From positions 22,221,316 through 22,285,315 of the forward strand of contig NC_081355.1 in the NCBI RefSeq assembly GCF_030684315.1: DNA of 64,000 nucleotides. Direction: 5' to 3'. The notes beneath the pieces are model-generated. The model was not told the origin of the DNA, did no database searches, and saw nothing but the letters and a program-made list of their open reading frames with translations. This stretch comes from Stegostoma tigrinum (Eukaryota). This document shows positions 1 through 64,000 of the stretch, in pieces. The first letter of the stretch is position 1; every line of letters begins with the position of its first letter. A program made the position numbers and the translations under genes.

Positions 1-12
1 AACGTAACTCAC

Positions 13-66
13 CGTTTCCCCATCTAGTCCTGGAAAACCATGAGGTCCACGCTGGCCAGGAGCTCC
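13..66 (-). CDS. COL6A6: Collagen VI exon P: 54-nt triple-helical exon; not in the ORF track
   Basis: ttgcag|GGAGCT...GAAACG|gtgagt; [18 protein letters not shown], the canonical 54-bp collagen exon size. Confidence 0.92.
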
Positions 67-3000
67 CTGCAATAAAGAAACATCCATTAAGCACTTAATA
101 ACAATTATAAAAGCACGCTTTAAACTTAGAATGCAAGGCAGACTGCTGTTTCCATGCAAATATAAATGTTAGATTAAACAACAAGTATGTGATTCATGGT
201 TGGTTGTTTGAATATAACTTTAGTTTTAGTAATTAACTTTTAGGTATTAGGTTAAAGCATCAGAATTGAGAAGCTAGAGTGAGAAAACTGTGGGTGAGTT
301 TAAGTATCTGGGCAAACTGTAAATGAGGGATAATTGGCTTGGAATTCAGTCTGAGAGAAGCTCAGAGCCCAAGCTATGTTGTCATAGACAACAAAGCGTG
401 AAGCTGGATGAACACAGCAGGCCAAACAGCATCCCAGGAGCACAAAAGCTTATGTTTCGGGCCTAGACCCTTCCCGAAACGTCAGCTTTTGTGCTCCTGG
501 GATGCTGCTTGGCCTGCTGTGTTCATCCAGCTTCACGCTTTGTTGTCTTGGATTCTCCAGCATCTACAGTTCACATTATCCATGTTGTCATAGAGATGGG
601 TAGAGATTAAAAACTCTTTCTAGTTTCAATTTGTCTGTCTGTTTACTGGCAGAGATTCTTAGTTGCAATTTGGACCTTGTGGTTTGCAGCTCACTGAGAG
701 ATGCCAAACAAAATAAATGACAGGAGAATAAAACTCTAAATTCATCGCTGACCACATGATAAGTGAGTGAGGCTAATATCAATGTGAATTGTACGAGGAA
801 CGGGAGATGAAAGGTTGTCCATGGTGGGGAGGCAATAGCCTAGTGATGTTATCTCTCAGGTTATTAATCCAGCGACCCAGGCAATGTTCTGGGGACCTGG
901 GTCTGAATCCCACTAAGGCAGATGGTGGAATTTGAATTCAATTAGAAGGAATCAGGAAACAAGAATCCAATGATGATCATGAATCCATTGTCAGAAAAAA
1001 AAAACATCTGGTTTAATCATCTCCTTTAGGGAAGGAAACTATCACCCTCATCTGGTCTGGCCTGCATGTGACGCCAGACCCACAGTGTGGTTGACAACTG
1101 CCTTCTCAACAATTAGGGATGGGCACTAAATGCTGGTCTAGCCGGAAACACCCTCATCCTGTGAATGAATAAAGAAGAAAAATACAATCTACAGCGTGCC
1201 TCATGTGTTTTATTACAATAGAAAGTAACCAGCAGAACACCATGAAAATGTTGGAAAAGTTATCAGAGCCTTCACTATCAAAGATGTGGCAATGAATGTT
1301 TCAACTCTGAGAATAGCTACAGCTCAGGGACGTTCTCATCAGTCCAGTGGCACACTTACAGTGCACATTGCAGAAGTAAAAAATACTTTAAGACTGATGT
1401 GTCTTATAAGGAAATTCTTGGGGGAAAGGAGAAGTAATTCTGTTGCATAACATTTATAGTAACAAATCATATTGCTAAGTCAGTAATTTTGTCTTTGTTT
1501 AATTCTTACATCCAATAATAAAGTTTGAGTGGCTAAAGAAAATGTGAAATCTTGTGCCAAATTTCTTTTGTTAAAACAAGTTACCCAAATTTCCTTATAA
1601 CTGTTAAAGTTGTTCCTCACTGGATCATAACAATTAGTATAAATTTAAAATTCTGATCCAGGGTACTTGAAAGATATGTGAAGTGCTGGGTTGAGTAGAC
1701 TGGAATTAGGAAACAAAGTATAATCTAGTTCTGCTATTACGGCAGCTTATTTGTATTTTTAGCTGAAAAACCAATGGTGGATGCGGATTTTCTGCCTTCC
1801 CTACACATCAAGGGGGAAAACGGTGATGGCTGAGATGGGAAACACCTGGACAATGCGCCAAATCTTCTTTTAAAATGTCAGTGTTCCTACTACCCGTTGA
1901 AAACTGACAGGTGTCATTGATGCCGATAAAACTCACGGGAAGGTCCTTCCATTTTAAAGAATTCTAATTGAGAGGAATCTAGACATCTTTCTTCAAACAT
2001 TCTATTGCTTCTATTACAAGGAGGTCAGTGCTAACAACCTAACTGCATCCAACCACAAGAATACAACTGAACCTGTCGTTTGGAACGGTATCTCACCCTG
2101 TTCCATCAGTTACACTTAAAGCCCACTTTCAACACATTCCAATAATGATGCGAGCTGGTTTGAATACTGAGGTCAAAACATTTATATTTGATTCATTTCA
2201 AAAAGTGGCAGGGTACTCAAATTCATATTCCATAATCCTTCAACTAGCAGAGAAAATGGACATTGCTTCTGCTTGTTTTTACATCTTACCTTTGTCCCTC
2301 GTTCTCCTGTTTTGCCACACACTCCTGTTTCTCCGACGCAAATGCAATGTATCTTACAACACTGCTTTTCGGCAACTGCTCTCTTGTGTTTTAAAAAAAA
2401 AGGATTGTTTTAATAGCATTGCAAAGTCAATTCAGCCGATACAATTTTAGAAAAAGTAAATGAATCTATTCATGATAATTAATGTTTTCAAACTTCGCAG
2501 AGCAACAGATTTTTTAATAGCATAAATTACTCCTACTTTATGGACCAATAGTTTTAACAGTCATTAATAAAAATAACTAAGATTGGGACTTTTTGTCTCA
2601 AATTTCATTTTTAAATTCAAATCTATAAGGGAAAGATAAAGTTACTGTAATCCGACTGCAGCTTACGGACACTCTCTCCATAGAGAGAGACAACTGGTAG
2701 CGGTTTAACTGGAGGGTTACCATTGCTTCAGGCGAGGGAGGGGTTGAGAAGGTGAGTCCTTGATCTCACTTTCAGCCAGTTTTTGCAGAAACCTACAAAA
2801 TATTGAACAATCATATCTTCCTTTACAAAAGGACACTTACTATCTTTTCCAGCAAAGCACTTTCCATATTGTCAATTTGCATTGACAGATGAGTTTTGTA
2901 TGTAAATCCAGTTCCAAACTCAATATCAGGTATCTCATTAACATTTACAGCACCTTCCAGAGCCACCGTGATGAGTGCATGGACTCCTGGAATTAAAAAA

Positions 3001-6000
3001 TGTGCACTAATTATCACAGTGCTATAGATGACTAAATGAAAATCGAGTGTTTAACAGTTGTTATTAATCAATAAAAGCAGCTTCACTGCAAGAGGTATAG
3101 GATATAAATGCAGAGAAGACCTGGTGCAATTGTACAGAGCACTGACAAGACGAGGTGCGGAGTAATATGTCCAGTTTTGATCTCTTAGGGAGGAGTATAC
3201 ACAACATCAGTTTCAAGAGGGTTCAGTACTTTGATTCCTGTGCGAAGGGTGGTTGTTATGCACAGCTGAAGATGTTGAATCAGCTCCACTCTTTTTAACC
3301 TCTTCTTAGATGATTCTGAACTTCTTTTTTAGCACATAGGAACCATATTTTAATTGAAATATTATTAATTACAGCATAATTAAGGAGTCAAAATACCTTG
3401 TTCCCTTGAATGCAAGATTTATTTTATTACCTTATTACCCTCAACCCCATAAATAATAAAATTGTGAATTCAAGTGCACACCCACACAAACACAGGTTAA
3501 ACGTTTAAACATAAAGTGGTAGAGACAGTGTGTCTCATCCTGACATGAAAGTAAAGGCCATTGCAGTTCAATTTTATAAGAGTTCTTGAGATGTCAGAAT
3601 GATCAGAGTCCAAACTGCTTAGCTGTTGTTTTATTTCTACAGCATTGGTGAGGTTTGCAGATTTCCTTGAATTCTCAATGAATCGCTGTTGTTACAAGCT
3701 GCTTTTTCACCAGGCACTGACTTAAAGGTTGAGAGAGACAGAGGACAAGACATTTCCAGCTTCTTGTTGAGATCAGTTCGTATTTCTTTTTGACCCTGCT
3801 TTGTTGCTCAAAAGCTGCTGCCTGAAATACAGTGCTTTTGTGAATTCTGGTGTCTGGCACCATTCTTTTTTCAAACTGGATGATCTGCAAGTGACTTCGA
3901 AAAGTCACAAATCAACTAAGAGATACAGATTTGAGCTTCAAGCCTCTTAAAATGATATTAATTTTATTTCAGACAGATCCTGTTTACTGACGGCTTTGTG
4001 AGTTTGGCTCAATCTGGTCAGGTTATCACAGTGGGCATTCTAGGTCAGTATTAGTCTTTTTCAGAAGTCACCAGCCCATGGAGATTGTAGGTATTAAAAT
4101 CAGACAATACAAGTTAAATGTTGATAGCAAAATCCAGGATCCAGTTGAGAAAATTGAATTGGTTCCAGTGTTTTCAACTCCCCTTAGGTGATTGCCACAA
4201 TATCCAGCAACCACAGTTCTATGGTAGTTTTGTTTAAATATTGATAGCCCATGTTCACCATTACTACAACATTATACAATGAGGAAATGTTGAGCAGGTT
4301 GGGCCTCTCGTTTTTGGAGGTTCAGAGAATGAAAAGTGATCTTATTAAAACATCCAACACTCTGAAAAGTTTTTAATGACTTAGATGCTCTTAGAATGTT
4401 TCCCTTCTTGGGGTGAATCTAGAGCTAGCAGGCAAAGTTTCTAAACAAAATGTGCTCTATTCACAGTGGAGATGAAGAGGCATTTCTTTCTTTCAGAGGG
4501 TCATGAACTTTTGGAATTTTCCCCCCAAGAGAGATGTGTCAGCTAAGTCAGAGGATATTTTGCAGCTTAAAATGGGCTGATTTCTGAGCTTTAAGGAAGT
4601 AAAGGCAGGAGAACAGGGTCCAGGGTAAGAAGATCTGACTAGCCATGATCTTACTGTATGGTGTCTTGAGGTTATGCATGAGCTAATGATTGTTCTTATG
4701 TTGTTTTTAGGCTCAGTTGGCACATAATGATCAAAAATACCATAAACTAAAGTTATTTTATATAAATTTACACTGAGGAAGAAATACAAAGATTTTAAAT
4801 TTAGATTTTAAAAGCAAGTAGCATGAATAATTTAGATTTCCTTCGGCTAGTTAAACTGACAATGTTGAACTGGCGAACATAAATTGAAAATGGTCAAACC
4901 TAAAGCCAGCCTAGGAAAACAAAGAACTTTTCTATTTTTCCTGATTAAGGTGGGCTAAGGGTATAATGGGAAACAAGGGGCCCCCAACTTTTCATTTGTT
5001 CCTTCTCTGAAATTAGGTAAACACAGTTCAGGAGCTTAGACAGTGGCTTTCTGCTTTGTATGGCTCATTGCTATAGTCAGCAGTGCGACTGTATGTGCTA
5101 ATTCTAACAAAAGTTATGGCTGCCTGCAAAATCATTTATTAAGAAGTCACTGATAGAAAAATTACTGATGCACTATTGTACAGTGCAATGCTTTCTGATC
5201 AGAGCAACCAAATAGGCAGAATCTTTGAAAGTAAATCTGTGTTTAAACCTCAATTGCAATGATTAGAAATGGAGCAATCTGTTTTTGAGTTTTTAATTCT
5301 ACTGATCATTACACCCATTAACCAAGAGCGCCAGTGTGTTCCAGTGCCGCACAGATTGCCATGTTAATGGGTTCATGTTTGTGGGTGTTCAAGTTGTGAA
5401 TTTGAAATATAAATTCCTAACCTGGTCACAGTGGCAAGAGCCAACAATGCACAGGCGATCTGGAGGTTTCAGGAACGTAATTTTTAGCAGCCTTTGAACC
5501 AGCCAATACATTTACCTCTGACTCCCAGGTTTCCTTTGGCCTTGACGATGACGACTTGGTTCTGTCTCATTTAGCCCTGCTCTTTAAAGATACCTGGGGG
5601 AATCAGGATTGAAGTGTGATGAACGACAGATGACGCCTTCCCGGAATAATTACTGGTGGAGCCTCAATGTGGATTGCCACCACCAAGAGCCTCTGGTGCA
5701 TGAAAGGATGTGATGCTGTCGGCCGTAAGGACCCATGGGGAGTTTGTCTTCCTTTGATTTTGCTCAGCGGCCATAACTTTTGTTAGGTTGGACATAATAG
5801 CATCGCTGACTATAGCAACGAGCCATACAATGCAGAAAATCTCTGTCTAAATTCCTTTGGAGACAAGGAGGAAGGCAGCCACAGAGAACTTAGAACAATC
5901 TTCCTTATCAGTTCGAACTCACATGGTGAATCAAGCAGGAGCAGGTTTTCAAGCTGGGTAACATGGGAACATCTTTGTCAGAGGACACAAGGCACACCAA

Positions 6001-9000
6001 ACTCATCTCAGCTGGGCAAAGATCCCTCTGAGGGGAAGTGGGTTATTCTGGAGCAGCATCAGAACAAGTATTAAATTCTGACATTCCTTCCGGAGGCTGT
6101 GCACCTTTGAAGACAGGCTGGAGTAGTCAGTCTCTACCACGAGTGCTATGATGCACCAAGCCATGCTGGTGTCAACATCCATAGAACAAGTGGATAGGTA
6201 CAGGTAGAGTCAATGATAGCTGTCTTTTCCCTAGGATGGGGGATTTCAAGACTAGGGGATACATTTTTAAGGTGAGAGGAGAGAGATTTTACAAAATCAT
6301 GAAGGGGAAAATCTTTTTACACAGAGGGTGGTTCACGTGTGGACTGAACTTCCTGAGGAAGTGCTGGATGCGGTACAATTACAACGTTTAACAGACATTT
6401 GGATAAGTACATGAATAGGAAAGGTTTGGAGGGAAGAGGGCCAGGAGCAGGTAGGTGGGATGAGTTTAGTTTGGGGTGTGGATGGACCAACCAGTCTGTT
6501 TACAGGCAGTATGACTCTCGGACTCTATATGGTGGGCCAAGTACATGCTGGTCCTTACTGACAATACATTTAAGCTGTTAAATGGGATTAAGCAAAATCC
6601 AACTCCGGTCACTGAAGTGCAGCAAACTGCATCACTAGTCTTAGTTAACACAGGAAAGTGAGTGAACCACAAGAGGGTGCAGGGAAAAAGACAAGACGAA
6701 AGTGAGACATTGATTAAAAGCAGTTTTGAGCTTTCACTCCCACCCTCCATTCACTCCAGGTCAGAGTCCCACATGCTGCATTGTCTCCCAATGGTTTAGT
6801 TTGCCCCAGCACAAGTGGAGGTGGGTCTGTTTATAGCAGGACCTAAACAGTCATGAAACTCCAGGGGTCTTTGCTAAAAAAGAGAAATCTGACTTGCTTA
6901 CAAGCCACCTGCTTGTATTGAAGGCACGTGGGATGTAGCACTGTCGAAAAAGGAAGACAAAAAAATTGTAGATGCAAAAGAGTGTGCAAGTGGGTCACGT
7001 CATGATACACTGTCGTTTCCAAACAACGTTTATGACCAATACATTTTACATGGGAGTCCTAGTGTTTGCTTTTTCCTCTTTTGTGCCTGCTAGCTGCCAA
7101 GTAGTTTACATCATTGACAAGATTGAAGATGTGTATTGGGTGTCTGAGAGGCGAGCAGAGCATGGAGCTGCGTTGGCAAGGGGTCTAGTGGGCTCACAGT
7201 TGCTGAGCCACGCATCAGTTTAACTGAAGTGCATGTTAATCTGTCATTCATGTTTCCTGGGCACCTCTGGTAGCTGAGTGAACAGTAAAATATACCATTA
7301 TGAGTCTCCTCACATTGCACCTCCTCATCCTGCATACAAGCCCTTGTCCTCCAGTGCTACACCATTCAACGCTTTTATTTTCCTCCAGCAAGTCTGCATT
7401 GATAGCGGTGTGCTACACCGTGCACCATCTAAAAACCCATGCTGATGCATGTTGAACAGTGCTCCCTCTCCCACTACCTGAATCTCTTCTTCAGCATCCC
7501 AGTAATTTTCTCATTTACACTCTGGTACTCATTTGGTTTCTTTCTGGGCAGGACTGGCAGGGATTATTATAGCTTTCCTCAGCCATATCTGCAGACAGTA
7601 GATTGTGTCCCTACAGAACTATCTTCTGGCACTGTATGTGTGCAAATATATGTTGGAGACCTGATTAAGGCTGAATACGTTGTGCCTACCCTCCAAGTAT
7701 CTTGCACAGGCATGAATGCTAACCTTGCAATGATTAAAAACTGAAAGAGCCACAAATGCTGTAAATTGGAAACAAAGACAGAAATTGCTGGAAAAGCTCA
7801 GCAGGTCTGGCAGTACCTGTGGTGAGAAATCTGTGTTAATGTTTCACTCAACCTGAAATATTATCTCTCATTTCGCTCCACAGATGCTGCCAGGCTTGCT
7901 GAGCTTTTCCAGTAATTTCTATTTCAAAGTCTGTGTTTATTGATGGATTGAGTCCTTTTTAAATGAGCAACATAGGCTTGCTATGTGGTGAAACCTTAGT
8001 GATCACTCTATGATCTGCTAGGCCTGTCATAAGTTCAAGTGTCCTCTCATTCCGACATGTGAAGGATATCAGACTTGGCATATATGCCATTCATCACCTA
8101 AGAGATGCATATGTGGGCTTCAGATAGTGAGATTGGGCCAATGCCATCAACAGATCCTTGGAAGGAGCTAGAGGCAAGAAGTAAGAATTAACCTTGACCA
8201 CTACTGGAAATGACTGCCTGCCAGGTCCACCTGGAAGAAGGACTGCTTCCACAGGGTTGCAAATCTGCAAGAACCAAGTCTCCCTGTGCTAAGGGTTGTT
8301 CAGAAGCCTTGTGTTGAGGGAAGCACCTCCTTCAAGTTAGAATCCTGTGCTCACCTCCTCTGCCCTGTGGACAGACAAGTAATGTTTGAGGAGAAGGTTC
8401 TCCTCTTTCCATGCTTCTTCTGCTGATGGTCCTCCTATTGTGCTCTTCCTGAGGTGCTCCTCCTACTGGTGGCCCTCTTGTGCTGGTTCTCCAACTGGTG
8501 GTCCTCCTGAGAAATCCCTTCTACTTGTGGTCCTCCTGAGGTGCTCTTCCTATTGCTCTCTGTTCTGCATTGGAGGTCCATGGTAGGGGTTGCATTAGCT
8601 ACTATCATGCTGCTGAGAAGGTTTACAGTGGGAAGTGCATATCAAAGGCAAAAATACAAGAACTCAAGAGTGACCTTCAAATGCTTTGAAAACTACTTGC
8701 ATAGCAGTGAAAGCATATTCTCATATCAAGTCCTGTGAACACAAGCTTTTCACTGAGGAAAGGTGGAAGCTTTGAGAATTCAGGATTGAAAGCCTTGCTT
8801 GCCTGGCAATTACTGAGCCCTATCAGCTTCTTCTGCCTTCCCACCATATATTGCTGATTGAGCTCCAGGAGGCCTCGAAAATGTATGATTACTAATATAA
8901 AGTCAAAACCCAATAACGAAACAGCAGTTAATGAGTATTTCACATATTTAAATAGAGATCTATCTCTCCCATGGGGGTTTTCCATTCATTAAACACCAAG

Positions 9001-12000
9001 TTGGGTTAAAGGTACATGTCAGTGGCTCCTGACCAATTTCTCAAACTGCTGGAACTTTCAAGCATTTTAACCTTCTGCCTACACAGAAACCCACTTACCG
9101 CGACAGCCGAGAAATCCCACCAGGGTCAGGATCAATAGTTCCAAAACAAGCCGTTTTGAAAAGAAAGATATATTTACCATTTTCTCTGAGCATTTGTGAC
9201 GTTCGCTTCAGTTCATGTAAAGAGTCATCTAATCCATCCGTGAAGAATAAAATCATCTGCAGATCAATTATATTTTAAAAAATATTATTTTGATCAGTGA
9301 CAAATTCAAAGAATTAATTCAGAGACACAGAATGACAGTCTCCTTATCATGGCCGGTCTTATTCAAAATGATAACATACATACAGCTGCTCTTGTTATTT
9401 TTTAAAATTCAGGACAACAATTAAATACTTTAGTAGTAATACACCTTATGTAAGACTTTTGGGTCAATTCTTTGCAAAGATAATGGGAAAACTGCAAGAA
9501 TAATCGGGCTTCTACACATTGGAAACGATGGACAGAATCTAACAAGGGTTTGAAGCAGAACTGGGCGAGACATCGAATACGGCCCATATCAACACTGGGA
9601 AATCATGCACCATCTTTTATGCCATTGATGAGCAGCATTTTTAAAACAAAAGTATTCACACCATTAGTCAGGCCAACATTCATTGTACAAAGGGCAGTTA
9701 AGAGTCACTTTCACTGCTTGGGGGGGGGGGGTGTGGGGTGGGGGTTGATCTGAAAGCACATGGAGCATGGAAGCCAAAGCTGGTAAGGATGACAGTTTCC
9801 TTCCCTAAAAGACATGAGTGACCTAGATAGATTTTTTCTGACAATCTCTTGGTTATCATTAGACTCTTACTTCATGATTATCATTGAATTCTACTGCCAC
9901 TACCTGCCACGGTGGGATTTGAACCCAGGACCCCAGAACATTACCTGAGTCTCTGGGTCAATAGTCCAGTGCTAATGTCACTAGGCCATCACTGACCCAA
10001 TGTTATGTTTCTCACCAGGCAGCAGCAGGTTGTCAATTTTAGGGACTATTGCTTATTGAGAAGCTTGTTAACTCACTTTATTAATATTCAGCTTTCTACT
10101 TGACATAGAAATTAGAGTGGGTGCCTGGCAACTTCTGCTCATTACATTTTCCCAAGGTCCTCCATGTTGCTTTGGGCCAAACCAGCTGTGTGCACAGATC
10201 ATCTAAAGATACTGGCATCCAGCATTTCTCAATCCAATATCATCTTGGCATTTCTCTGTCCACTAGCTGGGCACACAGGAAACACAGAGGTGCAGTGGAG
10301 AGCACTCCAACTGCCAGCATTGAACAGATGCAGCAAGGACACTTTGCGTGCACAGAAAGGTACTCATCCCACTGATAGGACCAGGCTGCATCTTATTGCT
10401 GCTCATTTACTTAGTGTTCACTCACTGTGCACCTACCTGCAGCTTAAACCATTCATGCCTTGCCTTGACTCTCTATGCCAATTAGTACAGTTGCACAACG
10501 AGGCAGCTTGCCTTACTGACAGCGGTCCGCAGTCAAGGGCACCTGCATTCTTCTGCATGGCAGTGTGCCACATCAATTTCAAACCCGTGCCACAGGCTCT
10601 CACAGCAACACTGCATGTAGAGCAAGCAGGGAGCTATATCTGAAAGTCTTCAGGAAGCTGTCCTCACTGCAGTGCACAGAGGCATCCATTAGTCAGGAAG
10701 TCCTGGCAGAGTACATCTGGAGTGCCCTGACTTCAAGGTGGTGGGTTGGGTGAGGCCGGGGGGGGGGGGGGGGGGGGGGGGCAGTGCATGACCGCATCTG
10801 GCATGGTCACTTCATATGCAAGGGCTGCAGGGTTAAAGGAGGGCAGTTTCAGACTGATGTAGATGAATTGGGTGGGGAGGTGGGGAAGAACAAAGCCTAT
10901 TGTCTCTATAGAAGGAGCATTTGAACGTTTGGGACCTCATTTAAGGGCAGAGACTGAGCAGCATCACTGTCACTTTCTATTGTGCTAGAAAATGGAAGTC
11001 TGCAGTGGGGAAGCAAATGACCACACTTTAAGTGGCTGGGCTGGCTCTACCTGAGGGAGGAGGCTACCAGGCCCACTGACATGAGGCTCTGTTAAATGAA
11101 GACCCATGTATTATACAGGTTCGTGTTCACTATGCATCCTAAAGCATTGCTCACTGGTGGCTTGCACTCAGGTCAGGGGAAGAATAAAGATGTTGTGGGA
11201 CAAGGACAGATAGTGTCAACAGTACTTTGCATTGTTCCCCTTGCTGCAATAGGCTCTCACAACAGACAGAGACTCATGGTACACCCTGTGTAGATGTGAA
11301 GTTAGGAATGATGCTAAGTCAGGTCAATTCCGAAGAAGGGTCCCGGCCCCAAACATCAACTTTCCTGCTCCTCTGATACCGCCTGGCCTGCAGTGTTCCT
11401 TCACCTCCACTCTGTGTCATATCTGTTACATTTTGAGATGCACAGAGAGACAAACAACCACATTAAAGGTTAAAACAGTGCAATTTAGAGTGCCAGGTAA
11501 TGTTCAGTGTACGGACAGTGCATTGGAACTTTTACCACCAAAGTACCCCCAATAAGTTCTCTTCTTCCTTTCCCTTCCACAGTGCTTAGTGTACTTCTTG
11601 GCTCGACAGTTAGACTGGAGGAAGCCTGCCCAACAGTGGTGCCCGTTGGTCCTGGAGGTTTGGTCATATTTGTGCCTGGATGGGCCAGACACAGGGTCTT
11701 TGTACCAGATGCAAGTGGACCCTACTCAGTGTGAACATTTGAGGCCTATTAGGGATGGGCAATAAACGTTGGCCTTGCCAGAGATGTCTACATCCCTTGA
11801 ATAAATTTTTAAAATGATTGGGAATCACTGTCACATCAGGTCTGTTATCAAATTCGTTGAAATTAAAGCCCTTTGGCACAACAAGAATCAAATACTTCTG
11901 TAAATACTTTAAAGAATATTGTTAGGGAAAAATATTAACAGAAACGCTACCTTGATTTTTGAAGTTGATTCATTGAACTTCCTCAAAAACGATTCTAAAG

Positions 12001-15000
12001 TTTTTGCATTTAAAACAACTTGACTGCTTGTCTTGACATCTTTCAGGTGATCTGCCAGTTTTGAAATGTTTTCATCAAATCGGGTCTCATGGACAGCCTG
12101 CCCATTCTTGTCTTTGATATATAACCCAACTCTTATTTCCAAATGGGATGCTGACTCACAGCTGACTGCGCTCAGAGAGGTCATTTTTTTGAAGATTTCA
12201 TTCAGCTTTACCTGCAGTGTATTTTGACCAGCAAGTATGTTTTCAAACTGTCTCTGATTTGAGGCGTCAAATCCCACAGCTATATCTATGGTACAGGCTG
12301 GTGAACAAAAGAATGAACAAAATCAGCTCTTCAAGTTCCCTGGATATTGTACGTACAAGATACACAGCTGTGCAGTTTCACAATATCTGCTCAACAATAT
12401 CAGGTTCGAACAAACTAGGATGGAAAAGTTGGTCTAAACTATTGAAATGAAACACCCAAATGTGATCTGTTCTTAGAAGCTCTGAATCAGAAGTGCCAAG
12501 GACAACAAAAAAACTACCTAATCATGTGAACAATTCATTAGTGCCTCCAGTGAATATTCATTCCTGCAAATGTGAGGCTGAGCTCTTATTTACATTCAAG
12601 GCATCAACACTGGACTGCCTCTGGGAGGGAAAGAATGTTTGAGATATGAGGCAGAAGCTGGACTGAGCAATCACAAACCAGGGCCAAAGATATAGTCTGA
12701 TAGCAGTCCAACATTTTTATGTGGGCTGAGCAGATTCATTAGCGTTACTCTTGGCGACTCCTTTACAAAACTTGTGTTTTGTCATTTGTTGAGGGAAGTT
12801 TAGGATAGTTAGTGTTTCGATGCATAGAAGGTGCTGAAATGGACTTTGAAACTGTAGTTTCAGCCTAAACTCATCATGGCAATTCAATGTTACAAGTAGC
12901 CTGCTGCTTGGAAAAGGGAGACACTCCAGCAAATTCGGAGCAGGAGTAGGCCATTTGGCCCCTTGAGCCTCTTCCATCATTTGATAAACCCATGGCTGAT
13001 TGGAATGTATCCTCATGCTCACTTGTCTATCCTGGATACCTTTTAATGATTTTATCTATCTCAATCTTAAAGATTTCAATGTCCCAGTCTCTTGGGGAAG
13101 AGAATTCCAGTAATACTGAGAGAACAAAAATCCTTACCTCCATTATTAATGGACGGCCCCTCTATTTTTAAAGCATGTCCTGCACATAAGAACATCAGAA
13201 ACCGGTGCAGGAGTAGGCCATTCAGCCCCTTGACCTGCCCTGCCACTCCACGAGATCATGGCGGATCTGTCCCGGTCTTCATATTTCCTTTGTATCAGTT
13301 CAACATAGCTTATTTCAATAATTTACTTCCTCTTTAAATATTCTCAGTGGTTTAGCCTCCAAAACTCTTTGAAGTGGAAAATTTAATACGCTCTCTAAGG
13401 GGAGAAATTCCTTTACATCTCCTTTTTATAGAAGTGATTCCTTATAATGTAACTATATTCCCCTAGTTCCACTTTTCCCATCTAGAAGAACATTTCAACA
13501 TCTGCACCGTCAAGCCTTTTCAGAATCTTCAGCATATCAACAAGACCACCCCTCATTCTTCTAAACACCAATGAATAAAAGCCTAACGAGTACAGCCCTT
13601 CTTGATAAATCAGCCCCTTCACCCCAAAGATCACTTCTTAATTCATACATAGGGAATCACCCTCTAAATTTCCTTCAGAGCCTTACATCATTTCTTAAGA
13701 TCAACTCTGATTTATTTAAATTCTAATAGATACAAAGGACAGTCAACCTGGCAAACAGGTGGTATCTCTTTAATGAGATTTAACCTTATTAAAGATGTAG
13801 TTCTGTACTGAGCTTTTAAAGATGGTGAAAATTAGCCCCTTTCAAGGGTATATCCAGTTGCATATCGAAAGTTCGGTGGAATAAGATGCCTCCATCTTTT
13901 CGGTTAGTGTGCTCCAGAAAGTAGCAGCAACGCACTCATACCTCATAGATACATTGCTTATTCTTTCAACCATTTATATAATCCCTCATAAGAACAACTA
14001 CTCCATCTCCCCATTTCCCTTCACTACCATTATGAAATATGTTAAAAGCTGCTTATTCTGATTCCTAATTTTTCTGCAGCTAGGTCTCAGTGATCCCCTA
14101 GATCTCTGGTATCTCCCAACACATGACTGCCTCCAACTCCTCTGCTAATTTACAGACACTATGGGTGTTCTTGTACAGAGATCGCAACTCATTTCTAATT
14201 GGCTATCCTCTCATTTTATGCTCAACCATCTTTGTGGGTGGCTGCATTGTAACTAATTACATGGCAATCACTAAATGAATGGTGTCCCTTGTAAGCACAT
14301 TTCCCTTGCTATGCATTGTCCATCAGAACTAGATCCAGCACTTGTTTTTTTCCATCAGTAGATTAGAAACATACTGATCAAAAACAACCTTCTGTGCCTA
14401 ATTTTAGAAATTCTTTGCTCCCTTTTCCATTTATTCTGATTTTGTGGAGAGTGGGGAGATGATGCTGGTATTGCAACGCCACTGAATAGGCAATGCAATG
14501 GCCCAAGCTAAGGCTTTGGGATCATGGGTTCAAATTCCACCATCAAGTTGGAGTCCAACTTGTACATTAATATCCTGTGGATAAGAAATCAGCCCTTCCT
14601 TACCCAGTCTGGTCTACATGCGATTCCAGACCCACAACAAAGTGATTAACTCTGAAATGGCTGAGCAAGCCATTGAGTCTAAAGACAAAGAGGGATGGGA
14701 AACAAAAGCTGACTTTGCCAGGGATGTCCACATCTCATGAAAGAGTAAAGAAAAAACAAAGTTCTCCCCCACACTCCTTTAACAGGTAAATGCCTACTTC
14801 TCCGTTCTGCTGTTTCTCAGAGTTGTGCCATTTTATCTTCGTTATTCACATGTATCAGTGGTATTAACTCTGATCAATAGGGGCATAAAAGTTTGACTTC
14901 AATTTGTTAATAAAAAGTAGTCCTGGTTGGAATTGACATTTAATTCCCCTCATGATAGTCATAGATTATGTATATATTTAGCATAATGTCAGAGGCAACA

Positions 15001-18000
15001 GCCAAATTTCTGGAAACATTTCTCACTGAGCAAAGTCCACTAACCCTGTGGAGATTCGGTGCAAAGCTCACGAGCTACTCTTTGTTTAATTTGATCAAGG
15101 TTATTGAATGATGACAGATAGAATTTTTCCCTTGGAGCTCCAGCAATTTGAACCAACTCATTTTCATCTGCTTCTCCAACACCGATGGCAAGTACATTGA
15201 TGTTTTTCTTCCTCAAGTCATTGGCCGGCTCAGCCACTTCGTCATCGGATTTCCCATCTGTGATCACCAAGAGGTTCTGAGAAATCCCCTTGGGCTTTCG
15301 GCTTCCTGCTGATGGTTCAAAGAATGTCATCACATTCCTAAGTGCCTTTCCTATTTGGGTGCCACCTTGTATTTGTCTGATCTTGTCAATTTTTTGAAAG
15401 AGAGTATTTTGGTCCCTAGTCTCATTCAGGTAAAATTCGGGCTGTGAGTCTTCGCTGAACTGAGCTGCTGCAAAGCGAAAATTTGTTTGGCCAAGATTCA
15501 GAGTTTCAATGATATGTTTCAAGAACTTCTTCACAGATGAAAAGTCATCTGCGTTAATGCTTCCCGATCCATCAATTAGAAAAACAACATCTGATTCAGA
15601 TAGTTCACAATCTGGAACAGAAGAACAAAAAACTTTAATGGCACCCATATTTTATAGGTGTAATTTTTTCACATATTTTCAAGCTTTGGACTTGGTCAAA
15701 CAATTTCTGAACGTAACCCCTCTCTTGAATGCTGACTGGCTTTGAAAGCAATCTGAGTTTCAAATCATCTGGCAAGCATTACTGTGATAAACTTGGGGCA
15801 AAATCTGGGTGTTAAATTCGTGAGATTTCTCTTTAACAAAGTTCACATTGTTACTAATTGTAATATATAACAATAACTTGCACTCATATTCTGCCATCAA
15901 TGTAAAACAAATGCCCGATGACATAGTACATCTGAACAAAACTGAAGCAGCTCAAAGTGAGAATCAGCATTGAATCCCAACAGTGTGGAAGACAGCCATG
16001 CAGCCCATCAAGTTCACATTGACCTTCTGGGGAGTATTCCACCCAGACTCAATCCCCAACTGTATCCCTGCAACCTGCATTTCCAATGACTAACCCACCT
16101 ACCCTGTACCTCCCTGGACACTGCGCAATTTAACATGGCCAATCTACCTACCTTGGACATCTTTGGACTGTGGGAGGAAACCCGCACAGACACAGGGGGA
16201 ATGGTGCAAACTCCACACAGACTCTTGCTGAGGATAGAATTGAACTCAGGTCCCTGGCTCTGGCAGGCAGCAGTGCTAACCACTGACTCCTATAGAAGAT
16301 AATAAGTAGGATGGCAATAAAAGACCGTGAGCAGTATTTAAAGAGTAACAGGAGAGTTCTCTTGTTGCAGAATAGAGACAGGTGGAATGGCTTATATTTC
16401 CAGAAATGGTCAAATAAAATCGCCTGAACGCTGAGGATGTTCTGAGGCAGAGTTTCCTCTGAATGAGAGGAGCAAGGCCTGCCTTCAGTCAATTAAGTCT
16501 CCCTGAAGATCACTTTTGGTATTCTATGTTCAGTGGAGAAGTATACATGACCAATTTTGTTTTAGCAACTGGGTGGGAAATGAGTATGAAACAGGTGGAT
16601 AAGCTTATCATACAGATACTTTCCCAGGCCATTCTCAAGGACTCATGTCGCTTCAAGCTGATGGTGTAACCACAAATTCATACTTCCCCACATACCCCTG
16701 ATAACCTGCCATCTCCTTGCCTGACCAAAAATCCATGGCTTTTTCAGGCAGAGAGTTACAAAGGCTCATGACACTCTGTGAGGAAATGATCCGTTTCTAT
16801 TCTGGTTGAGCTGCTTGACTCCTTAAGAAGAAATATCCAGCCTGTCAAGATCTCTCCGAACCTTGCATGTTTTGAAGTTCAATGAACAAAATGAACTAAT
16901 TTGTTCAGAACTACTTTTATACTTCTAAGCTGTAAGCATTCAATTGTTTAGAATCAAAACATGCATACACCTATGAAAAAATTGCAGAAAGATGCAAATA
17001 AACAGGAAAGATCTAAAAGCAAAACACCTCAAAATTAAGAAAACATGTACTTCAAGTCAGTTTCATAAATTGAAATTAAAAGCTCATTATTTCCATGGAG
17101 TATCAGGAATGTCCAGATCATGTCCACCAGTACACCACGGCATCAGATTTTATGGGAGATGCAGGAATGTGGCTAATTGACATGAGACAGGTTAGTGTAT
17201 ATCCTCCTTTGGTTGGATCTATGGTACCTGCCCGGTCCATGGCAACTGAAAGTTCTTGTGATGACTGGCCAATGCCAGATTTCAGGGGAGAACAGAAGAG
17301 GGAGAGAGTGGGAATGAACTATTTAACCAACATTGAAGTGTTCAGCCTTCTTCAACAATTGTAGAACCTCCAAACCTACCATGCGATCCGTTGATAATTT
17401 GCTTGCTCGAAAATTAGAGGTAATTACCTTAACTTTGAATGACCCACCTGGTTTGGTTTTTGTGCAAATCTGCCGAGAAATCTTTTGGGATAAATACTCC
17501 AAAGCAGTAAAATTGTTAACATAAAACCAATTTTCATCTGATCCTGCAATTGTCCGTAGTTCTTCTGTATTGGCTTTATCTACACCAACAGCAAGGATCT
17601 GAACATTGCTGTCTCTGATAGCTGCAGATGTAGTATCTAATCCTTGCTTAACTGTTGCAGCCCCATCAGTAATGACAATCAGGAACTGAGGAACACCATC
17701 TTCTCTCCGTCCACCGTTTTCTTTTCTCAGAAGGGTTTTTGCATGTTTAAGGGCATCAACAGTGTAAGTGTTTCCACCTACACTGTTTAATTGCTCGATC
17801 TGCTTTTGCACCTCAGCTTTAGTTTTCCATTTGTCCAGTCCACATACGGTTTGGGGTGTACTACCAAACAACACAGCTCCAATTTTAACGTTGTTCGGGC
17901 CAACATTGGTCCTATTTACCAGGCCCAACATGAAAGTTTTCATGCTTTCAAACTGATACTGTCCAATGCTACCTGATCCGTCTATTACAAATAAAATGTC

Positions 18001-21000
18001 AGCCTGTTTGGTCCTTCTGCAAGCTGAAAAAGAAGAAAGAAGTATCCAGTGAATGTCTCATAATGTCTGAGAGAACAAGATATTGAAATTCCTTGCCATC
18101 CTGTCTTAACTCTGGACGAGATTCTGTAACATCATAAAGACACGAGTACCAGGGTGTACATAAAACATTGAACAGTACAGCACAGTACAGGCCCTTCGGC
18201 CCATGATGTTGGGCCAAACTTTTACCCTAAACCGAAGGTCCATCTAACCTCCAGCCTTACCTTAGACTATCATCCATATGCCTATCTAATAGTTGCTTAA
18301 ATGCCCCTAATGAGGCCGACTCCACTACCCTCTCCGACAATACATTCCACGCCCCACACTTTTTGAGTAAAGAACCTACCTCTGAAGTCTCCCCTATGTC
18401 TACCTTCACTCACTTTAAAACTATGACCCATCGTAATAGCTGCCTCCACTCTAGGAGAAAGTCTCTGGATGTCCACTTTATCTATCCCTCTTGATCATTT
18501 TGTACACCTCTATCAAGTCATCTCTCATTGTTCATTATTCTAAAGAGAAAAGCCCTAGCTCTCTCAACCTTTCCTCGTAAGATCTTCCCTCCATTCCAGG
18601 CAACATCATGGTAAATCTCCTCTGCAGCTTTTCTAATGCTTTCACATCTTTCTAATGATGTACCCCAGGACAGGAGTTTGGGGTACATGGGTGAACTGGA
18701 GGATTGCATGCGTGATGTTCACACATTGTGTCTTGTGCCAAAGCCTGTGTAAAAGCCTGCGCTCAGCTTTGTTGAAGTCCTCTGTGACAATGAGGGTTCG
18801 ACTGGATGTAAGTTGGCTGCGGTGGGTGTGGGGGGCATGCTAGTCTGGAGAAGCCTGCAGGTTTTCCTTCAGACCACAGTCTTCATCTGACTAGGCAATA
18901 TGTCCACTGAGGAAAAAAACACTTAAGACTGGAAGTTTCAGACAACCTAGACTGTGCTGTCTATATTCTGATAGAGGGTGATGGGCAGGAATGATACCTG
19001 GTACTGGTAAGAGAAAATATAATGATAGAATTACAGAACAGAAGCAAGGTATATGCCATTACAAGGTACATGTCATTCAACCTATTAGGCCTGTGACATT
19101 GTGTGCTACAGTACTGAACAGATACAATTATTAGGGAAAGTTAACCTGTAGGGTTTTGCTCCCCTAGAAAAGAGAAAGCTGAGGGGTGATCTGATACAGA
19201 CCTTTATATTCTTTGAAATATTGGTAAGATAAAGGAAGCGAGTATGTTTCGACTTTTGTGCAGACCAAAAGTGAATATCGTTATGATAATTCAACAGAGA
19301 ATGATTTGGAATGTGGAACATGCAAATACATGAAGCAATTGGGGCAAATATTTTAGCTTCATTTAAACGGAAGCTGGATATGCACATGGGCTGAAAAGAA
19401 CAGAAAGATTAGCTTTCAAGAAGTAGGGTAGAAGAAGGCTTATGTGGAGTACAAACATCAAAACCTAGTTGGGCTGAATAGCATGTTTCAGTGCTATGAT
19501 GATGTAAACCGATAATATGGCTGCAATAATTCTATAAACGATACATAAAAAAGGACTTTTTCTGATTCTTCTGAAGAAGGGTCCCGACCCGAAATGTCAA
19601 GCTTTCCTGCTCCTCTGATGCTGCTTGGCCTGCTGTGTTCATCCAGCTTCACACCGTGTTATCTCAGATTCTTCAGCATCGGCAGTTCCTACTATCTCCC
19701 TAAATAAGAACTCCTCACCAGGGATGGAAGCCTTCTCATTCAACATCTGCCTTACATGTGTAGTAAGAATCTCACACTACTTGAGGATTTTCTGAAGAAG
19801 GGTCCTGACTCGAAACATCTGCCTGGTTTGCTGTGTTGCTCCAGCTCCACCCTGTGTTATCCCTGACTCCAGCATCAGCAATTCTTACTACCTTTTGAGG
19901 TTCTTCTTTCCAGCAAAGAGGGCTGCATTTTGGTGGGAGAGTGGATTGCTCACTTCCCTGACTAAAAAGCTGATGAACAAAACCAAACAGCAAGGGTGAA
20001 ATGGGACTCCCGCCCCTCATGCAGGAAGAAGCACATTTCCAGTCGACTTGGTAGTATCCAGGACACCACTGGTACTGCAGGCAGACTCATATAAAAGGCT
20101 GGATCCTGGCGCAAGGTAAGTAGTATGTATGGGCTTGCAGCTGGATGAGGTCATTCAGACCATTGAGCCTACTCTACCATTCAACAGGGAAACGGCTGAT
20201 TTGATTACTCTACATTTCCACCTACCCTCCAATAACTTTTCACTCCCTTGCTTGCTAAGGATCAACTCATCACTGTCTTAAAAAAAATCACAAGTGTACT
20301 TCCACTGCCTTTTCATGAAGATATGTGCAAAGACGTATGGCCTCCTGAGACAGAAAAATAGTTTTTCCTCTTGTTTCTGTTTTAATAGAGCAACGCCTTG
20401 TTTCTAAAACAGTGAGTCCTAGTTCTAGTTTCTCCCACAAGAGGAAACAGCCTTTTCACATCCACCCTGACAAGACTCCTCAAGATCTTATATACATTTC
20501 AACCAAGTCACTTCTTACTCTTTTAAAGTCCAATGAATAAGATCTTAATCTGTAACACCTTTCCTCATAAGATAACATGCCATTCTAGGTATTAGTACAG
20601 TAAACCTTTCTGACCTACTTCCAATGCACTTATATGCTTTCAGAAATAAGGAGATCAAAACCATCAAAATGATTCTAGATGTGGCCTCACCATTGCCCTA
20701 TATAACTGAAGCATTACTTTTGTATTCAATTCCCATTGCAATAAGTAAAGACATTCTATTAAGATTCCAAATAAACTGCTGTTCCTCAGTACTAATCTTC
20801 AGTGATTCAATCACGAGGGGACATCCAGAACACTATCTATAGCCCTTTGTAATCTCCTACATCCCCTTCATAAGTTATTTTCCAATCTTTCATTGTGTCA
20901 GCATATTTAGCTACTGGACCTTCAGATCATTCATACACACCTTTTATACTAGTTCTAAAAAATTGAGGTCCCAGCAATGATTTTTTTCAGCATATCACTC

Positions 21001-24000
21001 ATTACAGTCTGCCAATCAAAAACTAATTCTGCATTTCTGCCTGCTTTGCTCCCTGTTAGCGAGCCAATCTTAAATCCATGCCAGTATGTTAACTCCTATA
21101 CCATCAGCTTCATCTTCCCATAGTAATCTTTGATTTAGCAACTTTTCAAATATTTTCTGGAAATTAAGGACCATACACCCACCCTTCCTTATCAACAGCA
21201 TGTGTAACTTCTTCAAAAAAACTCCACAAAATTGTTTAAACTTGAGGGATTTGGGCATTAGTGTTCACAAATCACAAAGAAACAGCATCTAAGTTCAGCA
21301 GGTAATTGGGAAAGGAAATGGAATTTTAACGGGAAAGAGGTCTAAAAGTAAGGAGGCTTTGCCGAAAATATTCAAGGCACTAGACAGATCACACCTGGAA
21401 TATTGTGAACAGTTGGGGCCCTTAGCTAAAGAAAGATACACTGGAATTGGAGGCAGTTCAAAGAATGTAGGGAATAATCTCAGGATAACGGGCTGCCCAT
21501 TTAATACATGCAACAGTAAACCTGAAATTTTTTCCCACAGAAGCTGGGCCGCTAAGTACATTCAAAGTTGACAGAATCAGACTATTATTCAGTAGGGGAA
21601 TTAAGGGCTCATGGTATTATTGGCCTTGTGGTACTATCGCTGTTAATCCAGAGACCCAGGTAATGTCCTGGGGACCCGTGTGTGAATCCCGCCACAGCAG
21701 ACAGTGGAATTTGAATTCAATAAATATCTGGAATTAAGGATCTAATGATGACCATGAACCTATTGTCAATTGTCTGAAAAACACATCTGGTTCACTAATG
21801 TCCTTTAGGGAAGGAAACTGCCATGCTTACCTGGTCTGGCCTACATGTGACTCTAGACCCACAGCCATGTGGTTGGCTCTAAAATGCCCTCTGGTAAATT
21901 AGGGATGGGCAATAAATGCTGTCTGGTCAGCGAGACCCTCATCTGGACAATTAGGGATGGGCAATAAATGCTGTCTGGTCAGCGAGACCCTCATCAGGAC
22001 AATTAGGGATGGGCAATAAATGCTGTCTGGTCAGCGAGACCCTCATCTGGGCAATTAGGGATGGGCAATAAATGCTGTCTGGTCAGCGAGACCCTCATCA
22101 GGACAATTAGGGATGGGCAATAAATGCTATCTGGTCAGCGAGACCCTCATCTGGGCAATTAGGGACGGGCAATAAATGCTGTCTGGTCAGCAAGACCCTC
22201 ATCCCGTGAATGAAAAAAAACAAAGAGACAAGGCAGTAAAGTGAGGTTGAGGGCTATCGGATAAGCCAGACTTTACTTGAACACCAGAACACACTTGATG
22301 GGCTAAACGGCCACATCTGTTATTATTATCTTATGATCTCAAATCCAAGTATTTTCTTGAATATAGCATTAGTCAACTCTCAAAACTCTTGATGTTCCGA
22401 AGTGAAGGAAAACGTTTACTCACTTTCATGAGAATTGCACGTCTCCCAATAAATTTTATCTTCCTGGTCTTTCAACAGATCAAAGTTTTCTATCGAGTGG
22501 ACTTTATCCTGGGATCCCCCAATTTCCAGAAGCTGTTTGTAGTCAATGTTGCCTACGCCCACGGCGACCACGATGATGCCTTTATTCCTTATGGCTGTGG
22601 CTGGTTGAAGGACCTCATCCTGTGCCCTTCCATCAGTTATCACTATGAGGTATTGCGGAACATTAGGGCGACCCCCTTCAGCTTCATCAAAATAGTCCAC
22701 TGCAAAGTTTAGTGCCTTGCCAGTGTGAGTGTCTGATGCAATCTTTTGCATGTCACCAATTGCTCTGTACAGATCATTTTTTAAAAAGAATGTGTTAAGC
22801 CGAAACATTAATTTTACTTCTGTGGAATACTGTATTAACCCAAGTTGAACCCTATTAGGTGCAATATTGCTTTTGTTTACAAAACTTATCACAAATGACT
22901 TCATTTTCTGGAAGTCATGTTGTGCTATACTCTTTGATCCATCGATTAGGAAGATGATGTCAGCTTGACGGTCAGGATTGCAAGCTGAAAGAAAATACAC
23001 CAGAATAGGTATTTTAAAAATGCTGTGAAAATCAGGTTAAAGGAAACAGCAATCTCACAATTTCATCTATATTATATATACGATATAGATATACACATAT
23101 GTCACATGTATCTCATACACTGGACAGATTCTTACACACACTTTAATTTCTGTTAATACTTTGGAATAAAGATATTAGTAATATTTTCAATAGAAACATT
23201 TATAACAATGCAGTGATCACAACACATTGCTTCAAACATTGCTAGTATTTACTTCAATAAAGAAGTGTGTAGAATAACCTTATCACATTAACATTCCAAA
23301 ACGTTAAAAGGTTCAGTAGGGTTGGTAAAAATGTACTATTTCCTCTGATTAGAGAATCATAAATTGAGGTTTCAAAATCTTAGGATTCTAGGTTCTTTGA
23401 GAAATTAATTTTTCTGAGATAAATGCGCTTTTGAGGCCAGGATCTGTAGACTTCCTTTTGTTATGCCATCATGGAATATGGAACCAGGGCAAATTTGGTG
23501 GCACAGTGCCTCACAGTGCCAGGAACCCAGGTTTGAGTGCAGCCTTGGGTACTGTCTCTGTGGAATTTGCACGTTTTCCCTGTGTCTGAGTGAGTTTCCA
23601 CTGGGTGCTCTGGGTTTCTCTCACCGTCCGAAGATGTGCAGGTTAGGTGGATTGGCCATGCTAGATTGCACCCTGATGAGGGATATGTGGGTTAGTTGGA
23701 TTAACCAGGGGATATGTGTGATTATGAGAATAGAGTGGAAGAGGCTTGGTTTGGGTGGAATGCTTATCAGAGGGTTGGTGTAGACTCAATAAGCTAAATG
23801 GTTTCTTTCTGCGCTGTTGGGATTCTATGATTCTAAGTAAATGTAGCTGACATTCAGATCGACCACAGTATAACTGAAAGGGGAACAGGCTCAAGGCGCA
23901 GTAATGCTTATTTGCATCCCTATGTTCCATCACAGTTCATCCAATCAAAATAATTAAAAAGCTTTTAGAAACAAAACTTTCAAATGTCATTTCATTTCAC

Positions 24001-27000
24001 GATAACTTGAGATTTCAGTTGTCCAAAATTAAACTTTAAATGGAATGAGAAAAATAAGAAGTCCATATTGTGACATATTAAGTTTTTGCAATTCTTTTAA
24101 TTCAGGCCTCAGTATCCTCCAATGGCCTTTCTATTATGAAGTCGACATCAACACAGATCCTGCAGTCAAACTATGTAATATAGATGTTTTTAATTGTCTT
24201 GTTGGACATGGATGTCACTGAATGCCCAGCATTTATTGTCCATCCCTAGTTGCCCTTGAGAAGGACGTCGTGAGCTGTCTTCTTAAGCTGCTGCAATCCA
24301 TGTGCCGTTGGAGCTGTCAGGGTGAGAATTCCAGAATTTTGACCCAGTGACAGTGAAGAATATATTTCCAAGACAGAATGGTGAGCAGATTAGGTGGGAA
24401 CTTACAGGTGGTCAAGTCCCTATGTATCTACTGACCTGGTCCTTCCAGATGGAGGTAGTCATGTGATAATAGGAACTGCAGATGCCGGAGAATCCAAGAT
24501 AACAAGGTGTAGAGCTGGATGAACACAGCAGGCCAAGCAGCATCTTAGGAGCAAAAAAATGATTGGAAAGATTTTCCTGATGAAGGGTCTAGGCCCGAAA
24601 TGTCAGCTTTCCTGCTCCTAAGATGCTGCTTGGCCTCTTGTGTTCATTTAGCTCTACACCTTGTTATCTCGGAAGTGGTCATGTGTTTGGAAGGTGCTGT
24701 ATGAGGATCTACGGTGAATTTCTGCCGTGGATCTTGTAGATGTACACATTTCTGCTACTCAGGATTGATGGTAGAGGGAGTAGATGCATGTGGATGCTGC
24801 CAATCAAACAGGCTGCTTTGTCCTGGATGGTGTCAAGTTTCTTGAGTGTTGATGGAACTGCACCCATCCAAACAAGTAAAAGAGTATGCCATCAAACTTC
24901 TGGCTTGTGCTTTGTATCTGGTGGACAGGCTCTGGGGATTCAGGAGCTGCGTTATTTGTCACAGTATTCCTAACCTCTGACCTGCTCTTGTAGTCGTTGT
25001 ATTTATATGATGAGTCCAGTCAAGTTTCTGGTCAATGGTGATCCTGAGGATGTTGATAGCAGGGAAATTCAGTGATAATACTGCCATTGAACAATAAGGG
25101 GATGTGGTTAAATTTTCTCTTATTGGAGATTGTCATTGCCTGGCATTTGTGTGGTTACTTGCCACTTGTCAGCCCAAGCCAGGACTTACTGAATTTGCAT
25201 ATGGACTGCCTCAGTTCCTGACGGGTGGCGAATGGTACTGAACATTATGCAGTCATCAGTGAACATTCCCACTTCTGATGGAGGGAAGGTCATTGATGAG
25301 GTAGTTGAAGACGGTTGGGCCTAGGACACTAACCCGAGGAACTCCTGCACAGATGTCTGTGAACTCAGGGTAGCGTGGTGGCTCAGTGGTGAGCACTGCT
25401 GCCTCATAGCACCAAGGAGCCAGGTTCAATTCCACCCTCGGGGTGGCTGTCTGTGTGGAGTTTGCACATTCTCCCCGTGTCTGTGTGGGTTTCCTCCGTG
25501 TGCTCCAGATTCCTCCCACAGTCCAAAGATGTGTAGGCTAGGTGGACTGGCCACGTTAAATTAGCCCATAGTGTTCGGGGATGTGTACATTAGGTGGGTT
25601 ATATGGGGATGGGTCTGGGTGGGATGCTCTGATGGTCAGTGTGGACTTGTTTGGCTGAAGGGCCTGTTTCCGCACTGTAGGGATGCTATGGTGACTGACC
25701 TCCAACAACTATGACTATCTTTCTACGTGCTAGGTAAGAGTCCTACAAGGGGATAGTTTTCCCTCTGATACCAACTGATTCCTGTTTTTAATAGGGCTTC
25801 TCATTGGCACACTTGGTCAAATGCAGACTTGATGTTAAGGGTTGTCACTTTCAGCTCACCTCCATAATTTGCCTGTTATATTGAAGACACTAAATGAAAA
25901 GAGTGCTTTTCTAAATTCAGTGCTGATTTATTTTTCAAAATAAGAACAGCTTAATTTGTATCACTAAGGGCATTCACTCATCAGTTTTACAACTATGGAT
26001 TGTCATGGAATTAAAGCCCCCTCTTTGTTGAGGAAGGGGGCCACGCGAAATGTGTAATAAAATCACCAACTATCATTCATGACAATGGAATTTGGCTTTT
26101 TCAGTCACTGTAAAACCTTGAGCCTGAATCATAAAGCATCATGACAAAAGAAATTCATTTGCTTTTAAAAGTATTGGGCAGATTTGTTTTGTGTTGGGGT
26201 GAGTAATGCAAGACGGAACAATTTCTGATTTGTCAAACTACCTTTACCTTATCCCAGGAGGTCACAGAGTGGGGGACAGAAATTACAAGCAACATTCACA
26301 GGAAGGAATCTCTAACTGCTGTGGAGAGGGGATTACTGTCAGAGGGAAAGAACAGAAAATGGAATTTTAAAATGCAGGTTTGATGTAAGTAGTGATCATT
26401 GTTTACCTCAAACTGCTGACCTTCAGAAATTATCTCAGGAGTGGTGTAGATCTGGAATCAGGGGCACAACACCTCATATGTTCTTGGATGCCCACCTAGA
26501 GGATGTTGAAAGCCATGGGGGAGAGGAGAGACATCCTCTTCCTGGACAATGGGAGAAGGAAACCAAAGCAAGTCTGCAGGACTTAGTGATTTTGAGCAGT
26601 AGAAGCACAGAATACGGATGCTAAGTCTGGTGGTGGAAATCCTCTAGTGACTTCATTGGTGACTGCACTCCTCAGCTCTCAGGGCAGGCTTCTGGGTGTC
26701 CGCCTCTTCAGCTGGGAGACCAGGTGCACAGCCTCAGAGGGCATGTTGTCCCTGAGCATAGGATCAGTGCTTCCCAAGACACTTAATGATTTGTCTGAAC
26801 AGCTGAGTGCCTCTGAGAACCTGTCTATATTGAGTTAATTATTTTTAATGAACTTGTTCAGAAGTGTCATGACACACCTTGGAAACAGGTGGGATTTGAA
26901 TTCAGTTCAGGAGATGGTAAAAAGCGTTACTTTAGTCTTTGCAATATTAATGAGATAATCACACATGGAATTAGTTTTTTAAGAACACACTGATTACAGT

Positions 27001-29798
27001 GAATGCTACTTCCATACCTTTGTCGAGACAGATAGCCTGTCCAATTCTGTTTCTTATTTCTGACAGAGCATCAAAATGTTGTAGATAATAAACTCTTTCA
27101 TCAGCTCCCGCAATGAGCTGAAGCTCACTTTTGTCTGCAGCTCCTACACCAACAGCATAGACAACAACACCCTCTTGTCTCACTTTCATCGCAGGAATCG
27201 TTACATTATCATCTGACACTCCATCTGTGATGGTGATCAGCAAACGCTGCACTTCAGTTTTCCGGCTTTGCCTTGCTCTATTGAGATAAGTCGTCATATA
27301 TGTTAATGCTCTGCCTGTTTCAGTGCCTCCTCCAATTTGACCAATTCTTTCAATTGCTTCCACAAGTTCCACTTTACTGGTGTACTGAGTTATTTCAAAT
27401 TCAGATTGTACACGATCTGAAAACTGCACAACCCCAATGCGAACCTGGTTTTCACCAATACTGAAGAGCTTCACTACATCAGATAGAAATGTTTTAATCT
27501 CTTTGAAGTTGTCAGGATATATACTACCTGACCCATCAATCAGGAAAAATATATCGGCTTCTTCAGTTTCAACACAGCCTGAAAAAGAAAGGGACATTGC
27601 TTCAGTTACTAAAGTAAAAAACAGCTGGAACACACAGCAGCACTGACGCTCACTTGTAGAACTTGTTCTAACTCCTGCTTTCAAGATTTGCTATTTTTCA
27701 CCTCTATTTGTAAAACCATGGACTTGGTAAATCTGCAAAGAAAAATAGCAAATTAACAGCACTTCAGCTATGTTAAGCCGCACAGCAAAAAAATCATAAT
27801 TCTTCTGAATTAAGAGAGGAAAATAGCATCACAGATGACATAAACTTGAACATCAAATATAAAATTTGGGACTTCATGTGTTCACTTCCAAATCCATCTT
27901 GAACATTGCAATCTCACCTGAAGTAGCAAGATTGCATGTAACTTTGATGTAACACTCAGGCTAGGGGCTGGAAGTTTTGCAGGTGACTGTTTCAGGTGCA
28001 TGAGCTGAAAAGTGCTTACAAGTGAAAGGGCAGGGGAAGGCAAGATCAGCTAATTGGTTTTGATAGCCATGCCACCGCTTATAAGATGAGAAGTTGAGGA
28101 GCAAGTCCAGAAGGAAGAGGAGGAAGCAGAAGAAGGTGAAGAGTACATGGGAATAAAAAGTGGACAAGTCCATGTATGTTAATGACTAATTCAAGAGTGG
28201 AAACAGAAACTGTAACACCAATCCACCATTCACCAATCGTCTCATACTTCTTTCCTTCACTTCATTCTCAAAATTGAAGAAATTCAAGCTCTGCAAATCT
28301 GATTCAGTAGCAAGTACCAGATTTTGTCATTGGGGTTATGTGTATGCGGCAGATTGCTAGTCAGTGAATGATGATGGTATGGTGAATTCAGCAGTGTTTG
28401 AGACAATTAGTGCAAACATTGTTCTGTGGCTTTAAAGATATCTTGACTAACTTTGACCATTCTTAGAAGGTAATTAACAATACTCCACTACTGTATCTAA
28501 ATCTTTAGATTTTACTCCGAGAATCGACTTCCAAGGTTATCAGTGCTAACTTCCATTTCTTCGTGCTTCTGGGAAGCTTTCTACCCGGCTGAGGACACTT
28601 GACATTTTTTTTTCCAATTTTCAATTTTTCCACCAAGACATCTATGGTATGGAGTTATTCTCTCTTTCCAAATTCAAATTTGCAGAACAATCCCACGGCC
28701 TGATCAAGCCACAACAACATCCTTTAAAGGTACATCAACTAGATTTAAGTCATGCAAATTAGCAGTTACTATAGGTAACCAGTTGACGTATGCAGCCAGT
28801 GAACTACAAAGTGACTATATGCAGAAATCACTGTGATTGGCATGCAGTACAAAGTATGTGTGCTTCCTTCACTGCATTCAATGCAGTGGGGCAGATTTAC
28901 TCATCACCATCATTCTGCCCATGCTAATCAACTTAACAGCAGAGCATACAGAGGAGACTGACTGCAATGATACTCAGGAAGATAGGCTTCAATTATGTGG
29001 CAAGTCTCAAAAATCTAGGCTGACTCTCCTTTCAACAGGAGTGACTCAGATGAGATGTTCAAAATTATGATGGATTTTGATCAAGTAGTTTGGGTTTTCA
29101 CCAGCAAGAAGATTGATAACCACGTGATCGATAAAAGAGGCGGAGGTCACATGAGAAGAATTCATTTTATGCAGTGAGTTGTTACAATGTGGTGCAATCT
29201 GAAGACATGAGTTTAAAACTGATTGGCACCTCATCCACCATTTAAGTATTCACTTTCCAGCACTGGTACACTGCAGCTGCAGTGTAACTTATTCACAATG
29301 TGTATGCAGTAACTTGTAGATATGCCATCAGCAGCATCACCAAAATGCACATCCACTATCACCTCAATTGTCAATAGCAGTAAGTGCATGAGATTATCCT
29401 CATAATCAAAATTCCCTTCAAGTGATATCCTGCCTATACTCAGAAATATGTTAATATTCCTGAATTGTCATTAAGTCAAAATCCTGAACTCTGTGGGGCA
29501 CCAGCACCACTTGGACTGCTGTAGTTGTAAGGACTGTGACTATTTATTTTTGTGTCTTTAAAACCTGTGGACTACAAGGAGAAACAGTGGTTTTTAAAAT
29601 CACTGATTTAGCAGGATGGCTGCCTAATTTCATAACAAGAAATATAATGTCTATTGTGATCTCTTTGCTTTGCGGCCAGAGGCTTCTGCGAAGAGCAGAC
29701 AATTTAGATAGCTAAGGAGCTCTTTACAATTGGAGCTGATTGGTTCTCAGCTAACTGAGCAGGTTGGAGCTAGAAACAACTTACAGAGACACCAACAA

Positions 29799-29830
<32 letters not shown>

Positions 29831-32800
29831 GGGAATGCTGCTGTTTTCCACCTTTAGAAGCTGCCTGTTCGTCGCAATAAAAAAAACTTGGGAAAAAAGG
29901 TTACCTTTTCTGCAACAGTGGCTATGAGCTGAGAATTGATAATTCAGAGATATTTTTCAAGTACATCAATCACTCTGTGCTTCTTACTAATCAGTGAAAG
30001 CTTTCACAAAAGACAGCTAAACACCAAGGGGCTGGCTAGGTGAAGTAGAATCACCTCAACATTGGAATTAGGGAGCTGACTTTCTAGTTTTTCTCTACCC
30101 CTTGTAGTTGTCTCCCTATTTCTGTGTGTGTACACGTGTGCATGTGTGTTTGTGTAACTCACAAAGCTACAGCTGGCCCTCCGAATTGCCTCGGCCTGGA
30201 TTAATGAGTAACTTTAGGGTCTAAACAGGCCAAAGGACTGCTGGTCTGTTTAATGGCACCCCCCAGGTTCCATTTGAACTGCAGTGCTCTCTCCCACCTT
30301 CAAACCTGCCACTGGCAGAATGTAAAACTAAGCCCTGTTTTCTTGCAGCAAACTTTATTTTTTGTTCAGTGCTAAACGTCTAGTTGTCAGCGGCATCACA
30401 AGCCACAGCTCCTAAAGTAGGACTCCCTCAGATGAAAGAGAATACATCAATCTTCAACTTGGACAGTTTTTCACCAAGTAGAGTGGCTGATTTATGCTTA
30501 ACCCAATCTTCTAGCCAAAGGACACTCCAGGAATGCTGTTGAGAATGACATTTCAGCATTTTGCCCCCTCTCCCACTCCAATGCTCTTTTGCGCTGGATT
30601 CAGGCTAACAGTCTTACTCCTAACTCCAAGCATGATTGGTTCAAATCCTGCTCCACGTAACTGAATGTGTACAACTGCAAGTTATTTCTTGACAACTTTA
30701 CTTTATCAACAATAATCTTTGGCAGAATAGCTTCTATACACCTCTCATAAATATACAGTTATAAAATGATCATCTACCAAGGAGAAAAATGTTTGCATTT
30801 GAATCCATTTGACATAAAAGATATGTTGGGCCATTAAAATAAATTAGTTTCATCGCAAGTGCATTCACAGTTCACAGTTACATTTCAAAGATCTCACCTT
30901 GCTCAACAAGCTCATCTTCATGTGGTTTCATTGAGACTACGTCTATAATCTCATTACAAATCTTCACCTGCATTCGACTTTCCACTGACTTCAACTGGTC
31001 AAAGTCTGTGATAGTGGAAACATACTTTTTGGGAGGATATGAAGCAATGCTTTTGAGTTCATCTACTGTGACATTCTTGATTCCCAAAGCATAGACAATA
31101 ACACCATGACGTCGCAGGGCCTCGGCTGGAGCTGTGACCTCATCAGTTGATACACCATCAGTAATCACCACAGCAATCTGAGGAATTCCATTCCTTCTCC
31201 TACTACCACGACGTTCAATAAAGTAATTGCGCATCATGTAATTAATGGCAGCCCCCGTATTTGTCCTTCCTCTCTTATAAGATGTTCCTTTTATATGGTT
31301 AATTATATCGGCCTTTGTTTGATATGTGTCAAGGTAAAATTGTGGTGTTGCAATATCACTATATTGAATCAAACCAACTTGCACCTTGTCTGGACCTACT
31401 TCCAGTGTGCTGATAACACGGATCAGAAAATTACGCATCAGTTCAAAGTTTTCTTCCCCAATGCTTCCAGACTCATCCACAAGGTAAACAATATCAGCGA
31501 CCAAGTTTGACAGACACACTGTAAAGCAAAAACATAACATTACGAGCTTGAAAGATGCAAAGAGGACTCATTCTTCAGAGAGAGACTTTACATGTACTTT
31601 AACCTAAAAATTCTGTGATGTCTGCTTGACTAATCCACATCTCATATTTTTGCAACTTATCACCCACGGCTTTGGCTTCTGAGAAAAACTGTCATCGTGG
31701 CAGTCTTCAGCACTTCCAAATCACTGATGTTTCTCATCTTCCTTGGAATTGGTGGCCTCTACTAAGCTTTGCTTTGATATGTCATAGGACTAATTCCTAC
31801 GGAATTATTTTGAGGAATGACCGGAAGACTTGAGTTTTTTTTATTAATTCAGGGAATGCCCATCCCTAATTGCCCATGAGAAGGTGCTGGTGAGCTGCCA
31901 TCTTGAACAACTGCAGTCGATGTGGGGTAGGAAAACCCTTAATGATGTTAAAGGGAATAGTTGTTTGTAGGTGCCGTTGTGCAAATAAAGTGAGTTGCAT
32001 TTTCCTGGATTGTATCAAGCTTCTTGATTGTTGGTGGAGTTGCACTCATCCAGAGAAGTGAAGAGTATTCCAGCACACTCCTGACTGCGAAAATTATGGA
32101 TAGGATTTGGGTGAATCAGGAGGCAGGTTATTCATCACAAGATGCCTACCCTCTGACCTTCTCTTGAAGCCATTTATATGGCTAGTTCTGATCAATGGAA
32201 ACACACTTGTGGCCTCCTGAGGACACTATCCTGAGGAACTCCTCCAGAGATTCCTGAAACTGACATCAAAGACCTCCAGGAACAATTGTCTTTCTTTCTG
32301 CTAGGTACGACCTCATCTAGTGGAGATTTTCCCCCTAGATTCCCACTATCCTTAAGTTTTGCTACGGCTCTTTGATTCCACACAGTCAAATGCTACTTTG
32401 ATGTCAAGGGCAGTCATTCTCATCTCACCTCTGCTGCTTTGTCAGCTTTGTCCACATTTAGGCCTAGGATTTAAAGAGGTCTGGAGCTGAGTGGTCCTGG
32501 CAGAAAGTTAACACCTTAGAGTAGGCTATTGCTAAGCATTCGCTGTTTGATAGCACTGTTAATGACAACTTCCATAACTTTACTGATGATTGAGAATGGG
32601 GGCAGAGCATAATTGACTGGGTTGGATCTGTCCTGCTTTTTATAAATAGGACATACTTGAGCGAATTTCCCAATTGCTGTTAAATGATAGGATTGTAGCT
32701 GTAGTTAGGTAAAAGTAGCCCGCAGGACTTTTAAAGTAGCAATCTCTGGATTGCCCCAGTTCCAGGTGCATGTGAGTGCATGAATAGGAGGATAAGGCAG

Positions 32801-35800
32801 ATGGATGTGTGATTGAAAAGATAAAGCAAAAGGGAGGGTTTCAGATTCCTGGGTCACTGGTATTGGCTCTGGGGAAAATGGCACTTGTACAGGTTTGATG
32901 GGTTGCATCTGAACAGAGCAGGGACTAAGATCCTTGTAGCGTGATTTGTTGGTGCTAATGGGAAAACTTTAATGTAGCTTGGCAGGGGTATAGGAACCAA
33001 GAAAGAATATGAGAGAAGAGCCATTACAGTCCTCAGAGACGCAACTTGTACTAGAATAGGCAATAGCATGTTCTTAGGTGAAGTCAGGATAAGGGAAAAA
33101 AAAAACAAAATCAGGGTTTCTGTGCATGTCTGTCAATACAAGGAGTACAGTAAATGAGATTGGCAAGTTACAGGTGCAGAATATCATGTGGAATTTTGTT
33201 GTGTTGATAAGAGATCTGACTCAAAGAAGGGCAAGTGTGGGTGTTAAATATTCATGGGTACAAGGTTTTCAGATAAAGGAAGGAAGGGAGGAAGGCTGGT
33301 TCTATTGGTTAAGGAATGCATTGCAATGATAGAGAAAGAGGATATTTCATAAAGGTCTAAGCACAGAAGTAATTCAGCTAGAATTGCAGAACAAGGGTAT
33401 AATTAAATTGCTAGATGTAGTCTAGAGACCACCAATAAGTAGCAAAATGCAGAAGAACAAATCTGCAAGCTAATTATAGAGAGACGACAATATTATACCG
33501 TAGTTATAATGGGAGGCTTCAATTACCCAAGCATAGGGTGGGACATATGTAATACATGGTGCAGTGAATTATTCAGTTCTTTAATCACATACAGGAGAGC
33601 TACCTATAGTAGTATGTGTCCAGTCCAACAAGAAAGGCTGCACTATTGGACCTGGTTCTCAGAAATGAGGTAGGCCAAGTAGATCAAGTTAACAAAGTGT
33701 GAGGCTGGATGAACACAGCAGGCCAAGCAGCATCTCAGGAGCACAAAAGCTGACGTTTCGGGCCTAGACCCTTCTTCAGAAAAGCTTTTCTGATGAAAGG
33801 TCTAGGCCTGAAACGTCAGCTTTTGTGCTCGTAAGATGCTGCTTGGCCTGCTCTGTTCATCCAGCCCCACACTTCGTTATCTTGGATTCTCCAGCATCTG
33901 CAGTTCCCATTACCTCTGATCCCAAGTAGATCAAGTGTTAGTTGAGGAACATTTTAGGAAGCAATGATCATTATATTGTAAGATTCAGGATGATGATGGA
34001 GAACTGTCAGAGGGTCAAGAGTCTTTGGAACTCCTTGCCACAGTGCTGTGGGGCAAGAGTCCCTGTGCTTATTTAAGGCTGAGATAGATAGATTTGTGAT
34101 TAGCAGTGGCATCAAGGTTATGGGAAAATGCAGGAAAGTGGATGAGAGAAATGACAGATAAACCATGATCTTATTGAATGGCACAGCACATCCAAGGTGA
34201 CAACTGACCCACTCGTGTTCCTATTTCTGATGGTTTTCTGACATGTAACAATCCAAAATGCAAAGATCAGTTCGCACAGAGTGAACTTCAACGAAACAAG
34301 AACAGAGCTGGGCTGGAAAAGAGAGGGCAGAAAAAAAACATTATCTTAACAATGGGCTACCTTCAAGCGATTTGGGTATAGGAAAAGTATATTTCTTCAA
34401 ATGGGAAGGATAATCAAAGATTCATACCTGACTGTATGACAAAAGAAGCAAAAATTAAGATAAAGAAGACAACGAGTGATAAACGTCAGGTTAAAAAGTA
34501 AAATTGAGAACTGAGCAGAATATTAAAGGTTTAGAGGGGAGATAAAAAAAACTAAGAGAATCATAGAGCAGCTATGCGAAAAGACTGGCTGCTAAATTAA
34601 AGAGATGTTCAAAATACTCAATGGTGACATAAATAGTAAAAGAGGAGCTGACTGGGGATTAAAACAGACACTTACAGTTGGAAGGATGAGGCAGGGCTGA
34701 GGTGTTAACTGAATGCTTTGCATCTGCCCTTACCAAAGACAGAGATAATACCCTGGCCATGGTGACATAGGAGGGAACTCACTCACGAGAAGGGTTCAAA
34801 TTTGATACAGCACAATTGTTGCATAGATTGTTGGCACTTAAAGTGACGAGGCAACATGATCAAAAGAAATGCATCTAAGGGTTTTGAAGGAAGTGAGAGT
34901 GGAAGTTGCAGAAGCACTGGTTACAAGTTTATAACTTCCTATGACTCAGAGAAGGGGTAGAGTTTTAGAAATCTGCAGACATTATGGCCTTGCCCGAGAC
35001 AATTATAATGACAAGCCCAGCCAGATAGTTTAACTTCAGTGATGGAGAAGTTTTGAGAATCAATTATTCAACAGAATTAACAGTTACATGGAAAATGATT
35101 GGTTTTTTAGGAAGAGCTAGCTTGGATTTCGAAAGGGGAAATCATGTTTAACTAACTTGCTGGAGTTTTTTGAAACAGCAACAGAAAGGCAACAGGGGGT
35201 AACACTGTTAATGTGGTGTACATGGACTTTCAGAAGATCTTGATTCACAACAGACTTGCAAGGCAATTTATTGGTCATGAAATAAGAGGGTCAGTAACAA
35301 CATGGGGACAAAATTGGCTGAGTGACAGGGAACAGGGAGCAATGATCGATGGGTATTTTTCGGTCTGGAAGACCTTTACAGTGCAGTTCTCGAAGATCAG
35401 TATTAGGGCTTGTGGTTTGCTATTCATAATCTGGATCATAGCATGGAGGGGATAATTTCAAAGTTTTCAGACGATACAGAACTTGGAAGAGCTGTAAACT
35501 GTGAGGAGATAGACAAGCTGGTAGAATGAGTAGATAGGTGACAGATGGGTTTCAAGCCAGTGATGTGCGAAGCGATTTTTTTTGGTAGGAAGAACATTGC
35601 AAGATAATGTAATAAAGGTCGTCAGCTTGGTCCTACCAGAACATAGGGACTGCTCTCTCATTACAGAGTGCTAACTGGTGGAGATTTAACCTAGGGCCAC
35701 CACACCTTAGGCTAGGGGAGAAGTTGAGATGGAGAGTCCTTTATGGTAATCTCAGACAGTATGTGAACTGATTCCATACTCTGGCACTACATTTCATCAT

Positions 35801-38800
35801 AAACCAAATGTCCAGTCAATTGAGCTAATCAATCCATGGTGGGATTCAAAACTGGGCTCCCATTCCCTGAGCGACATGGTGGATCACTGGTTAGCACTGA
35901 TATCTCACAGCACCAGGGACCTGAGTTCAATTTCAGCCTCGGGAAACTGTCTGTGTGGAGTTTGCACAATCTCAATGTGTCCGCGTAGGTTTCCTCCCAC
36001 TCTCGAAGAATGTGCAGGTTAGGTGGATTGATCATAGGATATGCAGGGTTAGAGGGATAGGGTAGGGATGTGGGTCTGGTTGAGACACTCATCAGAGGGC
36101 CTGTGTGGTTTTGATGGGTCAAATGGCTTGTTTCCACACTATAGGGATTCTACTTCCTGGGCCCCTGGATTACTAGTCCAAAGACATTAACTCCAGGTCA
36201 GTACAGCAGGAACTTTACAATGAATATGACTAAATTACATTGAATAAATTTCAAGTTAAAAAAGAACTCCAAAGTTATCCAAGACACAGTCAGATGCTAT
36301 GTTAAGCAGATGAAGACTTTTTATAGAATGGTGAATCAGAATGGGCCACAAAATGTACATGTCGATCTGATGAATAAGCCCAATTAATGGTTTACACAGA
36401 AGGCAACAGTGAAGGGGGAAATAAACAGAGATGAATGCTTCTATGAATGTTGGTGAATACAAATGAATAAAAAACAACTTGGCACTTGGCCAGATATTAG
36501 AGTATCAACCTGATGAACAGCAAGATATCACCCCCAGGTCACCCTACTATTGAGGACTGAATCTGTTCAAAAATCTTGACAGCAACATAGGGACCACCTC
36601 AGAGAAAATGGAAGAGCCAGTTAGTGCCTGTTTGTGATAGCTGAGGTATTGCCATTTATGGGAAATAAAATAACAAATTCAAAGCACATAAAATAGGCTC
36701 CTGATCTAAGATATATATCAGATGGAATTTTCTAACCTGAGTTATAAATATTCAGTAATTTTTACATGACAGAATAATGAGAGGATTTTTTTAGCTAAGG
36801 TTATTGCAATCATAGAATCCCTACAGCATGGAAACAAGTCCTTCGGCTCAACAAGTCTACAGCAACCCTCAGAGCATCCCAGCCAGACCAAACCTATAAC
36901 CCACCTAATTTACACATCCCTGGACACTATGGACAATTTAGCATGGCAAATCCACCTAACCTGCACATCTTTGGACTGTGGGAGGAAACTGGAGCACCCA
37001 AAGGAAAGCCATGCAGACAAGGGGAGAATGTGTAAACTCCACACAATCAGTCACCCAAGGGTGGAATTGAACCTGGGTTCCTGACGCTGTGCCTCTCTAT
37101 TTCATATCTGACCAATACAGGCAACAGAAAAAGGGGAATTTTTAATATAATCAATCAATCTGAATTTAGATCTGAAAGGACAGTGTATGAATGTACATAA
37201 TATGCCAATTATTTTCATTTGATGTAATCTGAGGAACAATTTGCCAGGTAGTAAGGCTTGTAGCAAAGGTACTGGCTATTGCTTGAATATTATTCATTAT
37301 GTTCCAAGCAGAAGATGTTTTCTTCTGCATTTCAGCTCGGTCTGCAGAACTTTTATGAAAATAATACATTGTCTTATTGTGCTGTGTGACCAGTTTGCAT
37401 GTGATGGGAAATGCATTCAGTGGAAATGTAAGTACAACACTGATAGGCATTGTACGTTGTGAAAGATAAATCATTTTCCAAAGAACATTGGTTTGGATTT
37501 TACCTGATGGTTTTTCAATCTTGCTCTTTTGTTTCGTTATATTTTGTATTGTGTGCGATATAACAGGTGCATTGTGCAGAAGACGCTCAAACGGCGAAAC
37601 CAGAGAAAAAAATGGGTCCGATGAATAATTCATTGCAATTTGTGGCAGGTCCGTCTCTGCTTTCGATACGGCAATGGAGATAACCATTACACCATCCTTG
37701 ATTAAAATTTTGGAACGATCTTCAACAGCATCTTGCGAAGAAGTGTCAGTAATTATTACAGCGATTTGAGGAACGTTTGCAAGCTTCCTACTTCCAGCTG
37801 ATGAAACAAAATAATTTGTTTTTAAGTGTTTAATGGCATCTGGTAGAGCCAATGGTGGACCACCTCGAAAGCTGTAACTCTTCATTATGTGATTGAACAC
37901 GTCCTTCTTACTGACAGAATGCCTCAGTAAAAATTCAGTTTTCACATCTTTTCCAAACTGTGCAAATCCAATTCTGTATTTGTCCAGTCCAATATTCAGC
38001 TGTGCAATACTTCCCATAATGAAGTTCTGAATCATTTTAAGCACTTGAATATTTTGAGTATCTTGAGTATCAACCATGAATACCACATCAGCAACAGGAC
38101 CTGATAATTCAGCAAAAGAAGAAATATTTAAACAACTTTATTTTTTTTAATATCCCATGTATGCAGAGTATTATCTAAATCACATAAAATTATCAGAGTA
38201 CATTTGTGGCTCAGAGTTGGCGTTTTCAATTCTGAATCATAAATTCAGGCCATTTGCTGCACCTGTCGTTATCCATTACCATCCTGGGATGCTTTCTCTA
38301 AAGTCAGTGACTGATGAAATTGCCAACTGGGAAACAGGTCAGTTTTTTATTTTGAGATGAGACTGTAAGCTACTGCAGGGTGGCAGAATGAAGCGTAGGG
38401 TTTGGAATGTGCAGAGAATAAACAGAACAAAAAAGGACCCTTGACCCAGTAGGAAGTGCACAGGGAGCTGGGAGGATTGAAGCTGCGGAGGATCCTCGGA
38501 CAAACAGCGGTGCAACAAGGGGGTGTGGAATAATTGTCTAGTTTGTTCGGCCAATTGTAACATGACGACAACTAGAGTCTACGCTGCTCTTCGAATGAAA
38601 AAGGAGATTTATTCTGCATTGAACTCTATGTTGTGCTTGCCTGGGCAGCACTTGGCAAGGCACTGGACAGGGAGCTTTGTATCCAACCCCCGTGTCTGGA
38701 AAAGTAAAAAATGTTTGTGTTCCTCAGTCCTGATTTGAACTGGATACTGATGCAGGAGTTGCATGATATCAGATCGAGTCTTACCCCATTAAGATTAAAA

Positions 38801-41800
38801 TAAAGGTTTTCCTTAAGCATTTTCAGATGCTGTAACAAACTTTTATATGAAAACAACTCTGACCTGCAAGATATTAAATAAACTACTACTGACGTTTTCA
38901 AATAGTATACTATTTTGGTTTTGTATGGAAAGAAACTGCAATTCAAAAATTTCATTCTAATTCTGCTGATTCATGAGACTGCAGGGTTGTTTTTACTGGA
39001 GATTTCAGCATAAAGTCTGGGCCTCCAGTGAAAAATTGTGGAACATTATTGTCACAGGAAACATCCTTTGGAAGGTATTTTAGATGGAGCACCTAAGACA
39101 TTGCACAGGTCTATAATATAAAACATCAGGCATAGGAATTCCTCCTTGCATCCCTTATATGAATGCAGTAGATTACGTACCCCTTTGGCATCTTGCTGTT
39201 TAGGGGACCTCATTATACACAAATGGTTAGTTGTACGACAATGCAAATGTATGCTAAGACATTTGATAGACTGTGAGCTCCTGTGAAATCGTTTTACTTG
39301 CCCCAGCATGAAGCCATCCTTTTAGAGGTGTTGAATGTGTAAGCTAATTGTAACTAAAAAGTCAAAGAAAACCAAGCAATTAAAGCAGAATGCTGTCTAG
39401 TTTCAGCCCTGAGCCGATCATCAGTTAGTCCTAACATAGCAATTGAAAACCCTGAACGTGCAGTAGCACAGCTTCCTGAAGGAACCAGTGGGATTCACTG
39501 GCCTGTTTGGTAGCTAATATATGGACTGGACACTGAATCCTCAGGACATCCAGGTCACCTTGGAAAAAGGAATAGGGTAGACGCGGATCTCTGGAACTAT
39601 TCTATTGAAGAGTGGATTCTATGTCTCTTTCCACATTTGCTACCTTACCTGCTAAGCATTAGCAGCATTTCCTGATGTATCTCAAATTTTAAGCGTATGC
39701 CATATTTTGCTTTTGGATGAGAATTTTCAGGCCATTTTGGGGCACCTCTTGAAACATATCAGGGGCTTTAGCACAGAACCAAGAGGGAGAAAATGTTATA
39801 ATAAATTGTTTCCAAATTGTATTTTATTTCCTTTCATGGTAACAAGAGGAAATGTTAATTTAGTTAATGGATATCATTAAAGTACTACACTACAGTTAAT
39901 TGTAATTGAGAAAACCATGCCAAGTCTACTAACCTTCCGCAGGTGGAGTGCACAGATGACGAACTATTCTCCTTTTAATTGTGGCTAATTCATCAAAGTT
40001 TTCAATATAAATTTTTCTCTCTGGTGCACCACTGATTTGAATCAGCTCATTGTCATTTGCTTCTCCAATACCAACTGCGAAAACATTGATATTTTCCTTC
40101 CTCAAATTGTTGGCTGGGGAAGCCACAAAGTCTTGGGACAGTCCATCGGTAATAACAAGGAGGTACTGAGGAACCCCTTCCAGCTTTCGACTTCCGGCTG
40201 ATGTTTGAAAGAAATGCATCACAAACTCAAGTGCTTCCCCTGTCATGGTTCCACCAAAGAGTTGGGTGATATTATCAATTAGGTCAAAAATTTCAGATTG
40301 AACACTTGTCTCATTCAGGTGAAAAATAGTGGTTTGTTTTGAGCTGTACTGGGCAATGCCAAACTGGACATTTGTCTGACCAACAGTAAACATCCTCACC
40401 ACATATTTTAAGAAATCTTTCATGCGGCTGAAGTCACTTGGGGAAATACTCGACGATCCATCAATTAGAAACACAATGTCTGCTTCGTGAACATCACAAA
40501 CTAGAAAACAAAAAAAACACAAATCTTGTCAGGACACAGAATATTACTGGGGTTTGCAATCTCCACTGAGTGAGAGATTTTTCCATTTTTGTCTCCGATA
40601 TTTGATTTGTTCCAATTTGATTTATTGTCACGTGTACTGAATACAGTGAAAAACTTGGTTTGTGAGCAGTACCGACAGACCAAAGGAAGCAAGAACATAC
40701 AGATCATAGGGTGAGAAACAAAAAATGTGGATGGAGTAAGGCATACAGGTTACACTGCACAGGACGTGTGTTCGGCAAGATCAACGTTAACAAGATCGGC
40801 AATTTTCAAGTTAGAGAGTCCATTCATCAGTCTAATAATGGCAGGGAAGAAACTATAGTCTAATGACTTGTAATTAATAATAATTCTTGTTGTGTACAGA
40901 GAACTGGTCTCTGCTTTCTACCAACAGGTGTTGCAGCTGTTATGTCTCTGGTTTTGCCCCAGAATCTTCAGGGTCATGTCCCTCTCCAGGACCTGATGCC
41001 CACAGAAAGGGCGACTACATGCCAAACCACAAATCCCTCCTTTAGACCTGGGGCAGATAGTAAAACTGGGCAAGTTTCCTATCCAGCCAGAACTGTGGAG
41101 CAATTACACAGCCCCATATTGAAAGACAGTACACCATGCAAGTGTCCTTTTTCATTTTGAAGGACTAGCTCACCTCATTGACATAGAGCTGTTAGATTTC
41201 CAAAATTACTCACCGGGCTTTGAGTCATGACAGAATTTCTGGGATACTGTGTTTATTGATCGTTCCAAGTCTTCAAAATCTTGTTCATAGAAAGAGTTTT
41301 CTGGAGATCCAGAAATCTGAAGGAGTTCAGCTTGATTTGCATTAGCTACACCGACGGTGTATATATTAATGCCTTTATCTCTGATGACATCCACTACAGA
41401 ATTTAAATCATCCCTATCAGTCGACTCCCCATCAGTAATGACCAGAAGAAACTGTGGCACTCCAAACAGCTTTCGACCACCTTCCAATGGATCTAAAAGC
41501 CCACTGGCAAAATCAAGGGCCTTTGCTGTAAAGGTAGTTCCACCCACGGGATTCATTTCATAAATTGCTTTACTGATGTCTGCTTTATTTGTGAATTGAT
41601 CAAGGTGGAAGACAGTTTGAGGGTTAGTGCCATACAGCACAGCTCCAAGCTTAACCTTGTCTACAGCAACATTAGAATTGTTCACCATTCCTACCATGAA
41701 ATGTTTCATGCTGTTAAACTGAGCATCCGATACGCTCACTGATCCATCAATTACGAAAACAATATCTGCGATTTGTGCCTTCCAGCAATCTGTGAGAGTA

Positions 41801-42298
41801 AGACGATGAAAAGTAAAGTAAAACACACATTTAAACAAATGAGTTATGACGACTCCATCTTAGAATCTCCTTTGTTCTGCAAACACTTGTTTTGAAATTA
41901 AATCACATTAATTTCTTCATAAGTGGGTCATTATACAAAAGTGGATGATAATCCCTCTTTCATTAAGTAAGCTTCAAACAAATAAAATGATGACTAAATT
42001 TCAAATAAAGGGAGATCTGGGGCTGGATTCTTTCCAACAAAGAGTAACAGATGATTGGAAATGTCTCCACTAAATTTCTGTGAAGTCTGAGTCATTTGGA
42101 GCTTTCAAAGCTGAGATTGATAGGATTTCATGAACTGAAACAACATTGGGAAAATGGAGTGGAAGTACAAATATTATCAGCAATGATCTGATGAACTGAA
42201 GGGCTTAATCCTTTCCCTGTTCAGCAACTTACAATTGGAAATCATTTAGCTGTGCTTACATTCTGTACAAGATTTACAATTCGCACGTGCATATGCGT

Positions 42299-42347
<49 letters not shown>

Positions 42348-45300
42348 CGTGTGTGTGTCTGATTACTGAGAGAGTTAATTCAAACAAACTGTAGTGAATG
42401 GAACCTTATTGACTAGGAGATCCTCAATTGGGGTTGTTAACCTGGGCCAATTAGGAAAACACCAGCCAGCTAAACGTAAACAGGGGATTTACAGTCTCCT
42501 CAGTTCAGGGCACTAACTCTGAGCTGGCTGACCACGGCTAGTGTACTGTGCACAAGTAAATAAAGGGTGACTTGGTGATGGGATACCAGCCTCCGTGCAG
42601 TTATTTTACAAACTACATAATTTGCCAAATATAAATCAATTTAAGAAAACCAAAGGACAAGAGTGTTCATGAACTGTGACCGTACCTGAATACCTAGAGT
42701 TAGTAGAATAACATTTAGTCTGTGTGGGTTGATTTATGAGAATACATTAGATGGGTTGGGCTTATTTCTGCTGTAGTACAAAAGATTGAAGAGTGACTTG
42801 GTTAAAGGGTATGAGATGCCGAATGGTCTTGATAAGGTGGACGCTGAAAGAATGCCTTCTTTAAGGGTGCAACCAGAGCTAGTTGATACGGTTTAAAATT
42901 AGAGATGCTCTTTCCTGACAGCGATGAGAAATTTTTTCTCTCAGACAGTGGTGTGATATTGAAACTCACTGTCTAAGAGGTAAGTGGAGGCAGAGCGATT
43001 GAACATTTTTAAGGCAGAGGTAGACACAGGAAGATAGGCAAGAATATCTAAACTTACAGAGGAATGCAGAGCTTGAAACACAAGCAGATGAGTAATGACC
43101 TTGTTGAATAGCAGTGCACGCTAGAGGATCTGAATGGGTTCCTGTCTGCTTCTCTTTTGCATGTTCGCCTGTGCTGGCCATAATTGTTTGTAACTCATAT
43201 TGTTACTGAAAGATAAAATATAGACTTTTCGCACTTCAACCACTGGTGCAGAGGAGATTTCAAGGTCTATGCTTTATCAAAAGCAGCTATAAAGTACAGT
43301 CGTCGTATATACCAGCTGCAAGATAGACAGGGAGGGAAAAGAGCTGGAGGAACTGTGTTACTAATTACGGAGAGCATCACAGTTGTACAAAGGGAGATCT
43401 CCTTGGAAGGCTTATCCAGCAAGGCCATATTGTAGAGCTCAGGAACAGGGCTGGTGCAATTACTTTGAGGGGAATGTACTACAGACCTCCCAATGTCTAG
43501 TAGCAGATAGGGGAACAGACACATGGACAGATTATGGGAAAAGAAAATTCTGTAAGTTTGAAGTTACATGTAACAAGGATAAGAACGGTCCTCAGGTGAA
43601 AGTACTAAACTGGGGGAAGGCTAACTGCTATAAAATCAGGCAGGAACTAGGGAAATTAGATTGGGGGTGGCTGTTTGACGGTACATTCACATCTGGCATG
43701 TGGGAATCTATTAAAGGCCAGTTGACTAGAGTTCAGGACCAGCATGTTCCGGGGAAATTGAAGGATAAAGATGGAAAGATTCGGGAACCTTGGATGACAA
43801 GAGAAGTTGTGAACTTAGTCAAAAAGGAAGCATGAATAAGGCTTAGGAAACTGAAGACTGACAGAGCCCTGGAAAAATATAAAGAAAGTAGGAAAGAAAT
43901 AAACAAGGAGTCAGGAGGGCTAAAAAGGGCCATGAAATAACTTAGCAACCAGGATTGAGGAAATTTTTTTTTCTTTATTCATTCACAGGATGAGGGCGTC
44001 GCTGGTCAGGCAGCATTCATTGCCCATTGCTAATTGCTCAGGGGGCAGATAAGAGTCAACCACATTGCTGTAGGTCTGGAATCACATGTAGGCTAGGTAA
44101 GGATTGCAGTCGCCTTCCCTAAAGTTCATTAGTGAACCAGATGGGTTTTTCTTGGCAATCAACAACGGATTCACAGTCATCATTAGATTGTTAATTCCAG
44201 ATATTTATTAAACGCAAATTCCACCATTGCCATGGCAGGATTCGAACCCAGGTCCCAGAACATTATCTGGGTTTCTGGATTAACAGTCCAGCGATAATAG
44301 TGACAATTGCGTCCCCATGATTAGATTAATCCCAAGGTATTTTATACATACATAAGGAGCAACACAGTAGCTAACAAAAGGGGAGGTCCATTCAAGGACA
44401 AAAGAGGGAATTTTTGTGCGGAGCCGGGGGAAATGGGTCGTGTCCTCAATGGATACTTTATACTGGTATTCATATGGAGAAGGACATGGTGCGTGATGAG
44501 TCCAGAGAGGGTTACATTGATATTGTGGGGCATGTCGACATTAAAAAGAGGTGTTGGGTATGTTTAAATGCATTAGGTTAGATCAGTCCCCAGGACCTGA
44601 TGAGATCCATCCCAGACTACTAAGGAGGTGAGGGAGGAAATTGCTGTGGCCTTGTACAAAATCTTTATACCCCCTCTAGTCACGATAGACATCCCAGAGG
44701 TCTAGAGAATAGCTAACATTGTTCCTGTGTTTCAGAAGGGCAACGTGTATAATGTGGGAAATTACATGCTGGAGAGCATTGCATCGAAATTAGGGAAATT
44801 ATTGGAGAAGGTTCTTGGGGACTGGATTTACTCACATTCAGAAAAATATGGATTTGTAGTGTCTTTGTGTGGGGAAGATTATGCTTCACAAACTTGGTTG
44901 AGCTTTTTGAAGCTGTTAATAAGGTCCCTCATGGCAGGCTGATACAAAAGGTGAAGTCACATGGAATCCACAGTGAGCTGGTAAGATGGATACGGAACTG
45001 ATTTGGGCATAGAAGACAGACAGTAGAAGTGGAAGGGTGTTTTTCTGACTGCAGATCTGAGATTAGGGGTGTTCTGCAGGGCTCAAAGCGGGGACCCCTG
45101 TTGTTTGTAATTTATATAAATGTTTGGGATGAAAATGTAAGGGGTCTGATGAGTATGACTTCAGATGACACGATGGTTGGGAGGGCTGTAGATAGAGAAG
45201 AGGGTTGCCAGAGGATACAGCAGGATATAGTTAAGCTGGAGACTTGGGTAGAGAAATGGCAGGTGGAATTTAATCTGGACAAACGAGAGTTGATGCATTT

Positions 45301-48300
45301 CGGAAGATCCAATGCAGAAGGCAAGTATATGTTAAACGGCAGAACACTTAGAAGCATTAACAAACAAAGGGATCTAGGTTTAAACGTCCACAGCTCCCTG
45401 AAAGTGGCAACACAAGTGGATAAGGTGGTCAAGAAGGCAGATAGCATACCTGCCTTCATTGGGCAGGGCATAGAGTATAAAAATTAGCCAGTCACGTTGC
45501 AGCTGTGTAGAACTTTAGTAAGGTCCCATTTGGAATGTTATGTATACTTCTGGTTGCCACATTATCAAAAGGATGTGGAGGCTTTGGAGTGGGTGCAGAA
45601 TAGGTTGACCAGGGTTTTGCCTGGTTTGGAGGGAATTAGTTGAGGAAAGATCCGACAAACTTGATTTTTTCACTTGAACGTTTGAGTGGCGGCCTGATAA
45701 AGGTTTACAACATTATGAGAAGAATGGATAGAATAGATAGTTTGAGTGTTTTGTTTTCTCTCATGTAGAAGTTTCAGTTAGCGGGGGCCTTAGATTTAAC
45801 TTGAAAAAAGGGTCATTTTAAAGGAGTTGTGAGAGGCGAGTTTTTTTTTACACAGAGTGCAGTAAGTGGAGTTGGAGCAGTTGGTAGAAACAGAATAGCA
45901 AAGTTGAAGAGGCATAGAACATAGAACATAGAACAGTACAGCACAGAACAGGCCCTTCAGCGCACAATGTTGTGCCGACCATTGATCCTCATGTATGCAC
46001 CCTCAAATTTCTGTGACCATATACATGTCCAGCAGTCTCTTAAATGACCGCAATGACCTTGCTTCCACAACTGCTGCTGGCAATGCATTCCATGCTCTCA
46101 TAACTCTCTGCGTAAAGAACCTGCCTCTGACATCCCCTCGATACTTTCCACCAACCAGCTTAAAACTATGACCCCTCGTGCTAGCCATTTCTGCCCTGGG
46201 AAATAGTCTCTGGCTATCAACTCTATCTATGCCTCTCATTATCTTGTATACCTCAATTAGGTCCCCTCTCCTCCTCCTTTTCTCCAATGAAAAGAGACCG
46301 AGCTCAGTCAACCTCTCTTCATAAGATAAGCCCTCCAGTCCAGGCAGCATCCTGGTAAACCTCCTCTGAACCCTCTCCAAAGCATCCACATCTTTCCTAT
46401 AATAGGGCGCCCAGAACTGGACGCAGTATTCCAAGTGCGGTCTAACCAAAGTTTTATAGAGCTGCAACAAGATCACACGACTCTTAAACTCAATCCCCCT
46501 GTTAATGAAAGCCAAAACACCATATGCTTTCTTAACAACCCTGTCCACTTGGGTGGCCATTTTAAGGGATCTATGTATCTGCACACCAAGATCCCTCTGT
46601 TCCTCCACGCTGCCAAGAATCCTATCCTTAATCCTGTACTCAGCTTTCAAATTCGACCTTCCAAAATGCATCACCTCGCATTTATCCAGGTTGAACTCCA
46701 TCTGCCACCTCTCAGCCCATCTCTGCATCCTGTCAATGTCCCGCTGCAGCCTACAACAGCCCTCTACACTGTCAACGACACCTCCGACCTTTGTGTCGTC
46801 TGCAAACTTGCTGACCCACCCTTCAATTCCCTCGTCCAAGTCATTAATAAAAATTACAAACAGTAGAGGCCCAAGGACAGAGCCCTGTGGAACTCCACTC
46901 ACCACTGACTTCCAGGCAGAATATTTTCCTTCATGTTGACAGATACCTGAATAGGCAGGGAACAGAGTGATATGGACTGCATAGAGATAAAAGGCTTTTG
47001 AGCTAGAAAGGCATGATGTGTCAGCAAAAGCTTGGTGGGCTGAAGGGCCTTTTCATGTGCTGTACTTTTCTTGCTCTTTGCTATGTCTACTCCTGGTTCA
47101 AAGCCTACCCACAGCGAAAGGCTAATGAAAACCTACTCCCAGAGAATGGCTAATGAAAGACTACTCCCAATGAAAGGTCAGTGAATGCCGAGTAGCAATG
47201 CAAAGTTAATAAAGGTCTATTCCCAATGAACAGTTAATGAATGCATACTCGCAAGTACATACTTAATTAATGCTTACTCCCAGTGAAATGTTGATGAATG
47301 CATAGTTGCAGTTTAAGCCTAACGAAGGTCCACTCCCAATGAAAAGTTTGTGAAAGCCCACTTAAATAAGCCAGGTGGTCCTGCTCCACCATAAATGTGA
47401 GGCCCATTCCCATACATAAAGGGTGCAAAGCCTAGTTCTGTGAACTGTTGGCACTTAGTCCTCAAGTTGTTCCATTTGTTCCTCTCAGTCTTTAATGTAA
47501 TCTCTATAGGTTTACACACCTTTTTGTGAGCTGCAAATCTCCCACAACAATTGTTTTTCTGTTTCTTCCAGTAATTCGAAATCTTCAACATAGTAGACCT
47601 TTTCCGGTTCTCCTACAATTTCCAGAAGCTGAGTGCTGTTAGCATTGAATACACCCACGGCGAACACAGTGACTCCTTTATCCCTTAGGGCTTTGGCTGG
47701 CTGAAGGACCTCATCCTGTGCCTCTCCATCGGTTATCACTATGAGGTACTGTGGAATGTTACGGCGACCCCCTTTAGCTTCATCAAAATAGTCCGCTGCA
47801 AATCTCAGTGCACGACCTGTGAGAGTCCCCCCTCCCAACTGCTGCATGTTACTGATCGCTGTGACTAGGTCAGCTTTTGCTGAGTGGACATTCAGTTGGA
47901 ACTCAGCTTTGGGCCTGGAACTAAATTGGATCAAGCCAACTTGAACTTTATCTAATCCAAAGTTGATTTTACTAACAAAAGCAGTCATTACTTTCTTCAT
48001 TTTAGCAAAATCTTCGGCCTGTATGCTTCCTGACGAATCAACGAGGAAGACGATGTCGGCTCGGTCAAGCTGACTGCAGACTGAAAAACATAGATCATTT
48101 CAGAAGTTAGATTTCAAGCTCTTCACCTTTTTCCCATTGCCAGGAGGGAGCTGATATATTAGGAACATTGTGAAGATGAGTTGCAAACACTGCAAAAAAC
48201 AATGTATCACTTTTAGGGAAGATTACTTTGCTGTGACAACCGCATGATAAAGGAGGAAAGGTCTGACTAGTAAGGAAACAAAAGTGTTCACAAATATTGG

Positions 48301-51300
48301 GATTGCAATCTCCTGGGCACAGAAAAAAAAGAGCAATAATGCAAAGAACAGAAGATATACTGAGTTAGGTGATACTGGCATTCCGACCTTAATTTTATTC
48401 CACACACTTCCTGGTGAAACTGGGGAAAAGAGGTATTAAAACAGGAGGAATGACTCACCTTTTTGACCCTGCTTTCTTCCTGCCCCTTCTTGATGTTAAC
48501 CTTCTCTTTTGCTAACCATTAAAATCACCATTTAACTCATGGTGATCAGTCCATTTGCAGAACGCGGCCCTTTAGTCCAACTCGTCCATGCCGACCAGAT
48601 ATCCTAAATTAATCTAGTCCCATTTGCCCACGTTTAGCCCATATCCATCTAAATCCTTCCTATTCATACATCCAGATGCCTTTTAAATGTTGTAATTGTA
48701 CCAGCCTCCACCACTTCCTCTGGCAGCTCATTCCATAAACACACCACCCACTGTGTGAAAAAGTTGACTCTCAGGTGCCTTTTAAAACTTTCCCTTTGTA
48801 TCTTAAACCAACGGTGTCTAGTTTTGGACTCCATCACTCTGGGGAAAACACCTTGACTATTCACCCTATCCATGCCTCTCATGATTTCAAAACATTTTTT
48901 TTAAGGTCACCCCTCAGCTTCCGCTGAAAAGAGCCCCAGCCTGTTCAACATCCCCCTGTAGCTCAAACCCTCCAAACCTGGCCACATCCTTGTAAATAGT
49001 TTCTGAACCATTTCACGTTTAACAACATCTTTCCTACAGCATGGATACTGGAAGGGAACTCAGTCTTCCAAACATGGCCTAACCAATGTCCTGTGCAGCC
49101 GCAACACGACCTCCCAACTCTTATACTGCGTGCCCTGGCAAATATTCTATCTACCTGCAACTCCATTATCAAGGAATTATGAACCTACACTCCCAGGTTT
49201 CTTTGTCCCGCAACACTCACCAGGGCCTCACAATTAAGTGTATAGGTCCTGCTCTGCTTTGCCCTAACCAAGTGTAGGACCTCGAATTTATAGAACATTA
49301 CAGCACAGTACAGGCCCTTCGTCCCTCGATGTTGTGCCGACCTGTCATACCGATCTCAAGCCCATCTAACCTACACTATTCCATGTACGTTCATATGCTT
49401 GTCCAATGAAGACTTAAATGTACTTAAAGTTGGCGAATCTATTACCGTTGCAGGCAAAGCGTTCCATTCCCTTACTACTCTCTGAGTAAAGAAACTACCT
49501 CTGACATCTGTCCTATATCTTTCACCCCTCAATTTAAAGCTATGACCCCTCGTGCTCGCCGTCACCATCCTAGGAAAAAGGCTCTCCCTATCCACCCTAT
49601 CTAACCCTCTGATTATTTTATATGTTTCAATTAAGTCACCTCTCAACCTTCTTCTCTCTAATGAAAACAGCCTCAAGTCCCTCAGCCTTTCCTTGTAAGA
49701 GCTTCCCTCCATACCAGGCAACATCCTAGTAAATCTCCTCTGCACCCTTTCCAAAGCTTCCACATCCTAGATTAAACTCCATCTGCCACTCCTCAGCTCA
49801 TCAGCCCATTTGATCGAGGTCTTGATGTGCTCCGTCCACAACACCCTTAATTTTGGTATCATCTGCAAACTCACTAACCAAAGCTACTATGTTCACATCC
49901 AACTCATTTACATGAATGACAAAAAGCAGTGGGCCCAGCTTTGTGGCACACTGCTGGTCATGGGCCTCCAGTCCAAAAAGTAACCCTCCACCACCACCCT
50001 CTGTTTTCTATCTCTCAGCCAATTTTATATCTAAATGGCTAGTCCACGATTGGCTTCTTTTGTCTGAGGCCTTACCACAGCAACAATGATGGCTCCCGTG
50101 ACAGACATGACCTGCCAGGGAGGGGGAATCACGGGTCAGAAGAGATCCAAAGAAGCAAACAGGTAATTGGAGGACAACTGCGAGCTGAAGTGGTAGATGG
50201 CAATACCCGACCCAGCAATTTCAAGGTGACATCTGCGCTAATGTTTTATGCAACTGGCAGCTTCCATGGATCCAGGGAGTAACCAAGTGGTATGACATTA
50301 TCCTCAGCTCACAAATGCATCAAGGCTATTATTGACGTAATCTGTGCTACAATACACCCACATTATCTTGTTTTTCCTCGACAAAATCAATGTTGCAGCC
50401 AAGGTAGTCGGCTTTTCCACAGTGCAGGGTCACATGTACGCATGCTACATTGGCAACACTATACTGTAATGCAGCAGGCTTCACCAATAGAATGTCTGGA
50501 TGCCTCACAAGAATCATGATTGGGTGCTAAGGGATACCCTGTGTAACTATGGCTTCTGACTGAGTTATACAACCCTTTGACTAAAGGCAAGCATAGATGC
50601 AACGCTGCCCACTCTAAAGCAATGTTACCCTGTGTAGCTCAATTGGTATATCTGCAGTTGCAAGGATAGCCCACTGGATAGGTAATGATGAAAAAGAGCA
50701 ATTCATTTATGATTATGAACTTGTATTTGCAAGGAAATATCAGCCGTGCCAACTATGTGCCCTCAGAAACTTTTCTTTTACACTATATGCACTGCAAAGG
50801 GCTGGTCCTGGCTGGCAGAGGTGACCTGGTACACGGCTGAGTTTTTATTACGGCACTGGCACTGGAAATCTTGGGAGTTCCCAGCAATGATGAGTACCTC
50901 CGCTGCTGGAGAGTGTATGGTAGCACAAGCATGGTGCCATGGATGTCTGCTGGATACTTGTCAAAGTGAGTAGTGGAGAATTGTGTCAGAAAATTTGCTA
51001 GAGCGCATAGAGGAAAACCTTCGATGAAGCTCCTCAAAATTGATACTTCACTGATTTTTGGTCAAATTCAACCAAAATTCCAATTTATACTTTAATCTCC
51101 AGGAACACAACTTGGCGTACTCTCGCATTATGAATCATACACAGATATCTATTTAGTTCCACACTGTAGGTTCAAGATTGATTCAATTTTGATGTAAATC
51201 ATATTCCAATGGTATGGAATTTCTCTGTAGATGGACCTCCAGGAACTCCCCCACTACTGGAGAATTATGCTCTCTTTTGACAAATAATGTAGTCTTTTTT

Positions 51301-54300
51301 TGGGAATTAATAACACACAGGAATTGGGGTCATTCCACTTTGGATCATGCCAAGATTCAATTCAATGGCATTGAAGCCATCTTTTACATCACAGAAAAGA
51401 AAGCAAAGTTTTAGTTTTCCAAAGTCCTTGAGGAGAAAGGAGATATAACACACTGCTTGAGAGAAGCCAGTAAAACACCTGCTTATTCAAGAAGGATCTA
51501 GATATTCTCTTAATTATAGAGTTTATACTTGACAAATCTCATCCTAATGCTTAAGATCTCACGTTGCTAGAATAGTGACCTACTTCAAATGGACCCCAGC
51601 AAAGCCACTCAGCTATACACCACAAACTTCCAAGACGGATTACTGCTCTATTGTAAATTAGCTAAAACTACAAAAGGTGTTTCATTGCCCTGGAATGGAT
51701 AGGGATCAATTTATTCGTACTCCAACTGTTCCTCCTGATTCTTCCTAGATAGTTGGCAAGACACAATTGTACAACATGGATATGCAAAGTTACATCATTA
51801 ATGTTCCCTACTATGCACAAGTGTAGAATCCAATGTACAATTCCACTCCTTTATTGAAAGAATTAAGCAATTTTGCAAATTTTAACTCTTAAAAGTGTTA
51901 ACAAGTAAATCACTCACGAGTTTCAACTTGAAATGTACAATCTTGTGGTTTCGTAAGTTGTTAACCAAAACAGCAATTAACTCATCTATAATAATAAGGA
52001 AATGTGTTCACAGGGATGATAATTCATGCATTATGTTTAAAACTATGGCCACTCAGAGAAGATATAGGAATTCTTACCTTGCTTCGAACACATATCCCGG
52101 ACTACGCTGTTTTTCATGTGTGTCAAAGTATCAAAGCTTTTTGTGTAAAAAACTCGCTCATCAGCACCAGCAATGAGTTGTAATTCATTTTCGTTTGCAT
52201 CTCCCACACCAATGGCATAGACAAACACCTCTTGTTGCCTTAATTCTGCAGCAGGTCTTGCTACATCATCTGTTGACATTCCATCCGTGATGGTGATCAG
52301 AAAATGCTGCACTTTAGTTTGTCGGCTTTGTTCTGCTCTACTGATGAAATTCTTCATGTATTTTAATGCATAGCCTGTTCTAGTGCCCCCTCCAACTTGA
52401 GGAATTTGCTTAATGGCTTGCATTAATCTTGTTTTGCTGGTGTATTGAGTGATTTCCAATTCAGTTTGTGGACTATCCGCGTACTGTACCACACCAATAC
52501 GAACCTGGTTTGGTCCAATCGTGAAGAGCTTCACTACCTCTACCAGGAATCTTTTCAAATCTTGGAAGTTCTCAGGCGATATACTTCTTGATCCATCAAT
52601 TAAGAAGAAGATATCGGCTTCTTCAGTTTCAGAACAGCCTGAAAGAGAAAAAAGCATTGCTTCCGTTATTAACAAAATCACAGCTGGAATACACAGCAGA
52701 ATTTTTGTTGTGTATCTGAATATTATATCCTAATTATTGTTTGCTGAAGAATCCTCATCGTTAGAATTCCTTATTATTAATGCGGTTGTTAATGTTAATG
52801 CAAGATGTAATGCAATTAACAATATACAGTATAAACATATACCTGCAGGAGTACATAGAGCTTTATGATTCAAATTTTCAGACAGCATCTCACATATAAC
52901 AAGAAATACAGATGCTGGAGTCAGAGACAACAAAGTGTATGGCTGGAGGAACACAGCAGCCCAGACAGCTTCAGAAGAGCTCGCAAGTTGACATTTCAGG
53001 TTGGGACCCTCCTTCGGAAATGGGGAGGTGAAAAGGTGCTCAGAAATAGACAGCGGAGGGGTGGGGCTGGGGAAGGTAGGTGGGATGGTGATAGGGAGTG
53101 CAGGTTGGGAGTGGTGGGGATTGGTCAGTGAGGTGGGACGAGCAGATAGGTGGGAGAGAAGATGGGCAGGTTGTGTCAGGTCAAGGAGGTGGGGATGAGG
53201 GGAAGGGTTGGACACTGGGTGAGGCCAAGGGTGGGGTGATTTTAAAACTGGTGAATTCTATGTTTAGGCCATTGGGCTGCCGGCTCCTGAGGCGGAACCC
53301 GAAACGTCAACTGCTTCCCTGCTGCCTGGTCTGCTGTGTTCCTCTAGCTCCACACTGTGTTCTCATATAGTATGCTTGTTTTGCAAAGTTCCTGAAGTTT
53401 AAGAAAATTGAGAGATGCAATGATTTAAAAAAAAGCAATTTGCCAGAACATTAGGGGATAACTTTCAAACCAACTTTGATTAAGATATCAAAGGATAAGG
53501 GAGTCAGGAAAACAATGTTGAAACAGTCAACTATGATCTTAGTGAGTAGTGGAACAAGAATAAGAAGCCAATTGGTCTATTTCTATTTCCTTTGTTTGCA
53601 CTGGAGGACTAGTCCAAGCTCCACATCTAAAATGCCCCTCTGTATAGATGAAACATTATTTGGAGGAGTCAATTGATGGTTTTCAATTTCCAGCAGATAA
53701 AGGATCAATATCTGTAGCTTGGAGATGAATTTCCTGCCAACAGAGAATTCCTTCATACTTTGGGTAGACTCTTGTATCCGTCATGTCCTGTAATGTCATT
53801 ATATTGCCTACAACCACTAGCACTACAAATTGGGCCCAAGTTTTAACCACTAGCCATCTCTGTGCAGCCCATAATAGTGTTGCTGGTGAAACTCATTTAC
53901 TGACAGAGATAGTTAACTGCCTTCGTGTTTTTTTTAAGAATGAGAATGTGAATGTCACTGGAAAGTCCAGCATTTTTGGTCCAACCCTGGTTGCTTTTGT
54001 GAAGGCTGTAGTGAGCTACCTTGGTGGTGAGACAATCTAGTGTGGATGCAGAAGTCAAAAAACAGGCTCCAGATTTTTGGCCAGGATGACATTGGGCTTG
54101 AAGGGAATTTGCAGTGATGCTGTTTCCGTGAGTCTGTTACCCTTCCAAAAGGCAAAGGTGGTGGATTGGAAAGTACTGTTAAAGGAGGCTTGCTGTACAG
54201 TATTTTGTACATGGCTGCTATTCATCAGCGGTGGTGAAGAGTGTGACTATTTCTGTGGTGGAAATGGTCCCAAACAAGCAGGCTGCCTGCCTGGTACTGG

Positions 54301-57300
54301 ATGGTGTCAAGTTCTTGAAGTGTTATTGGAGTTGCATGTATCCAGGCAGATGGAGAATGTTGAATCACATTTCCAACTTGCATCAAGTAGATGATGGATA
54401 ATGTTTTGGCAGTTGAGTGCTACTTTCTACAGTACTGAAATGACACTATTTGTTCCAAAAGCTACAGTAGTTATGTGGCTGGCCATGTTCAGTTTTTACA
54501 TTTGGGGATTAAGCGAAAAAAGAAATCCCAAAGCTGTTTACCGTCTCAGTTGTTTTCTTGGAAATTGGTCATTATCGGGCATTTTATGGCATGAATGTAA
54601 CTTACTAAATATCAGATGTTGTTGTATTTGGACAAAGAGTGCTTCAATTTAATTTGTGCTAGGTATGACACAAGCTATCAGAGAATATTCTCCCTGATTT
54701 CCACTGACTTTAAGTTTGGTATTGCACGTTGAAATCACACTTGCTTAAAACCTGTCTTGATCACAAACAAAATCTCACCTCCCTCTTGAATTCAGCTCTT
54801 TTGTCCATGTTTGGATTTGCTTACAAGACCACAATGAGGTCAGGAGCCAAATAGTCTTGGCAAAATGCAGATTGAGTGTTAGTCAGCTTGTTATTTGGTG
54901 CAAGTGTTACTTGTTAGAACTGTAATAGTGAATGTCGATTGATGATATGGTAATTGGCTGAACTGAATTTGTCCTGCCTCTTTGGACTGAACATACCTGG
55001 GTATTTTTCCCCATTATTAAAAGCTGCCAATGTTACAGCTGTACTGGAACAACGTAGATAAAAGGGCAGACAGTTCTGGATGGAAATCTTCATTAATACT
55101 GACCTGGTTTTATTAGGGTCAGTAGTTTGCTATATTCAACACTTTCAACTGTTTCTTGATTTCAATAGGAATTCATTCAATTGACTGAAGATTGACATTT
55201 GTGATCTTGGGTATATCAAGCAGGAAGCTAAGATAGATCACCCACTCTGCACTTCTGGCTGAAACTGGTTTTAATCTTTTTTTCTCCAATGCCAAATCAC
55301 CCTGGACTGAAGATAATTTTTACACTGATGGGCTGGGTTCCTGCCTCATTGAGGATGGGGGATATTTGTGGTCTCGTCCTCTGTTTAGTTGCCTAATAGT
55401 CCACTACTATTCAGGAGTGGCTATGGCAAGAGAACAAATCATTAATTTGATATGTTGGTTGTTAATTATACTAAATGATGTGCAGGTGGTGATCATTAAC
55501 TGGGGACTCACTTGAGCTCCGCATTAGGGAACCCTTCTGCGGTATACTGGTGGTGTCCCTACCTCTGATCCAGGAGACCTGGGTTCAAGTCCCGCTTGGT
55601 CCAGAGGAGTGTAATAACATCTCTGAACCAGTTGATTCGAAACATAAGTTGAGGGCCACAGTGGGTTATAGTTGCAACAGTAGTGCCCCTACCTCTGAGT
55701 CAGGAAACCGAGGTTCAAGTCCCACCTGCTCCAAAATATGGTGTAACAACATCTCTGAACAGGTTGATTAACAACAAAATGAGCTTCACATGAATACACA
55801 GACTAAAGGTCTGGTTGGGATGCCTGTTGTGATATAGTGGTAGTATCTGTACCTCTGGGTAAGAAGGCCTGGGTTCAAGTAGCTGGTGTAATAATAAAGT
55901 CACTGCACTAGCAATTCAGAATCTCAGGTTAATGAGATTCAATGGCAGATGGTGAAATTTGAATTTGATGCAAATTCTGAATAAAATGTCAGTTTGAAGG
56001 CCACCACGTTTATTGACATTTAAAAAAAAACTAGTTTCTTTAATGTCCATTAGGAATGAACACTTGCCATGCTTATCTGGTCCGGCCTATGTGTGACCCC
56101 CAGACCCACAGCAACATGGTTGACTCTTAACTGCCTGCTGAAATAGTCTTGACAGCCAATTAGCTTAAAGGCAAGAAAGAATGGACAAGTTTTAGTGATT
56201 CCCACATCCCTCATACGAATAAAACAAACAATGCAAGAATTCAAAACATAGAACACAAAAACATCTCCAAATGATTTAGTGCAAGAAGATTCAAGTTCAA
56301 ATTGCAAAATTCAAACTGTGAATGAAGTCACCCTGGTTTTCCAGTCAGTATGAACAGAATTACATGCTGAAGAAAAATGTAAAGGTGAAAGATGTTGAGG
56401 CACCTTTTGTATCAGCCATGGTTCAACAGTAGTAGCAATAGTTTCAGAGTCAGAAGTTTATACATTAGAAACACAATTCCAGGACTTCGACAGCTCATTG
56501 AGGCTGACACTTCAATGTGATATGACACACAATTATATAGAATAGAGCGCTGGCTCCTGAGGGACCGCTGCTACTGGGAGATGTTGTCCTTCAGAGGAAA
56601 TGTTAAACCAAGGTTCCATCTCCCCTCTCAAATGGACTAAATATCTCATGATGTTACTTTCTAGCAGAATAGAGGATTTCTATGAGTTGCCTTAGCCCTC
56701 AACAAAAATGACCAAAACAGGTAACTTGGTTTCTGCTACACAGCTGTTTATGTTACTTTACTGTAAACAAATTTTATCTACTGGAAATTTCAGATGCAGA
56801 TCAGAACAATGTCTTCCCTGAGAAATGATAATGTTCCGATGTTAAAAGTGAAAGTGTGTTTCTTGCTTAACTCTATGTTTAGCTTAGTAAGGGTAATGGG
56901 ATTGACCATGTGAAAATTTGACTCGCTGCAGCCAGCAGGCTTGTAGATGAAAACAAAAATTTGGCAGATCACAGTGGGTCAGGCAGCAATCGCGCAGAGA
57001 AGTCAAGCTAATCTTTTGAGACTAGATGACACTTCATGATATCCGACATATTTTGTTTTCAGTCAAGATTCCAGCATCTGCAGTCATTTGTTCCTATTAG
57101 TTTTATAGAAGAGTTGGTCCATAAAACTCCCTGGGTGGCCTTCCCTCTTGCCCACTCCTGACCTTGGCAAATTTTTGGGCCATAGTCAAGGCCAAAGGCA
57201 AATCCCTCACCTTCCCGTAGTTGAAGATTGAGGAGCACAGTGACAAGGGCTAAAGCCTGACAGGTCACTCTGCTCTGGCTTCAGCCAGAATGGGGGATGT

Positions 57301-58994
57301 GTGCCTTCTTCCCTGGACTTCTTTCTTCCATCACGCAATACCTGTTTTCCTGAGATCTTACCCATGCACTCCTCCTTTCAATCTAAAATCTCTCCTCCCA
57401 CCCCCTCTCTTGGCCTCACTGCAAAGCCTCCTAAAATGACCTCCAACCTGGCTCCAGGACTTTGAATCTGGGACTACAGGGTAGTGGCCAGGTTGATTAA
57501 TTTGGCCAACAGGTTTCTGAGGTGGGGAGCAGAAATCTTGCTTCCAGTCAATTACCCTTCCTTTGGGTATTAAATAGCTGTGCGGCAATTGGCACCAGAC
57601 GGAAGAAATTCCCTGGAGTCCAGAAATGTGGAGCTGGAAAAGCACAGCAGGTCAGACAGCATCCGAAGAGCAGGAAAGTCAACATTTTGCACTGAAACTC
57701 TTCATCAGGACTCTGCCTCTTTGGCTAGCAGCTGGGAAAAGGCTTGCCACTTACAATACCCAGCTCCTGCAAAAGGTAGGTATCCCATTTTCTAGAGCTT
57801 TTATCCTTAACGTCGAAGAATACATAATTTTTTTAAAAGTTACATTTACGTAGTACCTTTCATGATGACTGTCCCAAAGTGCTTTCTGGCCAATGAAATA
57901 CTTTTGTATTGCAGTGACTTTTGAGGTGTAGCAAATCTGACACCCAACCTGTTTTCAGCAAGCTGCCACACAGAACAATGTAGTATTGACCATATCTTTG
58001 TTTTTGTGATGTTGATTGAGGGCTGAATATTGGCCCAAGAGCACTATGTATAATGCCAAGGGTTTTTTTATTGTGTATATGTAAATCATTGATAATGAGG
58101 GAGCAGACAAGACCCTGGTTAAAAATCATTGATTAGCACCACTACACAGCTCTTCCTTAGTGTTGCACTGGCATGTCAGACTAGATGTTTGTGCTCGACT
58201 GTGAGTTGAATATAGGATTTTCTGACTCAGTGGAGTGAGCATTACCAAATGGACCACCACTGACACTGCAATTCAGTTCAAAAAGCATCTTAAAGACTCT
58301 GCCTTCTCCATCTGAACACACAGATCAAGCTAAAACATTAACCAACCAATACAAATAAAACCGCAGGTCTCACCATGCTGAAGTTGCTCAATTTGCTCAG
58401 GAACTTTCGAAATCGAGTTACGTATCGCATTGCAAATCCTCTTCTGAATGCGTTCCTCCACTTTCTTTAGTTGGTCAAAGTCCTGGATTATTTGGACATA
58501 ACTTCTTGAGGGATATGAGCCAATATGTTGTAGCTCAGACACATTGGCATCTTTGATTCCAAAAGCAAACACTGTAATGCCAGAACGCCGTAGGGCAGTG
58601 GCTGGATCTATCACATCGTCCTGGGATTTGCCATCAGTTATCACCACTGCGATCTGAGGGACACCTTGGTTTATGCGACTACCATACCTTGGGACAAAGT
58701 ATCTCTGCTTGATGTATTCAATGGCTGCCCCTGTGTAAGTTCCTCCCCCTCGGTACGGTAAGTTTTGGATCTCTCTCAGGATGTCAGATTTGTTCTTAAA
58801 ATCGTTCAGATGAATGTTTGGATTTGTAAGTGTGCTGTACTGAATCAAACCAATTCGGACCTTTTCACGTGCAACATCCAAGGCTTTGACAAGATTGTAA
58901 AGGAACTGACGCATCAGTTGAAATCTTCCCTCTCCAATGCTGCTTGATTCGTCCACAACAAAAACGATATCAGCAACAGTAGCTGTTTGGCACA
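13..58994 (-). CDS. COL6A6: Collagen VI long chain (alpha-4/5/6 family, COL6A6-like), partial multi-exon CDS: join of 58374-58994, 52078-52638, 47520-48080, 41214-41789, 39934-40500, 37504-38100, 30898-31518, 27018-27578, 22424-22984, 17448-18023, 15045-15611, 11951-12297, 9178-9256, 2841-2986, 2290-2382, 13-66
   Basis: 16 exons with AG/GT boundaries and compatible phases give one open frame: tandem vWA domains (DxSxS..T..TDG), an N1 domain ([29 protein letters not shown]), CCxxxCxC, then Gly-X-Y. Domain order matches mammalian COL6A5/A6 as recalled. Exact orthology within COL6A4/5/6 is uncertain. Start and stop are outside the window. Confidence 0.9.
389..581. mobile_element. Palindromic Penelope-like (pLTR) remnant with 13-bp TSD
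   Basis: Near-perfect inverted arms (acaacaaagcgtgaagctggatgaacacagcaggcc... / ...ggcctgctgtgttcatccagcttcacgctttgttgt). Direct repeat ATGTTGTCATAGA at 376-388 and 582-594. Confidence 0.75.
833..1182 (+). mobile_element. tRNA-derived SINE (Meta-domain-like core, LINE-derived tail)
   Basis: A/B-box head, core cctttagggaaggaaac...ctggtctggcctgcatgtgac, tail aattagggatgggca..aaatgctgg...gaatgaataaa. The same family recurs at about 9.6, 14.5, 21.6, 44.0 and 55.9 kb. Confidence 0.75.
2290..2382 (-). CDS. COL6A6: Collagen VI exon O: Cys-rich junction and start of triple helix (93 nt, phase 0-0); not in the ORF track
   Basis: cacaag|AGAGCAGTTGCC...ACAAAG|gtaaga; [31 protein letters not shown]. The acceptor was chosen by phase among adjacent AGs. 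Confidence 0.85.
2841..2986 (-). CDS. COL6A6: Collagen VI exon N: N1 vWA domain part 3 (146 nt, phase 1-0)
   Basis: ttccag|GAGTCCATGCA...AAGATA|gtaagt; [12 protein letters not shown]...[14 protein letters not shown]. Confidence 0.9.
6185..6525 (+). mobile_element. CR1 LINE 3' fragment
   Basis: Degenerate ..FPRMG.SRTRGH.FKVRG...FTQRVV..W coding end plus 3' UTR. Confidence 0.7.
7300..8400 (-). mobile_element. PIF/Harbinger (HARBI1-like DDE) transposase relic
   Basis: Minus strand about 8070-8212 reads FPVVVKV / [34 protein letters not shown], matching the HARBI1-type motif (F)YASGSFQ...GISQS..H.CI..V..AL. Boundaries approximate. Confidence 0.6.
7745..7926. mobile_element. Older palindromic Penelope-like remnant, second family
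   Basis: gaaattgctggaaaagctcagcaggtctggcag... and its inverse ...ctgccaggcttgctgagcttttccagtaatttc. Confidence 0.6.
9178..9256 (-). CDS. COL6A6: Collagen VI exon M: N1 vWA domain part 2 (79 nt, phase 0-1); not in the ORF track
   Basis: ctgcag|ATGATTTTATTC...GAAAATG|gtaaat; [26 protein letters not shown](G), matching the family motif F(S/T)DGLD...LR.EG. Confidence 0.88.
9640..9992 (-). mobile_element. tRNA-derived SINE (same family as 833-1182)
   Basis: Reverse complement of head (gggatttgaacccaggaccccagaacattacctg...cactaggcca) and core (ttccttccctaaa). Confidence 0.65.
10758..10781. repeat. Poly-G run (about 24 nt)
   Basis: Directly visible; a shorter G-run lies at 9720-9732. Confidence 0.9.
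11951..12297 (-). CDS. COL6A6: Collagen VI exon L: N1 vWA domain part 1 (347 nt, phase 1-0)
   Basis: caccag|CCTGTACCATA...ATCAAG|gtagcg; [15 protein letters not shown]...SLSAVSC...LNAKTLESF. Confidence 0.9.
12920..13690 (-). mobile_element. Stacked CR1 LINE 3' fragments
   Basis: Two tails of the type ggagcaggagtaggccatt...ccccttga (12937, 13205), each followed by degenerate RT C-terminal sequence. Confidence 0.6.
15045..15611 (-). CDS. COL6A6: Collagen VI exon K: vWA domain, N2-type, copy 2 (567 nt, phase 1-1)
   Basis: ttccag|ATTGTGAACTA...CCACAGG|gttagt; [18 protein letters not shown]...VITDG...LCTESPQ. Confidence 0.93.
15968..16286 (-). mobile_element. HE1-type V-SINE
   Basis: Reverse complement of cagtggttagcactgctgcc...ctgtgtggagtttgcac...cctcccacagtccaaagatgt...ggttaggtagattggccatg...gggattc. 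Confidence 0.85.
17448..18023 (-). CDS. COL6A6: Collagen VI exon J: vWA domain, N3-type, copy 2 (576 nt, phase 1-1)
   Basis: tttcag|CTTGCAGAAGG...AAACCAG|gtgggt; [19 protein letters not shown]...IVITDG...ICTKTKP. The exon extends 5' of the listed ORF start. Confidence 0.92.
18160..18657 (-). mobile_element. CR1 LINE 3' fragment
   Basis: Tail aacagtacagcacagtacaggcccttcggccc followed by frameshifted RT C-terminus (LE..QRRFT.MLPG); same lineage as 45.9 and 49.3 kb. Confidence 0.8.
19561..19895 (+). mobile_element. Two tandem Penelope pLTR fragments with hammerhead-like cores
   Basis: ctgaagaagggtcccgacccgaaatgtc at 19571-19598 and ctgaagaagggtcctgactcgaaacatc at 19792-19819, each followed by the cctgctgtgttc..ccagct..ac...gttatc...ccagcatc tail. 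Confidence 0.7.
20150..21240 (-). mobile_element. Degenerate CR1 LINE fragment
   Basis: Decayed RT motifs (FFEEVT...DFQK.F.K...RLL) and 3' UTR on the minus strand. Confidence 0.65.
21242..21605 (+). mobile_element. Degenerate CR1 LINE 3' fragment (continues at about 22225-22335 after a SINE insertion)
   Basis: RDLG...[13 protein letters not shown] (ORF 21359-21571). Confidence 0.65.
21620..22220 (+). mobile_element. tRNA-derived SINE with six-fold amplified tail
   Basis: Well-preserved head and core of the 833-1182 family; tail repeated in tandem. Confidence 0.8.
21897..22204. repeat. 52-bp tandem repeat, 6 copies
   Basis: Unit aattagggatgggcaataaatgctgtctggtcagcgagaccctcatc(t/a)gg(a/g)c starts at 21897, 21949, 22001, 22053, 22105 and 22157. 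Confidence 0.95.
22424..22984 (-). CDS. COL6A6: Collagen VI exon I: vWA domain, N4-type, copy 2 (561 nt, phase 1-1)
   Basis: tttcag|CTTGCAATCCT...CATGAAA|gtgagt; [19 protein letters not shown]...IVITDG...TCNSHE. Confidence 0.93.
23495..23835 (+). mobile_element. HE1-type V-SINE
   Basis: gcctcacagtgccaggaacccaggtt...tgtggaatttgcacg...gatgtgcaggttaggtggattggccatgcta...gggattctatgattcta. Confidence 0.85.
24466..24670. mobile_element. Palindromic Penelope-like remnant with hammerhead core and 15-bp TSD (2 mismatches)
   Basis: Inverted arms; ctgatgaagggtctaggcccgaaatgtc at 24577-24604; flanks ggaggtagtcatgtg (24451-24465) and ggaagtggtcatgtg (24671-24685). Confidence 0.8.
25368..25690 (+). mobile_element. 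HE1-type V-SINE, near full length
   Basis: gtggtggctcagtggtgagcactgctgcctca...ggttcaattcc...tgtgtggagtttgcacattctccccgtgtctg...gggcctgtttccgcactgtaggga. Confidence 0.9.
26470..26640 (+). mobile_element. Harbinger-associated Myb/SANT-like ORF relic
   Basis: FLDAHLE / [22 protein letters not shown] resembles FS..ELE.L...V..RR.ILF of Myb/SANT (NAIF1/MSANTD-type) domains; frameshifted. Confidence 0.45.
27018..27578 (-). CDS. COL6A6: Collagen VI exon H: vWA domain, N5-type, copy 2 (561 nt, phase 1-1)
   Basis: tttcag|GCTGTGTTGAA...GACAAAG|gtatgg; [19 protein letters not shown]...ITITDG...ICLDK. Confidence 0.93.
30898..31518 (-). CDS. COL6A6: Collagen VI exon G: vWA domain, N6-type, copy 2 (621 nt, phase 1-1)
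   Basis: ttacag|TGTGTCTGTCA...GAGCAAG|gtgaga; [19 protein letters not shown]...[12 protein letters not shown]...ICNEI. Confidence 0.93.
31840..32705 (-). mobile_element. Degenerate CR1/L2-group LINE fragment
   Basis: Tail catccctaattgccc.tgagaaggtg; RT motif GVPQDSVL at about 32220-32245. Confidence 0.65.
33690..33921. mobile_element. Palindromic Penelope-like remnant with two hammerhead cores and perfect 15-bp TSD
   Basis: About 95-bp inverted arms centred on aaaagctttt (33780-33789); CCAAGTAGATCAAGT at 33675-33689 and 33922-33936. Confidence 0.85.
33752..33779 (-). ncRNA. Minimal type-I hammerhead ribozyme core, Penelope-associated (putative)
   Basis: Minus strand CUGAAGA-A-GGGU(CUAG)GCCC-GAAA-CG-UC. 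A mirror copy CUGAUGA-A-AGGU(CUAG)GCCU-GAAA-CG-UC is on the + strand at 33790-33817. Activity untested. Confidence 0.6.
35620..35830 (-). mobile_element. Short tRNA-headed SINE (partial sister copy at about 2640-2780)
   Basis: Minus-strand head ttagctcaattgactgga; body aactggtgg..tttaacct..ggg..accac.c.t.aggc.aggggag..gttgaga.gg.gagtcctt shared by both copies. Confidence 0.5.
35870..36152 (+). mobile_element. HE1-type V-SINE
   Basis: ggttagcactga...accagggacctgagttcaatt...ctgtctgtgtggagtttgcac...agggattcta. Confidence 0.85.
36811..37093 (-). mobile_element. HE1-type V-SINE
   Basis: catagaatccctacag...ccacctaacctgcacatctttggactgtgggaggaaac...aaactccacac. Confidence 0.85.
37504..38100 (-). 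CDS. COL6A6: Collagen VI exon F: divergent vWA domain, N7-type (597 nt, phase 1-1), degenerate MIDAS, no flanking Cys
   Basis: tatcag|GTCCTGTTGCTGAT...CCATCAG|gtaaaa; [15 protein letters not shown]...[10 protein letters not shown]...[11 protein letters not shown]. Resembles the first vWA domain of mammalian alpha-5/6 chains. Confidence 0.88.
39934..40500 (-). CDS. COL6A6: Collagen VI exon E: vWA domain, N2-type, copy 1 (567 nt, phase 1-1)
   Basis: ttctag|TTTGTGATGTT...GCGGAAG|gttagt; [18 protein letters not shown]...VITDG...LCTPPAE. Confidence 0.93.
41214..41789 (-). CDS. COL6A6: Collagen VI exon D: vWA domain, N3-type, copy 1 (576 nt, phase 1-1)
   Basis: tcacag|ATTGCTGGAAG...AAGCCCG|gtgagt; [19 protein letters not shown]...VITDG...FCHDSKP. 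Confidence 0.93.
42294..42358. repeat. (GT)n microsatellite
   Basis: Directly visible, with interruptions. Confidence 0.95.
42390..42610 (+). mobile_element. Putative short solo LTR
   Basis: TGTA...TACA termini, internal CCAAT and AATAAA (about 42558); only a 3-bp flanking match (aac). Confidence 0.45.
43963..44317 (-). mobile_element. tRNA-derived SINE (same family as 833-1182), nested in CR1
   Basis: tttattcattcacaggatgagggcgtcgctgg...ccttccctaaag..cattagtgaaccag...ggattcgaacccaggtccc. Confidence 0.8.
45914..46931 (-). mobile_element. Young 5'-truncated CR1 LINE; uninterrupted 300-aa RT C-terminus and (TTCTATG)n tail
   Basis: ORF 46003-46905: [39 protein letters not shown]; tail agaacatagaacatagaac. 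Confidence 0.95.
47100..47365. repeat. Diverged 28-bp minisatellite, about 9.5 units
   Basis: Units of consensus cctactcccaatgaaaggttaatgaaag start at 47104, 47132, 47160, 47188, 47216, 47244, 47273, 47301, 47329 and 47357. Confidence 0.8.
47520..48080 (-). CDS. COL6A6: Collagen VI exon C: vWA domain, N4-type, copy 1 (561 nt, phase 1-1)
   Basis: tttcag|TCTGCAGTCAGCTT...CAAAAAG|gtgtgt; [19 protein letters not shown]...IVITDG...ICSSQK. The exon extends 5' of the listed ORF start. Confidence 0.92.
48545..50045 (-). mobile_element. CR1 LINE fragment with a younger CR1 3' end (49290-49768) nested inside
   Basis: ORFs 48664-48882 and 49371-49763 ([14 protein letters not shown]...FFTQRVV..WN.LP); the host resumes at attaaactccatctgcc (49771). 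Confidence 0.9.
50150..50640 (+). mobile_element. PIF/Harbinger (HARBI1-like DDE) transposase relic
   Basis: From 50223: [41 protein letters not shown]...LVFP. From about 50520: [32 protein letters not shown], compare LGDSGYPL..WLMTP..NP....E..YN.AH. Confidence 0.75.
52078..52638 (-). CDS. COL6A6: Collagen VI exon B: vWA domain, N5-type, copy 1 (561 nt, phase 1-1)
   Basis: tttcag|GCTGTTCTGAA...AAGCAAG|gtaaga; [19 protein letters not shown]...ITITDG...MCSKQ. Confidence 0.93.
52900..53366 (-). mobile_element. 5'-truncated Penelope-like element: GIY-YIG C-terminus, 3' pLTR and inverted 5' pLTR piece
   Basis: Minus 53238-53297 encodes [20 protein letters not shown] (Penelope endonuclease end, compare FRLGTLQP.GLN), then a C/T-rich 3' region and the pLTR at 52900-53020; inverted piece cccgaaacgtc...ctgctgtgttcctc at 53298-53366. 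Confidence 0.8.
53925..55460 (-). mobile_element. Old CR1/L2-group LINE fragment
   Basis: Colinear similarity to 24190-25860 and 31840-32705 (tail ccagcatttttggtccaaccctggttgc; ttcagctcttttgtccatgtttgga). Confidence 0.6.
55538..55885 (+). repeat. Three tandem copies of a ~110-bp tRNA-like SINE (another copy on minus at about 26835-26920)
   Basis: gtggtagtgtccctacctctga...ggttcaagtccc..ctg.tcca....gtgtaataacatctctgaacaggttgatt at about 55540, 55670 and, truncated, 55830. Confidence 0.7.
55885..56225 (+). mobile_element. tRNA-derived SINE (same family as 833-1182), degenerate
   Basis: ggcagatggtgaaatttgaatt...ctggtccggcctatgtgtgaccccagacccacagcaa...cccacatccctcatacgaataaaa. Confidence 0.65.
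56410..56770 (+). mobile_element. DeuSINE-like element, degenerate (a related minus-strand copy at about 57860-58268)
   Basis: tcagccatggttca...gagtcagaag...gaggctgacac...tgtccttcagaggaaatgttaaaccaagg resembles the Deu-domain consensus as recalled. Confidence 0.5.
58374..58994 (-). CDS. COL6A6: Collagen VI exon A: vWA domain, N6-type, copy 1 (621 nt, phase 1-1)
   Basis: tctcag|TGTGCCAAACAGCT...CAGCATG|gtgaga; [19 protein letters not shown]...[12 protein letters not shown]...ICNAI. Confidence 0.93.
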
Positions 58995-59389
58995 CTGAGA
59001 GAAAAAATGAACAAATTATAACAATAAGACTACACCTCTCTTGCACAACGGAACATTCCAGAACCAGGCCATGATTATTCACTTGTTGTCACACGGCCGA
59101 CCAATACATATCGCCCATCCCTAGGTGCTGTAGAGATGGTGGTAGTGAGCTGCCATTTTCCTGACTGAACACTGATGATGTGTCAAGGTCCTATTAGTGC
59201 CCTTTGAGGACCAGATAAGTGGACCAATGTGAATGGTGAGGGACTGAAGTGTGGCGGCGCTGAAGGTGGGACAATGGATGAATGAATACAGAAGAAGGAA
59301 TGAGGGGGAGTGCGTGGGAACAACAAGCATATCTGTTCAGAGCTATGAGGCATGGAGAAGGAAATAAATGGGAATAGAGGAGGAACAAA

Positions 59390-59890
59390 GCAAGGGCTGG
59401 GGGAGATGAAACCCAGCCAAGGGAATGAAGCAGGGCTGAGGGAGTGAAGTAGGGCTTGGGGAGTGAAGCAGGGCTGAGGTACTGAAGCTGGGTTGAGGGA
59501 GTAAGGCAGGGCTTGGGGACTGAATCTGGACTGAGAGAACAAGGCAGGGCTTGGGGAATGAAGCTGGGCTGAGGGAGTGAAGTAGGGCTTGGGGAGTGAA
59601 GCAGGGCTGAGGTACTGAAGCTGGGTTGAGGGAGTAAGGCAGGGCTTGGGGACTGAATCTGGACTGAGAGAACAAGGCAGGGCTTGGGGAATGAAGCTGG
59701 GCTGAGGGAGTAAGGCAGGGGTGAGGCAGTGAGGCAGGGCTGGAGGAGTCATACAGGGCTGAAGGAATGAAGCATGGCTTGGAGACTGAAGCTGGGCTTG
59801 GTGGTAGGGACTGGGAGAAGCAAGGCCAGAGAAATAAAACAAAGCTAAGGAAATGAAGCAGGGCTTGGGGGATGAAGAAGGGCTGGGAAA
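59390..59890. repeat. G-rich 19-bp minisatellite with 133-bp (7-mer) higher-order duplication
   Basis: Unit about gcagggctgagggagtgaa; blocks starting at 59421, 59554 and 59687 are near-identical. Confidence 0.9.
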
Positions 59891-61519
59891 ATCACAGGGA
59901 AAAATGAACGAAGCTGAGAGTTGGGGAAAATCTGATCTAGCTGCAGCAGTTGAAAAGAGTCAAGAGTCATTATGTGTCTGAGGCTGGTATGGTTGCTCTG
60001 GATTTATAGTCCACAGATTGGAATTTTGTTCTGAGGGGGAGCTGCTAGAAAAGAAGGATTAAATTTTCAGGTGCAGAGCAAAATGTGCCAACGATAGACG
60101 TGTTTTGGGTTATGCGAGGAGCTGGCTTTGACAGTGCATTCATCTGCTTTAAGGAATGCTTCTGAGCCTGGGATCTGTTCCATACATTCATATGACTGGC
60201 TAACTTGCATTCTAAAAGGGGAATTTCAAGGAAGAATTGCTGCATTGCAAGATTTATGATCCAAATCAATGGCCACAAGCTTAAAGGGACAACGGCACGA
60301 TGGAGCTAGAAGTGACTAAGGAACAGAAAGCAGGGAGCAATGCTGAGCCATTGTTTTCTCAGACAAGGGAGAAACATACAGTGGCATTCTGCGGAAATCA
60401 CTGTTAAGACCGTGACTGTGTTTAACGTTTTATAAAGGTCACTTTATTTTTTGGATTGTGGACTTTAAAACTTGGACAGTACACTGCTTTAAACCAAGGG
60501 GCTGTGGAAAAGCTGTGGCAGTTTTAAAAGTAAAGAGTTCCCAGGATTCAATGTGCAATGTAATGTGTAAGGTTCACTGGTTGAACCAGTGGAGGAGGAC
60601 GATAGAAATCTGAGCTCTGCAGGCTGTTTTGCCCAGTGATAGGCTTTTGATCGGTTTTTCAACCTGGACCAGTTTTATGTGTGTTCAAGACTTCTTGGCT
60701 TGGTCCTGAGCGAGAAGTTACAATATTATGTTTGGACGATACAGCAGAAACATCTAGTCTATCTCTTTCTTCCTTCTGTGATTGGAAAAGTGAAAGAAAA
60801 GTCTGAGGATCTAGCTTCTCCATCCCTCTCTGCTAATTCTCTTCTTGAAAGGTAAAGAGGGAAAATCAACTTCAGAAAGGGTGAACTAAATTGGTAGGTA
60901 AATTAGAGGTGTAATTGTATGCCAGGGCTCGGAAACAGGGACATCCGAAGGGCTAGCATAACATTTGGCTTGAAAATAAATAACGGGGAAACACATATAC
61001 TTCAAGTAGTGAGATACTGGAATCAGATCACACTGAGTGACAGGGAAAGTAGGTTGACCATGAACAGAAAACAAAGACGTCAGAAATAAAGATGGCAGAA
61101 GAATATGAGGTAAGGGAATTGGAGTTGAAGAGAATGGAAATGATCAAACTAGAAATCAGAATTGCAGAGAAAATGAGAAGGCAAAGCCAGAAAGCATGAA
61201 CATAAGCTTAAAGAGCTACTGTTATAAGAGCCATACAGCACAGAAACAGACCCTTCAGTCCAATCAGTCCATGCCAAACATAATTCCAAACTAAACTAGT
61301 CCCACCTGCCTTTTCCTGGCCCGTATCCCTCCAAGCCTTTCCTATTCATACGTCTATCCAAATGTCTTTTAAATGTTGAAATTGGAACCACATCCACCAC
61401 ATGTGAACTATCCTCTGTGTAAAGAATTTGCCTCTTATGACATTTATAAACCTAACTCCCCTCATCTTAAAAATGTGCCCCCTAGTCCTATTACATTGTC
61501 CTTATGGACCATCCTTATA

Positions 61520-62935
61520 GCCATAAGACCATAAGACATAGGAGTGGAAGTAAGGCCATTCGGCTCATCAAGTCCACTCCGCCATTTAAATCATGGCTGA
61601 TAGGCATTTCAACTCCACTTCCCTGCAATGTCCCCGTAGCCCTTGATTCCTTGTGAGATCAAGAATTTGTCGATCTCTGCCTTGAAGGCATCTAACGTCC
61701 TAGCCACCACTGCACTCCGTGGTAATGAATTCCACAAGCCCACCACACTCTGGCTGAAGAAATGTCATCTCATTTCAGTTTTAAATTTACCCTCTCTAAT
61801 TTTAAGGCTGTGCCCACAGACCCTAGTCTCCCTGCCTAATGGAAACAACTTCCTAGCGTCCACCCCTTCTAAGCCAGACATTATCTTGTAAGTTTCTATT
61901 AGATCTCCCCTCAACCTTCTAAACTCTAATGGGTACAATCCCAGGATCCTTTGCCGTTTATCATACGTTAAACCTACCATTCCAGGGATCATCCGTGTGA
62001 ATCTCCGCTGGACACGCTCCAGGGCTAGAATGTCCTTCCTGAGGTGTGGGGCCCAAAATTGGATACAGTATTCTAAATGGGGCCTAACTAGAGCCTTATA
62101 AGGCCTCAGAAGCACATCGCTGCTTTTATATTCCAACCCTCTTGAGATAAACGACAACATTACATTCGCTTTCTTCATCACGGACTCTACCTGCAAGTTA
62201 ACCTTCAGAGAATCCTGGACCAACACTCCCAGATCCCTTTGTACTTCTGCTTTACAAATTTTCTCACCATTTAGAAAATAGTCCATGCCTGTATTCTTTT
62301 TTCCAAAGTGCAAAACCTCACATTTACTCACATTGAATTTCATCAGCCATTTCCTGGACCACTCTCCTAAACTGTCTAAATCTTTCTGCAGCCTCCCCAC
62401 CGCCTCAGTACTACCTGCCTGTCCACCTATCTTTGTATCATCGGCGAACTTTGCCAGAATGCCCCCAGTCCCTTCATCCAGATCATTAATATACCAGGTG
62501 AACGGCTGCGGCCCCAACACTGAACCCTGTGGGACACCACTCATCACCGGTTGCCATTCCGAAAAAGAGCCTTTCATCCCAACTCTCTGCCTTCTGTCAG
62601 ACAGCCAATCCTCAATCCAAGCCAGTAGCTCACCTTGAACACCATGGGCCCTCACCTTGCTCAGCAGCCTCCCGTGAGGCACCGTATCAAAGGCCTTTTG
62701 GAAGTCTAGATAGATAATATCCACTGGGTTTCCCTGGTCTAACATACTTGTTACCTCTTCAAAGAATTCTAACAGGTTTGTCAGGCACGACCTCCCCTTA
62801 CTAAAACCGTGCTGACTTGTTCTAATCTGACCCTGCACTTCCAGGAATTTAGAAAGCTCATCTTTGACAATGGATTCTAGAATTTTACCAACTACCGAGG
62901 TTAGGCTAATCAGCCTATAATTTTCCATCTTTTTC
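61520..62935 (-). mobile_element. Young 5'-truncated CR1 LINE, 387-aa RT ORF and (TCTTATGG)n tail
   Basis: ORF 61765-62928: [38 protein letters not shown]; one premature stop near the C-terminus; tail ccataagaccataagacata. An older CR1 tail is adjacent at 61220-61490. Confidence 0.95.
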
Positions 62936-63094
62936 CTTATCTACCCTTTCCAAAACATTTTATCAGGTTAGTTAATCATGATTTAGCTTTTTGAAATCCA
63001 GACTGGCTTTCTTTTTCTTTATATACACATACATCACTTCCTTTGACACAGAATCAATAAATAATATAATATTGAGTGGTCTGTTTTCCCCCAT

Positions 63095-63364
63095 TTGGTT
63101 CAGTGATTAGTGCTGCTTCCTCACAGGGCCAAGGGCCCAGGTTGAAGTCCATCCCTGGAGTCTAAAGATGTGCAGGTTACGTGGATTGACCATGCTAAAT
63201 TGCCCCTAGTGTCCAGGGATGTGTAGGCTACATGGATAACCCATAGGAAATGCAAGGTTACAGATGTGTATGGGGGGGTGGTGGTCTGGGTGGGATGCTC
63301 TTCACAGAGTCAGTGTGGATTCAATGGGCTGAATGGCCTGCTTCCACACTGTAGGGATTCTATG
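63095..63364 (+). mobile_element. HE1-type V-SINE with internal deletion
   Basis: ggttcagtgattagtgctgcttcctcacag...aaagatgtgcaggttacgtggattgaccatgctaaattgcccc...ctgtagggattctatg. Confidence 0.8.
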
Positions 63365-64000
63365 AAGATCTGCTATTTCTCACTGTTTTACTGATATAAG
63401 AGTAACATTAGCTGTTGGTCACTATTGGAGTCACTCTGGCACTTTTCCCTCAGTCATGGAACTTTTACGTATAAAGTAGTGTCTCTGGAATCTCCTCCCC
63501 AGTTTCCTTATCTATTTGCAGATGTACACTGTCCAGATCTCTGACTTTTTTTTTCCATATGTATTTCTGCCAGTTGGTTAATAAACAAACTATTCAGTAA
63601 ACTAATTTGGCCCAACACTTCCTTCAAAATCCTGTAAGTTTCCTTTTCAAATGCATATTCGATTTCCATTTTGAAAGTCATTATTGAATCTCTTCTTACT
63701 ACCTCATGCAGTCCATTCCAGATCATAAGAATTTATGACATTAATCAAAGTCTCCTCACCTCCTCTGTAGATTTTAAAGACATGTTAAGAGCAAAAAAAA
63801 AGACAAAATCTGATGACATCCTACCAGCAGGTGTCTTCCAGTTGTCTGCTCCATTAGGCACTGAAGGGACATAAAATGGATATTTGATTTGACATCTGAA
63901 CAATATTTAAGTAATTACTGTCGAAGAGATGCAATAACATTTAAAATCAAAAACATCATAAAAAAATGCTTGAGTTCAAGTTGAAATACTTTGAAAATGC

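Follow-up and report, generated by a model that had tools for sequence, protein, structure and literature searches.

Gene W and its exons

The window analyzed here, a stretch of 64,000 nucleotides at positions 22,221,316–22,285,315 on C2 of Stegostoma tigrinum, harbors most of a collagen VI long-chain gene, which we term W. In a six-frame scan, eleven long reading frames for vWA domains, together with the beginning of N1, were recognized on the minus strand of the window. Splice-site mapping reproduced exactly the lengths given for exons A through K in a preliminary description of this DNA (621, 561, 561, 576, 567, 597, 621, 561, 561, 576, and 567 bp) and, as also stated there, all eleven are open with canonical AG/GT splice sites, each in phase 1-1. 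Splice mapping combined with identity assigns the exons to two blocks, read here in transcript order. Block 1 contains exon A (58374–58994, N6-type vWA), exon B (52078–52638, N5), exon C (47520–48080, N4), exon D (41214–41789, N3), and exon E (39934–40500, N2). The 1,833-bp E–F intron (38101–39933) forms the boundary between the blocks and is followed by exon F (37504–38100), which encodes the internal N7-type vWA domain of block 2, a fast-evolving domain in which the MIDAS is degenerate. Exons G (30898–31518), H (27018–27578), I (22424–22984), J (17448–18023), and K (15045–15611) then supply the N6, N5, N4, N3, and N2 domains of block 2. The first exon of N1 lies at 11951–12297, with further exons near 9,256–9,176 and 2,987–2,841, and the first exons of the triple helix are located at about 2,382–2,290 and 66–13 (13–2382), all on the minus strand. 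The remaining helix, C1, C2, and Kunitz regions are spread over 68 kb downstream of the window.

The 5′ end of W extends beyond the other edge of the window. A second N7-type, F-like exon had been predicted past position 64000, and a search with exon F located it about 3 kb outside the window (F′, 603 bp, minus strand, window-extended 67,738–67,136); a second AG 21 nt upstream provides a possible alternative acceptor. F′ shows 57–78% identity to its orthologues. Between F′ and A lies a 36-bp minus-strand linker exon (63825–63860) that the preliminary description had overlooked, and a comparable linker is present in the Hemiscyllium and Pristiophorus models. The signal-peptide exon maps 34 kb outside the window, on the same strand (window-extended 98,396–98,321; C2:22319711-22319636). 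It is 100% identical to residues 1–25 of the Stegostoma RefSeq model XP_059508798.1 (P0168) and was the only significant match to seven signal peptides across 314 kb around gene W.

Repetitive elements are found at several places in and near the W introns. Reverse-transcriptase-like reading frames at 46,006–47,052, 61,768–62,940, 45,002–45,484, and 49,374–49,766 resemble what we take to be fragments of CR1-type LINEs. In the D–E intron, a short high-copy repeat at 40,630–40,940 reaches a summed contig depth of up to 11,509, compared with 22 in its flanks, while a low-complexity repetitive stretch directly upstream of exon A (59,186–59,959) is open in all three minus-strand frames.

When the exons are joined in order from the signal exon to exon K, the frame is unbroken and contains zero stops. 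The resulting domain order is signal peptide, N7 through N2 twice, N1, a 336-residue helix, C1, C2, and Kunitz, which gives 13 N-terminal vWA domains and a predicted chain of ∼3,445 aa. The region before the helix, N1 included, comprises 2,568 aa, in keeping with the earlier estimate of about 2,330 aa or more. W thus has the layout of a collagen VI long chain, with a signal peptide, an N-terminal vWA array, a helix of ∼336 residues, and C1 plus C2. The cysteine at helix position 50 aligns with that of alpha3-like and mouse alpha5 chains and the helix is followed by a CxCC motif (CACC); additional cysteines at helix positions 6 and 72 are both absent from other orders.

A complete MIDAS motif has the form D-x-S-x-S...T...D. 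In columns taken from one alignment, all ten W N6–N2 domains contain this motif, compared with two of five in paralogue X and one of five in paralogue Z, while neither N7-type domain of W has a complete MIDAS. The same ten domains each carry a terminal cysteine pair, which the two N7-type domains lack; closure of N-domains by such pairs is described as a trait of alpha4–6, unlike alpha3 (PMC3919171). In the W orthologues the motif is complete in two to five of the five block 1 domains (two of five in Carcharodon and Cetorhinus) and in four or five of five where block 2 is complete. The single-block coelacanth and sturgeon chains have five of five, which argues that W retained its MIDAS sites and doubled them, and that the sites are not new. 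Most mammalian collagen VI vWA domains are described as lacking a complete MIDAS (PMC3919171), and mammalian alpha3 N9–N1 is reported to contain one (PMC3220584), compared with ten in W.

One chain or two

The preliminary description proposed a single chain with at least 12 N-domains. The splice sites at the block boundary, the E donor and the F acceptor, are canonical. As claimed, no collagenous or C-terminal exon separates the blocks: we detected no N1 or collagen remnant between them, and a signal-peptide search of the 1,833-bp E–F intron found no homologue of the signal exon, with the ATG-to-GT frames there unlike the signal exon by eye. Genomic continuity across the junction, which had been left to be checked, is borne out by contigs from all four runs that span F, the E–F intron, and E with 0 differences; these contigs represent at most two samples of one study, possibly the assembly's own sample, and the runs include introns and so are silent on splicing.

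Comparison with other proteins also bears on the junction. An N2-type domain is directly followed by an N7- or N9-type domain in 14 of the 369 proteins compared: 11 W models from nine galeomorph species, one Callorhinchus model, and two teleost predictions. Ten of the 11 W models are from RefSeq, whose models of W are automated and may be propagated by homology. The full-length models came from a single-protein search of 1.84 billion representatives and two database searches, and the nine species with W junction models are Stegostoma tigrinum, Hemiscyllium ocellatum, Chiloscyllium plagiosum, C. punctatum, Carcharodon carcharias, Cetorhinus maximus, Mustelus asterias, Scyliorhinus torazame, and S. 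canicula. RefSeq models of W, named "collagen alpha-6(VI) chain-like," include XP_059508798.1, XP_072365905.1, XP_060706236.1, XP_041039948.1, XP_078098451.1, and XP_078391912.1. Identity to the orthologues is 57–84% for block 1 domains and 50–73% for block 2, similar to the 55–92% of the canonical paralogue Z. The models vary in domain number. XP_059508798.1, from S. tigrinum itself, is 100% identical to the domains of the window yet skips F′ and so has 12 N-domains; three hemiscylliid (bamboo and epaulette shark) models contain F′ twice, giving 14; and the low-quality S. canicula model is missing N5–N2 of block 2. In the sawshark Pristiophorus, W has one block in all four isoforms. No W orthologue from Heptranchias or from rays was found among the best 120 of 861 matches, a weak negative because of the length filter applied (1,784–5,677 aa).

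Two readings other than a single long chain were weighed against these data. An assembly artefact, or a misjoin of two haplotypes or genes, might be suspected from the repeat-rich introns. However, the blocks are just 48–62% identical in protein and 58–74% in DNA, contigs span the junction, and the junction recurs in eight further species; we regard this explanation as refuted, with a negligible probability. A subtler alternative is that W is one gene whose blocks seldom share an mRNA, either because the 5′ end skips to block 2 or because the transcript ends after E and encodes a secreted, collagen-less vWA protein. Several features would permit this: exons F′ to K are all phase-symmetric, reading past the E donor hits a stop at once, a vWA-only offshoot of COL6A3, apparently without collagen, is present on C9 of the same genome, the sawshark models are one-block, and distal alpha3 domains are reported to be often spliced out (PMC2116307, PMC3220584). 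Arguing against it are the canonical E donor and F acceptor, which are joined in 10 RefSeq models of nine species, the lack of a signal exon belonging to block 2, and the conservation of both blocks, and we consider it improbable. We infer the E–F splice from the gene models together with the absence of a second signal exon. With good, though not full, confidence, the two blocks are assigned to one predicted chain of about 3,445 aa with 13 N-domains, one more than the minimum of the preliminary description.

Paralogues and the origin of the doubled block

Three further long-chain genes were compared with W. Paralogue X (C2:22,021,388-22,048,063), on the opposite strand to W, has nine N-domains, two of them extra at the N terminus. 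Models from sturgeon, gar, coelacanth, Xenopus, and turtle also have nine, which may be the ancestral number for this group. In paralogue Y (C2:22,520,001-22,680,000), the signal exon is followed by just N7 and N1 before the helix, C1, C2, and Kunitz; N6–N2 of Y were not found in these 160 kb, and its Heptranchias orthologue has them. With two N-domains, this long-type chain does not reach the five described as necessary for microfibrils. Paralogue Z is canonical, with seven N-domains. One Heptranchias model, P0144, carries a run of four near-identical N4 domains, and no helix was detected in it.

The COL6A3 locus (C9:25,560,000-26,050,000) contains 15 intact vWA exons plus N1, hence 16 N-domains, and one broken exon (about 25,648,300). 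Upstream of COL6A3, a distinct gene has a signal exon of its own (25,932,260) and 19 vWA exons, the last followed by a stop. It is apparently a collagen-less COL6A3 offshoot and resembles Carcharodon XP_041056050.1 (20 vWA domains, no helix). A third group of seven vWA exons lies at 26.018–26.048 Mb. The C9 survey covered the locus on either side of 25.80–25.92 Mb.

Within the window, exons A to E are each most similar to the partner six exons away, as had been noted (A/G 53%, B/H 61%, C/I 56%, D/J 49%, E/K 55%; other pairings 24–43%), and the measured offsets of 23.8–27.5 kb agree with the 24–27 kb given. Genome-wide, however, the statement fails for exon C, which is closer to paralogue X (75%) than to I, and F′ and F share just 34% identity; pairwise identity alone is therefore insufficient to establish an intragenic origin. 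At the DNA level, codons 61–150 of exon C are 89–97% identical to the N4 exon of X, compared with 57–69% for codons 1–60. Exon C thus likely carries a gene-conversion tract shared with X, which would account for its greater similarity to X than to I.

Across the local paralogues X, W, Y, and Z, domains cluster by position. Trees were built with FastTree, and from reduced sets of 23–26 rows. One tree combined N6, N5, N3, and N2 (23 rows, 712 columns); N4 was omitted owing to its conversion tract, and N7 since it was missing from the sawshark row used. In this tree blocks 1 and 2 of W fall into a single clade (100/99), which favors the intragenic block duplication originally proposed. A grouping of block 1 with paralogue X was rejected (AU p=0.0077). 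Sawshark N6–N2 group with block 2 (100/99), and forcing both galeomorph blocks together without sawshark was likewise rejected (AU p=0.0005); since the groups were selected with the trees already in view, these AU p-values are optimistic. F′ and the sawshark N7 group together (100/99), and the linker after this N7 is that of block 1. Sawshark W is thus one hybrid block, with a block 1 N7 and block 2 N6–N2, as would be expected from loss or skipping of A–F. The hybrid block suggests that the two-block state is older than the galeomorph/squalomorph split, and the doubling probably predates that divergence.

The chimaera may push the event back further. The N2-to-N7 junction recurs in the Callorhinchus model, with an N7 that is sister to F (99/96), which would place the doubling before the split with chimaera, dated to 421 Ma (PMC3692497), and hints at an age of more than 400 My. 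In contrast, the two N2 domains of the chimaera pair together (100/99, 71% identical) and the concatenated tree does not place its block, which makes an independent duplication possible there. F and F′ do not form a sister pair in the N7 tree. A duplication that was recent or lineage-specific was rejected: inter-block blastn matches consist of the paired exons and repeat-like pieces in no matching order, and the AU test gave p=0.0005. Derivation of block 1 from paralogue Y was rejected as well, with 43% identity between F′ and Y N7 and 44–51% between Heptranchias Y and either block.

The N7–N2 block is present twice, likely through an ancient unequal crossover. The competing account of its origin is a fusion of two tandem paralogues, in which the upstream gene lost its N1, helix, and C terminus and the downstream gene its signal exon. 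Four long-chain paralogues lie within 0.9 Mb at this locus, the family is described as duplication-prone (PMC6934817), and F and F′ diverged very early and are unpaired, all of which such a fusion would accommodate. Yet blocks 1 and 2 are mutually closest over N6, N5, N3, and N2, the AU test rejects a grouping of block 1 with X, the E–F interval contains no trace of N1, collagen, or a signal exon, and among the best 120 of 1,083 and the best 120 of 861 matches not one species showed these types as two separate genes. We therefore view fusion as possible and the less favored account; it concerns origin only and is compatible with a 13-domain chain. Trees alone cannot separate whole-gene duplication followed by deletion from internal duplication.

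Relation to known collagen VI chains and proposed function

W shares with mammalian alpha4, alpha5, and alpha6 the N7–N1 types in order, cysteine-closed N-domains, the 336-residue helix, Cys 50, the CxCC coiled-coil motif, C1, and C2, as described for those chains (PMC3919171, PMC12354898); it differs from them in having 13 N-domains instead of 7. The baseline of seven assumed in the preliminary description holds for mammals in the same sources, and fails for the shark, sturgeon, coelacanth, frog, and turtle models of this group that have nine. In a quick, alpha3-rooted tree (25 of 28 rows), the C-terminal region of W groups with alpha4/5/6-type chains and away from alpha3. Specifically, W falls with Y and Z in a cartilaginous-fish clade (SH-aLRT 100) that excludes every bony-vertebrate row in the tree, from which mammalian alpha6 was dropped as its row has no anchor motif; the name "alpha-6(VI)-like" is not proof of one-to-one mammalian orthology. 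With COL6A3, which lies in a separate clade, W shares a long skippable N-terminal vWA array, a C-terminal Kunitz domain, and lineage-specific array growth. COL6A3 in this genome, however, is a run of near-equivalent exons, whereas W is an ordered six-exon block that has been doubled.

The chain had been called giant. It is long, but COL6A3 of the same genome has more N-domains and teleost alpha3 models reach 5,000–5,900 aa. Teleost predictions from Synaphobranchus, Lota, Silurus, and Hemibagrus (P0173, P0176, P0184, P0213) have a repeated N-domain block before one helix and represent independent block duplications or mis-joined tandem genes. Together with the COL6A3 array and the long teleost alpha3 chains, they indicate that long arrays are recurrent in fishes. 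The W chain represents an uncommon version of a known protein, not a new system. The layout was also thought to be undescribed, and a literature search, light on subscription journals, most of which were outside its coverage, found no description of it. Nevertheless, the junction is already contained in 10 RefSeq models from nine shark species, which makes the layout shark-wide and old, so that its novelty had been overstated. The doubled block is thus old, conserved, and apparently undescribed, automated annotation already containing the duplication without any comment that we saw.

In alpha1-alpha2-alphaX trimers, the X position is reported to be occupied by long chains (PMC12354898) and, by analogy with mammalian work (PMC12354898, PMC4777857), W would take this position and assemble with alpha1 and alpha2 into tetramers and microfibrils. 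Mammalian microfibrils are described as requiring five or more proximal N-domains, with the distal ones forming a flexible, C-shaped arm that projects from the bead (PMC12354898, PMC4777857, PMC3220584). By the same reasoning, the proximal domains on which microfibril assembly depends, five or more, would come from block 2 and N1, and the projecting arm would be extended by block 1. Shorter isoforms are expected, as the vWA exons F′ to K are all phase 1-1, and exon skipping that yields such isoforms is reported for chicken alpha3 (PMC2116307). The complete MIDAS motifs in all ten N6–N2 domains suggest that the likely gain was twice the number of metal-dependent binding sites. That this doubling, through greater avidity or reach, is the selected function is a plausible proposal that we put somewhat short of even. 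A broader scenario is more speculative, and we hold it to be rather doubtful: the doubled arm would date from the last common ancestor of all cartilaginous fishes (>400 My), would have persisted in galeomorphs as an adhesive collagen VI chain of high avidity and metal dependence, bearing up to ten intact MIDAS sites and absent from bony vertebrates, and in the sawshark lineage recombination would have reduced it again to a single block.

As a domain-count variant in a family that has expanded repeatedly in fishes, W is noteworthy for specialists and not startling. The role of the distal N-terminal collagen VI vWA domains is described as poorly understood (PMC12354898, PMC3220584). The shark locus provides a natural length series, with 13–14 N-domains in W, nine in X, seven in Z, and two in Y. 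This series and the ten complete MIDAS motifs of W, where mammalian alpha3 has one, allow arm length and metal-dependent binding to be tested in parallel.
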